Shown here: positions 1-64,000 of the stretch, piece after piece
Layout: the number at the start of each line of letters is the position of its first letter
Position numbering within the stretch: the first letter of the stretch is position 1
Assembly: GCA_977020255.1 (NCBI GenBank)
Contig: CDROCS010001147.1
Coordinates: 868,001 to 932,000 of the forward strand
Reading direction: 5' to 3'
Source: Obrimoposthia wandeli
Lineage: Eukaryota
DNA: 64,000 bases
Program-made: the position numbers and the translations under genes
Notes under the pieces: generated by a model
What the model was told of the DNA's origin: nothing
Seen by the model: only the letters and a program-made list of their open reading frames with translations
Database searches by the model: none

Positions 1-1179
1 AACCTCTGAAACACCCTCTTGGTGTTAACGTTTCTTTCGAAACCTCGTAAATACTAAAACCTCTCTTCTGAGACTTTTATTTCCCTCCAAAAATCAATCT
101 AGGCTATATTTTCTCTCTTGAAATCTCGTAAATACCCCGATCAATTTGTCTGTTCTCTTCAGAAACCTCCTAACCCTTAATTTGTCTTCTAAAATAATTT
201 GAATTAATTTTAAGATTTGTTTCTTAACGACTTCTGCTAAATAGTATTAGATTCCCTAATAGTGCGGACTAATTCGATTAAATAGAACTGATATTACACT
301 TGCTTCGGCCTAAAATGGATTAGATAAACTGATACTCACTTGTATGGTTGATGGCCGCTTACAGTTGTTAGCTGCTTCTCTCGTTACGAGTCCTGTAGAT
401 TGAGCTGTATATGATTCCTTTTCCTTCCCTGACCGGCCGTTTGAAAGTGACTTCTTACCGGATGGCACGTCGTCTTGTTTTCTTGTTGGTTGCTTGATTT
501 GATGTATGGTTTAACTGTAAGTCGACTCCCGTTCGATTATATTTTCATTGCAGCTTTTACTCTCTTGGAAGTTATTTTGTAAATTAAATGTTCATCTTTA
601 CACACATACCTTAAAAATGTCGATTTGCTAACCACCTCAGAACTAGTTGCTTAGGCAGTGACTGTATTGATCTTCTTGGTCAGTGCCTTTCATCTCATGT
701 CGATTCCTGGGTGCGGTGATTCTCGAGACGTCGACAGCTGCTTCTGGAGTGATTTCCAGGCTTAACTTGACTATGTTGACTGTCTTCTGACTTGACTAAA
801 TTTCTTCCACTGGCTAATACGATCGGAGTTACTTTCTGGCCTTCTTGGTCATATTTCCACTTCTTTTATACATTTCTTTGTCTACTATATACTTATAAAC
901 ACAATCCATGGCTTATCAAGGTCGTAATTTCTTGGTTTATTTATTTTTTTTTTCGTATTAATTTTATTAAAATAAATTATAAAATTACAAAGTAAGGTTA
1001 TTTACATAGTATAAATACTAATTCAACTTATTATTCATTATTTTTGTTCCATATTCAAACAATATAATAAATAAATATGATATGACAGTGCAAGATAATG
1101 AGATTATTTATAAATAAACTTCAAAAGAGAGAAGACTGAGGAACGATGCATTTGAACAAAATTCAAAAGACACATCAAG

Positions 1180-1369
1180 ATATTCCTGTTTAGAATATGC
1201 TACAGTGAGCTACTCGAAGTTGCTGATTTGTGGAGCGTCTTTGAATAATAATTCCCACATTTATCGATAAATTGGCGCTGTACTAAATATATTCCTGTTT
1301 AGAAGATGCTACAGTGAGCCACTCGAAGTTGCTGATTTGTGGGGCGTACTTGACAAATAATTCCCACAA
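1180..1369. repeat. Imperfect direct duplication of ~80 bp (period 109)
   Basis: atattcctgtttagaa(t/g)atgctacagtgagc(t/c)actcgaagttgctgatttgtgg...ataattcccaca starts at 1180 and again at 1289. Confidence 0.85.
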
Positions 1370-1547
1370 TCCTTAAGAAAATGGCGGACTATTCAACATC
1401 TGTCATGTCATGATATACTTTTACATTGGTTGCACTAATTTTTATAATTGTGAATGATAAAAATTTCGTTTTTAATATTAAAATATCCCTTGAGTTGATT
1501 GGCTTGAATTAAAATAGGCATTTTAATCTGAAAATAATGGGACTCAC

Positions 1548-1823
1548 CGATTAAAATGATAGTATGGGTCGTGCTCAAATAGTGGATGCGACAGGGCAGG
1601 ACAGCCTGGACCACAACGGGATTTGTATTTATGAATTGAAAAATATTCATTTGATTGTGTTGCCATGAATTAACATCGATTTTCCCCATCGTTATTTCAA
1701 TGAATGGAATTGGAATATACCGGTTACCATAGTTAATGTAAGTCCACACATGAACGTCAGAGCTCAGAAGATAAACAAAATGTAACGGTTTCAGCCTCAA
1801 TATCACATTCAAATCAGATTTTT
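1548..1823 (-). CDS. Host multi-Ig-like-domain gene, internal exon j (276 bp, phase 1-1)
   Basis: Minus strand cctatttAG|aa aaa tct...tta atc g|GTgagt; open frame KSDLNVILRLKP...VVQAVLPCRIHYLSTTHTIILI; same phase and size class as nine other exons. Confidence 0.75.
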
Positions 1824-2329
1824 CTAAATAGGATAGTTGAATTGAAAAAAATCAGCTGTTAAAAATAGATTCAAGTACTCTAAATTGGGGGTTCTCGACG
1901 TGGGCGAAATTGCATACTGGTGGGCAATTTTAAATTTTGAGTGGGCATTGAGAAACTGTAGCGACATTTTGGGGGCCGTTAACAAATTTGAGCATTAGAA
2001 AATAAAAACAATTCTTAAGTTATATATATCATTAAAAGTTCACATATTAGGTCCTTCATAGTTGAGATTGGCTCCAGAAAAACATTTTAAAAACTCGGAA
2101 AAATCCATGAGTATTTCAAAATCAAATAAATGATTTAATTCGACTTTTAGTGTTTTTAATAATACTTGATATTCAAATTATGAATTCATTGAAAATTAAT
2201 TATTTTCGTGGACATTTGCCTAATTTATTTTTTTTTCAATTCTTCAATTTCTTAAAAATAAACGTGTGCCTTTCAGATACCTCTACAAAAAAACGTTTTT
2301 CGTTGATACAGCATTGAATACTTATCCTT

Positions 2330-3259
2330 TGGAATTATTGCTTCTCTTCAAAGCAACGACATTTTAATGTGTCTTATAAGCAATGCAGCCATGAAACATT
2401 CACGCCTCAAAGGTCATTCACATTCAAAGCAAGCCGAGCATAAACCCAAACCATTGTCCCACTTCTTGCAACTTAGGGCTTCTTTTGAAAAGAGGATAAC
2501 AGTGACTTCGTCATTTAAAAAGCACAAAAAGATGGTGGTGTGATTTCATCATTTAAAATTGCATTTTTAATAGCAAAGAATGGAAATTCTCACACTGTTG
2601 TGAGGCATTAAGTCGACCTGATATTGAAGCAGTACTCTCTGCTATTATGCATGAACAGTCAAATTATATTACTGAAACAATTCCTCTTAGCAATGACACT
2701 ATTTCTCGACGAATTGATGAAATGGAAACTGATTTCCAACTGCAACTTATCAATATTCTCCAGTGCTCATCCAAGTAGATGAGTCAACAGGTGTGGATAA
2801 TAAATGCCTTATGATGGTACATGTCAGATATTTTAATGAAGACATCCGACCCCGTGAAGAAATGTTATTCACTGTCCAATTGTTGCTTGACTCAAAAGGA
2901 TCATCTATTTTTAAAATATTGGGAAAATATGCATCTGATGGAGCGCCTGTTTTGGTGGGTAGAAATTGAGGTTTCTCATCTCTCTGAAACTTGAAATTTC
3001 CCCTCCAGTTTTAACAATTCATTGTGTGACAGCGACAGTTGCCAAGAATATTAATGGAAGACTTGGTGATGCCCTGCATCTGGTTATTAAGACAGTAAAC
3101 AAAAGCAAATCAAATTATTTGTCTGATAGAATTTCTCGTCAACTCTGTGTCAATATTGAGGACGAGTATGCAAGACTTTTATGCCATACTGAAATAGGTA
3201 TTCTAATCGGAAATGAAATTAGTTTGAATAAAAAAATTTATTGGTACATTTTGACATAA
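2330..3259 (+). mobile_element. Degraded hAT (Buster/Charlie, ZBED5/SCAND3-like) transposase
   Basis: IPLSNDTISRRIDEM near 2680-2725, QVDESTGVDNKCLMMVHVRY (first catalytic D), LTIHC, RLLCHTEI; several frameshifts and stops. Confidence 0.85.
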
Positions 3260-3604
3260 TACATAGTTCATGTAAAAAATTTGACCTTGCCATTGTATAT
3301 ATATATAGCAGTAAAGTTAAATAAAATGAGTAATATCCACCGTTGAGGTAAATTATTAGTTTACTATAATTTTTTAAAAAATTGTTCTCACTGATAAATC
3401 CAAAATTTACGTACGCTTTGTATTCTAGTTCTATGTCAATATTTTTAAACCTGCTGATATCAATTATAATAAAGTAAGAAAAATTATTTTTAAGAAAGAA
3501 GAAAAATAAAATCTTTTATTTGTTACAATGGTCATCCAAATTGATTTAGGAATCATTTCTTAAAATAATATATTTTATTGAAGAAACAATTAGATAAATC
3601 TTAC

Positions 3605-3826
3605 TGAAATGTTTTGCCCATCTTTCAACTTTTATGTACGTAGTATAGTTTATTCGAAAAGTGCATTTTAGCTCAGTTGCTCTTCTAAACACACCGTACC
3701 TGATGTCTAACTGAGGCGTGAAATTATAAGGGGACACAAATTTGCATGTATAATTCTTGTGTATATTGGCGTAGTAAATAATTCTTGACATCGGAGGAGT
3801 GACCACCAAATCGATTTTGTCCAAAT
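3605..3826 (-). CDS. Host multi-Ig-like-domain gene, exon i (222 bp, phase 1-1)
   Basis: ttttttttAG|at ttg gac...cat ttc a|GTaaga; NYTCKF...ELKCTF cysteine pair. Confidence 0.75.
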
Positions 3827-4214
3827 CTAAAAAAAATTAGGAAAATAAACTTAAGAAAATCATTTATAGAAGCATAGTGTAAAATAAGCTAGGGCCCACC
3901 AGTGTTGAGAATATTTTCAATTATGTTTTCTATCGTAGATATAATTCAAAAGAATCAGAAACACCATATATTTATACACGCATACAGAACATTTTATGAA
4001 CCAATATCATCGGTAGGATATTTCTGGCTTCTGATTACATAACTCTCATCTTCACTATTCAAATTTGTGCTTCAGCCATTCGATTCTCTTGTGAAGGATT
4101 CCTCTTGGAAACTGAATTAATACCTGCCAGGGACTTAAAAATTATATTATTATATATGCACTTTCATACTGGTCACTATTCTTGCTTTTTTTAATTGGGT
4201 CCGTTTTAACAAGC

Positions 4215-4620
4215 ATATTTTCATTACAAATTACATACTTCCTGAAGCTTCATCCCAAATGTTTTCATGGTATCAATTCCAATAATAAAATCCACTCGAA
4301 AAATAATACTCAAATACAAATTACTCTCATTTTATGACACCTCCCAACAATCTTTACTCATTACAGTAACTGATGCTCTGGAGTCCCACAGCATTTCAAC
4401 TTCTACATCACTAACCCCCATTATACTCCATCCGTTACCATCATTCTCCATATGCATCTTTACATTTCGCCTTGGTTATGTATGCTTGATACCAGAAATG
4501 AAATGTGAGCAATTGGATCGCTTACGTTTTCCCAGATGAATGTAACTATTACAAACTTCTAAATCATTATTATTTTCTCCCACTTCTAATGTTACACAAA
4601 GTATTCTTGAAATCTTGTGT
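4215..4620 (-). mobile_element. Gypsy-type LTR retrotransposon aspartic protease relic
   Basis: Minus strand DVEVEMLWDSRASVTVMSKDCW (D-S-G-A motif mutated) followed by DFIIGIDTMKTFG. Confidence 0.65.
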
Positions 4621-5069
4621 GGGTTCTATAAAAGATAGCAGCTGTTGAAATGGTGACATTCTCTTCCGAAAATCAAACATTTGTGATTAAGAGGACGTTG
4701 GTTTTGGAAATAACTTTTTTCACCACAACTAAAATATGCTCATAACTGAAGTTCATCTCTTTGTGTGACAGGCAGTCCCTTCGTTAAGTTATATTTCCGT
4801 TTAGCTATATGTTTTAAGAAAAATCTTGTCTTTTGTCTATTTTTATTTTCTGCTTACCCATTTATGTGCATTTTTCCTTCATTAACATACTTTTGTAGTT
4901 TGGTTCTGAGTCAAGCATTTTAAAAGACTCAAAATACCGAAATATTCAAATTGTATTTTTATCATAAAAAACTTAATATTAAAACAAAGTGATAATTAAT
5001 AATAAGATAAATATAATTGTTAATATTTAAACAATTAAATATTAACTGTATTCTACACCACTCCCTTAT

Positions 5070-6038
5070 TTAAGTAAAAGAGTCAATTACATAAGCCGGC
5101 TTCAATCGATCGATCGACAAATTTTCTGTTTTAGTGTCAATTCTGAGTTTAACTGTTTTAAGACCAGAGCTTCTTTCCATTACTTCGTAAGAACCATGAT
5201 AAGGATTTTGCAAGCTTTTTGGAACTTCAATTCGAAACCAAACAAATTTACATGTCGTCAGATCTTTATTGACAAACAATTTGTGACTGGTTGACATTCT
5301 CTCTTCTTGGCTTTCGAAGTAGTCTATCAGTCTCTAATTGATTCTGTTGAAAGATATTCTGATGGATACTTTGAAATTATATAACCAAGTAATCTGGTAT
5401 TCGTTCCGTAGACTAGCTGAGCTAGAGTAGCATTTGTGATACTCGATATGAAATTTCTTAGAAATAGTAAAACATCAGGAAGAATTTTAATCCATTATTT
5501 GTTGACATTGGTTGCAGTAGCCTTTAAATCACTTTTTAATGTTCTGTCCCAACGCTCAACTTTCCCATTACATTGGGGATGATAAGCAGTTGTTTGTTTA
5601 TGCTTTATATCCATTTGGATGTAAAAATCGTTGAATTCTTTCGATACAAATTTTCTCCTTTGATCCGTGATAATTAACTCAAGTGGTCCGAATCGGCTAA
5701 TCCAGTTTACCTTTAACTCTTCAATAACCTTCGAAGTAGATATTTTCCCGCAAGGAACAGCTTCCATCCACGAGGTTTATCTGGCGACCTTTAACTCTTC
5801 AATAACCTTCGAAGTAGATATTTTCCCGCAAGGAACAGCTTCCATCCACGAGGTTTATCTGGCGACCATTGGTAGCAGAAAACATTTGTTTTTGATAGCT
5901 GGTAAGGGTCCCTCCAAATCGATGTGAACAATGCCAAATCTGCTTGTATCTTGAAATTCTACTAGAGTAGACATAGTAAGTCTTGTAATCTTTGAACGTT
6001 AACACTGAATACACTCTCGACACCAGGTTCGTATATTG
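5070..6038 (-). mobile_element. Gypsy-type integrase relic
   Basis: IRTWCRECIQC zinc-finger end, WISRFGPLELIITDQ, TTAYHPQCNGKVERW, PKSLQNPYHGSY and SIDRLKPAY; frameshifted; cut at 6038 by a hAT element. Confidence 0.9.
5709..5864. repeat. 78-bp perfect tandem duplication inside the Gypsy integrase
   Basis: acctttaactcttcaataacc...tttatctggcg at 5709 and 5787. Confidence 0.9.
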
Positions 6039-7237
6039 CATGGGTGTTCAACCCGTCGATCGCGAAACAGTTTTTGGTCTAACGCGAGATATTTGTTCTT
6101 CTTAAGTTATATTAATAATTTTTTTATAAACATGTAACAATTTTTTTTAAATAAAATAATTATTTTTAAAATTGTTTAAAAATTTAAATTGTCTGAATAT
6201 TTTAAATTTTTTTTCTAGTGTTTAAATTTGAGTTTAAAATAATTCATTACTAATTTTTAAAAATTTTTTATATTTTTTCCGTATAAATTTGCAAGCAATT
6301 TTGTTTATTTAATTCTTAATTCACTATATTTCAAATTATTTTTAATTCTTTATTTAAGGAAAGAATTTTTTTATAAAGTAAATATCTTACTAATTATAAT
6401 TGGTTATATATATTTTTTAATTTAATGTTTATAATGAGTACATAAAAAATTAAAATATATTATTTTAATAAAGAATGCGAATCAGAATTCTTTTTTACTA
6501 TGATTGATGGCAAAATTTGCTGTCTGATCTGATCTGCGACCGAGATACGAAAAGTCAAGATAATGAAAATAAAGAAAATACTTTCTACCCATCTAAATAT
6601 TCTTTTAAAAGTATAAGGATAAAAGTTTAATAGACATGTTAAGTACAATAAGATATTTTCAACAATTCTTAAATGTTCTGAAGGAAAATTTAAATCATTT
6701 TCCATATTTATTAAAGTTTCTCAACAAAAAAACAAAATTAAGTGATTGTGACTATAAATAAAATAGAAATAGTCGAGAATGATATTCGTTTGAGGTTCGC
6801 AGATTTCAGCAAAATTGAAGGAATTTCATCTTTCATCAATAATCCTTTTCAAAATCACTGAATCAAGAAATGGTGTGGAAATGTACACATGAGAAATTTC
6901 CAATATTAACAAGTATTGCTCAAAAAATTCTGGCTAGTTTTGGATTAACTTATTTATCAGAAGCTGTATTTTCAAATAGAAAAATATAGAAATCAAATTT
7001 CAAGGGATCATTTAAAACAGTGCTTGCGACTAGCTACATTATCATACCAGCCTGACTATGAAAGTATTGCAAAATCAGGGCAATGCAAAATTTCACATTG
7101 ATTTTCTATATAATAAAAAAAATGTGTTCATTTTAAAACTTTTGTATCATAAATAATTTTTATTTTTACTAATCCGATTACCAAATAACTCGACATACAA
7201 AAGTAGCTCGCGTAATACAAAAGGTTGAACACCCCTG
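6039..7237 (+). mobile_element. Internally deleted hAT (Buster group, GTF2IRD2/SPIN-like) element with 16-bp TIRs
   Basis: Left catgggtgttcaaccc (6039), right aggttgaacacccctg (7222-7237), 14/16 complementary; N-terminal ESEFFFTMIDGKICCLI (~6475-6530); C-terminal dimerisation domain KFPILTSIAQKILASFGLTYLSEAVFS...HLKQCLRLATLSYQPDY...QCKISH. No matching 8-bp TSD. Confidence 0.8.
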
Positions 7238-7957
7238 AACAACTTTTAAATTTTTAGTCTGTATAAAAGAATGAATGGTTAGGAAGTACTTAAAGTTTAG
7301 TCTTAGAGGCTTTTAATGACTATAAACTTAGAGTATATGGTTCAAACCTGACCCTGACAAGACTTTAGTTGCCACCATGTAACCTAACCGTCAGCTTACA
7401 TTCTCATGTGTTTAATTTATAAGAAATTCCATTCATTTTGTTACTAACACAAAAATTATTTATCTGAAACAAATTTTCTTCTAATTAAAGAACATAATTT
7501 GTTTAATGACTTCTTTTCAACTTCAGGCTGAATCCCAATCCCAAATGTTGACAAGAATTTACACATTTTCCCAAAACATGGTAATAATTTATTTTGATAA
7601 ATATTTTTTGATTTTACTTTTTCTTATCCTAAAAAAAAGCGATTTTAACATTATCCTTTTTGCATTTATTTTATTGTTGCCGACTTTTATATGACTTATA
7701 TATGACTTATATTACATAAACAGTGTTTCGAGATCTAAAAATAAGCAATTTAGGTGCTCAGCTTTTTATCTATGCAAGTTCTCCAAACATTGGCTGGGAT
7801 CACCACATGCCCCATAGAGCAGAGTGTCACCAGAATCTCCATGCTGCTGAAATTCGTATTTGTATCAGCTAGATTCCAGGGCTATGTTAGATAATATGTT
7901 TTGCTATGATAAATTAATACTGTTGTGACGGAGCTCATATGTGTGAAGACAACTCAC

Positions 7958-8248
7958 CAACAATGAGCAGTTCGTCATGCGCAAAGATCGAGTACAGAGG
8001 TGAGCCATGCGTCAGGGAAAACATCAGTGTACAATTGGCTTTATGGACGCCATCACTGAGGACGCCAGTGAAGAATTCGACCCTTGACCGTGAGCTGAAA
8101 TTTTTATTATCAAGGTCCACCGTCATGTACAAATTGAAGACGGAAATATTCAACTCTTTGAGCCTGTGGAAGCACTCGAATTTGTAGTTGTGACGAAACA
8201 CAGTGGCATTTACTTTAGGAGTTATGAAGGGTCCAATTGCAGTGGTTT
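7958..8248 (-). CDS. Host multi-Ig-like-domain gene, exon h (291 bp, phase 1-1)
   Basis: tatttttAG|aa acc act...att gtt g|GTgagt; YKFECF...DGVHKANCTL. Confidence 0.8.
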
Positions 8249-8833
8249 CTAAAAATAGAACAGTTAGGCTTATAACAGTGTATGGAAAATCCGTTGAAAT
8301 GAATACAAAATTTAATTGATGTTGAAATAATTCAACATTTTTAACATGTTCTATTAAGTATTTAAGAATATAATTTAGAATTTATTTTCTTTGCTATTTA
8401 GTTACCAGAAAGAGTTAGATGAAACTTCAGCGTTGATTCTCCATCTTTATCGGTCTAATCAAATTTCAAAACATTCAAATGTGTCAACAGGTGCACATAC
8501 GTATCAAGGGGGCAAGGTGTGACTCCTTGAGAGAGCCAAAACAAGAATTGGAAGTTCCCTGAAAAAGACGAATATCGGTTATTTCTAAATTGGGAGAGGG
8601 GAGAGAAGAACGGGTGAACAGTTGTCCAAAGTGCTACCACTAGTGGGTAATGCTCTTGGAAGATTGTTTGTGTCGCATGTTTGATGAGGATCTAGACAAT
8701 GAACACGTTTTCCTCGGGTACACAGCAACGGGGACCAAGGGAGTTTATCACGAACCTGGGGTATCATAGTTTCAGGACATTTCAATTTCATTGGATAAAG
8801 TGCAAATGGGAACGCTAACTAAAGACATTAATA

Positions 8834-9090
8834 CTCCCTCTGTTCCAAAATAGTTTTGTTCCCAAAATTGTTTTCTTGTTCCGGGTGGTCTCAGAGAAGT
8901 ATTTTACTTTTGGTTTTAAAATATATTTAAAATTTCTACTTGAAAATATTAAAACAGATAAAGTTAATACCAATAAATCAGAAGATTTAATACTATTATG
9001 TCAATTTAAACAGCAAATAATTTGACAGCAGTTTATTATACTTCAGATGAAATTTCTGGGTGTGGAACAACTTTTTCGGAACAGAGGCAG
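8834..9090. mobile_element. Tc1/mariner-derived (Stowaway-like) MITE
   Basis: TA|ctccctctgttccaaaatagtt at 8832-8855 and aactttttcggaacagaggcag at 9069-9090 are imperfect inverted repeats; right TA not preserved. Confidence 0.6.
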
Positions 9091-10211
9091 TGTGATTTAA
9101 TATTTGATTTTTCAATTATAATTTGAATAAATAGAAAATATTTTAAATTATTTCAGTGCCTACAATCTATTGTTCTTCAATGTAAAACATATATCTAAAT
9201 ACAACAGTTTAAAATATGAAAATGTTGTTGAGTTTTAATTAATAGAAAACATTCTCATCAAATTATAAATTATTTCATAATATGTTACACATTGTATTTC
9301 ATATTTGTATTTCTGGAACAAATAATTGTAAATACTTTAAAAAAAAATTGTTAATCAGCTCTAACTGCCGCAACAATTTTCGTATAGGTGTCACCGATCC
9401 TCCGGGTGCGATCTTACATCCTTGAATATGAAATGGACTTACACGGTGGAATTACCAGTCGTTATAAAGTCAGAAAAAACACAATGTAAATTACAAAAAT
9501 GTTTTAGAAAATTTACGAAAAGCAGACGATACATTAAAAGAAACGAATATGGAAGTCATTGAGAATCTGGGCTGCTATCCCGTTCTTTGTTGTGTCCCCA
9601 TGCTGGATAATCGTCACTATTTACTACTAAGCAGGTTGTACTGTTTGTACATTTGTCCGTCTTTTCCACATATGGGACATTTTCCGCGAAATGTACACTG
9701 TGGAGGTTTGTCTTATTTCAGCATTACACAAACAATTTCATTGCCAAATCAGCTCTTCCTTCAGTGCTGCAAGACCCTTATTATGATTGAAACATTTAAT
9801 TAATTGAGACATTTTGTGATAAATAAATTAAAATAAAAAATGAATCTTTGCAAAAAGTGTTAAATGTTATCAAATGTTATGATCCTTTCTAGTTGACCTC
9901 AAAACGGATATTTAAATTACGAAGTCGAGTATTGAATCCCTAGGAAAGTAGATTGAGGTATGGATCTCTTGTGTGTGCACAGTAAATGTAATTCAGTGTA
10001 ACTAGTATTTATAAATTGACATATTGAAGTGGTTTTCCTATGTTGACATTCATTAGATATTTATGGTGCCCCATTTGGCATAATCAGCCTTTCAAGGCGA
10101 CTCAGTCATTTGAGGCCAGACAAGTATAAAGGTTGCAAGGTGAAGGCAGCTGCTTTCCTTGACTTATGTGTGTAGAAACCGTTGCAAGAGACAATTAAAT
10201 GAAGTACTTAC

Positions 10212-10463
10212 GGACGACTTTATAGCATCTGGTTCCCATAAGTAGGTCCTTGCCGCAGGTAATGCATCGTGCTCTGTCTGTGGTATTGCCCTCCAGATAA
10301 CCTTGGAAGTCGCCGGTGATAACGAAATTCTTGGCGGCATTAAATTTGACCCAGTCCACATGTTTCAAAACTGCGGTGTTGGTTATGTTGCATGCCAGAC
10401 TTAGACGTAGTGGTGCGATCCAGAATATAATGGCTGGCCAAATTTCAATTCTTATTTCAGCAT
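10212..10463 (-). CDS. Host multi-Ig-like-domain gene, exon g (252 bp, phase 1-1)
   Basis: tttcaatttAG|at gct gaa...gtc gtc c|GTaagt; LSLACNIT...HVDW...RCITCG...TRCY with Ig-like C...W...C spacing. Confidence 0.85.
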
Positions 10464-13400
10464 CTAAATTGAAAGAAATCACTAAAATATACCGAACCTT
10501 TTTAATAAAAATGTGCCAAACTAAAAATTAGTTGAAAATATATTTATGTTTTATATTTGAAGTTTAGTTTTTCTTCAGTATTTTTACTTTCATTTCCATT
10601 CAGAATTTGCGATTTAACATTGGTATAAAATTGTTTACAGTTATCTTTACAACTTTGCAAAACTTTAACCAAAATAACAAATCAGTGTATAAAATTGAAT
10701 TGGTTAACGATTCACTGAATTTCTTCCTGTAACATAAAAGGATCATTTTTGAGATACATTTTAAATTCCCCTTACTTTACATGGCTCAAAAATGTAGGGA
10801 CTTCCTGGATTCCAAATATGTGGAACGTCTCCTTCTTGCAAATATTTGCTGATAGGAAAGTTATCATCACAAAAGAGGCCACACATCATCTGAAAATCCC
10901 TCGACAAAATCCCCATGCCATTTCATACCCTTGATAATTTTTCGTATCATTAGAAAATTAATTTTGAAAACTTTGATAAACTTTTTGAACGATTTTTGTT
11001 CTTAATTGTTACTATTATGAATTATTATAAGTAATGATACAATTTACAAAATTCGTATTTCATTGATTCAATATTAAAATTTGTGGTCAGATTCAAATAT
11101 AACTTTCTTATTCAATTATATACAAATAGATTGAAGTCTTCATTCAAATTTATAAATAAATTTAGTTTTAATATCATTTACAATAATCAAAAGTTGAAAA
11201 ATCTACAATCAAAAATATTAAAACAAACTTTATGAATATATTTAAATTGAAGCTGTTATTAAGCAGGTTTAAACCACTACGACTAAATACCAATGAAAGC
11301 CTTTGATACTTCGTATACGATATATCTGAACCTTACTTACCGTACATAACAAATCATACGCAACTGTACATTAAGTGGAGTAGGAAACGAGCACAGCAAA
11401 TATAAACTATTCCAAAGGAAAAGTGCATGTACGAATAAAAATGAGTCTCTGTAAAAATCATCAAACGTTTATTAAGCTATCTCCAGGTCATGTTAGAAGG
11501 TGCAAGTTATCGCAGTGGAGCCGGAAGAACACATCTTGCACCTGTTCTGTTTGTCCGCACTTCGGAAAGTGGCAGAAGAAATCGAATTGTGATTCTGCGC
11601 CCAAGATCCCTCAGGTCACCTTAATTTGCCGTCAGCGCATCCTCATTACCAAACCTTGGAAAAGCCACGACGAACTTGCATCGTAGTTGCAGTTGGAGAC
11701 ACGGTGTTCGAGTCACGATTGTAGAGAAGCCGACTATCCGCCAGCTCAAGGTGACAGAGATTAAATATGTGCATATATTCAACAAGTAGGCACTAAATTC
11801 GGCCGGAAGAGGAAGTGTCATTGTAATAAAACAATAGTAGATAAGTCAAAATCAATTTCAAATCCTTCTGAAAATCCCAATCATATTTATCTGTGGACTT
11901 CTTGTAGCGAGTATATTTTTGTGAATTTAAATTAAAATTGATACCATTTGGGTTAATAGCAATTTTTGCATTACACAACATTTTTTAATCATTTCATATC
12001 TAGATTTAAAAATAGCGAGCTACATGCATTTTAACACAGCCTCTTTTATAGAAGTTTTATAGATTTTTACTATATAATTTAATATATATAATTTTAATTT
12101 ATACGTTAGTACAAATGCGAAAATAAATATAATTAAATTTGTTGTTGTTGTTGTACTACACAATTCCAATATACGGAGCTCAAGTTTTAACAGAGTGGTA
12201 ATATAATCTATTTTAACTAATTTATATCTGAAGGAAGTTTTGTAATATTTATTGACAAGAATATTTTTAAGATGCAAACAAATAAAGAAAGATAAATAGC
12301 AAATAGTTGGATATTAGAAGGACTCTGTATGCAGAAATATTGCAAAGATTGAGAAACGTCGACAAGCTGCATAAACCTCATACGTTTACTAGTCGAAATA
12401 TCAGGAAAAGAGGTGAGGGCGTAAATTAAACGTACAAACTACGATGAATTGTCAATTAAAAGGGGAAAGGGACTCAAGGAAATTGCAAACTCGATGTATC
12501 CGAATGAACTTTTCAAAGATATTGAAGACAAATATATATATAAAAAATTGAGAGAAAAAAGTCAAGCAGGTTTGAAACTTTGTACAAAAGCAGACACGAA
12601 TCAAAATGACGGTGAATTGTAACATCAGTAAACATGAGTGGAATACTCGATGGTCCAGAAAATTGGCACACACGCAAGATTGTCAACAATTCAGCAAAAT
12701 AAGTGGTGGTGAAGAAATTTTGTTATGAATGATGGTTCTCATACGGGTTGATGTCATGTAACATTTGATCTACAAATACCATTTAAAATTTAATTGTTAA
12801 AGTAGTTAAATAAAATAAGTTGGAAACTTTCTTTTACCAGAAAGACAATTTACCCGTCAATACATCAAAGCATTTTAAAGTTCCAAAATTTGATGAATTG
12901 GAATAACCTGCAAATCAAGCCCAAAGGTTAAAAAAAAATCTCATCGTGATCATGAATATAAAATTTTTAAATCTAAAGAAACTAAAGAAAATGATAATAT
13001 TGTCATATTTAATATATTCAACAATCGCCGAGAAGAAATCCAAAATAAAAATGAGAAAGTGAACTTGTAAAATACTGCTTAAAAAAGGGAAAATTTATGT
13101 TTCTTTCACTTCACTAATATAAACTCTAAAAGTTATGCTCATTTATTTTTTTCCATTGACAATGTTGAATATTACATAAGTTTGAAAAATAATTTAAATA
13201 AAAAAATATTTTAAAATAAAAATATGAAAATCTTATATTTTGAATTTTCATAAAAATCTCCTAAAACACGAATTTTTGAAAGTTATCAATAGTTCTACTC
13301 ACTATATTTATGCAGATTTATACACATTTTACCTTATTCTAATTTTCTAATGATAAATAAAGAAGCAAGTTTACCTTCATGATAATGTTGATTAAGAAAA

Positions 13401-13491
13401 ATAATTTTAGAATATCTAAAGGCATTTCAGTTAATAGGCAATTTCGTTGTAAGAATACCGGTTATTTTAGGGTTACAAAACAATCACAAAC

Positions 13492-13752
13492 CTGACACAT
13501 TTAACTTGAAGCTGTACGGGACAAAGTCGCAGTTGGGTGTAGAGCAGTTCACTGTGTAAAGTCCAGACTGCAGCCCAATGGGGATTGTGATTTTGCTCTT
13601 TTGGATAATCATTCCCGAAGGAGGCTTTTGCCAGCAATTTGTGCTTACATTTATGCTGTGGTTCATGTTACCAAGAAATGCAGTGAGGTTATAGAGGATG
13701 TACCGTGAAAAATACTCTGGGTGAACTGGGCTATAACTTAACCTCAGATCGG
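13492..13752 (-). CDS. Host multi-Ig-like-domain gene, exon f (261 bp, phase 1-1)
   Basis: ttttatttAG|cc gat ctg...gtg tca g|GTttgt; TNCW...QSGLYTVNCS (F-strand-like GxYxxxC). Confidence 0.85.
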
Positions 13753-15904
13753 CTAAATAAAATATACATATATTGCATAGTAGTATCTGAAATTCAATTT
13801 CTCCCAAGTAAAAAATATATAGTTGTGCGAAGTCTGCCTTATCGCTGTTTAAAACATCAGAACAGCACCGAACCTGAACCAGAATAAGAACAGTGAAATA
13901 TCACAGGCTGTGCTTCATTTATACCTTTGCTGTCTTACTCAGGAAAGGGTTATGTTAAAATGTTCAAAAAGCGGGAAGCACTTTACTTTACTATATATGG
14001 GATTTTCTACTCGGAAGAAACGGAATTTTGTGGATTTTATTAACTTGAGATAATTTTCTTTTCTGTTTTACAGCAGCACTTTTATTTTAAACTTCTTTTA
14101 ATTTTTTCACTGTTTTTTATTTCAATTACCCAGATAAAACCCATATATAATTTGATTTAGCCATGATCTTACGTGAACTAATTGGTGTCGCATATTAGAC
14201 AAAAACTAAAACTGTACTATTTCTTCAGTAATTTTTCAAATATGATTATGTTGACCTACTGAATTCACCGTGTATCGTTGTATTTGTACATATAATATAT
14301 ATTTGAAACAGTTAGTAGCAAAGTCATGGTATACTTTGAAATATTAACATGATGTTACCAACACATATGAAACTTTTCCTCTTTTTGAAAATGTCTTTCA
14401 CTCAATCAAGATCTATTTGAGAAATTTCAACTAATTATAATTAGAAAAAGTTTATTTTAGAACAAAAATATCCCATGCACATGAAAATGCAAAAAAGTTA
14501 CAAACAGTTTCAAATAACATGTGAGGTTATATATTTATATTATAAAACAAAACCTTTTCTAATCGTGATATTGTTAGAAAATAATCAATAATCTCCGTAA
14601 ACCTATCTGCATCATTCAATATGCAGAATTTTACAACATGTGTTATGATAATGATATTGATGAATTATGTGTATTATTGCTGTGGTTGGTATACGTTTAT
14701 TTAACATGTGAGGTTATATAGGATCATAATCGGTTATAATATTAATGAATTCTATGTGGTCTTGTAAATGTTAGAAGAGAAAACAATCCATTTAACTTCT
14801 AAAACATCTAAATAATTCGTCACATATTAATTCCTTTTCTAAAACATCTAAATCTTCTCCACTATTAGCTACATTATACCACTTTATACTCCAACTTTCA
14901 ATAAAATACTACATTAGAAATATCATTGCCTTAGGATAACAAATTCCCCCTCTGATCCACATTAAAAATTGGTTAAACACCTTGTTAAATTGTCTTCTAA
15001 ACTGTTCTGAAATTAGGTGAACATCGTTAATTTCTCATCCCAAACCCATCTTTGTAATTTATTTTCTAGAAGTACATGAACATCTGGATAAAATCTCCCC
15101 TAAACTACCTCAACAATTTATCTTCTGTCATTTTGTCTTCTAAACCATTCAATTTTCTTGTTAATTTCCCTTCTAAACACCTTCTTAATAGCTTTACTTT
15201 AATTTCCTTTCTAAATCCCTCTATGCATCAATTTTGCTACTTTCAAACATATATCGAATAAGTAAAACCTATCAACATTTCACTTTTAGAAAACCCTTTA
15301 ATTAACCATAATTGCTCTTCTCGTACATAGCAGAGTATAAATTCCCAAACTCCTCCACATATATCGAATACATCAATAATTCACTTTTAGAACATAATTA
15401 GTAGATATATTTTTAACATATTTTGTGAGCATTATATTGCACAGACACACAAAATATTACTATACTCTTTGTGTTCTATTTCCTTGCTATATTCAATCAA
15501 CTTGCAAATTTTTGCATAAACGAATCAGAACACATTCATAATGTTAATAAAACTCTATCCCAATTTACTTAATTTCTGGTGGATTACTATGTTTCAACCT
15601 CTGGCGCAGTTGCTCCATCAAATCGTCCGGCCAGGCATGTTTACTATATATATATAACCCAATTATCTTGCTGCTACTAAAAGAAAACGTCCTTTGAAAA
15701 AGTGAATTATGGTCCCAAAATTAGATATTTCATATGTAGACAAATAGTAAATCCAAGATGGCTTGGAGAAAGATATATTTAAATTCTGCCGTTTCACTGA
15801 TTATAGAATATTAAAACAAGACTTCAAACAACAATCCCCCATGATCTCTAGATCACACATAGTCTTCTAAATAGGCTGGTCGTTATACAGCCATTTATGG
15901 GCAT

Positions 15905-16075
15905 TCTCTGGTCCCATTGGAAGCCACTTCTTCTTCTCCTACATTCGCAATTGTCTCTGGCCGTTCTGGTAGTGTTATTGGAATCTGTCTGACGTCGGCC
16001 ACGTGTCGAAGAACTCCGTCGATTTCTATTTGCGTTGCTCCACTCAAACCAGTAATTACTCCCTTAGGTCAAAAA
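15905..16075 (-). mobile_element. Gypsy integrase C-terminal fragment
   Basis: Minus strand KGVITGLSGATQIEIDGVLRHVADVR resembles the G-x-V/I-T...V-E-V-D-G-x-x-R-H-V-x-D-x-R tail of some Gypsy integrases. Confidence 0.55.
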
Positions 16076-16091
16076 ACCTTTTTTTCGCGTA

Positions 16092-16192
16092 CACACCTGC
16101 ACGAAATTTCACTCCACACACATGCACGGTTTTAAAGAACAGTGGTAGCTCCCCCCCGGTGAGTGGATTAGACCGGACACATTCACCTACTC
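16092..16192 (-). repeat. Isolated inverted copy of the element A terminus
   Basis: Reverse complement gagtaggtgaatgtgtccggtctaatccac...ctgttctttaaaaccgtgcatgtgtgtggagtgaaatttcgtg matches 33945-34032; similarity stops at the same boundary. Confidence 0.9.
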
Positions 16193-16965
16193 TCCATCTA
16201 AACCATAAAGAATTTTTTATCATTACAACACATGGAAAAAGACCAATCAAAATCTACCACCAACACATCGAAGGTTTCCGATTTTCAGAGCAAATTTCCA
16301 AACCGAACTTGAAATTACAATAGCAGATGGGCAAAACTCCATTGTAGCATCAGACGTTTTTAATATATCGATATATTTTTTAAACAACAGTTTCATAAAC
16401 AACACACAAAAATTTTAAAAAAAAACCTAATGTGAAGGAATACAAAAACAAAATTAAATTGCCGTCATTTTCAACCATCAACCTCAAAAAGTAAAAAAAA
16501 TTAAACAAGAAAAAAAAATTCTAATAAAATTACAACGTAACTTCACTTTCTTTACTACAAATTAATAAAATATGCAAGTTTTACGATTAACTACAATTCA
16601 GGAATAAATATTAAACACTTTTTGAAATTTCCAATTTCTCTAAAATAAATTCTCGTACGGCAATTTCACGATTTAATCCATTCCCAAAATTACAAAATTT
16701 ATATTGAATAAAGCAAAATATTTATAATTTGATTTGCTTTAATTTATTTGAGAAGGAGTAACAAAGACGGAAGTCTTAAACCAGGGTATACAGAACATCG
16801 TCTAACCACCACAATTAGATATCATAGGAACACGAATAAAGGGGTAATATTTTATCTCAAACCTCAGATTAAAGGATACGAAGACGTAAATGTGATGCTG
16901 TGTAAGAGGTTATATCCATCACTTATTTCAGGTGATTGAGGCGTATTTGACAATGTAAAGCTTAC

Positions 16966-17229
16966 CTACGAGCGTGTAGCATTTGGTTGTATTGAAAATA
17001 TTCCCACAAGTAAAACAAATAAACCGGCAGTGCAAATCGATATCGTTATCAATCTTCATAAATAATTTGTTGGTGCCCGGGACGTATTTTACCTTGGAAC
17101 TGTTGCTATACATCTGAAATTTGACAAGTTTCGCCAGCCACAGTGGCTTAATGTCGCACCGGATTGTAGGCTCTGACATGTAGTCCCAGTATTTCCCAAC
17201 GGGAGTTATCTTGATAGTGGGTCTATCGC
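16966..17229 (-). CDS. Host multi-Ig-like-domain gene, exon e (264 bp, phase 1-1)
   Basis: tctcaattgcAG|gc gat aga...ctc gta g|GTaagc; IRCDIKP...LHCRFICFTCG...TKCY. Confidence 0.85.
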
Positions 17230-17657
17230 CTGCAATTGAGATGAAAATATCCACAATAGAAACACCAATTCGAGAATGATAATACAGTTCCAGCAACAAC
17301 CGATAAATTTTATGAACATATTTAGAAATTAAAAGTAAAAGTAATATTGAAATAAAAATAAAACAGTCGGTAATAAAACAAACATTCACACAAAAGATTA
17401 AATCTCCTCATTTAACTAACCCATGTTTGAACAAAGAAATGTATTCTCCGGTGAATTCATAGTGAGTCAATTAGTTTGGATATGCTGGAATGAAATTTGA
17501 ATCACAACAACTGTTGTTAACTCAAGGTCACATATCCTTGTTTTATTATTGTGAACTATACATGCATATATATTGCTCAATGTTTATGAAAACAAGAAGA
17601 TGGGACTTGGAGTTCAAAACATTTAGTGAGATTCAAATTTTATTCCAGTTGACACAA

Positions 17658-20600
17658 TTGACACAACATGAACTACACCTCAGACAGTCCACATACCACC
17701 AATCACCCAGCACCAGCATCCACCAACAAGGCTTATTCAAATTAATTGACACAACATGAACTGCACCTCAGACAGTCCACACACCACCAATCATCCAGCA
17801 CCAGCATCCACCAACAAGGCATATTCAAATTAATTGACACAACATGAACTCCACCTCAGACAGTCCACACACCACCAATCACCCAGCACCAGCATCCACC
17901 AACAAGGCTTATTCAAATTAATTGACACAACATGAACTACACCTCAGACAGTTCACACACCACCAATCACCCAGCACCAGCATCCACCAACAAGGCTTAT
18001 TCAAATTAATTGACACAACATGAACTCCACCTCAGACAGTCCACACACCACCAATCACCCAGCACCAGCATCCACCAACAAGGCTTATTCAAATTAATTG
18101 ACACAACATGAACTCCACCTCAGACAGTCCACACACCACCAATCACCCAGCACCAGCATCCACCAACAAGGCTTATTCAAATTAATTGACACAACATGAA
18201 CTGCACCTCAGACAGTCCACACACCACCAATCACCCAGCACCAGCATCCACCAACAAGGCTTATTCAAATTAATTGACACAACATGAACTCCACCTCAGA
18301 CAGTCCACACACCACCAATCACCCAGCACCAGCATCCACCAACAAGGCTTATTCAAATTAATTGACACAACATGAACTGCACCTCAGACAGTCCACACAC
18401 CACCAATCACCCAGCACCAGCATCCACCAACAAGGCATATTCAAATTAATTGACACAACATGAACTGAACCGCACCTCAGACAGTTCACACACCACCAAT
18501 CACCCAGCACCAGCATCCACCAACAAGGCTTATTCAAATTAATTGACACAACATGAACTGCACCTCAGACAGTCCACACACCACCAATCACCCAGCACCA
18601 GCATCCACCAACAAGGCTTATTCAAATTAATTGACACAACATGAACTCCACCTCAGACAGTCCACACACCACCAATCACCCAGCACCAGCATCCACCAAC
18701 AAGGCTTATTCAAATTAATTGACACAACATGAACTCCACCTCAGACAGTCCACACACCACCAATCACCCAGCACCAGCATCCACCAACAAGGCTTATTCA
18801 AATTAATTGACACAACATGAACTGCACCTCAGACAGTCCACACACCACCAATCACCCAGCACCAGCATCCACCAACAAGGCTTATTCAAATTAATTGACA
18901 CAACATGAACTCCACCTCAGACAGTCCACACACCACCAATCACCCAGCACCAGCATCCACCAACAAGGCTTATTCAAATTAATTGACACAACATGAACTG
19001 CACCTCAGACAGTCCACACACCACCAATCACCCAGCACCAGCATCCACCAACAAGGCTTATTCAAATTAATTGACACAACATGAACTCCACCTCAGACAG
19101 TCCACACACCACCAATCACCCAGCACCAGCATCCACCAACAAGGCTTATTCAAATTAATTGACACAACATGAACTCCACCTCAGACAGTCCACACACCAC
19201 CAATCACCCAGCACCAGCATCCACCAACAAGGCTTATCCAAATTAATTGACACAACATGAACTCCACCTCAGACAGTCCACACACCACCAATCACCCAGC
19301 ACCAGCATCCACCAACAAGGCTTATTCAAATTAATTGACACAACATGAACTCCACCTCAGACAGTCCACACACCACCAATCACCCAGCACCAGCATCCAC
19401 CAACAAGGCATATCCAAATTAATTGACACAACATGAACTGCACCTCAGACAGTCCACACACCACCAATCACCCAGCACCAGGCATACACAAGGCAAATTA
19501 ATTGACCAATGAAGTCACCCAGCACCAGCATCCACCAACAAGGCTTATTCAAATTAATTGACACAACATGAACTGCACCTCAGACAGTCCACACACCACC
19601 AATCACCCAGCACCAGCATCCACCAACAAGGCTTATTCAAATTAATTGACACAACATGAACTGCACCTCAGACAGTCCACACACCACCAATCACCCAGCA
19701 CCAGCATCCACCAACAAGGCTTATTCAAATTAATTGACACAACATGAACTCCACCTCAGACAGTCCACACACCACCAATCACCCAGCACCAGCATCCACC
19801 AACAAGGCTTATTCAAATTAATTGACACAACATGAACTGCACCTCAGACAGTCCACACACCACCAATCACCCAGCACCAGCATCCACCAACAAGGCTTAT
19901 TCAAATTAATTGACACAACATGAACTGCACCTCAGACAGTCCACACACCACCAATCACCCAGCACCAGCATCCACCAACAAGGCTTATTCAAATTAATTG
20001 ACACAACATGAACTGCACCTCAGACAGTCCACACACCACCAATCACCCAGCACCAGCATCCACCAACAAGGCTTATTCAAATTAATTGACACAACGTAAA
20101 CCTCGCTGCACACAGTCTCCACACCACCAATCACCCAGCACCAGCATCCACCAACAAGGCTTATTCAAATTAATTGACACAACATGAACTACACCTCAGA
20201 CAGTCCACACACCACCAATCACCCAGCACCAGCATCCACCAACAAGGCTTATTCAAATTAATTGACACAACATGAACTGCACCTCAGACAGTCCACACAC
20301 CACCAATCACCCAGCACCAGCATCCACCAACAAGGCTTATTCAAATTAATTGACACAACATGAAGTCCACCTCAGACAGTCCACACACCACCAATCACCC
20401 AGCACCAGCATCCACCAACAAGGCTTATTCAAATTAATTGACACAACATGAACTCCACCTCAGACAGTCCACACACCACCAATCACCCAGCACCAGCATC
20501 CACCAACAAGGCTTATTCAAATTAATTGACACAACATGAACTCCACCTCAGACAGTCCACACACCACCAATCACCCAGCACCAGCATCCACCAACAAGGC

Positions 20601-21951
20601 TTATTCAAATTAATTGACACAACATGAACTCCACCTCAGACAGTCCACACACCACCAATCACCCAGCACCAGCATCCACCAACAAGGCTTATTCAAATTA
20701 ATTGACACAACATGAACTCCACCTCAGACAGTCCACACACCACCAATCACCCAGCACCAGCATCCACCAACAAGGCTTATTCAAATTAATTGACACAACA
20801 TGAACTCCACCTCAGACAGTCCACACACCACCAATCACCCAGCACCAGCATCCACCAACAAGGCTTATTCAAATTAATTGACACAACATGAACTCCACCT
20901 CAGACAGTCCACACACCACCAATCACCCAGCACCAGCATCCACCAACAAGGCTTATTCAAATTAATTGACACAACATGAACTCCACCTCAGACAGTCCAC
21001 ACACCACCAATCACCCAGCACCAGCATCCACCAACAAGGCTTATTCAAATTAATTGACACAACATGAACTCCACCTCAGACAGTCCACACACCACCAATC
21101 ACCCAGCACCAGCATCCACCAACAAGGCTTATTCAAATTAATTGACACAACATGAACTCCACCTCAGACAGTCCACACACCACCAATCACCCAGCACCAG
21201 CATCCACCAACAAGGCTTATTCAAATTAATTGACACAACATGAACTCCACCTCAGACAGTCCACACACCACCAATCACCCAGCACCAGCATCCACCAACA
21301 AGGCATATTCAAATTAATTGACACAACATGAACTCCACCTCAGACAGTCCACACACCACCAATCACCCAGCACCAGCATCCACCAACAAGGCATATTCAA
21401 ATTAATTGACACAACATGAACTCCACCTCAGACAGTCCACACACCACCAATCACCCAGCACCAGCATCCACCAACAAGGCTTATTCAAATTAATTGACAC
21501 AACATGAACTCCACCTCAGACAGTCCACACACCACCAATCACCCAGCACCAGCATCCACCAACAAGGCATATTCAAATTAATTGACACAACATGAACTCC
21601 ACCTCAGACAGTCCACACACCACCAATCACCCAGCACCAGCATCCACCAACAAGGCTTATTCAAATTAATTGACACAACATGAACTCCACCTCAGACAGT
21701 CCACACACCACCAATCACCCAGCACCAGCATCCACCAACAAGGCATATCCAAATTAATTGACACAACATGAACTGCACCTCAGACAGTCCACACACCACC
21801 AATCACCCAGCACCAGCATCCACCAACAAGGCTTATTCAAATTAATTGACACAACATGAACTCCACCTCAGACAGTCCACACACCACCAATCACCCAGCA
21901 CCAGCATCCACCAACTAGGCATATCCAAATTAATTGACACAATATGAACTC
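17658..21951. repeat. Intronic satellite array, 88-bp unit, ~49 copies
   Basis: Unit ttgacacaacatgaactccacctcagacagtccacacaccaccaatcacccagcaccagcatccaccaacaaggcttattcaaattaa; period checked at 20461/20549. Confidence 0.98.
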
Positions 21952-23075
21952 AACGGAGAATTTCTTTCTTTGTTTTTGTTAAAGGAAGTTATACATGCAC
22001 ACGTTGCACAATTTGGAATACGCTGAACTTGAGGCTTGGATAATCGTAGTTACAATTTATTCTCTTCAAAATGATTTGAAAATGCAAATAGAATTGTTTT
22101 AATCTATTTCCTTTTATGTTACAAACAATCTTTCTCTCATTCTTCTCTTTGAAAAATATCGTTGACTAAATTCTAACAGTATTGACTCGCCTTTGCTTTT
22201 TTTCTATCTCTGGGTCGTTGTGGTATCCTCTTGAATAGTGTGAGATCTTCTTGTTAAATGTCACCCCTTGCTTAAGTTATAGCCCGTTTGTGAAATTCGA
22301 TCCTTGACTAGATTCCTTTCTTCTACTTTGCGCATGTTGTCTCCAGTCTTCAAATTTTGGGGTCTACATCAGCGAAGTTTCTGTTTCCCTCATATGATAT
22401 CGCTTACATTATATATTATGCAATTAATTAAGAAACGTAATTTATTTCCATAGTAATTTCTCCTTTGAGGGAATTGTGAAGTTGTTATCTATCTTAACTG
22501 AATTATGGCATCAAAAAAGATTTTTAAAAACACTTCAACCTGTTTTATGCCCTCGCCTGCTGCTCTTTTCATCGAGGGAGCTTCATTGTTTATCTGCTCG
22601 CGGTTAACACCAAATGTGGAAACATCGATTGACCATATTTACATTTATCCCAATGACTAAAATGCTCTCTAGCTCGATAAAACGATTTACCCTGTTCCAT
22701 GAACGCCATTATATTCTTTTGAATGCCTAAGAAAACGTATTCATATTCATAAATTATGGAAAGGGGAAATATTTGAAGTGATGTAATTCCAATGATTCTT
22801 TAAAAAAAAGCTTTTATCAACTAAAAAATGCAACAACCGAAAATAGACAAAGCGTTAAAAGTATGACTAAAACTATTTTAGCAAAAGTTATACTACATCT
22901 GGACAGTCCAGCTATGAGGAATAGCCATGCTAAAAAGAAATGTCTGTTTCAAAAACTGTGATAGATAGAAAACGGAGATTTGGAGATTTTGTACAAATTT
23001 AGCTTTCCAGATAAAAATGTTGAACACGGAAATCATATGAATTCCCGGATCCCTGTAGCATTGAAAGGGACTTAC

Positions 23076-23342
23076 CGAATATCGAGAGATTCCAGTCGAA
23101 AGCAATGCGGAACGGGTCCATTGTGCAGCTAACTTTGTATGTACCTGTCCGAGTACCATTACTTATGGTTAATAATCCCTTTTTCTGTTCATACCTTATT
23201 GTGCGGTTTAATATTTTACAATATGGAAATGTCTCCCACGACTTTGACGGCGGATAGGACAAAAATATGAGAATATTTACCTTTTCGTTTATAAGAGAAA
23301 AATAAATTGGTTTTTTTACAATAATTGTTCTATTATAATTGT
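23076..23342 (-). CDS. Host multi-Ig-like-domain gene, exon d (267 bp, phase 1-1)
   Basis: gacatttcAG|ac aat tat...ata ttc g|GTaagt; FPYCK...TRTGTYKVSCT. Confidence 0.85.
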
Positions 23343-23599
23343 CTGAAATGTCAAATAGAAACATAATAAAGCAAAACAAACATCAACATCTAACGTCATA
23401 TCGCAGCGTAAAAAAAAATTCATAAATGAATCTTTCAATACAGAGTAGCTCAGAATAAAAATTACAACTCCACCTTCAATTCACGAAATGCAGTTTGTGT
23501 AGGGACAAATGTAATTAGCACTGACTTATAAAACTAGTTTTTGGTCATTACAAGCCTATTTATGTCTGTTTGATCCTCGGTGTGGCACCGGCCAAGCGA

Positions 23600-23805
23600 T
23601 CTTGTGTCAGTTTCAGTCAGCCTCGCTGAGAAGTTGTGAAAACGGGATCTCGAATCCAGCCAAGCGAGTTAAATCAGAGACGTGCGTGTTTGCAGGGCAT
23701 GTTTGCATGAGACTGGGCCGACATGATGAGATTCTGGATGAGCCATTGTATGGAATCTTTCTAATTCTGATGCCCAGATTTCGACAGTTTAGAGGTTTTC
23801 TTTAA
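23600..23805 (+). mobile_element. Possible non-LTR retrotransposon RT C-terminal fragment
   Basis: VKSETCVFAGHVCMRLGRHDEILDEPLYG resembles the RLRF/WAGH tail of RTE-like elements; short and degenerate. Confidence 0.35.
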
Positions 23806-24459
23806 AAAGAGTAAATTTTGATGCCAGCAAATTGTGTATTTGTTTATTATTTATACAGTTTGTATACAAATGAATAAAATTATCTCATTTGTTTAACAAA
23901 AGAAATTGAAAGAAAATAACTTTCTTTGCATACATACACGCTGTGCTTTGTGAATTACTAAAAATGAAGTTGTAACAGTTATTTTAAATTAGCCTGTACT
24001 AACTTTAATGAAATTAACAATTTTCACAAAAACTACATTACATATCGTGAGTGTTTGTAAGTAAAATTAATATAAATACAAAACCGAAAACAAAATAATA
24101 AGTCCATCCAAATTAAAATTTTAATTAAATGGACTGTTCTCTAGCAATTTTATTTCGTTATGCCGTGAAAATGGAAGGACAGGCAATAAATCTTTCAATA
24201 TATCTACTAGCATACTGATCTTCGTTTTTGTTTCCAAACGTCTAAAATCGTATTAAAAATGTCATTATATTATAACGGAATTGAACTACTTTTTAGTACA
24301 TTTTCTATAAACTTGCAGTTAAAATAATAAAAGCAGTAAAACATTTATTAGTATCATTTCAAACAAATAAGTAAATAATGACATTATAAAAAATCACTTT
24401 TATATTCAAATAAATTTTTAAAAATCTCAAAAAGGTTATAAAAGAGATTATTACAAAAT

Positions 24460-24960
24460 TTTTGCTTATTGCTACTGCATCTCTTTGAAATGCTCTTTCA
24501 AGGTCTTTTAAATGATCGTACTCAGCCATATCAGAGTATATGTTTTGTAATTAGAATCCCCCAAATATTACCCATACTGGTATTATCTGGAGAGTACGTG
24601 GGCTAGTCAAGAAAGTTGATATTACCGCCTACAAGCCATGATTTTGCATCGTTTTCAGTGTTAATTGAGGCAGAACCTTGCTGGAAAATAAATCCAGTAC
24701 GAATATATGGTAAGAAATATATTAAAATATCCAAGTAATATTTGGCCATAAGGGACTTTTGTGGTGTTCGTATTGTTGGGGTTTCTATATGAAACTAGAT
24801 CCTCGTATGGAGGCCCCCAATGTGAGTTCTATAGCAATAGGTCTTACAGATAGATGAAGCCTATTTTAGATTTATCCTACCTAATTTAGTCTCGAGTCTG
24901 AAGGCTTTTGTGTCAATGTAGTGAGAGATGTGTACAGAGATGTGTACACAAGATACTGAG
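24460..24960 (-). mobile_element. Tc1-like transposase relic
   Basis: Minus strand MAKYYLDIL...GFIFQQGSASINT...SWL...NINFLD*PTYSPDNTSMGNIWG, matching FQQDNA...W-P-x-x-SPDLNPIENxWG with mutated catalytic residues. Confidence 0.8.
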
Positions 24961-25331
24961 ATGTTTCCATTATTTTGGTGTAGTGTATAGAGGGTTTGGT
25001 ATGGCCTGATTGTAGGTGGTGATTCAAAACAACATCACTTGATTGTAGGAAAACTTTATTCTTTAGCTCACTCTACTAGGTTCTTAAAAATTACAACAAC
25101 TAATCCTATGTCACTTTACTAGATTTCTCTAAAATGGGGATGCCTTAACGTATCGATTTTATTTTTCTGTATAGTGGGTTGAAATCGGATTTTACGCTCT
25201 CGTCTAAACTTTCTTTTATTCTAAGAATAGACAACTGTCTTTTAGTTACATATGAATAATCTTTAATTTCCAATAAGCAATTTTACTTCATTAAACTTTA
25301 TTTCAAATGGGCAACGATTTAAATTGTTTAT

Positions 25332-25533
25332 CTCAAATGAGTAATTTCCGAAACTCAAATGTGAAATGAATTAAAACGGATAATTTCCGAAACTCAAATG
25401 CGAAATGAATTAAAACGGATAATTTCCAAAACTCAAATGGGAAATGAATTAAAACGGATAATTTCCGAAACTCAAATGCGAAATGAATTAAAACGGATAA
25501 TTTCCAAAACTCAAATGGGAAATGAATTAAAAT
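25332..25533. repeat. 39-bp minisatellite, ~5 copies
   Basis: taatttcc(g/a)aaactcaaatg(c/g)gaaatgaattaaaacgga repeated; copies 2-5 alternate between two variants. Confidence 0.95.
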
Positions 25534-25541
25534 GTACACAA

Positions 25542-26676
25542 ATCCGTCTACTTATCTGCCTCTTACCCAGTTATCACCTATCTCCCACTTATTCTCTTCT
25601 CTCGCCCACTTACCCACATCTTGCCTACTTATCTGCATCCGTCTACTTATCTGCCCCTTACCCAGTTATCACCTATCTCCCACTTATTCTCCTCTCTTGT
25701 CCCCTTAACCACCTCTTGTCTACTTATCTGTATCCGTCTACTTATCTGCCCCTTACCCAGTTATCATCTCTCTCCCACTTATTCTCCTCTCTTGCCCACT
25801 TACCCACCTCTTGTCTACTTATCTGCATCTGTCTATTTATCTGACCCTTACCCAGTTATCACCTATCTCCCACTTATTCTCCTCTCTTGTCCCCTTAACC
25901 ACCTCTTGTCTACTTATCTGTATCCGTCTACTTATCTGCCCCTTACCCAGTTATCATCTCTCTCCCACTTATTCTCCTCTCTTGCCCACTTACCCACATC
26001 TTGCCTACTTATCTGCATCTGTCTATTTATCTGACCCTTACCCAGTTATCATCTATCTCCCACTTATTCTCTTCTCTCGCCCACTTACCCACCTCTTGCC
26101 TACTTATCTGCATCTGTTTTCTTATCTGCCCCTTACCCAGTTATCATCTATCTCCCACTTATTCTCTTCTCTTCCCCACTTATCCACCTCTTGCCTACTT
26201 ATCTGTATCCGTCTACTTATCTGCCCCTTACCCAGTTATCACCTATCTCCCACTTATTCTCCTCTCTTGTCCCCTTAACCACCTCTTGTCTACTTATCTG
26301 CATCTGTTTTCTTATCTGCCCCTTACCCAGTTATCATCTCTCTCCCACTTATTCTCCTCTCTTGCCCAATTACCCACACCTTGCCTACTTATCTGCATCC
26401 GTCTACTTATCTGCCCCTTACCCAGTTATCATCTCTCTCCCACTTATTCTCTTCTCTTCCCCACTTATCCACCTCTTGCCTACTTATCTGTATCCGTCTA
26501 CTTAGCTGCCCCTTACCCAGTTATCGTCTATCTCCCACTTATTCTCTTCTCTTGACCACTTACCCACATCTTGCCTACTTATCTGCATCTGTTTTCTTAT
26601 CTGCCCCTTACCCAGTTATCACCTATCTCCCGCTTATTCTCCTCTCTTACCCCCTTAACCACATCTTGCCTACTTA
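25542..26676. repeat. 95-bp pyrimidine-rich minisatellite, ~12 copies
   Basis: atccgtctacttatctgccccttacccagttatcacctatctcccacttattctcctctcttgcccacttacccacatcttgcctacttatctgc; ORF-track starts recur every 190 bp. Confidence 0.95.
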
Positions 26677-26984
26677 ACTACCTCCGAAATATAACCTGTG
26701 GGAATACTTTTAATTTTGTATCTACACATGTACATTTGGTTTCATCACAATAATGTTACACGTATATTTTCAGCTAGCACTGACATATCACTGCTGGTGT
26801 CACTGTGTTGTTAGGGTAGGACTGTAACCTGATAAGGAATGACTATCTCCCAATAAGATATGTATTTCTGGTTTTATACTATGTATATAAACGTAGAGTT
26901 GTTTGACCATCAATTTTCCTCAAAGCAATTTTCAGTAAGATAAGTATTATACTTTTTTCTTTTTTTATGAGTGTGAGTTATTAA

Positions 26985-27550
26985 GTGGAAGGATGGAGTC
27001 TAGATCACTTGACAGCCCTGTGTGCTCACAAAATGTTTAAGGGTGACTTGCCACACCATAAGGGTGGCTTGTCACACCATAAGGGTCTGACTGAGAAAGG
27101 TTATAAAGGTTTGAAGGTATGGTTGTGATCATCTATAGTTGACCAACACACCTAAAGAGTGTGGTCATCCATAGATAAAAGGGTTAGTCTTAGTTTTGAC
27201 TTGAAGGTTTGAAGGTATAATTAAGGTCATCTATGGATGATCAACACATCTAAAGGGCTATGGTCGTAAATTAAAGGGTTGGGCTCAGTTATGACTTGAC
27301 GTTTTGAAGATATGGTTATGACCATCTATAGTTGACCAACACATCTATAGTATTCAATCAATTACGGTATGTGAAAATTTAGGTCAAAGTTCAATATTAT
27401 CAGTTTGAATTTTATTTAAAGAAACCGTATTCTGAATAGATTGATACTTTGACCTAAATTTTCACATACCGTAATTGATTGAATACTATGGATTTGTTGG
27501 TGGGGCACACACATGGGGGGTCAAGTGATCTAGACTCCATTCTTCATCCT
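26985..27550. mobile_element. Non-coding foldback/MITE-like element with outer TIRs and an inner long inverted repeat
   Basis: Perfect 21-bp IR atggagtctagatcacttgac (26993-27013 / 27520-27540); perfect 44-bp IR 27347-27390 / 27446-27489; ~95-bp internal direct repeats 27107-27350. Confidence 0.75.
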
Positions 27551-29471
27551 ACTTGAGTTCTAAAGGTATTTCTTTGCGTCAAACTAATATTAGGCAGTCC
27601 TACTATTTAAATTGCTTTGAAATGGGGGAACGTATTTTAAGTCGTAACCAAAAACTATATAATATTATAAGTAATAAAGTTGAACCTTAACTCTATGACA
27701 AGAAATAAGGTTTGGTGCCAAGAAATAAATGTGGCTTTTGGGCATTGTAAACTAAACATTTAATTGTTACCGCAAAGTTGTATACTTTAAATGTGTATTC
27801 AATTTTTTACTGGAAATAAAATTTTCGATGTGTTTGCACTTTGTATTGCGCAGTTTTTTATTATGTGGCCATTTTACAAATGCTAAACCTTTGTTTGCGT
27901 GTTTACACGTGTGTACATTTGTGCATGCTCCTTTGTATATTTTCTCTAAATATTTGGCCTGAAAATATCTTCAAGTTAACCTCTTTAACCAATTCAAAGT
28001 GATATTTTATATCCATTAATCATAATGTAATATTGCCAGAAACGTTTTAAAAATATATGCGTCATGACAACATCAAATTAAATATATAAAAGTAGTTAAA
28101 ATATTTGTTAAACAAAAACATTCTACTGAGAAATAAAAGTATTACAAAACCATTATCAATAAAAGTGCAGTAGTAAATATTTGTAAATATTTAAAAAGTA
28201 CAGAAACATTTGTTTACAAAAAAAGTAATTAAAATGTGGACATTTTTAAAAATGTAACGTCTTTATGTGTGTATGTGTGTTTGTTTAAAATGTTTTCAAT
28301 CTGGGTTTGATGAACCAATAGAAGGGATTGACACGTACACCCAATAAAGAGGATAGCAATCGTTGATTAAGTTTGCACTTTTATGTGTTTTTTAATCGAT
28401 GTTGTTGTCGCATATATTTGTCAAACATATTGCTCATAGAAATTAGGTCACATTTTGATCCCGCCTCTCCATAACAAATTAAATTATATAGCCCCTGCTG
28501 AAGATTGCATAAACAATTCCCCTAAATATTTCTCAAATCATGATTATTCTTAATTATGTTTTCCTATGATATAAATCGGAGTTACGGTTTATAAAGTTCA
28601 GTTCTTAAAACCAATATATTTATATGACTAATGAGTATTCAATTTGTTATAAAATGACTTACTGCATGCATTCTATAGAACTGAATAAAAGAAATAATAA
28701 TAATAAATTTCAACAACAAAAAATTAAATTTACTTGTAAAATATAATAAAAGAAAAAGTAAATTGAAAAAGTAAAATTGACACTCCTGAGTTGAGAAATT
28801 ATATGTATATTAGGGTTAAGTGTCCGTTCTCAGATATCAGCTAATCAGTGTAGATCCCTGGGCCCGAACAAATTGCTGGTGTGCTGTACACTTATATTGA
28901 TCTTTGACACAACCCTTTAACCCAGTATCTTGAAGTGAATTAAAAATATGTAAAATAAATATACTTGCCGGTATTTACTTCACTTCTCGCCTAGAGGGAA
29001 GGTCTAAGATGAAAAACTGATGTTTGAGAATGGCCACTTTACACTACAATCTTAATTTCTTCACAGCATTCTTAACAGTATAAATTGTGTAAATAAAGTT
29101 AATGAAACTACTTGTGGTGTGATTTGACGTAATGACTTTTTGACTTTTCTAGCAAGTCCCAATCCACCTCATGTTAAAAAATCTCTAAAACTTTATCCTA
29201 AAATCCAGATATTGTTATTATAAATTATTCTTTTAATCAACATCAACTTATTAATTCAAAACAGTAGCTGTTGTACAACTCCTTATTGCAATAGTTTATT
29301 TCTGGCTATTATAAAGCCCAGACAATAATACAGACATACTAAACAACAAAGCACTTAACAGTACATAACATATTCTCGACTTCTAATTGGCCCATTTGAA
29401 TTATTAGGTGATTAATCAAATTTGCTTATTCAGAAATTAATTTCCAACATTTATATTAAAGAAATGCTTAC

Positions 29472-29732
29472 AAGTGATGTTGATACAATGTCTGGTGCTG
29501 GTCTCAGCTGTTGAACAGATCAAGCATAGGCATCGCTTATTCAACAAATAAGAATTCGGCAGTCGTAGAATGTTGTTATCCACGGAATATATAAAGGTTT
29601 TTGTCGTAGTTAAATTTCGCTTTAGGAAGCGTAAGCTTCTGGGGTTAATGTTGCATTTAAAATATTCCTTATAATAGCCCGATCTATATGGGTCACTTTT
29701 GATAGTTTCCCAACTCAAATCATATTTAACAT
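29472..29732 (-). CDS. Host multi-Ig-like-domain gene, exon c (261 bp, phase 1-1)
   Basis: cctattttcAG|at gtt aaa...atc act t|GTaagc; FKCNINP...RCLCLICS...RHCI. Confidence 0.85.
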
Positions 29733-30379
29733 CTGAAAATAGGAAATATACAATAAAACAAAGCTTAACGATTTCATTATCATTTTGATTGTGATTATTA
29801 GGTCCCACAGTCAATCGTTCAAAACTCATATATTATATTTTGGTTCTTTAAGATTATGGTAAATAAAAATAAGTAATATAATTTGAAAATTGTAAATCCT
29901 ATTTGAATATTAATTAGCCACAATAGTAACCGAAGATAGTTTGAAATATAAGAAATAAATAATATGAACAATACTTTGGCCCGTGAAACGTGTAAAGAAA
30001 TTACGGGTAGTTCTTTTAATTCCATCAAATTTAATTTGCATATGCTTTAAATGAAGATTTTCAAATATTAAATCATAAATATTAGCTTAATACATCAACT
30101 TAAAAGTATTTTCCTCATTTATATGCACTAACCTTATTTTGACTGAAGAGAGTATGGAATTTTAAAATAATGTTACAGATATTTTATTTGAACCTCGAAC
30201 GAAAATTGCTTAAAAAACCCTCCATATATTCGCGATTTGCTACAAAATGAATAGGAAGATGAAGCAGCATCCCTACAAGTTTCATATATGCAGAAGGGGC
30301 AGTTTGTGCGAAAAAAACGTATCAATTAATCAAAATTCTATAACTGAAAACCTCGAATAAAATTTAATGCTTTTATGGA

Positions 30380-30560
30380 AAAACACAAATCTTAGTTATA
30401 ACACTTTATATGATATTTTATATCACTTTGAAAAAACCTAACTCATGACACACTTGTAGTGCATGATTCCAAAGAAACTGACAGAATCCCAAATATAAGC
30501 TCGTTGTGAAGTCGGTTAACGTTTGTCCTGAAGATCTGGAAGGAATGAACACATAAATTA
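30380..30560 (+). mobile_element. Possible mariner transposase N-terminal relic
   Basis: LSYNTLYDIL then CMIPKKLTESQI*ARCEV, resembling the WVP-x-x-LT linker of mariner transposases; heavily degraded. Confidence 0.35.
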
Positions 30561-32845
30561 TTTTTCTATTTAAGAGACGTTAGTAGCCGAAAAAACAAAA
30601 ACGCACATCAAAAGGGGTGAAAGTGGAAATACAATAAAAAAGATAAATCCAATACATTGTAAAACAGTAATGGCTATACATAATAATGTTCTTTTGAAAT
30701 ATTACAAATGGATAAACAATCAAAAGTAGTCAGTATATTTTTTATCGTTATCATAAGATAAGATAAGATAAGAGTTCATCGAAGAGTCTCAATCAATTGC
30801 AAAACAATGATACGGATGCATAATAATGATAATTATGACCTACATAAAGGAATCTGATAAGTATTGCTGGACCTTTGATAATGTTCAATTAAACAATTCA
30901 CCAAAACGTTTAACTGACCAAGTATAGTTTGTTTACACACAGAAAATATAGGTACATCTGCCAGTGCATTTCATTTCAGTTTTTTGTATTCTACAAATAT
31001 TTGCTTTTGCTTCTTGTTTCACAAATCCGTTTTCTGTATCCCGGATTAGAACCTGTGGAATGGGGTTTCACATCTTTGCAGTTGGGTTTATTTTCAACAT
31101 GTGGTACAAAGTGATAGATAGAAACTTTCTCATAAGGAACGAATGGAGTGTGAGTATGAAGCTGCTTTAAAATGCTGTTTGAAATTCTGAATTTTTTGAT
31201 ACATCCCTCTTCGTCTTTCAATAAACTTCCAGGTTTAGTGTTGAAGAATTCGACCAATTTCTAATTAACCGATTAAAAATATATCGATGTCATTGCGGTA
31301 CTTCTGCTTGTTTAGGTGATTTATTGATTAAAACTCCTCCTATCAGCTTTACTCCATTGTGCTTTTGTGAGTGCTTCTCACTGTGTCTTTCTAATCTGAA
31401 ATAACATTTTTCATCATTGTTACATCTCATATATGAGACGCATTCATTTGGTCGCAAAATAATCATTTCTTAGTATTTGTATGGCCCCAGGGGTTTCAAG
31501 GAAATCCTTGGTTCATAATTCAACCTTATTTAGAAAGATTTATCTTTACATCGAGAAAGCCAACTTTATTGAACATGAAATAATACGGAAGAAAACTTTT
31601 GTTTAATACAAAATTCAAACATTAAAATGTCGACTATCGAATTTAGTATTTATTTTAAATTACTTTCATGCTCCGGGTAAAATGTTATAATGTTATTATA
31701 GAGAAACAAACTGTAGTCGTTCTCGTTGGATTTAAAATCAAAAAATGTCGGAATTTGATGTCAAAAATCATATAGCGATTGTTAATCTTAATTCATATGC
31801 AGCGGTCTTCATTTTTCAATAAAATACACATTTTGACAATGTGATGTCCAAGGCAACATCCGTATATTCAGGTAATTTGTCAGATGGGTGAAGGGATTTG
31901 CGGTAAAGGTAGTTTATTCATTATTCATTTGACGGCAATATTTTATTTTACAGACCTACCACCCCCATAATGATGTCGATGGCAAGATTTACTTAATAAC
32001 TGCTGAACTACTGGAATTTGACAAATGTAAGTTTTCAATAAATATGAAACAAATACAAATCCACACAACATAAACTTTAAATATAAAGTTGACCATGTGT
32101 TCACAGTTCTGATTGAATACCGTCTTCTCTAGTTATCCAAATATTTTCCAAAGTTATCTTATGTAGTTCGAACAACTTTTTGAATTCCCTCCGCATATGT
32201 TAGCTTATCAAGACATTTAAAATCACCAAAAAATCATTCTTGAGTTCACTATGTCGACACCTTTCAAACCCCACTGGCATCTTTTCATAAATCTCGACTT
32301 CTCATCAGCCACATTTACGTTGGGTCCACTGATCAGATAGGAACTGATATTGAGCTCATCTTGCGTGTTTCTCCTTCGTGGTGCATTTCATCATGTGGAT
32401 TCGAATAAGGAAAGAAAGAAGTCCTTCGTATTGAATGCAATTACCCTCCATACAAAGGACATTTCCAGAACATTCCCTCGAAGAATCCCTGAAATGTCTG
32501 CAACCTCCAAGTTACTCAGAAATCACAAGAAAAACTCTTGATAGCAAACCAAAGCTTCTTATAAGTCTCACATGATTTACTACACTTTTATTAAATGCTC
32601 TTCAATCTATTTTTGTATGTTGAAAAAAGAGAACCGTATTAAGTGTACAAGCGTTAATAATAAGCAGAAAAATCAAACGTACTTTTATTAACTATACTTA
32701 ATTAATTGAAAATTTTCTTAAGTTAGTAATAAATGGAAATCAGGCATTTTAAGAGGTAACATTCCTCACTTAAACCATTTTACAAAAGCAAATATCAGGA
32801 AAGATTCTAGAAATTATAGGGAAACACGATGAATCGAGAACTTAC

Positions 32846-33100
32846 TGACAACGTTGATAATCGATTTGATAGAGAATGTCGTATTTTCTAACCCACATTG
32901 TATAAAATAATTTCCCGTTTTCATATTTTCATCCAACTTAAATTTATTGTAGGGCTGGCTCACAACACCCACTGTATTGCACATTGCTCTGTACTCCTGT
33001 CCAATGTCCTCGCAAAAATAGTTGATAGAAATTTCTCTCAGTGGATAATATTTCAAAAAATAAAATTCCCTGTAAGGCTTGAATTGTAGCTTAATCTTAG
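32846..33100 (-). CDS. Host multi-Ig-like-domain gene, exon b (255 bp, phase 1-1)
   Basis: ttcaactttAG|ct aag att...gtt gtc a|GTaagt; RAMCN...MKTGNYFIQCG. Confidence 0.85.
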
Positions 33101-33339
33101 CTAAAGTTGAAATGAAACGGTAAATCAACTTTATACAAATATACATTTTGTGAAAAAATAAAATCTGCATTTTAAGCGTAACGCCATCTCTTTGAAACGC
33201 ATCAAATTGGATGTAAGCTTATTTGCGCATAGACTCAATACATACAAATATATATTTGGTGTTTTAAAATAAATTAGAGCTAAAAATATTCTTACCATGT
33301 AAATATTCAAAAATAACTGAAAAATCAAAAATGTAATCC

Positions 33340-33940
33340 CCACGAGAGCCAATGCCTCTCTCATCTTTAGAAATTGACTTCAAGACATCATCAAGACTGT
33401 CAAATTCCTCTTCACCGAACTCCATCTTGAAGTTGTCGAAGATCCATTATTCACAGATGTTTAGATCCGGAGAATAATTTGTTTGTCACACTGTTTGGAG
33501 TGAGTCTTTCTATGAATTCCTTCACTTCAAGATATTATTTAATTAAATGGGATCCTCCAATTGACAAATGTTGACTGGAGGGTATTTTAGACTATCCACA
33601 GTCAGCTGTCTTTGTACTTATCTTTCTATTTGTTGTAACCTTTACCATTAACAAGACTATTGTATTGGTGAGACCTCAATGAATGACAATTGACATCTTT
33701 AGACTTAGAGCTACCCTTGTCTTGATTTTAGACTTTATCCTGAGAGGAGAGTAATGAACCCATGTCTCGAATACGATGGCATATACTTGGGATTTGTCTT
33801 GCCATGTTGAGAGTATTGACTGAGGACTGTTTAATCTCTTTCTGCTAGTAAATGAGGTATTCATGTCACAAAATGGCAGTGGTATAACTCATCAGGCATG
33901 ACGATTCTAATATTATCATGAGATATTCCAACCAAATCAT
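33340..33940 (-). mobile_element. Mariner-like transposase relic abutting the element A terminus
   Basis: Minus strand YSPDLNICE*WIFDNFKMEFGEEEFDSLDDV (YSPDL motif) near 33390-33480. Confidence 0.55.
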
Positions 33941-33945
33941 ATGTG

Positions 33946-34335
33946 AGTAGGTGGATGTGTCCGGTCTAATCCACACCCCCTCCCCCCTACTGTCCTTTAA
34001 AACCGTGCATGTGTGTGGAGTGAAATTTCGTGTATGTGTCTCCATTCCACCGAAAGTCGACGGATGATGGGTGAAAGTCGACGGATGATGGGTGAAAGTC
34101 GATGGGTGTTGGGTGAAAGTCGATGGGTGTTGGGTGGAAGTCGACGGGTGTTGAATGGAAACACCCAACAACCACCACCCGCCCTTTAGGGGCGGGCTCT
34201 ATTCTCACGAAAATAACTACAAATACACGCGTTACAGTATCACTTTACCTCTCACAACTACAAATGTAAACGACCCGTGTCATACCCAAGACCCTAACAT
34301 ACACCACCCGCCCCTTCGGGGCGGGCTTCATTCTT
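33946..34335. repeat. Left terminal/subterminal region of element A
   Basis: AGTAGG start; five ~21-bp units gaaagtcgacggatgatgggt (34052-34158); two GC hairpins cccgccc-ttta-ggggcggg (34178-34196) and cccgcccc-ttc-ggggcggg (34307-34325). Confidence 0.8.
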
Positions 34336-34426
34336 GATCTACAGGCACGCAAAACATCGGTCAGATCTATATAATTTAGGGGAGCAAAAACAAAATATGA
34401 GACAAAATTATTTTTCAAAATATTTA

Positions 34427-34831
34427 TTAAACATAAAACAACATATTGGCTTCACTCAAAGTCCAGAGAGGCTGCATTTTCCCGTCATCAGCAAAATATC
34501 CATTGAGACGTATTGAGATATTCCACAGTTCTTCATCTAGAATTGGAGCAATCAAATATCCTAGATCATCTTTAAAATCCAGACCGGGATCAGTTTCAAG
34601 CTGGAAACAATTTCCTTCATATACATAATCAGGAATGTAAAATCCCAAAATATTTTTCAATTGATCAATATCAGTTTTTGTTAAAATTTCGATGAGATAT
34701 TTATTCTCCACTTTTGATATTTTCACAGGATTCATAACTCGTATAATTTGATGCCTCTTTAATATATTACATAGTTTTCCTCTTGAAATTCTTTCTGGAT
34801 AATAAAAATTTTCTACACATCTCTTATCCAT
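34427..34831 (-). CDS. Element A hypothetical protein (134 aa), candidate OB-fold ssDNA-binding protein, paralog 1
   Basis: Intact ORF from MDKRC; 126/134 identical to 63236-63640; C-terminal WNISIRLNGY...GKMQPLWTLSEA similar to the neighbouring ORF. Function inferred. Confidence 0.7.
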   Translation of the reverse strand: MDKRCVENFYYPERISRGKLCNILKRHQIIRVMNPVKISKVENKYLIEILTKTDIDQLKNILGFYIPDYVYEGNCFQLETDPGLDFKDDLGYLIAPILDEELWNISIRLNGYFADDGKMQPLWTLSEANMLFYV

Positions 34832-34974
34832 TCTAAAATAAGGAAACTGATTAAAAACAATGTTTATAAAAAAAATACATATAAGATACAAATAAGATAC
34901 AAATAAAACTGATTATTAATTGCCAAATGAAAGAAACACAGTAAAACCGATTACAATTTATTACACGCAAAAAG

Positions 34975-35457
34975 TTAAAACATAGAAATATGAGCACGTT
35001 CAATTTTCCACATAGGCAACTTTGTTCCCATTTCATCTTTCTTGTAACCATAAAGTCGAATTGTTAGAGTCCATTGCTTCTTTTTCGGAAACGCATGAAT
35101 ATCAACATATCTTCCATAGTCATCTAGAAATGCTTCATCGGGTCCTCGGATATAAAATTCGTTCTTATTGAAAGTAAAATTTGGAACTGCCTTTTCAACT
35201 TTCTGTTTAAGATTTTGAAAATCTGGTTTTTGAATATTTGATAGATAGTAGCTGAACTTTCTTCTTTCAATTGTCACAGAATTTACTAAAGCAATCAGTT
35301 GAGCCTTCTTCAAGAATCTGACTTTGTATTTGAAATATTGTTTCACTTCTTCATACATATCCTTATCCGATTCTTCAAATATTTCTATATCTTCGTCATC
35401 GCTTAATACCCGTTGGCTATCGTCCATCGTTGATAATTGTCTTTGATATGAATGCAT
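34975..35457 (-). CDS. Element A hypothetical protein (160 aa), candidate OB-fold ssDNA-binding protein, paralog 2
   Basis: Intact ORF with acidic N-terminus; WTLTIRLYGY...GTKLPMWKIERA aligns with paralog 1; conserved in the second copy at the window end. Confidence 0.7.
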   Translation of the reverse strand: MHSYQRQLSTMDDSQRVLSDDEDIEIFEESDKDMYEEVKQYFKYKVRFLKKAQLIALVNSVTIERRKFSYYLSNIQKPDFQNLKQKVEKAVPNFTFNKNEFYIRGPDEAFLDDYGRYVDIHAFPKKKQWTLTIRLYGYKKDEMGTKLPMWKIERAHISMF

Positions 35458-35587
35458 TTACTGTGATTTGTCCTCCAATGGCGCATTCTTGTATACTAAT
35501 TTCTAACAAAGACATGAATCTCATTGGTTAATATAACTAAAGCATTGAATTTGATTGGACTAAATCTATATTAAAAATCAAAATTGA

Positions 35588-36195
35588 TTGGAAGAAATAT
35601 ATCATCCAATTATAATAGGTTTGCAAGAAACGTGCAATAAAAAAGCAGGTTCAGACATATATAAAGAAGATTTTACAGAATACAATTTCAGTCTAATGAA
35701 ACTCGTAAATATAAATTATAAAGGTAGAACAGAAGATGATGTTTCGTACTTACCATTCAATGAATGGAAGCCGAGACAATATGTAGAAATGTTTGACAAT
35801 TTCACAGTTGTTATTTTTCCTACAGGTTAGTTTTTTAGTTTATTTTCATATTGAATTCTTTAGGAAATTGTCGTGTTATGGGATGCAAAATACCAATGCT
35901 TGGGTTCAATTTACCATTTGGAATTCAAATCACTGCAATACAATCAATCACGATTTCGGCTAATCTCGGGAAACAGATAAATCTTTTTAAAACTGCAGAG
36001 AAAATGAAAGAAGAATGCATGTTTGAACTAGAAATTTTTCCTGCTCTCAGTTATTTGAAGTTTAAACCGCTATGTGTAAATATATTTTCCAGTGGTAAAG
36101 TTATGATATTGGGATTGAAAAACTTTGATTATCCAGACATAGTTGATTTGATTTTAGAAAATATTTCTTATTACATCTTGTTATCTTTTCTATAA
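35588..36195 (+). CDS. Element A TBP-like (TATA-binding protein fold) gene, spliced: join(35588-35825, 35864-36195)
   Basis: Removing the 38-nt GT-AG intron 35826-35863 joins VIFPTG-NCRVMGCK (TBP repeat 1 IFSSGKMVCTGAK-like); repeat 2 FELEIFPALSY...VNIFSSGKVMILGLK matches YEPELFPGLIY...LIFVSGKVVLTGAK. Start codon uncertain. Confidence 0.85.
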
Positions 36196-36223
36196 ACAAA
36201 CCTGTTTAAACTTATTTTTTTGA

Positions 36224-36496
36224 ATGAATAATACTATAAATAGAGACAATGAAGTGGATCGGCTTGCCGACGAAATATTTTCTGGAAAAATTAGGGGTAA
36301 AGAAATGTTATCAGAATTAAAAAATAATGATATAACAAGAGATAACATTGAAATATTGGTTAGATCACACGTTATTCGAGAATTTAGAAATCGTACACAA
36401 ATAAATAAAATTATAGCCAAATATTCATTAATTAATTTTTGTATTTCATCTACAATAGCTCTAACATTGTACATTTCAATAAGGAAACTTCTATGA
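36224..36496 (+). CDS. Element A small hypothetical protein with hydrophobic C-terminus
   Basis: 90-aa ATG ORF between TBP-like and ATPase genes; C-terminal YSLINFCISSTIALTLYISI. Confidence 0.55.
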   Translation: MNNTINRDNEVDRLADEIFSGKIRGKEMLSELKNNDITRDNIEILVRSHVIREFRNRTQINKIIAKYSLINFCISSTIALTLYISIRKLL

Positions 36497-36533
36497 TAAT
36501 ATAAACAATATTAAAAATGAAAGAGTATATGCA

Positions 36534-37181
36534 ATGGAGCTAAATAATAATGCTGTATTTCAAATAGTTGGCCCAAGTGGAAGTGGAAAGACACATTTCG
36601 TCTGTAAATTGTTGCAAAATGAATCTATTTTCAAATCTAGTTTCAAAAATATTTATTTGCATCATGGTGGAGGAGGGGAAAGCGGGTTAACCAAAACAGA
36701 AGTTTGCAAGTTGAAGGGTATAAAATTTATTGAAGGATTTGATGCAAATTGGTGTGAAAGATTGAAAAAAGAAGATGTAATAATAATTGATGATTTGTAT
36801 GAGGAGGCTAACAAGGAATCGGTCTTTAATAATTTATTTACAAAGATTGCAAGACATCGTGAAGTAACAGTTATATTTATCACTCAAAATCTTTTTCACC
36901 AAGGAGGTCACCATAGAACAAGAAATCTTAATGTACATTACTTAGTTTTATTTAAAAATCCTAGAGATCAAACAGTTGTTGATTTTGTGACCAGACAGGC
37001 ATTTCCTCAAAATAAGAACTTTCTAGTTGATTCATTCCACGATGCTGCTAAACAAGCACATGGGTATATATTTATTGACTTTACACAAGCTTGCCCAGAT
37101 GATTTACGTGTTTTAACAGACATATTTAATTCTAAGGGAATAACTGTTTATAAACAAATAGAGAACAATTATAAAAAATAA
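36534..37181 (+). CDS. A32/FtsK-like genome-packaging ATPase
   Basis: Walker A GPSGSGKT, Walker B VIIIDDL, KIARH, IFITQNLF, NVHYLVLFKNPRD; intact 215 aa. Confidence 0.92.
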   Translation: MELNNNAVFQIVGPSGSGKTHFVCKLLQNESIFKSSFKNIYLHHGGGGESGLTKTEVCKLKGIKFIEGFDANWCERLKKEDVIIIDDLYEEANKESVFNNLFTKIARHREVTVIFITQNLFHQGGHHRTRNLNVHYLVLFKNPRDQTVVDFVTRQAFPQNKNFLVDSFHDAAKQAHGYIFIDFTQACPDDLRVLTDIFNSKGITVYKQIENNYKK

Positions 37182-37358
37182 ATTCGCAATGCCTTTTACA
37201 AAGTTGATAGTAAAACGTAAAGTGAAATCTAAGAAATCAAAAAAAGAATCATTAAGAAAAAAGAAGTGAAAAAATTAATCAAATCTGTAGTTAAAAATAA
37301 AAAAAACTTAAATGGCTTCGAATATAAACAATATTTAAATTAAACCTTTTTTATTAAA

Positions 37359-37687
37359 ATGAAGAAAATACAAAGAAGCATACCCTATTTTAAAGCTTTA
37401 GTCAAAGCCTCTTCTAATAAGAGAATGATTATTCTTAAAGCATTTCCATCCTTTGTTGTAGATGATTTATTGGAAGTTTTGTATAATATAGTTTTGGTCG
37501 AGTAAAAGTTGGAAATCGGAAAAATATATTAAAGAAATATAAAAAAACTCTTCTAGATATTGCTAATGTAAAAAGTAAAAAAAGGAAACGAAATATTATT
37601 CTTAAACAGAATGGTGGTTTCATAGGGGCTGTTATTCTAGTTGTTGCTTCAATTATCAGTAGTATTATAGATGCGACACGTTCATAA
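37359..37687 (+). pseudogene. Maverick small basic core-like protein (QxGGF type), one frameshift
   Basis: MKKIQRSIPYFKAL...LEVLYNIV(fs)GRVKV...KKRKRNIILKQNGGFIGAVILVVASII. Confidence 0.7.
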
Positions 37688-37773
37688 ACAATTATTTCTA
37701 AAATCAGCTAAAGATATGGGTGCTAACTCTTCTTTACCTAAACTTAAATTTTCTTTCTATTCAAATTGTTGTA

Positions 37774-38802
37774 ATGGAGAAGATATGGTTCAATCCAAAA
37801 GATCCAATTGGCTACACAGGAGTTTCAAAATTAGCAAAAAGAACAAAACAAAATTACAAGAAAACGCAGAAATGGCTGAGCAACCAGTTAACCTACAGTC
37901 TGAACAAGCCGATGAGAAGAAGGTTTCCAACTAGAGTTTACAAAACCAGCGGTCCTAATAATTTATGGCAAATGGATTTGTTGGAGATGATCCCATATTC
38001 TTCCATTAATAAGGGATATCGATATATTTTAACATGTATTGATGTATTTAGCAGGTTTGCTCGTGCAATTCCAGTTAAAGCAAAGTCTTCAATAGCTATG
38101 CTTGAAGCCATTAAAGAAATATTAAAAGAGGACATTCCACAAAATGTGCAAACTGATTTAGGAAAAGAATTTTATAATAAGCAAGTTCAATCATTATTTA
38201 AACAAAATAATATAAATCATTACTCTGTGTTTTCACAATACAAAGCAGCAGTAGTAGAAAGATTTAATCGTACTCTAAGAGATCGAATAAAAAAGTATTT
38301 CACAAAAGAAGGAAATAAAAAATGGATCCAAGTTTTACCTAAAATAATACATGCATATAATCACTATGAACATAGAGGTCTCAAGGGAATGAGACCTGTT
38401 GATGTTACTAATAAAAACTCTATGGACATTTGGATGAACAGGAATAAAAAAGAAAAAATTAAAAAAGCTAAATATAAGAAAAACGAATATGTTCGAATTT
38501 CGAAAATTAGCTCTACTCCATTTATTAAATACTTTGATCAGAATTGGAGCGATGAAATATTTTGTATAAGTAAAATTGATCAAAAGAGTAATCCAATAAT
38601 GTATACTATTAAAGATGCTGACAATAATATCGTTCACGGTAAATTTTACGAGCAAGAACTACAAGTAATATCAAATAAACCTAGCGTTTTCCGTATTCAA
38701 AAAATATTAAAATCTAAGGGTACAGGTAAACATAAACAATACTTTGTTAAATGGCATGGTTATTCAGACCCAACTTGGATATCAGCATCTAATATAATAT
38801 GA
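37774..38802 (+). CDS. Retroviral-like (rve) integrase with C-terminal chromodomain
   Basis: WQMDL, YILTCIDVFSR, QTDLGKEF, VERFNRTL (D-D-E intact); QYFVKWHGY chromodomain; ORF open; likely start MEKIWFNP. Confidence 0.95.
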   Translation: MEKIWFNPKDPIGYTGVSKLAKRTKQNYKKTQKWLSNQLTYSLNKPMRRRFPTRVYKTSGPNNLWQMDLLEMIPYSSINKGYRYILTCIDVFSRFARAIPVKAKSSIAMLEAIKEILKEDIPQNVQTDLGKEFYNKQVQSLFKQNNINHYSVFSQYKAAVVERFNRTLRDRIKKYFTKEGNKKWIQVLPKIIHAYNHYEHRGLKGMRPVDVTNKNSMDIWMNRNKKEKIKKAKYKKNEYVRISKISSTPFIKYFDQNWSDEIFCISKIDQKSNPIMYTIKDADNNIVHGKFYEQELQVISNKPSVFRIQKILKSKGTGKHKQYFVKWHGYSDPTWISASNII

Positions 38803-39830
38803 AGTCTATGTATATGGTTTTACCAAGTAACGGATGTCCGAAGATTCAACCAGATAATTACGCTAGTAGCTTTATTGTCGATTGGGAAAATCCTATAAAT
38901 CTCCAAGGAGAATGGGAAGCGGCTTTAACCGAATTTTCTTTTTATTATTCTCAAATTACTATCAGATAAAACTCACATATTTCGTTTACAAAAGAAGTTG
39001 ATCATGAAAAAACAACTGAAGTTGTAATCGGGTTTGATAGTAAAAGAAAATTCTTTTACAATTGTATAGATAAAGAAGTGAAAGTAATATATGAAAAAAA
39101 CAAAGTCAGATTTAAAAATCGATCAAAACATTTTCAACCTATTCAAATTATATTCGAATCTGGAAAAGAAGCTCTTCAATTCGGTTTTGATAGTAGACAT
39201 GTAGTAGGTATGAAGAGATCTGATATTGTCTCATCTAAAATGTTTAAAAATGTTCCTAGTAGAGTAGTAAGAGTGTTGTTAGTTGAAACGAGACCAAAGA
39301 CTGTAGTGGAACTGAAAATGTTTTCAAAAAATTATAAAATAGATAGTGAAGTGAATTTCTGTAAATTAATACACAAGGAATGTAGTGAATATTTGGATAA
39401 AAGTGAAACATTAAAAAATGGTAAAATAACGTTTACAGTAATGAGCAATATAAAACGAGTTTAATTTGATGATAAACTCGCTAAAAACCTTGGTATAAAC
39501 AGAAATACCTTTGAAACCCATACAATAAAAACCATAAAAGCTAAAAATAAGGCAAAACTTTTAAATGATGTTAATCATTTATATATTTATACTAATTTAA
39601 TAAAACCAACGCTTGTTGGAGGACAACGAGTTCCACTTTTGAGAACAATATGGATATCTAAAAATGAAACTAAAGATGGTGACGCTGTCGGTATGTGTAT
39701 AGATCAACCAATGTATCTTCCAGTTGCTCTCTTTTCTATAAACAATATTGAAGTAAATATTAGAGATAATTCCGGACAACTAATAGATTTCACGTACGGG
39801 GCCAAGACAAGTTAAACAATACATTTAGGA
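38799..39830 (+). pseudogene. Minor capsid (penton-like) protein with three in-frame stops
   Basis: YMVLPSNGCPKIQPDNYASSF...PINLQGEWEAALTEF and LYIYTNLIKPTLVGGQRVPLLR...NNIEVNIRD; ATG overlaps the integrase stop (ATGA). Confidence 0.85.
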
Positions 39831-39837
39831 AAACAAA

Positions 39838-40190
39838 ATGGCGAATCCAGCCAACAAGGTGGATAATTACCATATTTTGTTGGTAAACAATACGGATCTG
39901 GCTGGCTTAGAACATTAGGTAGATTTGCCTTTCCTCTTTTAAAGAGACTCGGGCGATTTATATCAAAATTAGGAAAGGATTACCTTTCATCTAATGACAA
40001 TAAACTAATACCAACTTTTAAGAAGCATGCGCTTGATGAACTTGATAATGTTTTACTTGAAGTTGCTAATTTGATTAGAAAACGTAAATCAAATAAAAGC
40101 CAAGGAGGTAGTGGATTTAAAAGTAAAAAGAAGCTAAAAATTAATATAAACAAACGTAAGAATGTTGAAGGAACAATATTTGCAAAATGA
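39838..40190 (+). pseudogene. Maverick conserved small protein with amphipathic helix after a GxG motif, frameshifted
   Basis: KQYGSGWLRTLGRFAFPLLKRLGRF...SQGGSGFKSKKK; stop overlaps the major capsid ATG. Confidence 0.7.
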
Positions 40191-41416
40191 GTTGCGCCAA
40201 AACTGAATTATGTATTTTTGATAAACCGCTTCCACAAGTAGTTGTAGATAATGCTTCCTTTGAAGAAATATTCCTAGTTAACTCAGTTTCAGGAACCACT
40301 TTAATCGATTTAGAATTTAATATTAATGGTTCCAATAGCGAGTATTTAGATTTGAATGATACTTTGCTTTATGTTCAAATAAAAGTATTAAATCGGGATG
40401 GTACTAATTTAGATGAAAATGCCGATGTAACACCTGTAAATTATCTCTTTAATTCTTTATTTAATGATGCCATTATTACTCTTAATAATGTCAAAATTGA
40501 AGGTGGAAATTCTTCTTATGCTCATAAAGCTTTGATTGAAAGTCTTTTGAATTATAGTACTGATACTCAAAATACTAATTTGGCAACCATTGATTATGAT
40601 AAAACTGTTGCAACTCGCTAAGAATGGATTGCAGGTTCTAAAGCTTACGAAATGTGTGGGTCTTTGAGATTGAATTTCTTTGAAAAACCGAAATATTTAA
40701 TTCCCGGTGTTAATGTACATCTTCGTTTGAAACGTAATAAATGGAATTTTTCTTTGATAAGCACGGACATTCTAAAACCTAGACTTGATATTTTGGATGC
40801 AAAATTGTATGTTCAAAGAGTTAAAACCGAGCAATCAGTTTTAATGGCACATAATATAGGAATGGAAAAAAACAATGCTTGTTATCCTATTAGAGAAACT
40901 AAACTTATATCTTATTCTTTAGGTACGGGTACACAAGCTTTTAATAAGGATCAAACTTTTGGTGATGTAAGATTACCGAAATTCATTTTAATTTCTTTTC
41001 AAAAAACTGCAAAGTTTCTATGAAATTATACGACAGATGCAACTAAATTTGACAATCTTAATGTTGGTTCAGTGACACTTTCAAGAAATACTGATTATCG
41101 TGAAACATATAAAACATATTTCGAAGGTAACGCTTATGCTTTGGCTTATACCCAATCTATTATTCGGAATTTGGGTCAACTAGATAAAAATATAAACAAT
41201 GGTACTTCTTTCACTGACTTTAAAAACAGCTGCCCGTTCTTCACATTTGTTTTGGCACCAGACTTTGATATAAACCAATGCCAACTACCAAAGGATGGAA
41301 ATTTACGACTAGAAATTAAGTTCAATGCAGCTTTAACAAATCCTACTACGGTGCTTATTTACGGAGTATTTGATTCGGAAATACAAATCAATAAAAACAG
41401 AACTGTCATATTATAG
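40187..41416 (+). pseudogene. Major capsid protein (double jelly-roll), one in-frame stop and a frameshift
   Basis: KTELCIFD, LEFNING...YLDLNDT, KYLIPGVNVHLRLKR, LPKFILI, FDINQ...GNLRLEIKF...VLIYGVFDSEIQI; position between small core genes and protease is typical of Mavericks. Confidence 0.88.
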
Positions 41417-41417
41417 A

Positions 41418-41798
41418 ATGGAGTAAGACATATTTTAAATTTATATTTATTAATTTTTATTTAGTTCAAAACAAGTAAAAGAATCAGCAGAGAAGGTCCT
41501 GGGTTATAAATTCAATGGAGTTTATCCTATTGATATGATTCCATTTTTTCAATCAGGAGGTTACATTATCAATACTCATACTTCGAATTTACCAGGAGAA
41601 CATTGGATAGCTATTTATGTTAGAGAGTGGACAATACATGTATTTGATCCACTTGCAATGTCTTATCCCCACAAACTTGTTTCAACTATTCAAAAAGGAC
41701 GAAGAAGAGTATTTTACAACAAGATACAATATCAGGATCCTGCAACGAGAAACTGTGGACATTTATGTATTTTATGGTTATCGTTGCAAAACAATTAG
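41418..41798 (+). CDS. Adenain-like cysteine protease, spliced: join(41418-41422, 41465-41798)
   Basis: ATG GA|GTaaga...tttttatttAG|T (42-nt intron) gives MDSKQVKESAEKVLGYKFNGVYPIDMIP...; catalytic motifs GEHW, VFDP, YQ, NCGHLC. Confidence 0.88.
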
Positions 41799-42071
41799 TG
41801 TGTTATAAAAATAAAAATTTTAAATGTTTTATTTTGAATTATTTTTTAAATCTCTAAAAATAAAAGGGTAAAATAATAAAAGACATAAGACAATTTTTTT
41901 AATACATTTATTAATCACAACATCACAAAGAGATATGTCAGCAAAGATAAGGCATATTAAATAAGGTCCATCCTAAAAAAGTATTGAAATAACAAATAAG
42001 TTAGAGTCTAGGTGCCATAGGGATCTAAAGTTTTAAAAAACTAAACTAAAAAATCAAAAAATGAAAACCGT

Positions 42072-45000
42072 TTAAATTCTGAAGTGTCCATAAGCCAGGC
42101 TAGCGTTTTTTTCTACCCAAAAGCGCTTGTCGTCATTACTACTCAAAGCGATTTTGGTTGATTTATGGGAATACAGTTGATGGGCTCTTGAAATAAATCT
42201 AGTTTGCTCAACGCTTTCAATACACCCAGTATCATAAACTTTCCGGTAGGCCTCATGTGTAAGATTGTTTCTTCCCACACCCTTTGCTCTCATTGAACAT
42301 GTATTATTAGATGCATGTAAACTGTAGCATTTAGGGCGTAGGAAAATACAATCATCATACGAAACCTGTCCCTCGCTTTCATCCTTAAATTTCCCGATAA
42401 TGTCCTTTAAACTCATAGAGTGTAGAGAATGGTTAGCGGGATATTTATGGGTATCTAGTAAGTTGTCCCTAAACATTGCTGGTAATAATTGATTATTTAA
42501 ACTAACATTCCTACATTCTAAAAAGAAAGAGTCAGTGTCCCCTGCCGCGATTTTAATCTCACAATTAAATTCTTGTCGGTATTTCTCCAATTCTATGTAT
42601 TGAAGCTCATACATTCTGAGTTTAGAAATGTCTAAAACCGTTTGACCTATATAACTCGGTCGATCGAGACAAATACTCTGTTTTCCAAATAACACTGCTA
42701 CCAAGTCATCTGCAATTGTAAAACTACGCTTGAAGTTGTACTTACTAGTATATGTTATTAGTTTACGCTCATCATTGCAAAACCGTAGAAAAATAAGTTT
42801 CCGCAAGTCCTCTACAGTTTTTCCAAAGAGACTATTACTTTTTAACTTGTAAAAATCTCGATCGAATTTGCTAGTGGCCAAATTACGTTTTCTTGAATTC
42901 TTCTCAATATAGTCTTTAAACACAAAGTTTTGACTGAAGCTTATAGCACGATGAATTCGAGTAACTTTCGCTCCCAACTTTAAGTAGAATTGAAGAAGCC
43001 GCCAATGCACAACATAATTCAACTTGTCTTTATGGGTTAACAATAATTTCTTAACCTTTGAATTAGGTGGGCATTGATGAACAGGCGCTACTGGAAGATC
43101 ATCTAATTTATCATGCACATTGGGAGGGATTTTTATGTCCACCTCAACCAAATAGCCGACGTCGGATGAAACTGTATCAACAGTAGCCAAATCTGTCATC
43201 AACTTATTCAACTGATCCACATCATAAACCCACTTAAAGTTGGCATGAGGTAGAGGTTGAGTAAGCGCCCACCCATACAAATTATTAATATCGATGTACA
43301 GAATCTCCGTGGATTGATTTTTGACAACATGATGTTTGTTGACAAAAGTCATTCCACCGCGTATACCATTATCATACATTTGATACATCGCGGGATCTTG
43401 CAGTAACTCGATATTAATTTTAAGAGTTTTTATTGCTGTTGCCCATGAAAGACCAGGTAAACTAAAGAAATGCATGGGATCTAGCCCATCTTCTGCTAAA
43501 GACTTTACACGAAAGGACTCAAAAACATCAGCTAAAAGATAAATGTCTAACTTCATATAATAAAGCATATATTCTAAAAGATTTCGACAATTATTCACCC
43601 AAAATGTACGGGCCTCATTATAGTCTTAAAGACTTACACTTTCAAATTCAGTTATGGGTGGGATTTCAGTTGTATTTTTTAAATCTGCGAAAGTTTTCGC
43701 AAATTTATACGGAAAAATCCCCTTATCGTTAACCGAAGCTGGGAACACTGACTGTGTAATTGGCCATGCATTTAATGATGCCGTTAAATTTTTTAAAGAC
43801 CCGCTCAAAAACTGCAGAGAATCTATGAATCTTAAACTGCAGAATTCAGTATATGCAGTTAAAGATAAATATTTCTCTGAAGTTTGAGGTATACATGAAA
43901 TTTCCCAAGAGCTTAAAGTACCCAACGCGTATTTAAGTATATGATGCAAATCATATCCTTTGAGGTTATGAAACACGATGGGAATGCGTGGTTTTTTAGG
44001 GAGACGACGGCCAAGGTTACAAAGGTTGCACGCCGCTCCCAAGTATCGCCCCGTAATATGATCGTGATCTCTGACTAACTTAGACTGGATTCCACACAAA
44101 TAACATAATCTACAAGAATTAAAATTAACCCAGTCTAGGCCTGTCATGATCATTGCTTGCTGAGCATTGAGATCATACCACGGTTTGACAATTGTTGTTC
44201 CTAATTCCTCTAATTTTAACATAAAATCTAAAATACAATTTGGACCGGAAAATTTATGATACTGGGTAATATTGGGGCCTAAGAATAGTAGTCCTGCCGA
44301 AGCCGGTAGGTGAATACTCTCATACTGGTCGTGCAATACTAAAATTGACTCAAAATCTGCATACATCCTGAATTCCATGGGTATGCATTTTGCCCAATCC
44401 CTGAATTTTAAATCCTTATCCTTAGGCATGCTATAAAGCGTATTGTCATCAGGATTCAGTGGACATAATGTCAGATGTTTGCTGTAAGAGAGCTCGGATC
44501 GGAATCCATGCAAACATCTATGACACCACTTATCCTAACCGGTAAGGCTTCATTATCTAAATTTAGAAGACGATCTAAACTGGGAATTGCAGCATAATGG
44601 AATTTATTATTCTGTTCGAGAAAAATTAAGTTGACCTGAGTCCCCTCATTTTTGCTCCTATAAATTACATCTACAAAAGGATTTTTAAATATTTCTTCGT
44701 CTGTTACATTAACTGGGATATCAGTATTATATTTGAATACATTAATACTCAAGTTATTAAGATGTTCAAATCTTGATATCGCAGTTAATTTAACAGGAAA
44801 ATCTATTCCATGATACTGCAATTCATTTAAAAAAGGGATATATTTACTGACACGCTCTCTATGTTCAGTAATTACATCCCTTTTGAGGATGGCCAACACG
44901 CTATACAGAAAGCAAAGGTTATCACTGTTTTGTACGTTAACAATGGAACGTGAAAGTTGAAGAGATCTAGGTGAAGGAATGTATGAACTCCCCGAAAGAT

Positions 45001-46513
45001 ATATAATGTCAGTGAACTTAGTTAGAACAAAGCTAACATCGTGAATTCTAACTAGAGTCCATCCACTACTTAACTCGCTATAATTAGCAATTTTTTCATC
45101 CAGTTTCTTCCAATTTCAGTTACAAAATTATCATAAAAAACAGTTGCTTTATGTGAAATTACCCAAGTTTTAGTTTCCTCATTGACATTTTTAAACTGCA
45201 CTGTTGCGCAAAATTGAACCTTAGCCTGTCCTAATTTAGTCAATTCTGATTTTAAAAGATTTTCAATATTTGAATCTACACCTACGTTTAATAAAATTTC
45301 ATTTCCTAATGGCACCTTAACTATAACATATTTATTATTTAGGTGATACTCTATAGTAGCACCGTTTTCTCTACGTTTTTTTGGTGGGACCTTATTAAGA
45401 AATTGGCCTCGCCTCTTTCTTCCGTTTGTCGCTGACAAACCTCCCCCTTATTGAACGGGAAGACAACTATTTATATTAATAGTTGAGACAATCGCAGTTG
45501 AGGTTGAAGGTGCTGCTATTGAACATGCTGCCGATGTTGAGGCAATTGCAGCTGAAATGGAAGCTGCTGCTATTGTTGATGCTGCCGATGTTGAGGCAAC
45601 CGTAGCTGATGTTGAAGGGGCTACTGTATCAGGTGCTGCCGATGTTAATGAGACAGTGGCAGTTGTAGAGGCTGCATTTGAAGCTGACCTTGCCGATGAA
45701 GAAGCGGCTGTTGTAGAGGTAAGTGCTGCTGAAATAAATATATTAAAAAAATAAATATATTTTTAAAAATTATTACTTCTAAGGCGTGCTAACATCGATG
45801 TAGGCACTCGCGATGGTGGAGGCATTTCTGTTGTAGCAGATGACGATTGTAGAACGCTATTTCCTGAATAAAAAACAAAAAATAAAATATATATATTAAA
45901 AACTAAAATATATAATTAAAAAAAAAAACAACTAATGATGACAATCCAAGTTGAGCTGGAATGAAGTCCTCTTCATTGATGGAATCCATCCAGCTGTCGT
46001 CCGTTGACTCGACGAAATCGGATTCCTCGATGGTCTCCAACCATGAGTTATCGCTCCACTGCTCTATCTAGAAATCTGACTGGGATATGTCATTCATCCA
46101 CTCATTGTTAGACATTTGAGTGGATGGGTCAGAATCAGGAGCCGGGAGACCAATCTCAGGACCGTAAAAGGGTTGATCGACTGCAACTGGAATTGGAGCT
46201 GGAGCGGCCTGCGAATCGCTCACCAATTGCATGATATCTCTCTTCTTATTGTTGGCCGTGAAACACGATAGATGAGCTCGATGTTCACTGAAGAAGTCTC
46301 GAAACTCCTTCTCCTCCATTGTTCTGCAGAAGGGGCAGACAAAGAAGTGAAGCCCGCGAGACTTTGTCCGGTAGTATGCAGACATTGTCTCCATGCAGGT
46401 CTCTCCTCCATGTGGAGCCGAAGCACCACAATACGCAGGAAATAGGTTACAAGTAATCTGAAATAATAAATATTAATAAGGAAATAATAAAAATAAATTC
46501 TTACCATAGACAT
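42072..46513 (-). pseudogene. polB: Protein-primed family B DNA polymerase of element A with zinc-finger/low-complexity N-terminus and endonuclease VII-like insert; spliced and decayed
   Basis: YADFES, FHNLKGYD, LDIYLLADVF, IRGG, YIDINNLYG, KLKSNSLFGK, GDTDS, RPKCY; RDHDHITGRYLGAACNLCN insert; 5' introns 46458-46504, ~45864-45932 and 45729-45776; in-frame stops and frameshifts. Confidence 0.93.
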
Positions 46514-46551
46514 TATTTCAAATTGTCGGGGATTTAAATGAAGAAAGTGTT

Positions 46552-46564
46552 TGCTTATATACTA
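46552..46564 (-). promoter_or_regulatory. Conserved TATA-like box TAGTATATAAGCA upstream of element A polB
   Basis: 38 bp upstream of the ATG; identical 13-mer at 55421-55433 and 53062-53074. Confidence 0.65.
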
Positions 46565-46713
46565 AAATTTATGCACACATGCTCTTTTCCTATTGGATTA
46601 AAAAATTGAGAAGGTTTGTTTATCTGTTAAATGGTCGAAAAAAATATTTTTTTATTCCTCCAATCAAAAGATTTAATTGTAATTGAATGAAAATTATGGA
46701 TTAGAAGAATTGT

Positions 46714-47185
46714 TTATCTACATGTCAAGTAATAATACGAAAGACTTAAACATTTTTTATATGCGCAATGGTCTATAAGCAAATATTTTGTGGAATTTTT
46801 AATAGATGATCACGTAAAATATTTAAAGTATTCAACCTCAATTTGGGGAAATATTTTTTTAAAGTCTTATACTTTTTACCATCCAATTCATCTAAAACAT
46901 AAAAAATTCCATTTCAATATCAAAATTAGATTTAATAGTATCGAAAATACATATTTCACAAAAAGCCTCATGTCTTTCTTTCCATTTTAATAAATGGAAA
47001 TATTTAGTTAGATATAAATTAGTAAATTTTTGCTTATAATCTAAACTTTTAAATGGGATATCTATATGAAATATGAAATGCAAAGGATGAAAAACGTCGT
47101 ATTCATCCATAATACATAATTCTTTTATAATATAATCCCCATTTTTGTTAATGAAAGCCTCAAAATCTATGATATATTCCTGCAT
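46714..47185 (-). pseudogene. DnaQ/DEDD-like exonuclease-fold gene, frameshifted
   Basis: IIDFEAFINKNGDYIIKELCIMD...(fs)FYVLD...KKYFP...HCAYKKC; homologs at 54830-55280 and ~61578-61665. Confidence 0.6.
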
Positions 47186-47338
47186 AATTATCTAAATTTG
47201 TAGCAAATCCCGTTGTTTATAACGAAAAACTGTTAATCAAAAATTTATTAAAATAACGAGGTAGTATTTAGACAATTTCATATTTAGACAATTTTATAAC
47301 ATAATGAATAAAGACAAAGTAATCAATAAAATTAATTT

Positions 47339-47629
47339 TTATGTGGAAGGACCCTCTTCCGGTTTAATCTGGAGGATTCGCTTTCTTGCTGCTCGCCGAA
47401 CATCCTCCGTCTCTTCTCTTCTTTTTTCCTCTACCTTCCTTTTTTCCATTTCGATTTTCTTGTTCCACTCCACGACCCGACGTCGTTCTGCTAGCCGCCT
47501 GTCCTGAATCTCCACCCGACGATTCCACTCGGTCGCGACAGCAGTATACAAATTCTGGTTGAGGATCCTCTTTCGTAAGTCTTCTTTCTTCTCATTTATT
47601 CTTATGTTTGCCTCGATATTCGTCACCAA
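47339..47629 (-). CDS. Element A highly charged, predicted coiled-coil protein
   Basis: 96-aa E/R/K-rich ORF ending KPEEGPST; start uncertain. Confidence 0.55.
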   Translation of the reverse strand: MVTNIEANIRINEKKEDLRKRILNQNLYTAVATEWNRRVEIQDRRLAERRRVVEWNKKIEMEKRKVEEKRREETEDVRRAARKRILQIKPEEGPST

Positions 47630-47942
47630 ACTTTGCTATTTAATAAATTCCATTTTTTAATTATGAAGATGTTAATAAATTTGAACCTATATATATAAAT
47701 TTAAGATATTTTTAATCCAATCACAAGCAATTAAAATATATTTATCAAATGAAAGTTTAATAAATATATAACTAATCATTGCATTTATATTTAATCCTAA
47801 AAATTTTTAATTATTCCTTAATAATCCAATCACATTCGAATAAGTTAACTTTATTTTTAATCTTGTTATTTTAATAAACTTAAGGAGGATATTTTAATAT
47901 TACTAAATTCTAAAATAAATAATAAAAAGACAACACAAGAAA

Positions 47943-48569
47943 CTAATTTTTGTAAATTATATTTTTGAAAATCCTTACGAAGTCTTCATTGGGATCATCC
48001 GGATCGAATTCCCTCCGACATAGTATAATTGGAGAAAGCGGTACTGGCTCCTTCTTCTTTGGCCGGCCCGGTTTCTTTTTCGGCTTCACCGGTTGCTGTA
48101 CAGCAATTGTCCTTCCCTCAGGTTTTGGCAAAAGTTGACGCAACCTTTTGGGAAGAGATGCAGCCGATGTTGATGGCCCTGTCATAGAAGTCATCTTCCT
48201 CTTCCGCGGAGCTTTCTTCTGTTTCTCCTCCTTCTCACGTTGAAGCTGGCATGAGACGGCATCCTGTTGCCCACGCGAATCTAGAAGCATTGCCGGTGAA
48301 TCCAGTTCCGCTAGGAATTCATCCAATCCAGCGTCATCCCAGGCCCTCTTCAAGTTCTGGCTGGTTGTTGGATGAGGAGAAGCAGTCTCATGCAGACGTG
48401 GTTGACTCGAAGGCGGACTTATCTCGATCGGCGAGACTGGGATCCTCTCATATAGGATTGGCCCATCGTCCACTGGAAATGGGAAAATCTCCTGCTGGCC
48501 AATCACCGCCTCAGAATAATGGCCAATTGAGGTGCGAAGTGTGGTTGTTCTAATATATAAAATATTCAC
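47943..48569 (-). CDS. Element A disordered nuclear protein with AT-hook-like motif
   Basis: GC-rich ORF; acidic WDDAGLDEFLAEL, NLS-like PRKRK, KKKPGRPKKK; 5' end probably spliced. Confidence 0.65.
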   Translation of the reverse strand: MNILYIRTTTLRTSIGHYSEAVIGQQEIFPFPVDDGPILYERIPVSPIEISPPSSQPRLHETASPHPTTSQNLKRAWDDAGLDEFLAELDSPAMLLDSRGQQDAVSCQLQREKEEKQKKAPRKRKMTSMTGPSTSAASLPKRLRQLLPKPEGRTIAVQQPVKPKKKPGRPKKKEPVPLSPIILCRREFDPDDPNEDFVRIFKNIIYKN

Positions 48570-48769
48570 TAACAGGGATTTTGATTTGATATAAATACTT
48601 TCTATTTCCTAAGCTTCCATAAAAATTATTTTTAAAAAATGAAAATACGCTTGTACTTATATTCTGTGAAAGAGGAACTAAATAGAAACCACGTCTTTAG
48701 TAGGTAGATGCGCGACTTCAGGAACAAAGCCACCCCCAGAGGACAAGTTCAAGTCACGATGCGGACAAA

Positions 48770-49086
48770 ATGTAGGTCATGACCCCCCAGAGGCCTTTGT
48801 CCTGAAAGACACACATCAAGTAGGGGGATGTGCATCTTTCAGGACAAAGACATTTTGAGCATACTCCCCCTTGAGCACAGCCTAAGGTCACGATGAGGAC
48901 ATGACCTCACGAGGACAAGCTAAGATCACGATGAGGTCAAAGTCATGACCTCATGAAGTCAAGGTCATTTAAGGTCAAGTTAAGGTCACATGAGGACAAT
49001 GTCATTTAAAGTCACGATGAGATCAAAAAGATGACTCATCCTGTGACTCATCGATGACTCATCGATGACTCATTGCATGACTCATA
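48770..49086. promoter_or_regulatory. Putative enhancer: clustered AGGTCA/TGACCT half-sites and five TGACTCA sites
   Basis: TGACTCA at 49032, 49044, 49055, 49066, 49078; about eight AGGTCA/TGACCT hexamers between 48773 and 48988. Confidence 0.55.
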
Positions 49087-49171
49087 TTCTATTTTAGTAA
49101 CATACTTTAAAACTATATATATTTTTATCTAAAGGTTGTATTAACACGCGGTCTTCACCAAAAGACATATC

Positions 49172-49577
49172 GTGTGTGTGTCTATGTTCAGGCTTAACTT
49201 ATATAAATTATTTTAACTAAATTCAATTAAATTATCTACTTATAAAAAAAGTATTATATAATTTGATAAATATGTTTAAAAGTTCGTGTATCTCTCTAAC
49301 AAAGACAGTCACGTACTGCATCTATATTGCAAATACTTACATCTTTATGTAATCAATAGTAATAAGTCACGTACTACATTTATTCTTATACATGTATGTA
49401 TGTGTGTGAGTGTCTAACAAAGACAGTCACCAATACCTACAAGACAGTCACGTACTGTATATATATAGCAAATACTTGCAACTTTATGTAATTACAAATT
49501 CTTTGGAGGTTTTGGTAAAAAGTTTAGTTTTCTACCAAGATAGGATCCATTTAAACTGCACTTACAACTTTATGTAA
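49172..49577 (+). repeat. Left TIR of element B
   Basis: Near-identical to the reverse complement of 59777-60181; several internal aagacagtcac and actttatgtaat motifs. Confidence 0.93.
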
Positions 49578-49845
49578 TTTTACAAAAATATCAAGCATAC
49601 CATCCCCTTTTTGTATACCTCTTATATAATCCACATTCTTTTTCTTTTTATAGCATTTTTATCAACTCTACCAAACCATCTATCTAACAGATTTCCTACC
49701 ATCATATGAATAGCCAAACACTCCATGATTTTATTTTTCGACTTTGATGATTTAGTAGGTTTTTTAGTCATTTTCATTATAAATATTATTAAAGTATCAC
49801 TATTGTTTATATATATATAAAAATAAATACAAAAGACACAAAATC

Positions 49846-50127
49846 TTATTTGTCAACTCTAACAGCTTCAATTATTTTCCATATCGGAGTTTCCAATCCA
49901 CTAATTGCACCGATATTGCATCCTTGAATTATGATTGAGAGAATCCATTCTAATTTAAGAGGAGGTCCATCGAATATTGTTCTATTCTCCTGCTTGAAAG
50001 TGGCAGTTGATTCTTTGATTATGAATTTGTTTTCCTGAAGCGCATAGTTGATTCCGAATTGAATCGAGAGAATATTGATTCTCTCTTTATCCACCAAAGT
50101 CAAATTTGATATCAATTTCAAAATCAA
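49846..50127 (-). CDS. Element B hypothetical protein
   Basis: 93-codon ORF just inside the left TIR; no recognisable motif. Confidence 0.35.
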   Translation of the reverse strand: MILKLISNLTLVDKERINILSIQFGINYALQENKFIIKESTATFKQENRTIFDGPPLKLEWILSIIIQGCNIGAISGLETPIWKIIEAVRVDK

Positions 50128-50771
50128 ATTTAAGCGGCTCGATGTTTTCAGGAAAAATAAAATTATAGTTATGAGCTTTTTTCAAAAAGTGCATCTTATA
50201 TCCATAATATGTATGCATAGGTTGATATAGCTTTTCAAAATTCATATTTACAATTATAAGTTGAAATATTCAATTGTTTATCCTCTAAAGCTCAATTCTA
50301 ATTAGTAGATATTCTTGTTTATGAAAATCGTTTAGTATTAGTCATATCTTTAAAGGGCTTACGTTCTTCGGTTACGCGCGTAGTACTTGTTATTGTTTGA
50401 CCCGATAGATTAATATTTTCTCTCTGATTATTTATATTATAATTCATATTCGAATATCAATTACTACCAGAACCTATATATGTACTAGCTCTACTTTGAT
50501 TATTTTGATTATTTTGATTATTCATTTTCAATAAAATCATTATCAAAATATTGTTTATATTGCTTTATTCTTAAGACAAAGACATCACATGACATTTCTT
50601 CTAAATACTAAGAATGTTACTAAAATATATATTAGTTATTATATATGCTAAACAATTAATACATTCAATGTTGTTATGACTACTAAATTTTTTGTACATT
50701 ATGTTTCGGAAAATGGAGAACTCACCATTAGACGACGACGTTTTGACTAGATTTCAAGAAGAAAGGAAGAT

Positions 50772-51677
50772 ATGATATATGAGCGACATAGATTTGATAG
50801 ATTACAAGCAAAGTTTACTGGTTTAGCGGATAAGAGAGATTTAGCAAAAGCAGGATTTTATAAGCACGATGATTCAAAAGATAATCTAAAGTGTGTTTAC
50901 TGTTTTGGAGGAATATCGGAATGGGAGTTCTATCTGAAACCAATGAAGCAGCATATGCTATATTTCCCAACATGTCCGTTTGTTTTGAAAATGAATGTAT
51001 CAAATATACCAATAATTGATTCCAGCATCAAGCAAATTGATTTTGATTCAACTCCAATGGATAAAGTAGTTATTGTACGCAATAATTATTCTAATGATAT
51101 TGAAATACCTACATTATCGATTTTCCCTCATGTATATATTTGGAATGATTCTTATCGATATTGTTTCTGTCAGAAAGCAGTACCCCGACTTGAGTTTATT
51201 GATACTATGCCTGAAAGAATCTTTCATACTCGAGATTGTAAAGCATCTATTATGGAAATCAAGAATAGATGTATTGTTGAATATCATATTAGTAATTATG
51301 AAATTGATGCTCATATGGAAACTCGTCAAATAGTTTTGCTGAAACGTGATTATAGCCATGATAGAATCAAAGCCGTTTTAATTAATAGGTTTAAAACATT
51401 CGGTAATAATTATGATTCTATATATGAGTTTAAACCAGATTTAAGATCTTTAGAAATAAAATCTGAAACAAAACATCGTATTAATTATCTCGAGTACCTC
51501 TTACCAAATCCCGAATGTATTGTTTGCATGACTGATATTATTTCCGTGGTATTTTTACCATACGGACACTTAAACACATGTATTAAATGTTCAGATCGTT
51601 TTATTTCATGTCCATATTCCAAGACAATTATCATTAGACGAGTAAAAAATATTAGATTTCATAGTATAGGCAATTAA
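50772..51677 (+). CDS. iap: Inhibitor of apoptosis (one BIR plus C-terminal RING)
   Basis: BIR LAKAGFY...CVYC...W...H...FPTCPFV; RING CIVC...FLPYGH..TCIKC...CPYS with two expected cysteines substituted. Confidence 0.88.
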   Translation: MIYERHRFDRLQAKFTGLADKRDLAKAGFYKHDDSKDNLKCVYCFGGISEWEFYLKPMKQHMLYFPTCPFVLKMNVSNIPIIDSSIKQIDFDSTPMDKVVIVRNNYSNDIEIPTLSIFPHVYIWNDSYRYCFCQKAVPRLEFIDTMPERIFHTRDCKASIMEIKNRCIVEYHISNYEIDAHMETRQIVLLKRDYSHDRIKAVLINRFKTFGNNYDSIYEFKPDLRSLEIKSETKHRINYLEYLLPNPECIVCMTDIISVVFLPYGHLNTCIKCSDRFISCPYSKTIIIRRVKNIRFHSIGN

Positions 51678-51749
51678 ACAAAGATACGTAATCTAAAAAT
51701 ATATGTTCAAATAGTATAAATAGAAGAAATCAGTTTATAATAATCAGAA

Positions 51750-52184
51750 ATGCTACTTCACAATATAAAATTAGTGAATATTAATTACAAGGGAATGGTT
51801 GTAAGTAACATTCAACACTTGCCATTTCTGACTTCGAAAGCCTCATCAGTATCGACTCAAGTGTGAAGGTTATACTATTATCATTTTCAAATCTGGTAAT
51901 TTATTTTTACATTTAAATATAATTATAATTTAAGCACATGCAGAATAAGGGGTTGTAAAACAGTGCTGGATGAAAGCACTCTTCATTTTGATATAAAAAT
52001 CGAAAGAATCCAATCAATCAGTCTCAGTAGCAATCTAGAAACATCAATAAACCTGAGCAAGATGAGCAAGAATATGGGTTCGGAAGCTGTTTACGAACCA
52101 GAAATCTTCCCGTGACTTCGATACGTCAAGTACAATCCACTATGCGTGAACATTTTTGCGAGCGGGAAGATTATTATTACTTAG
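51750..52184 (+). pseudogene. Element B TBP-like gene with intron 51896-51934, decayed
   Basis: KLVNINYKG identical to A; IIIFKSG|GT..39 nt..AG|TCRIRGCK; YEPEIFP*LRY...VNIFASGKIII; stop and frameshifts. Confidence 0.85.
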
Positions 52185-52373
52185 TGTTAAATCTTTAAAT
52201 TATGAATATCTGATTGAATGTATTTTGTTTAATATACATATTCACACTTGTGTTATATTATGTGGCAACAACAACAACAGTTATGAGAAGAGAAGAAACT
52301 ATTGATGAAGTGATTATAGAATTAGTAATTATAGATCCGATTATTGAAGAAGATATGAGATTTTTTTAATGCT

Positions 52374-52918
52374 TTGGCTTTTATGGAACCCATAATAGCT
52401 CATGCTTCCAGTATGGAGATGAACCACATGACCCATCTTTTTGATAGTTTGTTTAGTGCTAGATTTACTCAATTTAATGTAGAAAAGTTAAACAAAACAA
52501 AAATGAGTGAGATTTTAGTAAATCAATTATATATTGGTTATTATCGAGATGGGTTTGATGAAACTACACTTTTGAACTCCGATTTCACTCATGTAATCAA
52601 TACATCTATACTGGATAAGATATCTTATAAGAAATTAAAATATACTTATGTCTTTGTAAACTCAAAAGAGGAGAAACAATAATGAGATATTATAAACAGA
52701 CTAATAATATAATTAAAGAAACTATCGAAATTGATGGTAAGATTTTAGTATGTGGTCATTATGGTAGTTTACATGCTGCTTGCATTGTTATTGGATTTTT
52801 ATCTCATTCGATGGGTGTTACTGCTGCTTCCAATCTTGTTAAAACTAAACGGACTATTGCTGTTCCTAATGAAGCTATGCTTCATCAAATACGCATTTTT
52901 ATTCGTTATCATGTATAA
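52374..52918 (+). pseudogene. Dual-specificity phosphatase-like gene lacking the catalytic HCxxGxxR motif, split at a TAATG overlap
   Basis: QLYIG, FTHVIN, KILVCGHYGSLHAACIVIGFL (aligns with VLVHCxxGxSRSATIVIAYL), KRTIAVPNEAMLHQI (KRxxxxPNxGFxxQL). Confidence 0.75.
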
Positions 52919-53280
52919 ATTTTATTCGTCTTTATCTTTATTAATCAGTGTTTTTTATTAGTAAGTGTCTTTATCAGTCAGTGTCTTTATTAGTCAGTGT
53001 CTTTATTAGTTAGTGTCTTTATTAGTTAGTGTCTTTATTAACCAATTAGATTTCAGATGTATAGTATATAAGCAGATTACATTTTACTGCTTCTGGTACA
53101 GCAGCTTCCAATATTATTAAAGCTAAACGGACTATTGCTGCTCCTAATGAAGCTATGCTTCATCAAATACGTATTTTTAATCGTTATCATGTGTAAATTT
53201 TATTCGTCTTTATCTTTATTAATCATTGTCTTTATTAATCATTGTCTTTATTAGTTAGTGTCTTTATTAGTCAGTGTCTT
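52821..53280. repeat. Duplicated phosphatase 3' end plus 16-bp agtgtctttattagt(c/t) tandem repeats at a rearranged junction
   Basis: ~130 bp from ~52821 repeated at ~53098; 16-bp arrays at ~52960-53040 and ~53220-53282. Confidence 0.85.
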
Positions 53281-54414
53281 TATTTTCCGGAACATCTTCT
53301 CCGGATTTAGAATTCAATATAAATGGATCAAATACTCAATATCTTGATTTGAATGATAGTTTATTTCTCGTTAAATTGAAAGTTACTAAGGAAGGAGGAG
53401 GTAACTTGGATGATGATTTGGATATCAAATTAGCTAATTTCAATTTTCATACACTTTTCAAGGATGTGATTCTCAGTCTCAATAATGCGAAAGTTGAGGG
53501 AAATAATACTAGTTACACCCATAAAGCAATGATTGAAACATTACTGAATTACGGTAATGATACGAAATTGATTAATCTTGATGCAATTGGGTTTGATAAT
53601 GATGAAAAAAGAAGAACAGCTTCCATTGCAAAGTCTAAATTATCGTCGCTTTGTGGGAGTTTCCATTTGGATTTCTTTAAGCAACCAAAGTATATTTTAC
53701 CCGGTGTAAGTGCACATAATCGAATGAAGAGAAATCCAGTAGGTTTTAGTGTTGTTTGCGATGATACTATTAAATCAGCAATTGAGATTACGGAAGCAAA
53801 ATTGCTGGTTTGTAGAGTAAAAGTGGAACCATTTGTACTCGTTGCACATCGAATAGGGTTATAGAAGCAAAATGCATGTTATCCTATTAGGAAAAACTAA
53901 TCTTGTTTCTCATGCTATCACTACGGGAGCACTATCTTATTACAAGGAACAGATTTTTGGAGATATGCAAATTCCAAACTTTGTTTTAATTGCTTTCAAA
54001 AACACGTCTACCTATGGAGGTGAGTCTAAAAATGAGGTTTCTCAATTTGGACATATGAATGTGAGTTCAATTAAACTAGCCCAAAAAATTTATTATCAAG
54101 AAACTTATACGAATGACTTTGAAAATAATGATTATGTGTTTTCTTATGTGCAATCTTTAATTAGAAATCTTGGTCATTTGGATAAGGATGCTAATGTTGG
54201 AATTTCAATGACTGATTTCAAAGACAAGTATACACTGTTCACATTTGTTATCTCCCCTGATTTTGATATAAATCAAGCTCAAATCCCTAAACAGGGAAAT
54301 TTTAAAGTAGAAATCAAGTTTACAAAAGCACTTGAACATCCTACTAATATTATAATCTACGGAGTATTTGATTCTGAGGTTCAAATTACCAAGGAAAGAA
54401 CAGTACTAGTATAA
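53274..54414 (+). pseudogene. Element B major capsid protein, 5'-truncated, with stop and frameshift
   Basis: LEFNINGSNTQYLDLNDS, KYILPGVS, FDINQAQIPKQGNFKVEIKF, IYGVFDSEVQI; clear paralog of 40187-41416 missing the KTELCIFD-type N-terminus. Confidence 0.88.
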
Positions 54415-54449
54415 ACAAAATGAAAACAATAAAAAACAAGAAGATACAA

Positions 54450-54819
54450 ATGAAGTAAGTTAGTTTGAATGAATTAATTAATATATAATCTAGTTCGGAC
54501 GAGATAACAAAAAGCAGAAGAAAACTACTCGGTTCGCGTTTCAATGGAGTCTACAGTCTTGATCATATCCCATCTTTGACTCGTCTAGGTGGATATGTAA
54601 TCAATACACATTCATCTAATTTGCGCGGTGAACATTGGATTGCAATACATGTTAAATAAAATGAAATATTTGTTTTTTACACCTTTGAGATATTCTAAAT
54701 TAGTATATACAGTACTTGACTCTGGAAAGAAAGTACATTTTAGTAAGAAACATTATCAAAATGTTTTAACACAGTCATGTGGACAACTCTGTCTGCTTTG
54801 GTTAAAGCATAAACAATAA
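54450..54819 (+). pseudogene. Element B adenain-like protease with intron 54455-54493, decayed
   Basis: ATG AA|GTaagt..39 nt..ctAG|T gives MNSDEITKSRRKLLGSRFNGVYSLDHIP...GEHWIAI; later stop and frameshift; QSCGQLC. Confidence 0.85.
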
Positions 54820-54829
54820 ATATAAAAAT

Positions 54830-55280
54830 ATATCAAATAAAATTGAAGCTTTTATTGATAATAATACTGAACTTGTAATAAATAACTATGCATAATGGAT
54901 ATGGATGCAATCTTCTATCCTAAACATTATGTTTTTAAAATGCAACCTATATGGGGTATGATGAATATAAAATCAAGAAAAATAAATAGATATCTCATTA
55001 AGCATTACCATCGACTAAAACTAGTTGATGGTAATATTTATTTCAAGATAAAAGAAATAACTGAGGAAATAAAACATTGATGTGATGTATCCAAATCAGT
55101 TTTCTTTGTTTCATATGAATATAATGGAGCTAAAATAAAGACAATCAATAAATATTTTCCAGAATTTAGAGTGATAAATTACTCGAAAACATTAAAACAA
55201 TTAAATCTATCAAATATCAATTATCTATATATTAAACATGGAGAGCTTGTGCATACAAGAAATGCTTTGCAGCTAGTTTG
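54830..55280 (+). pseudogene. Element B DnaQ/DEDD-like exonuclease-fold homolog, decayed
   Basis: IEAFIDNN..(fs)LCIMD..FYPKHYVF...NRYLIKHYH...INKYFP aligns with the A gene at 46714-47185. Confidence 0.6.
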
Positions 55281-55339
55281 AATTATTTAAATATTAATGA
55301 AAAATCAACTACTTACATTAATCAGTAAACTATTTTGAA

Positions 55340-55433
55340 TTTTGATTGGATTAAATAATAAATGAATCTGATTGGTTTAAATTATGAATGAATCTGATTG
55401 AATTAATACTAGTTCGAAAATAGTATATAAGCA
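55340..55433 (+). promoter_or_regulatory. Putative element B polB promoter: ATTGG boxes plus TAGTATATAAGCA
   Basis: ATTGG at ~55345 and ~55371; 13-mer at 55421-55433, 44 bp before ATG 55478. Confidence 0.6.
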
Positions 55434-55477
55434 AGCATCAATCAACAAATAACTCTATATTATAAACGAAATTGAAA

Positions 55478-58400
55478 ATGGTAAATTTCTTGATATTTTT
55501 CTGAAATTTTTCTAGAATTGCAACATGAATAAACGATTATGATTTGAGGAGAGTCACAAGGAATGTGATTTGAAAATGAAGAGTTGCTTTGGGCAGAAGT
55601 TCAATGGACAACTCTTCTACGTCTGTCCAGTATGTCTCTCCGCGGAGGAGATTGATTGGTTGGAGTTTGTGGCGAGTCATCGCACCCATCTTCGGTATTT
55701 TCAGCAACGTGGCAAGAAGGTCATCGTCCAGGATAGAGCTCACAGTAATATGACTGCTCATCCTGCTACCATTTCTCAAGATCTCAAGTTGCTGCTTCTT
55801 CGCCAATTATTGCACCAATTGCTGGTCCAGTATCTACTCCAATTGCTTGTCCAGTATCTACTCCAATTGCTGCCCCAGTTGCTGAACCAGTTACTTCTTT
55901 AATTCATGCACCAATTACTTCTCCAATTGCTGCGCCAATTGCTTCTCCACCATCTGCTGTACCCCCTACTGTGCTTCCAGCTATGTTTCCTCCATCAACA
56001 GTTGGTATGATCCCTATGCCGTTACCAGCATCTACCCGCAAGAGAAGTGTTATGCCCACTTCAGGTAGCTCTGTTGCGAAGTTTCCTAGGGTTGATGTCG
56101 TTAAGCGAAAAACTAGTTTTCGGGGAAAGATTGAGACATTGTCATTAGATATTTCTAATGACAATGTCATTGATTTACAAGTTCCCGAGTCACTTTTGAC
56201 TAGCTTAACGGATATAGTCAGCATGTTTGCGACTTGTAAGGTATAATTCGGGGTGCGTGTTGAATTTTCCAATATTGGAGAAACACGTGCTTGAAACCTT
56301 TTTTTTAGAGAAACCTTTTTTCCAATAGAGGGCTCCCCATAGATGAGGGATTTATTTGATGCGGGAGTAGATGGGATCAATAAGAAGATTGAGAATTATT
56401 CCCAGAGTAGCAGTAATTGGGTAGTGAACCGCTTCCTGGAGATTTCGTTTGTTGTGACTAAAACAACAACAATGAGCTATCTCCAGGGGGTAGTTTTATA
56501 CCTACTCCATCTGAGTTAGCACTCTCACATTGCGTTATCAATGTGCAGAACTCTAACACTTTTTGCTTCCTTTACAGTATCTTATCTGTACTTTTCCGCA
56601 AAGTATTTCGCTCTAATCCTCATCGGATTAATCAATATGATGCCCTGTTGAGTCAAATAGTTTTGGATGAGAATGAGATGCCGATGCGTCTATGTAATAT
56701 ACCGCGATTTGAGAGAAAGAACCCATCTCTCTCAATCAACTTATTTACATTCAATAGGTTTTCAAATGTGCAAACGGATAGGGATATCTTTAAAAATCCC
56801 TATGTGGATGTCATAAACAGAACCATAAACCCGGATCTAAGCAAATCAATCTTCTCATTTTAGAAAATAATGATAATTTTTCTTATCTTGGTATTCCTAA
56901 ACTCAATAGGCTGCTTAATTATAGGAACAGAGGTGTATCTAATCGCATCCAGGATACTTGGTGCCATAAGTGTCTCCATGGGTTCTGAAGACCGATAAGT
57001 TACGCCAAACACGTTCCGCTCTGTAGGATGAATTTAGATCAACACTTTATTCAATACATACAGAGAAGCATATTGAGTTTAAGGACTTTTCAAAAACTAT
57101 TTCTCCGCCTTTTGCTCTTTACGCGAACTTTAAAGCTGTGCTGCCACCACATGGAATACATAATCAGATTCAGCTTCCAATCACGGCCGGCATGCTCATG
57201 TCTCCTGTAGCAGCCACGACAGGGTACACACATGATTACTCGGTCTTTACAGAGGAATCTTGTGTGGTATCCTTTTTCTCCCATAGTACAAAAAGCATGC
57301 GATCGAGATGATGCGACAACTTACAGGTATCGAGTTTCAATGCCACAAGAATCTGTTACCTGTGTAAGAAGAAACTCACAAACAAAGTTCGAGATCACGA
57401 TCACATGACGGGCAAGTACCTCGGAGCAGCGCATACGAAATGCAACTTATAAAGGAGATTGAATCGCTCTTTACCCGTCAATTTTCATAATTTGATGGGT
57501 AATGATATGCACCACATACTGAAACACGCACTGTGCAAGTTTCCTGGCTGGAATGTCTCTGTTATACCTCAATCAACAGAGAAATTTCAGGCTATGATGG
57601 TGTATATTGGAGGAGTCTGTATTCGCTTTATAGATTCCTTGCAATTTTTGAACAGCGGACTTGAAAAACTTGTGGATAACCTGGGTGTGACTCCTCTAAC
57701 ACATTTGGTCTTTCTGCAACATCTGGTAAGCGCTAAGGGCATCTTCCTATACGATATGGCAGTGCCGCCAAAGTGGGATGAGAAGATCAAGCCAGCACAA
57801 TATGAGATGGCGACGATGGTCTAGACTCAGAGCGACTGCTCATCGCTCTGGGACTATATGCTGGTCTATACGAAGATGGACGTCTACCTTCTAGCAGATG
57901 TGTTTACAACATTCCGGACCAAGGCCATTGCTGACGATGGATTGGAGCCGCTTAATTTCTTCTCCATCCCTGGTTTGTATTTTACTATTTTTTTCTAAAT
58001 AAATTTTCATTAAGTAATATTTATTAAGTAGCTTTTAACTAAATAATAATTTTCACAAAGTAATGATTTTCACTAAGTAATGATTTTCACTATGTAATGA
58101 TTTGAATAAAGGTTTTATTTCTAGGACTGACTTTTGCGAGTGCTTTCAAGTCACTACTTCACCCGGATTCTTCTTCTTCTGCTCATCCTGTATGAGTCGA
58201 GCTAATCCAGGATCCGGAGATGTACCGTCTCTTCCGCTACGGGATTCGTGGAGGCATGACCTTCGTGAATGAACACAAGGTGGACGAAATCAACGGTACT
58301 GAACTTTTGTACATTGATGTAAAGAATTTGTATGGATAGGCAATGTCCCAGTTTTTACCTTGTGGTAACCTGTCCTGTGTGACTGATCGGTTAGAGTTGG

Positions 58401-59546
58401 GGAATATTATTTTCAGCTTAAAATCAGCAAATTTATCCTGTAATCGCTTCGCTCATTTATTGGAAATATATTTATCCATTCCCAATGAGCTACATAATAA
58501 ATTCGACGATCTTCCCTTGCTCTAATTAAACAGTGTCCACCAGGGTGTAAGACTGAAAAATTGTTATTAACGCATTACCCTAAGAAACACTATGTTGTGC
58601 ATTCTAGATTGCTACAAACTTACGTTAGACTTGGTGCTGTAGATTTTGTATACAGAGCAATACAGTTTGAACAAACTAATGTTTTTTCAAAATACATTGA
58701 GGATAATTATCTTAAAAGAGCTGCGGCTACAACAGATTTCGAGTGGGATTATTACAAACTGAAGGTGAAATCTTTATTTGGAAAACTCATTGAGAATCTG
58801 ATGAAAAGAATTAACCTCCTGATTTGTAATACTCCACAGAAGCTGGTTACCTATTGTAGTAAAGCCCACTTTCATAGGACAATCGAAATCGATCCGGACC
58901 TTATTGCAGTTCTACTGGATAAGAAAAATATTGTTTTGGATCGTCTTAGTCATATAGGCCAGGCAGTATTAGATCTAAGCAAACTTTGTATGTATGAGCT
59001 ACAATATGAGCAGTTGGAGAGATATCGGGCTCAATTTAACTGTGACATTAGAATTATAGCAGGTGACACGATAGTTTTTTATTGAAGTGCAATAATGTAA
59101 ATGTTCAAGAAATATTGTTACCTTCTATGATTGCTGATAGACTGTTGGATACCTCGAAATTTCCAAAAACCCATCCACTTTATACGACGCTAAATACAGC
59201 GATAGGCAAATTTACAGATGAGAGCAAGGAATTATTTAGTTATAGGCAAGGGATTTTTCTACGTCCAAAATCATATAGCTTAGAGACTACAGGTGAATCT
59301 CAGATGAGAGCTAAAGGTATTTGTCTCCGAAAGACAAGTATTAGACACTCTAATTACTTAGCCGTCTATGAGAGTGGCGTTAACGAGCATGTACAACAAC
59401 AACGTATAAGCTCGCTAAATCATCAACTTTTTACTGTAAGGTTAAGTAAAATTGCCTTAAGCAGTAGCGATGATAAACGCAAGTGGGTGGAGAGAAACCG
59501 ATCAGTTGCATATGGTCACTTTTTATACCCGGACGATGTTATATAA
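55478..59546 (+). pseudogene. polB: Element B protein-primed PolB, spliced and heavily decayed
   Basis: ATG|GT intron 55481-55515; FYVCPVC...HRTH finger; P/A-rich linker; VINVQNSNTFCFLYS; RDHDHMTGKYLG; FHNLMGND; intron 57973-58124; GIRGG; KLKVKSLFGK; RPKSY; many stops. Confidence 0.9.
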
Positions 59547-59776
59547 ACTTTTTATATGTTTATGTATATATTTTTACTCTCCTTTGTGATTTTAAGGAAT
59601 ATATTTTTCAAAAATACTTGTCTTTAAAATTATTTGTATTTACATAAAGTTGCAAGTTTTTTGCAATGTAGATGCAGTACGTGACTGTCTTTGTAGGTAT
59701 TGATGACTATCTTTGTTAGACACTCACACACATGCATACATGTATAAGAATAAATGTAGTACTTGGCTTGTAAGTA

Positions 59777-60181
59777 TTGATTACATAAAGTTTTAAGTGC
59801 AATTGAAAAGGATCCTAGTGCCTATCTTGGTAGAAAACATTTACTTATACCTCCAAAGAGTTTGTAATTACATAAAGTTGCAAGTTTTGCAATATAGATG
59901 CAGTACTAGACTGTCTTTGTAGGTATTGATGACTGTCTTTGTTAGACACTCACACACATACATACATGTATAAGAATAAATGTAGTACGTGACTTATTAC
60001 TATTGATTACATAAAGATGTAAGTATTTGCAATATAGATGCAGTACGTGACTGTCTTTGTTAGAGAGATACACGAACTTTTAAACATATTTATCAAATTA
60101 TATAATACTTTTTTTATAAGTAGATAATTTAATTGAATTTAGTTTAAATAAATTATATAAGTTAAGCTTGAACACATACAC
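59777..60181 (-). repeat. Right TIR of element B, preceded by an extra subterminal duplicate (~59600-59770)
   Basis: Reverse complement of 49172-49577. Confidence 0.93.
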
Positions 60182-60689
60182 CTCATCATAACCTGAACGT
60201 GTCTTCAGGGGGGCTTTTTTCCAGAAGTTACACAACCTACACGAGAATTATTTCGTCTAGCAAGGACACTGATTCATCTGCACATTGTGCAATCAGATCC
60301 AGTAGAGGTCCTTGTCGACGCAACCAGCCAGTCTCCATTAACTGTCAATGGAAAATAACAAATGATTTGATCGACTACAATTATCTAAAAAATACCATGA
60401 AGTAACGATTATTTCAGCTTCAATTTGTGTCGTATTTAGCTTGTCTAAGATTTCTTAGTAATATTTTCCATTGCATCTTCAATTTCTGAAATTATAGTTA
60501 TAGAAAACTCAGTTAGTAACATATTCAATTCCTCCTTGATATATCTAGAGAAGATCGAAGACAAATGTGTGTTGCTGTCAGTCGATGATTCAATAATAAC
60601 CAAGTTGTATAGAGAAAATAAATTTAAGGACTTCTAGAGAAGATCAAAGACAGTTAGTAACTCAGTTAGTAACATATTCAATTCCTCGG

Positions 60690-61665
60690 GGTTCTTTGGA
60701 AATGAATAGAGATCAAATATTTGGAGACTATCGTTTACCAAAGTTCATTTTGATTGCTTTCAAAGTTACACCACAGGGTGCACATGAATACAAAGTCACA
60801 TCTTCTACGTTCAATACCTTTAATGTTTCAACAATATCATTAGCTAGAAATACAGATTGTCGAGAGACTTATAATATAAATATTAACAATTTTTCATTAG
60901 CATATATGTAATCAATTATTCGAAATATGAATCTTTTAGAAAAAAACTTAAATAATGGTATCAGATTTTCTGATTTTAAACCAGGAAGTTCAATTTTTGT
61001 TTTTTATTAGTTCCATATTTTGATATAAACACTACTCAGATACCTAAAACTGGTAATTTAAGACTTGAAATTAGATTTACTTTTCCTCTTGTTGTTCCAA
61101 TCAGTATTTTGATATAAGGAATATTTGATTCTTAAATTCAGATTACGAAAATAAAACTGTATTTGTGTGAAGTAAGCTTTATTGTATAACATTTTCTTTA
61201 TTTAAATTATTATTTTAGAAATTTATAAATCAGGAAAAATATTATTGAATAACAAATTTAATGGAGTATATTCATTGGATCAAATTCCGTCATTAAAATC
61301 CGGATACTCATACTTCAAATCTATCAGGTGAACATTGGATAGCAATATTCGTTGACAGGTTCAAGATTCGAGTGTTCGATCCTTTTGGATTCTATTACCT
61401 TCCAAAGTTAGTGTCTACACTTGAAAAAATCATTGCAGTCTTCTATAGTCGAGTTTAATGTCAGAATCCATTTACTAAAAACTGCGGACCTCTGAGTTTT
61501 TTATAATTGAAACTTCAATATAAATAATTTTTAAGTATAAAAAAATATATCGTTTTAGTATTTCACTTTTTTTCAAATGGCCTTTATTGATTTAGAGTGT
61601 TTTATTGATAATAATGAAGAATATATTTCTACAGAATTATGTATAATGTATGTGAACGACATGAC
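60690..61665 (+). mobile_element. Third Maverick remnant C: major capsid C-terminal half, protease and exonuclease-like start
   Basis: DQIFGDYRLPKFILIAF, GNLRLEIRF, KFNGVYSLDQIP, GEHWIAIF, MAFIDLECFIDNNEEYISTELCIM; gene order as in B; distinct in sequence from A and B. Confidence 0.82.
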
Positions 61666-62224
61666 AGGCTCAGCTAACTACTAGGTTGTTGTCGGCCGCA
61701 AACGCTCGTACGTCATCAATGAACTCGTTGTCTGCATTCCTGTCGTACAGCTGTCTTACCATACACAAAGCAAAGCAGCCACAAATATGGAAGTCTTATT
61801 ATTAAAATTTCATTAAAATCGACAGATTTTTGTAATAGGGTGGGGAGTTTAGGTTTGACGGAAGCCGTAAAGGGAAATACGGGATAAATAATTTATGAAC
61901 CACTCGTTTGAACAATTTTTTGTACAACTTTGCTTAACTTCATCATAACTAAACGTCTGACACACATTTGATCACGCTTTAATAACTAAACTACCCAGTT
62001 GAGACTCGCAAAGTAAGTTTACGTACATTTTGGGATTAATAGTCTTCATTCTAGTTAAAATATAATAAATATAATTTTATTTTATTTTAAATATACCACA
62101 AACTCACAGGCTCGAATAAATTATTTATTAACATAAACAATTAATAAAGGAATTTATTGTGATTCAAAATGAGATAGCACTCAAATAAGTACAAAATAAA
62201 TAAAATCAACATAGAAATACTAAC

Positions 62225-62476
62225 CAATAAGCCTGTACTTTGCCGACTCATTCAACCATGATCTGAAAGAACAAAAAACCTTCACTCTTTGATTGATTGC
62301 GTAAATAGAGGAGCGGAAAGCTATTGAATTTCTATCGAATCTGGTGCCAACAAAGTCTGAAGTAAGATTCATTTTTAGGGTCATGGAGATATTGAGGTTG
62401 CAGGTGACATTATGGGGTTTCATGTAGAGTATGTCGCTGTTCTTTGGTGGATAAAATGTGACACCGACCGCTTCAT
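62225..62476 (-). CDS. Host multi-Ig-like-domain gene, exon a (252 bp, phase 1-1)
   Basis: cattttccAG|at gaa gcg...ctt att g|GTtagt; HNVTCNL...VKVFCSF. Confidence 0.8.
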
Positions 62477-63235
62477 CTGGAAAATGAGGAAATTTGAATG
62501 GATTATATTACAACAACGATCAATATTTTATTCAAACGGTAATTAAATCAGGAAGTTTTTAAACTTGAATTTAGATACTTAGTCAGTTTAATAATGTAAT
62601 GAAATTTAGCGTCCAAGAGAACTATTTATCTTGGTCAAAAAAGAATATATTAAATAATCGAAACTAGTTGAATTCCAAATCAAAAAGCGTAAAGTTTGAA
62701 TAAACTTAACCCATTACTTTTAAAGAAGTTTTTGATTTAAATACAAATTATTATGTTTTAAATTTAATATAACTTTTTTTTAAAACCAAATTTTAATGAA
62801 TTTTATATAATTTTCTTGGTTAATTGTGTGGAGTGAAATTTTGTGCATATGTGTGGAGTTAAATTTCGTGCACATGTGTCTCCACCCAAAGGGGGAAGGG
62901 GGTCCCCCATGTCCTTTAAAACCGTGTATGTGTGTGGAGTCAAATTTCATGTATGTCTCCATTCCACCCAAAGGGGGTACCCCCCACCACAATTTTTAAA
63001 AATTTTACTGCGAATCTCAAAAGTGGTTAGAGAAGACCATGGGAATCCATATTGGCCCCCGCAGCTTATCACAGAGATTTCAAATAATATATTACTAATA
63101 TTTTTAAGAAAGATTTTAGATTAATAAATTACTACATGTTAAATATATATTTATAGGATAAAAAATCGGTCAGATCTATATAGTTTAGAGGAGAAAAAAC
63201 AAAATATGAGACAAAATTATTTTTCAAAATATTTA

Positions 63236-63640
63236 TTAAACATAAAACAACATATTGGCTTCACTCAAAGTCCAAAGAGGCTGCATTTCCCCGTCATCAG
63301 CAAAATATCCATTGAGACGTATTGAGATATTCCATAGTTCTTCATCTAGAATTGGAGCAATCAAATATCCTAGATCATCTTTAAAATCCAGACTGGGATC
63401 AGTTTCAAGCAGGAAACAATTTCCTTCATATACATAATCAGGAATGTAAAATCCCAAAATATTTTTCAATTGATCAATATCAGATGTTGTTAAAATTTCG
63501 ATGAGATATTTATTCTCCACTTTTGATATTTTTACAGGATTCATAACTCGTATAATTTGATGCCTCTTTAATATATTACATAGTTTTTCTTTTGAAATTC
63601 TTTCTGGATAATAAAAATTTGCTACACATCTCTTATCCAT
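63236..63640 (-). CDS. A' copy of paralog 1 (candidate SSB)
   Basis: Intact 134-aa ORF, eight substitutions relative to 34427-34831. Confidence 0.75.
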   Translation of the reverse strand: MDKRCVANFYYPERISKEKLCNILKRHQIIRVMNPVKISKVENKYLIEILTTSDIDQLKNILGFYIPDYVYEGNCFLLETDPSLDFKDDLGYLIAPILDEELWNISIRLNGYFADDGEMQPLWTLSEANMLFYV

Positions 63641-63781
63641 TCTAAAATAAGGAAACTGATTAAAAAAAACAATGTTTATAAAAAAAATACATATATAAGA
63701 TACAAATATTTAAATAAATAAAACTGATTATTAAATGAAAGAAACATAGTAAAACCGATTACAATTTATTACACGTAAAAG

Positions 63782-64000
63782 TTAAAACATAGAAATATGA
63801 GCACGTTCAATTTTCCACATAGGCAACTTTGTCCCCATTTCATCTTTCTTGAAACCATAAAGTCGAATTGTTACAGTCCATTGCTTCTTTTTCGGAAACG
63901 CATCAATATCAACATATCTTCCATTGTCATGTAGAAATGCTTCATCGGGTCCTCCGATATAAAATTCGTTCTTATTGAAAGTAAAATTTGGAACTGCCTT
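63782..64000 (-). CDS. A' copy of paralog 2, 5' part outside the window
   Basis: Near-identical to 34975-35193; open frame. Confidence 0.7.
   Translation of the reverse strand, partial: KAVPNFTFNKNEFYIGGPDEAFLHDNGRYVDIDAFPKKKQWTVTIRLYGFKKDEMGTKLPMWKIERAHISMF

Follow-up and report, generated by a model that had tools for sequence, protein, structure and literature searches.

A reduced TATA-binding protein as a probable late-gene switch of Maverick/Polinton elements in the genome of Obrimoposthia wandeli

The window analysed here, a stretch of 64,000 nucleotides from Obrimoposthia wandeli, contains in the region 33946-60181 decayed copies of two Maverick/Polinton families, A and B, both of which carry a gene for a reduced homolog of the TATA-binding protein (mini-TBP). 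The mini-TBP of these integrated copies probably represents a late-gene switch that would act at a TATAAACA box by recruiting host TFIIB and RNA polymerase II, and it is likely, judging from the sequences, that the capsid and packaging genes are activated through the box located just upstream of most of them. To our knowledge, Mavericks encode neither an RNA polymerase nor a known transcription factor, and the timing of their virion genes is therefore a puzzle. With a natural minimal TBP paired to a defined box, this timing could be tested using just one small protein and one short oligonucleotide.

The features of both copies are compiled in Table 1. Element B does not begin at the inverted repeat at 49178, but 480 bp to the left of this inner repeat; its terminal repeat measures approximately 880 bp, and on the right only a truncated copy ending at 60181 is left. 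A full-length copy of family A on contig C635 is 16.8 kb in size, ends in terminal repeats of 93 bp and is flanked by a target duplication of 6 bp. In family B, C194 and C3672 bear terminal repeats on either end, and a short copy on C1100 shows the target duplication. The family copies thus display the terminal inverted repeats starting with AG and the 6-bp target-site duplication of Mavericks/Polintons, along with a protein-primed PolB, an rve integrase, an A32-like packaging ATPase and an adenovirus-type protease. The ATPase-integrase-penton-core block is absent from B in the window and present in other B copies. The canonical core predicted for A, consisting of ATPase, integrase, PolB and protease, was recovered (E-values in Table 1), the Peptidase_C5 match being weak in the window (E 0.017) and clear in the metagenomic relative L055 (E 1.1e-7). 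The reported difference in gene order was likewise found, with polB inverted in A and colinear in B, and fragment C (about 60600-61700) contains no polB inside the window. Breaks are present in every genomic copy examined, and an alternative genetic code was ruled out as an explanation of the in-frame stops, since these are largely copy-specific.

Table 1. Features of elements A and B in the window
Feature	Position	Strand	Remarks
Element A, decayed Maverick copy	33946..48698	.	Left terminus 33946; right terminus lost
'SSB-like' paralogue pair of A	34430..35457	-	28% identical; ~120-160-aa family usually adjoining mini-TBP
mini-TBP gene of A, two exons	35696..36195	+	Intron 35826-35863, 38 nt, GT-AG
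Packaging ATPase of A	36534..37181	+	Pox_A32 E 1.6e-7; ATAAACA box at 36501
Small MG...CC ORF of A	37716..37934	+	Own box 37684; overlaps integrase start in another frame
rve integrase with chromodomain of A	37774..38802	+	E 7.8e-13
Putative minor capsid (penton) and core-protein genes of A, broken	38800..40187	+	By position and similarity to intact metagenomic homologues
Putative major capsid protein of A, ~408 aa	40187..41416	+	Two in-frame stops; box 40146 inside core gene
Adenain-like protease of A	41418..41798	+	Intron 41423-41464 after fifth coding base
Protein-primed PolB of A, N-terminal zinc finger, broken	42075..46507	-	DNA_pol_B_2, Endonuclease_7 hits
polB TATA element of A	46553..46564	-	12/12 bases shared with B at 55421-55432 (+)
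DEDD/MAEL-like gene of A, frameshifted	46720..47185	-	Box at 47220
AT-hook-like ORF of A	47946..48608	-	Single GRP motif
Element B, decayed second-family copy	48699..60181	.	Internal deletion near 53094-53288
Five AP-1-type TGA[CG]TCA sites	49032..49084	.	In left terminal repeat of B
IAP of B (BIR and RING)	50751..51677	+	Profile hits
mini-TBP gene of B, broken	51750..52260	+	Intron 51896-51934, same site as A
Dual-specificity-phosphatase-like gene of B	52359..52918	+	DSPc-like; CX5R arginine absent
Capsid gene of B (5' part deleted) and protease	53271..54819	+	Protease intron 54455-54493
PolB of B, colinear with capsid block	55478..59546	+	Start-codon intron 55481-55515

The putative major capsid protein, for which a double jelly roll would be expected, belongs to a conserved family of ~408 aa at the expected position (118 clusters) that yielded no Pfam, NCBIfam, PHROG or PDB sequence match, and the penton and core-protein genes of A gave no profile hit. 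The DEDD-like gene is present in both elements, as described earlier, and the model of its L055 homologue showed a DEDD exonuclease fold that matches RNase_T/Rv2179c-like clusters (TM 0.65-0.71); the features of this homologue also point to Maelstrom (0.86), which is taken as a lead only. The IAP of B was confirmed by matches to both of its domains. Other predictions stood in part. A contains two SSB-like genes, but these are not restricted to A, as B has one too, and a function as SSB found no profile support: the family matched nothing in Pfam, PHROG or PDB, and an OB-fold profile search gave no significant hit. Of 18 metagenomic loci, 10 show this gene as a neighbour of the mini-TBP gene, an arrangement also seen in families A, D and E. 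The AT-hook protein of A has its one motif but no Pfam hit, and the DSPc-like match of the phosphatase-like gene of B stands, but the arginine of the CX5R motif is missing both from the window copy and from C3672; by sequence, the encoded protein looks catalytically dead.

As judged by comparison with intronless homologues, the gaps in the TBP, protease and polB genes are GT-AG introns. The micro-introns of TBP and protease occupy identical sites in A and B, as had been claimed. Three families share a single site for the mini-TBP intron (35-39 nt), which a fourth family (E) and the metagenomic L043 lack, the protease intron also occurs in a metagenomic relative, and an intron directly after the start codon of polB (46504-46458 in A) is common to A and B. 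Additional intron-like gaps in polB are located near 45930-45865 and 45775-45730 in A and, specific to B, near 57975-58124. Whereas vertebrate Mavericks have been reported to be intronless (Barreat and Katzourakis 2021, PMC8097293), the core ORFs of these elements are interrupted in all three genes. Conservation of these spliceosomal introns speaks for a long life in the nucleus that depends on RNA polymerase II, and prokaryote-style gene callers will miss the respective genes.

The assignment of TBP-like ORFs to both elements held in profile and structure searches alike. The Pfam profile PF00352 detected the mini-TBP of A with an E-value of 1.5e-10, over the cut-off, and the broken copy of B with 8.5e-4. 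The homologues comprise 144-155 aa. An AlphaFold model of the intronless family-E mini-TBP (pLDDT 97.3) aligned over all 144 residues with residues 66-238 of yeast TBP (Z 13.6-14.0, rmsd 2.4 Å) and contained no helix in residues 1-61; the mini-TBP is thus predicted to lack both helices of the N-terminal repeat (H1, H2). Across H2, 28-34 residues are present compared with 43 in canonical TBP. The column of Phe99 is empty in all 58 short rows of the alignment (three being fragments), meaning that one intercalating phenylalanine is lost, and the equivalents of the other three are kept in 47 of 47 mini-TBPs. Accordingly, the two complete repeats and four intercalating phenylalanines of canonical TBP are not found. 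The stirrup sequence Glu-Pro-Glu is conserved in 46, 45 and 46 of these 47 proteins, and the equivalent of Asn159 is serine in 45. Each glutamate of the acidic C-terminal stirrup, which in TBP contacts TFIIB (PMC12529657), is therefore kept in 46 of the 47. The saddle fold, the C-terminal repeat, this stirrup and three of the four phenylalanines are shared with cellular and archaeal TBP (PF00352) and with the TBPs of Nucleocytoviricota, whereas the mini-TBP differs from cellular TBP by being about 29 residues shorter, by the absence of H1 and H2 in the model and by the exchange of Asn159 for serine. Giant-virus TBPs work with virus-encoded polymerases. If correct, the mini-TBP constitutes a natural deletion experiment on the N-terminal helices of TBP.

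The mini-TBP is under purifying selection, with dN/dS values of 0.17-0.36 in four pairs of intermediate distance; one pair with about 1% divergence gave 1.0, and three further pairs were saturated or nearly so. In the TBP tree, the mini-TBPs form a separate long-branch clade of 85 rows, and a recent capture of a host TBP was rejected on this topology and an AU test (p-AU 5e-7). Relatives of the mini-TBP or the capsid were not found in the viral contig collection searched. An element-borne TFIIB was ruled out for the families, only 11 TFIIB matches being present genome-wide.

The TATAAACA box is located 32-41 nt ahead of most virion-gene start codons and is absent before the TBP and polB genes. 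It precedes eight genes of A in the window at this distance, against a background of 3.9e-4 per base, and nine consecutive ORFs of the metagenomic contig L043 at 32-35 nt, and it recurs in families B, D and E. Position 1 is preferentially T (21 of 27 sites). In six TBP-bearing contigs the box was assigned to 19 of 50 ORFs, compared with 2 of 223 in 17 TBP-less PolB relatives. These controls are only distantly related (PolB identity 23-31%) and incomplete, and the co-occurrence therefore amounts in essence to a single comparison between related lineages. No ATAAACA was present within 90 nt upstream of any of the 11 TBP genes shown, with one near match. Seven of seven lineages preserve the box within the core gene at synonymous positions, compared with a codon-usage expectation of 7-14% and with 8 of 30 cases observed elsewhere. 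Deviations include mismatched boxes before the core and protease genes of A in all copies seen, a distance of 67 nt ahead of the penton gene in A, B and E, and distances of 47-83 nt in L055. These sequence patterns suggest that the box is a putative viral late promoter. The conserved TATA box proposed for polB proved to be an identical 12-mer in A and B. The enhancer array attributed to A had to be divided: its five AP-1 sites belong to the terminal repeat of B, and upstream of polB in A there remain unpositioned AGATAAACA repeats of putative function.

In the proposed mechanism, mini-TBP and polB would be early genes with ordinary TATA and CCAAT promoters read by host TBP, and their transcripts would be spliced by the host, which would make the element nuclear and dependent on RNA polymerase II. 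The mini-TBP would then activate the genes for ATPase, integrase, capsid and protease. It is predicted to bind TATAAACA, with its C at position 7, in preference to TATAAAAG. In cellular TBP, it is the N-terminal half that touches the box on its 3' side, and the remodelled half of the mini-TBP would accept this C. The loss of the helices would remove surfaces that in cellular TBP serve host regulators such as TFIIA, TAF1, Brf1 and Mot1. Binding of the C(-25) variant by cellular TBP itself involves a Hoogsteen pair (PDB 1QN3). The TBP mimic of beta- and gammaherpesviruses (KSHV ORF24, EBV BcRF1) likewise combines a TBP fold with a variant TATA element, the TATT late box, in a nuclear virus without its own polymerase (PMC12529657). 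ORF24, a large protein of several domains, does not have the TFIIB-contact glutamates and engages RNA polymerase II directly together with five partners (PMC12529657), whereas the mini-TBP, known here from its sequence, is small and keeps them. If true, late transcription would follow a route independent of the herpesviral one, with the TFIIB contact retained.

Since the motif ATAAACA also matches a forkhead site, the box might instead be a host element, either of forkhead type or a core-promoter motif, that directs the virion genes to a particular tissue, for instance the germ line, while the mini-TBP acts otherwise. The repeats upstream of polB in A and the AP-1 arrays of B, which indicate the use of host-type sites, are in line with this explanation, but it is considered unlikely, because the fixed spacing, the T at position 1 and the near absence from TBP-less relatives fit a clade-tied element at the TATA position. 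Slightly less probable again is a decoy or repressor that occupies TATA boxes or sequesters TFIIB and thereby damps host genes or the early genes of the element itself. The missing phenylalanine and helices would suit such a role, as would the IAP and the pseudo-phosphatase that accompany the mini-TBP in some families, yet the clade-specific positional box would be left unexplained, and elements that have multiplied in the germ line to fill about 30% of the genome are hard to reconcile with host shut-off. The frequent proximity of the 'SSB-like' gene to the mini-TBP gene raises the further alternative that the box is read by another element-encoded protein, for example a member of this family or PolB with its N-terminal zinc finger, and that the mini-TBP is a cofactor or a DNA-bending factor of replication or packaging; this appears improbable, as L050 and L055, both partial contigs, contain mini-TBP and boxes but no SSB-like gene.

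The elements share terminal repeats, the 6-bp target duplication, rve integrase, ATPase and adenain with Mavericks/Polintons and Beta adintoviruses (PMC8502044). The pPolB of Beta adintoviruses is divergent from pfam03175, and the polymerase part of the A PolB (517 aa) similarly yielded no PF03175 hit at E 0.1, with matches confined to short stretches. Of the Beta adintovirus traits, which comprise an N-terminal OTU-like domain and genes for GasderminX and Cupiennin, the OTU-like domain gave no profile hit; Adeno_PX matched the L055 homologue with an E-value of 0.017, and named adintovirus references were not among the PolB and capsid matches. Starrett et al. 2021 name IAP in their text and use MAEL, SSDBP and IAP as labels in Supplementary Fig. 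S2 (PMC8502044); TBP occurs there only in the legend of a figure on viruses from non-animal datasets. The nuclear virus with a transcription and host-control module envisaged by the preliminary description thus retains its own transcription signal, but the IAP, MAEL/DEDD-like and SSB labels are already known for adintoviruses and the host-control module is not new. Compared with adintoviruses as covered there, the mini-TBP, the conserved introns and the late box distinguish these elements. The openly available literature searched provided no animal Maverick TBP, the legend cited being its only mention of TBP in such elements, and further figures and protein files of that paper may bear on this point.

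The expected diversified, TBP-bearing and intron-containing Maverick clade is substantiated by relatives in four families of the genome and in metagenomes. There is about an even chance that it constitutes an unnamed, genus-level nuclear clade of animal Mavericks with the largest Maverick expansion so far seen in an animal (~30% of a 1.35-Gb genome) and with an early-to-late switch that is the smallest known from a virus. In this reading, a half-stripped TBP of 144 aa would read a private TATAAACA promoter together with host TFIIB and RNA polymerase II and would itself be gated by host splicing at its conserved micro-introns. The host is an animal, as indicated by its Wnt genes, and the elements cover about 30% (20-41%) of the genomic DNA in 37 sampled stretches. 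If true, this load is several-fold above the highest animal share found in the literature, about 7.8% (PMC11131425). Mass occupancy of a genome is also known from coral polintoviruses and from Trichomonas vaginalis, in which Mavericks make up one-third of the genome (PMC10120064) and from which the present case differs in its animal host.

The AT-rich host genome of 1.35 Gb contains Wnt genes (14 exon matches on six contigs), and the host is therefore an animal. Element A carries two small paralogues, a gene for a mini-TBP (an element-encoded TBP homologue of 144-155 aa), ATPase and integrase genes, putative penton, core and capsid genes, a protease gene, an inverted polB, a DEDD-like gene and an AT-hook-like ORF. 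A copy of the same family on host contig C635, likewise broken, is 16.8 kb long; its terminal repeats measure 93 bp and its target duplication 6 bp. The terminus of element B, which belongs to another family, builds a repeat of about 880 bp at either end of the copies on contigs C194 and C3672; in the window copy the block from ATPase to core is gone, as is the outer portion of the right repeat. A variant genetic code was rejected as the source of the in-frame stops of element A, since these stops are mostly not common to the other copies and thus reflect decay.

Coordinates of the two elements and of additional features in the window
Feature	Position	Strand	Remarks
Element A	33946-48698		start at 33946, last base at 48698
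Element B	start 48699		terminus common to many copies
Integrase and mini-TBP fragments	5468-5918 and 27431-27496		short, decayed, outside elements A and B
A-family terminal repeat	16080-16192	-	orphan, no element body adjoining
56-bp inverted repeat	17430-17485 / 21919-21974		flanks the 88-bp satellite
88-bp satellite	17656-21951		about 49 copies, CpG-free
Small ORF	37716-37934	+	starts Met-Gly, Cys-Cys pair near residue 13-20, own late box
Intron-like gap	57975-58124	+	interrupts the polymerase domain in B copies but not in A
Third-family fragment	60600-61700		capsid, protease with the same intron, DEDD
Second A copy	62800-64000		internally deleted, ends about 6.2 kb past the window

The TBP-fold protein proposed in the preliminary description was recovered both by profile and by predicted structure. 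Exon 2 of the A mini-TBP exceeded the Pfam cut-off (E 1.5e-10), and a model of the natural intronless mini-TBP of family E, built with 68 input sequences (pLDDT 97.3; residues 1-61 without helix), superposed on the 173-residue TBP core with all 144 residues aligned (Z 14.0, rmsd 2.4 A), a match also obtained with Foldseek. By yeast TBP numbering, 47 mini-TBPs retain three of the four intercalating Phe residues without exception; 46 of them have the Glu at each stirrup position, and 45 carry Ser in place of the second Asn. The element protein is a genuine but reduced TBP. Its gene is present in at least four families of the host genome (A, B, D and E), and the co-occurrence with Maverick core genes extends beyond this genome to nine of 18 metagenomic loci; five more have a neighbouring SSB-like gene and four short contigs carry TBP alone. 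A profile search yielded 27 clusters at E<1e-30, and the 20 that were looked up are labelled TBP or hypothetical only.

A quick tree of 117 TBP rows separated 85 viral-type from 32 cellular-type rows (SH-aLRT 100), the latter including four host rows, and a constrained tree uniting host and element TBPs was rejected (p-AU 5e-7; 58-row subset). Among nine pairs of mini-TBPs, dN/dS was 0.17, 0.18, 0.33 and 0.36 in four of intermediate distance and 1.0 in one near-identical pair, the other four being saturated or nearly so. In the host itself, two TBP genes lie about 650 bp from each other in divergent orientation, and there are intronless divergent TRF-like genes too (L020 = G000:C238, L021, L022).

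The putative late box, an ATAAACA-type motif upstream of virion genes, begins as ATAAAC[AG] 32-35 nt ahead of nine consecutive ORFs of the metagenomic relative L043. In element A it begins 32-41 nt ahead of eight genes and 67 nt ahead of the penton gene, with mismatches at the core and protease genes, and families B, D and E display the same pattern; in 119 kb of non-Maverick DNA the motif turns up at a background rate of 3.9e-4 per base and strand. The box ahead of the capsid gene lies in Ile-Asn codons of the core gene and is kept in seven of seven lineages, with 7-14% expected from codon usage and eight of 30 such dipeptides elsewhere. None of the 11 TBP genes displayed is preceded by a late box; many have TATATA and CCAAT in its place, as does polB in A and B. 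The integrase lacks a late box of its own. Its start is overlapped in a different frame by the small ORF of the table, whose product may be a peptide carrying myristoyl and palmitoyl groups; A, D, E, L043 and two further relatives (L046, L047) retain Gly2 and the Cys pair, and one B copy has kept the pair without Gly2.

We consider it reasonably probable that early genes would be transcribed by host TBP and their transcripts processed by the host spliceosome, whereupon the mini-TBP would bind TATAAACA and, through its stirrup, bring host TFIIB and Pol II to the virion genes; no element-encoded TFIIB was found here. The rival explanations are that the late box is a host-factor site, that another viral protein reads it, or that the mini-TBP is a decoy. 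Of 50 ORFs on six contigs that carry TBP, 19 have a late box ahead of them; among 17 PolB relatives without TBP, which are distant and partial controls, the figure is two of 223. The C(-25) variant of the TATA box, structure entry 1QN3, is presumably TATAAAC in the usual numbering. On this variant cellular TBP requires a Hoogsteen pair (PMC8643651). A herpesvirus TBP mimic described in PMC12529657 reads a TATT box and offers an analogy to mini-TBP and late box, although the mimic itself lacks the TFIIB glutamates. The 17 IMG/VR contigs L102-L118 encode distant PolB of the same type, 14 of them with integrase and none with a mini-TBP.

Comparison of homologues, with searches biased toward intronless ones, also upheld the claimed micro-introns and polB TATA box. 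A, B and three copies of D have the candidate TBP intron (35-39 nt, GT-AG, variable in sequence) at one and the same codon; in family E and P0002 the reading frame is uninterrupted there. A protease intron after the fifth base was called in A, B, C, D, E and L043 and is absent in L055; another would lie right behind the polB ATG in A and B, where an identical 12-base TATA element precedes the gene. The zinc finger of family D is in frame with PolB with no introns between, which supports the zinc-finger-extended PolB. Upstream of this zinc finger, on G000:C408 (L037-L038), lies a stretch in the PolB frame that resembles ubiquitin and ends in the LRGG motif. The gap in the B polymerase domain is probably a family-specific intron gain or loss. 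Vertebrate Mavericks, in contrast, are described as intronless (PMC8097293), and introns of dinoflagellate Maverick-like elements as introner insertions (PMC11957031).

A PolB tree of 101 rows, for which 80 of 120 database matches were kept, grouped A, B, D, E and L043 within a single clade of 31 rows (SH-aLRT 99) in which metagenomic proteins are interspersed. In the capsid tree, TBP-bearing rows lay on either side of the midpoint. The labels IAP, DEDD-like (MAEL-like) and SSB-like are not new: the DEDD-like family is widespread, IAP is already mentioned by Starrett et al. (PMC8502044), and the same authors use MAEL and SSDBP as gene labels; TBP is confined, in the portion of that paper available, to the legend of a figure on non-animal datasets. 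Term searches of the available text found no TBP or TATA in a 2026 survey of small eukaryotic DNA viruses and no TATA in Jeong et al., and no animal Maverick TBP was found in the literature searched. The present analysis adds that the introns are conserved, tests the promoter against controls and estimates the Maverick load of the genome.

Maverick loads of about 7.8% in a coral (PMC11131425) and one-third in Trichomonas (PMC10120064) are reported. Four natural bait copies covered 30.5% of the sampled host DNA (bootstrap 20-41%; 28.8% with an earlier bait set), the copies being 88-94% identical to the baits, and shuffled baits had no match in the same sample. The sample took one stretch from each of 37 contigs at fixed offsets (358,969 nt in total), with one offset shifted off a known match and three of 40 contigs too short; sampling was per contig and left out short ones. 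Eight mini-TBP matches extrapolate to about 30,000 copies or fragments, in agreement with 32,663 unscored candidates.

Follow-up and report, generated by a model that had tools for sequence, protein, structure and literature searches.

The vTBP of beta/gamma-herpesviruses (EBV BcRF1, KSHV/MHV68 ORF24, HCMV UL87) is a viral protein with the TBP fold and a more polar DNA face, which directs the RNA polymerase II (Pol II) of its host to late promoters with a one-base variant of the TATA box, TATT (PMC4893493; PMC12529657). It forms one domain within a large protein that acts in a six-protein complex (PMC4893493; PMC12529657), and its model has been reported to be incompatible with TFIIB (PMC12529657). 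The TBP-like proteins of NCLDV also have the fold and have lost the N-lobe regulatory patch; they mostly come with a TFIIB of their own, and the glutamates of the stirrup are often lost (PMC7221094). Polintons/Mavericks (adintoviruses) carry a protein-primed PolB (pPolB), an rve integrase, an A32-like ATPase, an adenoviral-type protease, putative capsids and long inverted repeats, and the literature searched does not count a TBP or a two-class promoter system among their hallmark features. A TBP gene has already been labelled in a MELD virus/related element with an adintovirus-like PolB (Fig. 5 legend, Starrett et al. 2021, PMC8502044); this is a label only, with no structure or promoter analysis in the text portions examined. 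The legend was the only mention to emerge from a search of openly available article text, in which neither the present family nor its box was described; the portions of polintovirus papers searched for 'TATA' made no mention of it. The Polinton protein described here shares the fold and a more polar face with herpesvirus vTBP, and its candidate late box is again a one-base TATA variant, with C at position 7. It differs from vTBP as a predicted stand-alone protein that keeps the TFIIB glutamates. These glutamates also set it apart from NCLDV TBPs, and no TFIIB or RNA polymerase gene was seen in the elements that carry it.

The window, meaning the whole stretch of DNA analysed, is an AT-rich piece of 64 kb from a 1.35-Gb genome with metazoan-type TBP and TFIIB genes, by which the type of host was judged. 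Element A of the window is, by its pPolB, rve integrase, ATPase and protease genes, a Polinton/Maverick (Table 1). Its TBP-like gene precedes the genes for the A32-like ATPase, the rve integrase, the putative capsids and the protease, and pPolB lies on the facing strand. The putative capsids had no Pfam match and were named from their position, size, homology among relatives and the Maverick layout. This copy of the element is decayed, its capsid and PolB genes being broken, and no terminal inverted repeats were found for it. The neighbouring ORF c1 reached atlas scores of 0.74-0.77 against NCLDV clusters including DUF2738/Pox_I3, which is a weak lead; it adjoins the TBP gene in many elements, and its relatives seem to bear an intron. 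Pfam scanning of 44 window ORFs and 87 neighbour ORFs returned no herpes-type family and no member of the TFIIB family (PF00382), although a very divergent TFIIB could escape such a scan. The genome holds 12 TFIIB matches versus at least 150 TBP matches. A GC-rich TFIIB-like exon (L178, G000:C6808) is unlike the other genes of the host and possibly lies on a contaminant contig. The host also has several TBP paralogues (L021, L022, L023, L024, L025): two on C238 are arranged head to head, C968 holds one, and divergent genes without introns lie on C60/C1092.

Element B of the same window (49178-60181) has 409-nt inverted repeats of 91% and carries a second, decayed TBP-like gene; the element is itself decayed and gave no ATPase, integrase or minor capsid match. 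On its plus strand it also contains an IAP-like gene at 50751-51677 (BIR PF00653 and RING PF13920) and a piece of a dual-specificity phosphatase at 52631-52918 (PF00782, under the cut-off). At another locus, L045, a BIR-like ORF adjoins the TBP gene. At about 17500-22100 the window contains a long 88-bp tandem array in which the strand skew is strong.

Table 1. Features of the window that bear on the TBP-like gene, its element and the ATAAAC box
Feature	Positions	Strand	Basis
Box TATAAACA, 36 nt 5' of ORF at 34831	34861..34868	-	
Conserved ORF c1, pointing away from TBP gene; lead towards an ssDNA-binding protein	34975..35457	-	19-member cluster
CCAAT/ATTGG words near TBP-gene promoter	35523-35610		sequence
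Consensus TATA box TATATAAA of TBP gene, 38 nt 5' of ATG	35658..35665	+	sequence
Initiator-like TCAGTC, 30 nt 3' of TATA box, 8 nt 5' of ATG	35688..35693	+	sequence
Exon 1 of TBP-like gene (from ATG to repeat-1 strand S4)	35696..35825	+	family profile A7 match
Predicted intron, 38 nt, phase-1 GT-AG	35826..35863	+	sequence
Exon 2 of TBP-like gene (repeat-1 strand S5, all of repeat 2 and the stop)	35864..36195	+	PF00352
Box TATAAACA overlapping TBP stop, 32 nt 5' of ORF 36224	36191..36198	+	
Box TATAAACA, 33 nt 5' of packaging ATPase ATG (36534)	36500..36507	+	
A32-like packaging ATPase	36534..37181	+	PF04665 E 1.6e-07
Two boxes TATAAACA: 37149 within ATPase frame; 37323, 35 nt 5' of conserved small ORF c8	37149..37330	+	
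Box CATAAACA 5' of integrase region	37683..37690	+	
rve integrase with chromodomain	37702..38802	+	PF00665 E 7.8e-13, PF00385
Box CATAAACA in integrase chromodomain codons, 67 nt 5' of putative minor capsid ATG	38731..38738	+	
Putative minor capsid, small ORF, putative major capsid; stops interrupt this copy	38799..41416	+	tblastn vs intact metagenome ORFs
Two boxes TATAAACA in putative minor capsid region: 39494, 39737	39494..39744	+	
Box TATAAACA, 41 nt 5' of putative major capsid ATG (40187)	40145..40152	+	
Box TATAAACA within putative major capsid frame, 5' of protease	41191..41198	+	
Adenoviral-type cysteine protease	41454..41798	+	PF00770 weak here; E 1.1e-07 in relative L076
Protein-primed PolB, fragmented in this copy	42072..45447	-	PF03175 E 1.8e-08
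Box TATAAACA, 35 nt 5' of conserved ORF c2 (ATG 47185)	47214..47221	-	
Decayed TBP-like gene in element B, with stops and frameshifts	51765..52190	+	

A sequence-only reading of this DNA had proposed that the element encodes a TBP-like protein whose first repeat is shortened, and the fold, the intronless relatives and the Polinton context all agree with it. That reading began the gene at 35588, which is the mere start of a stop-to-stop frame. The true start was placed at the ATG at 35696, since stop codons lie within the 50 codons upstream in 15 of 15 copies with that ATG located (20 copies fetched), intronless relatives start at the equivalent residue, and a consensus TATA and an Inr-like word, TCAGTC, lie just upstream. 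Two frames, 35588-35830 and 35839-36195, are interrupted by a GT...AG stretch, and its removal by splicing would yield a predicted product of 153 aa. Exon 1 matched the family profile A7 with a probability of 98.7 across 43 columns, and exon 2 matched the Pfam TBP family PF00352 (E 1.5e-10; 41.2 bits, cut-off 22.9). In the 13 copies read, out of 20 fetched, the predicted intron measures 38-40 nt, and its length is therefore not frame-bound. At least 8 of 27 loci have a phase-1 GT-AG intron of 37-40 nt at the same site, including subfamilies of about 50% protein identity and one metagenome locus; in this comparison some intron-bearing copies were not read by the test, and other loci are uninterrupted. 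An intronless subfamily is present in the same genome. The fold was computed on an intronless relative, P0002 (154 aa), and the family membership of the window gene is based on the match of its exons.

The family is large and recurs with Polinton genes. Exon 2 has at least 150 copies in the genome at 99-100% identity. Among 59 metagenome loci, 21 matched one of the window's Polinton hallmark proteins, and most of the remaining loci are 1-3 kb. Relatives of the same length and without intron, both in this genome and in metagenomes, adjoin the ATPase, integrase, capsid and PolB genes of Polintons. When cluster representatives were searched by profile, 63 proteins matched at E<=1e-30; longer forms, of 160-190 aa, were also found by profile search and retain helix-length segments in repeat 1; scanning IMG/VR with five query proteins gave no relatives. 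The sequence-only reading had called for a phylogeny that would separate host capture from a viral clade. A quick tree with 75 rows put the short forms into one group (SH-aLRT 95) and the whole family, long forms included, apart from the TBPs of the host and of other cellular organisms (SH-aLRT 100; 99-100 over the quick trees made); such quick trees have long branches, and named NCLDV TBPs are not among the rows. By this tree, the element TBP is not a recent capture from the present host. Between subfamilies, the dN/dS of exon 2 was 0.22-0.34 in three of six pairs, with dS saturated in the remaining three. It is hardly credible, then, that the gene is a non-functional, decayed fragment of a host TBP in which the 38-nt stretch is a frameshifting insertion. 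The decay of the window element elsewhere would fit that view, but P0002 has 140 relatives, the intron site is common to subfamilies about 50% identical, an intronless subfamily exists, dN/dS is well under 1 and the trees separate the family from host TBPs.

AlphaFold predicted the structure of P0002 with a pLDDT of 96 from a 97-row alignment (97 of the 120 hits listed, long or partial hits being omitted). The strands of both repeats are present, and repeat 1 is without helix in the model, so that the basic N-lobe helix H2 is predicted to be absent. Foldseek gave 44 PDB matches at E<=0.001, every one a TBP. In the VIA comparison (Z 14.0; 150 of 154 residues aligned; rmsd 2.8), model residues 1-154 corresponded to yeast 65-240, which fixes the residue register. 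The TBP fold, whose absence would have counted against the sequence-only reading, is found in this relative as a two-repeat saddle. The residue numbers used here are those of yeast TBP, anchored by this alignment and by the positions given in PMC1636458. The protein has in common with cellular TBP the saddle, N69, F116, F190, F207, E186/E188 and both glycine motifs, at 20-28% identity over the structure; in contrast to cellular TBP, it lacks both repeat-1 helices, F99 and the N-terminal extension, and its DNA face is rebuilt. In the 97 short forms the repeat-1 linker has a median of 20 residues versus 32 by yeast numbering. The BFVD fold matches to NCLDV TBP-like proteins have 9-18% identity. 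With herpesviruses, the fold search gave U58 at E 6.5e-3 and TM 0.43, and no sequence kinship was seen.

All the motifs named from the sequence were recovered. KLVNINYKG occurs in both elements, at 35699 in A and 51768 in B, and IFxxG at 35813 and 36082. Repeat 2 retains both Phe residues (yeast F190 and F207); the sole Phe retained in repeat 1 is the F116 equivalent of IFxxG, and Pro stands at the F99 site in the window and in 96 of 97 short forms, which leaves the four intercalating Phe of canonical TBP incomplete. The acidic stirrup was likewise found as FELEIF at 36022 (A) and YEPEIF at 52092 (B), but the L of FELEIF is not fixed, this site being P in 15, L in 2, S in 1 and unread in 2 of the 20 copies fetched. 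Among the 97 short forms, the DNA face carries V122R (97), T124M (97), V71N (92), N159S (93), V161T (86), I194R (97), V203C (97), L205N (97) and F99P (96), and F116 (95), F190 (96), F207 (97), E186 (94) and E188 (97) are retained, as are N69 and P191; this invariance is overstated because the members were retrieved with the same family as query. The window protein itself has both glutamate equivalents and Ser at the I194 site, which is S or I, not R, in its subfamily. In 35 longer forms of 27% mean identity (hand-picked from 133 new hits, plus L163), F99P is found in 34 and V122R, T124M, L205N and E188 in all 35, with the I194 and V203 sites variable.

I194, V203 and L205 are the specificity positions changed in TBPm3, and in TBP it is the N-terminal repeat that reads the box in its 3' half (PMC1636458). 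The stirrup glutamates are contacts for TFIIB; among NCLDV TBPs, which come with a TFIIB of their own, their conservation is about 40%, and the helix H2 patch of the N-lobe is a common site for TFIIA, Mot1, TAF1 and Brf (PMC7221094). The TBP-like protein could be a decoy that sequesters host TFIIB or other factors and damps host transcription while reading no specific sequence. The stirrup is kept, F99 is lost and hydrophobic residues of the DNA face are replaced, all of which would suit a decoy; moreover, V122R-type changes impair cellular TBP. The DNA face of a decoy would be expected to drift, yet it is the most conserved surface of the family; the surface such a protein would need for Mot1, TFIIA, TAF1 and Brf1 is deleted, and the promoter box described below would be left unexplained. 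For this reason we consider a decoy very improbable.

In unbiased word counts of 146 de-duplicated upstream regions, TATAAACA had 38 occurrences versus 1.7 expected, and the element-specific box was defined as (T)ATAAAC(A/G). ATAAAC was found within 110 nt upstream of 41 of 48 starts of the virion, packaging and integrase type (ATPase, capsid, protease, c8 and integrase) versus 7 of 68 starts of TBP, PolB, c1 and c5 (Fisher p 7e-17; the kin rows behind these counts are not independent). By class, the box precedes ATPase in 10/10, major capsid in 7/7, the small ORF in 5/5, minor capsid in 6/7, c8 in 5/7, protease in 4/6 and integrase in 4/6 starts; in the early-type classes, the figures are 4/43 for TBP, 2/15 for c1, 1/8 for c5 and 0/2 for PolB. 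Its distance peaks at 30-44 nt upstream of the ATG, and antisense ATAAAC preceded none of the 48 virion-type starts. Consensus TATA follows the opposite trend, with 26/68 early-type versus 4/48 virion-type starts, and it was present in only 19 of 43 TBP genes; TATAAAT occurs at 2/6 protease starts. The likeness to the off-consensus late TATA of herpesviruses is one of analogy.

The 5.7-kb cassette of element A contains 10 sense sites versus 2.7 in shuffles, and none of 300 shuffles reached 10. ATAAACR was absent on both strands of the PolB of this element, and the box was not in excess in the DNA that flanks it. Many boxes fall within upstream genes as the codons ATA-AAC (all 13 rows for the small ORF; 14 of 17 for the minor capsid), with ATA making up 36% of Ile and AAC 24% of Asn codons in the background; the other three rows of the minor capsid have a box at the gene end or shortly after. 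We also considered the box as a poly(A) signal. This was ruled out, as the upstream frame contains many of the sites, 70-225 nt inside it and before its stop, and boxes also precede genes without a same-strand upstream neighbour. The site TAGTATATAAGCA, which had been proposed as the target for an EMSA, holds a consensus TATAWAWR with CCAAT words nearby and is consequently an ordinary TATA rather than the element-specific box. As a separate observation, TBP-bearing Polintons at L052, L060, L075 and L092 carry leucine-rich-repeat ORFs with hydrophobic N-termini, a cluster in which the late-type box stands 33-42 nt upstream in 5/5 rows.

The rebuilt DNA face, together with an off-consensus box before capsid, packaging and integrase genes, likely points to a private switch steering host Pol II. 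Hence, we propose, with a probability of roughly 0.65, that the TBP-like protein is a late-promoter specificity factor, similar in action to herpesvirus vTBP and likely working through host TFIIB. The sequence-only reading had left the choice between a promoter-specificity factor and a decoy; the former is much better supported, by the conserved, rebuilt face and the matching box. In the proposed mechanism, the small TBP would be made early by the host machinery from its own consensus TATA/Inr promoter. It would then bind (T)ATAAAC(A/G) at a distance of about 30-45 nt upstream of the genes for capsid, packaging and integrase, sites which host TBP would use poorly, and it would prefer TATAAACA over TATAAAAG/TATATAAG. 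Host TFIIB and Pol II would be brought in by the retained acidic stirrup, and the missing H2 surface of repeat 1 may allow escape from Mot1, TFIIA, TAF1 and Brf1, so that host regulators would grip the protein poorly. The timing, early versus late, is presumed from gene function.

A comparison between Polinton groups is consistent with a pairing of face and box. A distant element, L163, has a long-form TBP with the R/M/N face and an ATPase 38% identical; it holds six sense and no antisense boxes, which precede its ATPase, c8 and integrase. The G001 Polintons have a different, full-length TBP, in which F99, N159, V161 and the glutamates are kept and T124 is mostly kept; it falls outside the clade of the window on a separate branch (SH 88). 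Four of their contigs (L220, L221, L212, L222) encode such proteins of 183-188 aa with a near-cellular DNA face, which suggests that there is more than one kind of Polinton TBP. Of 28 matching starts in this group, 2 have ATAAAC ahead of them, and TATAWA words have C at position 7 in 1/17 versus 35/55 in the box-bearing elements; some of the G001 TATA-like words are possibly codon-driven, and the contrast is that of one lineage pair, seen in partial, mis-binned contigs of one assembly and in another host. L163-L166 and G001-G003 are Polinton contigs inside bacterial MAGs and most likely mis-binned. L164/L166 had been taken as TBP-less Polintons and were rejected as such, as their group carries a different TBP; no TBP-less Polinton group nearer to L164 was found in this genome. 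The L155/L156 subfamily has no TBP gene within 20 kb and keeps its boxes, and its TBP is possibly supplied in trans by other copies. At L155:7462-9374 (G000:C333), there was no TBP match between c1 and the ATPase, and the boxes are kept.

This subfamily also fits another explanation, in which the box is read by the host, through its TBP, a TBP paralogue or a forkhead protein, and the element TBP does some other job. The forkhead consensus is RYAAAYA, which ATAAACA fits, and the host has TBP paralogues, one of them with a divergent face. In favour of the proposed dedicated factor, C at TATA position 7 is disfavoured by cellular TBP: it inactivates the yeast HIS3 element and, against the L114 equivalent, can be fitted only as a Hoogsteen pair. 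Cellular TBP can still bind (PMC4457894; PMC13566119), and TATAAACG retained 27% activity in an Arabidopsis assay (PMC10005294), so both a tolerance of position-7 C and a partial activity are on record for cellular systems. The box is, however, fixed in strand and distance, like a core promoter; it is common to metagenome elements of many samples and nearly absent in Polintons with a near-cellular TBP face, and the clade-wide changes sit in the repeat that reads its 3' half. On this balance, we regard reading by a host factor as unlikely, though it deserves to be kept in mind.

It is also conceivable that the element TBP binds the box while host TFIIB is not enough, other element partners in a small viral pre-initiation complex, or another route to Pol II, being needed. 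The herpesvirus vTBP requires five partners (PMC4893493), the conserved ORFs c1, c5, c8 and c10 have no assigned function, and the convex surface is altered by the lost helices. The retention of E186 in 94/97 and E188 in 97/97 forms speaks against this, since NCLDV TBPs, with a TFIIB of their own, retain this site in about 40% (PMC7221094), and 153 aa leave no additional Pol II-binding domain; we think such a need for partners quite improbable.

Returning to a late-promoter factor that would work through host TFIIB, we consider the chances about even for a wider claim, that a large Polinton clade runs an early-to-late cascade through one protein of 150 residues. This would be the smallest known two-repeat TBP and part of an orthogonal TBP/TATA pair that uses host TFIIB, with the host-regulator surface shed and the face co-evolved with position-7 C; it would have an origin separate from that of herpesviruses, and a second Polinton group would have a near-cellular TBP. 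If true, it would be a natural altered-specificity TBP, in which the TBPm3 positions and the face for the 3' half are changed, the TFIIB site is kept and the Mot1/TFIIA/TAF1 site is dropped, and it would be useful both for studying TBP and as an orthogonal part for transcription. One small protein and one 8-base site would then serve as an experimental handle. Polintons are without an RNA polymerase, and the ordering of their gene expression bears on whether they live as viruses; a dedicated late box with a dedicated TBP, if true, would mean a programmed virion phase.

Follow-up and report, generated by a model that had tools for sequence, protein, structure and literature searches.

The short GT-AG segments in the core genes of one Polinton/Maverick clade are likely U2-type spliceosomal introns, which were likely gained in the viral lineage and copied along with the multiplication of the elements. 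Splicing is here deduced from sequence. What was observed are the segments and the phases in which they lie, the fact that they persist from copy to copy and from family to family, homologues that are continuous, and, in the unspliced protease frame, a stop at codon 3. An earlier note on the window (a 64,000-nucleotide stretch of the Obrimoposthia wandeli assembly) had reported six short segments as spliceosomal introns in viral genes, and this appears to be the best reading of them. All six are real, lie where they had been placed, start with GT, end with AG and have a GC content of 8-20%; five of the six boundaries hold. The GT...AG ends typical of U2 introns were found in 13 of 13 representative segments, which fit the U2 pattern of a GTRAG-like donor and a T-rich YAG acceptor, with the donors GTAAG (eight), GTAAT (two), GTTAG, GTGAG and GTAAA (one each). 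A YTRAY motif is present in 8 of the 13, against an AT-rich background and with no clear shared branch point.

The three elements A, B and C of the window are decayed members of high-copy Polinton/Maverick families. Element A (33946..48533, no strand assigned) has AGTAG at its left end, and no right terminus was found within the window; in family A, the family to which this check applies, inverted repeats starting with AGTAG and 6-bp target duplications delimit three of five copies checked. Element B (49178..60181, no strand assigned) is a family-B copy flanked by 400-bp inverted repeats (91%), in which the stretch from the TBP-like gene to the protease gene is shorter than in sister copies, and element C is a fragment of family D. 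The Polinton/Maverick gene set of pPolB, integrase, ATPase, capsid and protease was found. The pPolB matches PF03175 in A (E 1.8e-8) and in weak pieces in B, the rve integrase with chromodomain of A (37702..38802, + strand; PF00665, E 7.8e-13) has homologues in D, E and F, and the A32-type packaging ATPase (36483..37181, + strand) matches PF04665. The major capsid protein gene of A (40169..41416, + strand), whose frame is broken by in-frame stops, was named by its place among the genes and by its homology with the corresponding ORF of related contigs, without a family match, and the maturation protease was recognized through its homologue P0009, which matches Peptidase_C5 clusters of Preplasmiviricota. 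No intron was seen in the integrase and ATPase genes of A, and a GT...AG scan of the ATPase, integrase and capsid genes yielded no convincing intron. The description of Polinton/Maverick core genes as intronless, which is not strictly defining, would not fit these elements. A scan of viral contigs returned distant matches only (8 loci, ~30%), and pattern scans concerning P0001 and P0002 turned up no relative.

The strongest case of the set is the protease intron. In A, a phase-2 intron of 42 nt (41423..41464, + strand) follows a start codon at 41418 and precedes the second exon of the adenain-like protease (41465..41798, + strand), which has 110 codons, as it does in undamaged copies of A, B and D. 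In B, the phase-2 intron after the start codon has 39 nt (54455..54493, + strand). In fragment C (61172..61210, + strand, phase 2) the start codon and the acceptor have decayed; most sister copies of this fragment have a 38-nt GT...AG segment, and the donor proposed earlier at 61172 is real. The same phase-2 site is occupied in A, B, B2, D/E and F, which are five families found in this genome, and in the metagenome loci L208, L212 and L215, which represent two unrelated lineages and have no close match in this genome (65-85% at best, over partial stretches). The lengths in these seven lineages are 42, 39, 40, 38, 40, 42 and 43 nt, four of them not multiples of three, and in all seven the unspliced frame reaches a stop at codon 3. 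The proteases of L207, L209 and L213 lack the segment and continue from Met in exact register.

It should be noted that a GT...AG motif alone is weak evidence, because such motifs arise often by chance in AT-rich DNA: the scan of the + strand of A gave 3 sense matches versus a null mean of 2.3, and that of B gave 6 sense versus 8 antisense matches. The strong evidence is instead position, as the identical protease site is kept in seven lineages despite mostly unalignable interiors. The interiors are unrelated between sites and between families, most aligning no better than shuffles, and the chance of GT...AG ends at one fixed site is about 4.7e-4 (given the pooled interior composition). The comparison supports a protease intron older than the separation of families that share just ~50-60% identity in their capsid proteins. 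In the tree, the intron bearers together with L207 and L209 form a 100/100 clade, to which the protease intron is confined. The best trees place the intronless L207 among the bearers, and a clade of bearers only is not rejected (AU p 0.19); internal nodes are not resolved, so that one gain is indistinguishable from a gain followed by loss.

In the TBP-like gene of A, the first exon (35696..35825, + strand; 43 codons and one base) aligns with the N-terminus of the continuous homologues P0002 and family D; it is followed by a phase-1 intron of 38 nt in the Gly of IFxxG (35826..35863, + strand) and by a second exon (35864..36195, + strand; PF00352, E 1.5e-10). The intron of B (51896..51933, + strand; 38 nt, phase 1) interrupts the same Gly, and its acceptor has decayed in the window copy. 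Across 20 loci of family B, the window copy among them, 18 have a 38-nt GT...AG segment; the window copy belongs to the two with a decayed acceptor, and the 39 nt (51896-51934) and the extra base previously thought necessary in B were an artefact of this copy. The site shared exactly by A and B was borne out, but its grouping with start-proximal introns was not, the intron being 43 codons in. It is exact in position and confined to families A and B; the gene is continuous in 29 of 30 family-D loci as well as in E, F, P0002, L213, L214 and L217. In the TBP tree, A and B fall together with weak support (SH-aLRT 81), and the intronless L217 lies inside their group. Inheritance of the intron from a host TBP gene was considered and rejected, as the host genes are continuous at the viral site.

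The pPolB gene of A, on the - strand, has a first intron of 47 nt (46458..46504, phase 0) after three codons and two further introns that are additions to the earlier note: intron 2 (45864..45931, phase 1), the donor of which has decayed in the window copy and which runs from GT to AG over 57-116 nt in five sister copies measured, and intron 3 (45729..45776, 48 nt, phase 1). The last exon (42072..45728, - strand; PF03175) is broken by stops and frameshifts. In three of the five sister copies the three phases lead into a long open frame, and the remaining two have a frameshift in an exon. The intron of B (55481..55515, + strand; phase 0) directly follows the ATG and has 35 nt here and 39-44 nt in sister copies. 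The PolB label was correct, exon 2 continuing into pPolB in natural copies, but the single conserved position assigned to the intron was not: counted back from the first conserved Cys, it lies 2 codons upstream in A, 1 in both B and B2, and 0 in D, a shift of 1-2 codons, and families E and F lack it. A survey of homologous elements finds the same position for the protease, a shifted one for pPolB, and one limited to A and B for TBP. The statement that the introns predate the divergence of these viruses stands for the protease and is not supported in that form for TBP (absent from D, E and F) and pPolB. Age has to be argued gene by gene; families D and E have a capsid module in common, but their TBP and pPolB are unlike.

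Within families, GT...AG ends were counted in copies where the site could be located, out of the loci given: for the protease in 20 of 21 copies of A (31 loci given), 8 of 9 of B (20 given) and 30 of 33 loci of C/D; for TBP in 19 of 20 of A (38-40 nt); and for pPolB in 8 of 9 of A (19 given), 8 of 8 of B (20 given) and 24 of 25 of D. Copies within a family are near-identical, and thus this retention mostly reflects recent copying rather than selection. Eight family-A loci have an unbroken tblastn match, seven of them through imprecise deletions and one with a retained 39-nt intron, and no precise intron loss was found among these eight. Four sequencing runs from one sample have a DNA-like depth that is flat over genes and spacers; their 0 intron matches among 15 joints listed of a longer list, with the B and pPolB sites left out, are no evidence either way. 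The segment lengths match the small introns of the host, as had been suggested for comparison: 36-63 nt in myosin genes (automated picks) and 47 and 48 nt in the host TBP genes. Some of the contigs with measured host introns also carry these elements. The same assembly includes genes that, from open frames without TGA, would be bacterial-type COX1 genes.

A rather unlikely alternative is that the segments are real introns without a common ancestor, each of which arose on its own at a site that favours insertion (start-proximal positions, G|G proto-splice sites). This would fit the mostly unalignable interiors, the pPolB positions 1-2 codons apart and their absence in E and F, the restriction of the TBP intron to A and B, for which the tree is weak, and the placement of intronless L207 among bearers. 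However, the protease intron lies at precisely the same nucleotide in all seven lineages, is missing from every more distant locus that was looked at, and is restricted to a single 100/100 clade. Short AT-rich introns diverge fast, so that at 50-60% protein identity their interiors should no longer align.

Very unlikely is the view that the segments are not introns but AT-rich spacers or decay products, with translation from a downstream codon or by recoding. GT...AG motifs are indeed frequent by chance here, in B and D a Met occurs no further than 4 to ~20 codons into exon 2 of pPolB, and splicing has been read from DNA alone. Nevertheless, the TBP segment interrupts a conserved motif well inside the protein, protease exon 2 lacks a Met in those copies of B and D that were checked, the segments are family-wide rather than copy-specific, and their lengths suit neither coding inserts nor one fixed frameshift. 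Moreover, removal restores a continuous homologous frame that matches to the base: for TBP against family D and P0002, and for the protease against L207, L209 and L213, with the phases of pPolB in agreement. The earlier note had taken continuous homologues as a refutation of introns, which was a mis-set test, since homologues without the segment exist and favour the intron reading. Most improbable of all is insertion by a host introner after integration, or takeover with a host gene, to which the host-like intron sizes and, in the available part of the report, the mostly post-integration introners that populate integrated maverick-polinton-like elements of dinoflagellates (PMC11957031) lend some colour, but the segments do not form one repeat family, the same site in elements absent from this genome largely refutes it for the protease, host TBP genes lack the viral intron, and protease and pPolB are viral core genes.

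If the segments are spliceosomal introns of viral origin, RNA polymerase II of the host would transcribe the elements in the nucleus, and its spliceosome would remove the segments by intron definition, as is suggested by their match in size to the smallest host introns. The protease intron may go back to a single gain at the base of the clade or close to it, and was then lost or never acquired in the L207/L209 lineage; the TBP intron may be younger or have moved along with its module; and the start-proximal pPolB introns could stem from one gain with boundary shifts or from separate nearby gains. Adenovirus genes are spliced. Possible benefits are speculative: viral transcripts that resemble host genes might be better expressed and exported and less silenced (HUSH has been described for mammals; PMC8770142), and protease output might depend on splicing. 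A bolder and doubtful extension is that a widespread, undescribed Polinton clade has built splicing into its life cycle, with capsid maturation gated by the host spliceosome, the unspliced protease being a two-residue peptide, and with minimal introns in the TBP-like and polymerase genes disguising transcripts from surveillance of intronless DNA, which would aid the very high copy number.

Maverick core genes are described as intronless in the accessible portions of several reports (PMC8097293, PMC8502044, bioRxiv 10.1101/2022.07.12.499685), the last of which, a preprint by Widen, as far as its available text goes, ascribes introns in nematode Mavericks to cargo genes only. In contrast to known Polintons/Mavericks (adintoviruses), introns occur here in protease, pPolB and TBP-like genes and are common to several families. 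As in the dinoflagellate elements, spliceosomal introns lie within integrated Polinton-like elements, but the dinoflagellate introners, in the part of that report covered, belong to a repeat family, whereas the introns of 35-48 nt described here have unrelated interiors and positions that stay the same in lineages of separate origin. Intron-rich mirusviruses (PMC12768974, in the sections available) are another case of GT-AG introns in a eukaryotic DNA virus, including morphogenesis genes, and there the introns are taken to indicate nuclear transcription; they belong to another viral group, peak near 80 bp, are numerous and in part encode homing endonucleases, whereas in the present integrating elements of 14-15 kb a gene with introns has one to three, all of them minimal. 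Cryptophyte Polinton-like viruses (PMC12220804, again from a partial text) also have introns inside Polinton-like elements, but these are self-splicing group I introns, 309-376 bp long, that interrupt a small accessory gene. The literature covered yielded no description of spliceosomal introns conserved in core genes of Polintons; most subscription papers, Repbase and supplements were outside its scope, and prior mention is possible. Introns in cargo genes and mostly post-integration introners are already known, and the likely novelty is the presence of core-gene introns across families.

If this reading is correct, the protease intron would imply nuclear transcription and splicing for as long as a clade with 50-60% identical capsid proteins has been diverging, would give indirect evidence on late-gene expression in Polintons, and would tie host range to the ability of the host to splice introns of 35-47 nt. 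The introns could serve as rare markers with which to build the tree and to trace module exchange, and as a dated, high-copy system in which intron gain, loss and boundary shifts can be followed. The claim that such genes are invisible to ORF-based annotation was overstated, as stop-to-stop ORFs with Pfam find TBP and pPolB; the protease, however, is truncated or mis-started. Polinton surveys use prokaryotic gene callers and assume intronless core genes, at least in the available parts of two of them (PMC10120064, bioRxiv 10.1101/2025.04.19.649669). Protease entries are cut short or run through the intron, so that calls of a missing protease in Polintons may need rechecking. In protein collections, 4 of 150 protease representatives carry an AT-codon-rich extension that ends at the start of exon 2.

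Elements A, B and C, together with several related families in the Obrimoposthia wandeli assembly, belong to a Polinton clade with likely spliceosomal introns in its core genes, the protease being the best-shown case. Introns are already known in nuclear DNA viruses, and mirusviruses are described as intron-rich (PMC12768974); in Polinton core genes, they are at odds with the working description. The accessible parts of the respective reports give no introns for intact vertebrate Mavericks (PMC8097293) and place those of nematode Mavericks in cargo genes, the core genes being intronless (Widen preprint, 10.1101/2022.07.12.499685), whereas here it is core genes that bear the segments. The portions covered of other sources describe introners, mostly post-integration, in dinoflagellate elements (PMC11957031), group I introns (PMC12220804), and TBP-like and IAP genes, these two being listed in PMC8502044 with no passage on splicing in the portion covered. 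Within this incompletely covered literature, supplements aside, which includes the accessible parts of 10.1101/2023.08.22.554363, 10.64898/2026.07.28.741278, 10.1101/2024.03.25.586562, 10.1101/2025.04.19.649669, 10.64898/2026.10.13.758929, 10.1101/2025.02.07.637071 and PMC10120064, nothing was found on spliceosomal introns kept at the same position in Polinton core genes.

The six short segments that the earlier note had proposed as such introns in the TBP-like, protease and pPolB genes of A and B are all present, all GT...AG, and have a GC content of 8-20%. It should be noted that the GT...AG motif by itself is weak evidence in this DNA. Among copies in which the site could be located, the GT...AG ends are found in 19/20 (A) and 18/20 (B) for the TBP-like gene, in 20/21 (A, 31 input loci), 8/9 (B, 20 input loci) and 30/33 (D) for the protease, and in 8/9 (A, 19 input loci), 8/8 (B, 20 input loci) and 24/25 (D) for pPolB; such strong retention within a family mostly reflects recent copying. 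It is homology that argues for reading the segments as introns. The B TBP-like intron had been described as 39 nt with one missing base; its length in the family is in fact 38 nt, and in two copies, among them that of the window, the acceptor is decayed.

The protease segment lies in phase 2, five bases past the start of the ATG, at an identical site in families A (42 nt), B (39 nt), B2 (40 nt), D/E (38 nt) and F (40 nt), and is GT...AG throughout. A scan of metagenome contigs with the protease alignment gave 33 loci, and among the 27 with a covered 5' end, which were examined, three have a segment at the same site (L208, 42 nt; L212 and L215, one lineage, 43 nt); no close match to the L208 or L212/L215 lineage was found in the O. 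wandeli assembly. At three other metagenome loci (L207, L209 and L213), the protease continues from Met into the same residue without an insert, so that the segment boundaries are known to the single nucleotide. In all seven lineages, the frame, if left unspliced, gives Met and one residue before a stop, and four of the seven segments have a length not divisible by three. Intact copies of A, B and D have an exon 2 of 110 codons; no Met occurs in it in those copies of B and D that were checked, so that ordinary initiation would yield no protease in these two families unless the transcript were spliced. Alignment of the segment interiors is mostly no better than that of shuffles, the exceptions being B/B2, B2/L212 and F/L212. 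The N-terminus is short in 106 of 150 representative homologues, and four (P0005, P0006, P0008 and P0014) have an AT-codon-rich extension with its final Ser at the start of exon 2, which may be read as gene calls through the same intron. In A, D/E and F, the protease start codon adjoins or overlaps the capsid stop (window 41413-41422; L138, L280), placing the splice donor 1-7 bases from that stop.

Trees of the capsid (28 rows, those with fewer than 100 aligned capsid residues being left out) and of capsid plus protease (15 rows) both contain a 100/100 clade of all included intron bearers and the intronless L207 (and L209), with L213 and the remaining rows outside. Capsid identities within this clade are 48-62%, except for D/E (98%) and B/B2 (85%); its inner nodes are unresolved, and the AU test does not reject a grouping of the intron bearers alone (p 0.19). 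Thus, the simplest explanation is that the intron was gained once, at the base of the clade or close to it, with or without one loss, and a single origin of the protease intron is quite probable. The N-terminal CxxC domain that families A-F have fused to their pPolB has a homologue (E 4e-7) in a stand-alone gene downstream of pPolB in L207 (2085-3270, minus strand) and likewise in L209; several short GT...AG segments lie inside this gene, and therefore this lineage with an intronless protease likely still splices.

In host myosin and actin genes, picked automatically and including a few doubtful cases, 9 of 33 junctions measure 43-58 nt, and 11 more in-segment introns measure 36-63 nt; two contigs from which host introns were picked also carry Polinton elements. 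The viral segments fit the size class of these short introns. Since four sequencing runs over window 35620-41780 behave like DNA, we infer splicing from what was observed directly, namely the segments, their phases and distribution, the continuous homologues and the premature stop. Judged from these features, the elements would very probably be transcribed in the nucleus by Pol II, with the segments excised by the host major spliceosome. More speculatively, start-proximal introns might raise expression or hide transcripts from surveillance of intronless DNA, for which HUSH in human cells is an example in the part of PMC8770142 covered, and the protease intron might make protease output splice-dependent.

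The TBP-like intron lies within the Gly of IFxxG, 43 codons into the gene, in A and B. The family D gene is continuous at this site in 29 of 30 loci, the remaining locus being an A copy with a deletion, and the genes of E, F, P0002, L213, L214 and L217 also have no intron there. The host's own TBP genes are continuous at the viral site and have their short introns (47 and 48 nt) elsewhere, so that acquisition from the host gene is ruled out. When a tree is built from the stretch beyond the junction, A and B group weakly, with the intronless L217 inside, and no exact intron-loss copy was found among eight candidates. One gain or a module transfer may be tentatively assumed.

The PolB label of the earlier note is borne out by natural B and D copies, in which the downstream exon, encoding the CxxC domain and a low-complexity linker, reads on into pPolB. 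Its claim of a kept position holds for the phase, which is 0 in all first pPolB introns, and not for the exact site: counted in codons upstream of the first conserved Cys, it is at two in A, at one in B and B2, and at zero in D, and the intron is missing from E and F. Boundary shifts or nearby gains are a possible, more tentative explanation. Two further introns of A lie in the linker (45864-45931 and 45729-45776), with phases that lead to a long open frame in three of the five sister copies measured and a frameshift in an exon in the other two; three more sister copies without anchors are outside this count. A broken ORF upstream of pPolB (window about 46700-47200, minus strand) resembles by eye the post-protease ORF of L208, L209 and L213, and may represent a DEDD-type nuclease. 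An endonuclease VII-like stretch in pPolB (43629-44534, minus strand; PF02945, E 5e-5) is just under the cut-off; an HNH domain is described for pPolB2 of nematode and oomycete Polintons in the accessible part of 10.1101/2023.08.22.554363.

Pfam searches of 48 window ORFs returned TBP, A32 ATPase, rve integrase with a chromodomain, pPolB and IAP; A, B and C are decayed copies of Polinton/Maverick elements, C being assigned to family D. The assembly is AT-rich and eukaryotic (1.35 Gb), contains actin, myosin and IAP genes that point to an animal, and also includes bacterial-type contigs. Families A, B and D are very abundant in it: A and D gene queries gave at least 150 matches each at high identity in protein searches, and B and D queries at least 40 each in DNA searches; family A has at least 150 copies (99% protein identity) and family B at least 40, and families B2, E and F were also found. 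Families D (L121/L124) and E (L275/L283) have the capsid-protease module in common, with 98% capsid identity, but differ in TBP-like gene, pPolB gene and layout, which is likely due to module exchange between Polinton families. Element B carries an IAP gene (BIR + RING; 50751-51677, plus strand), and window 63160-64000 is a 95% copy of 34351-35193, the left arm of another family-A element that leaves the window. At 17656-21954 and 25542-26679 lie arrays of tandem repeats, with unit lengths of about 88 bp and about 95 bp and a strong strand skew.
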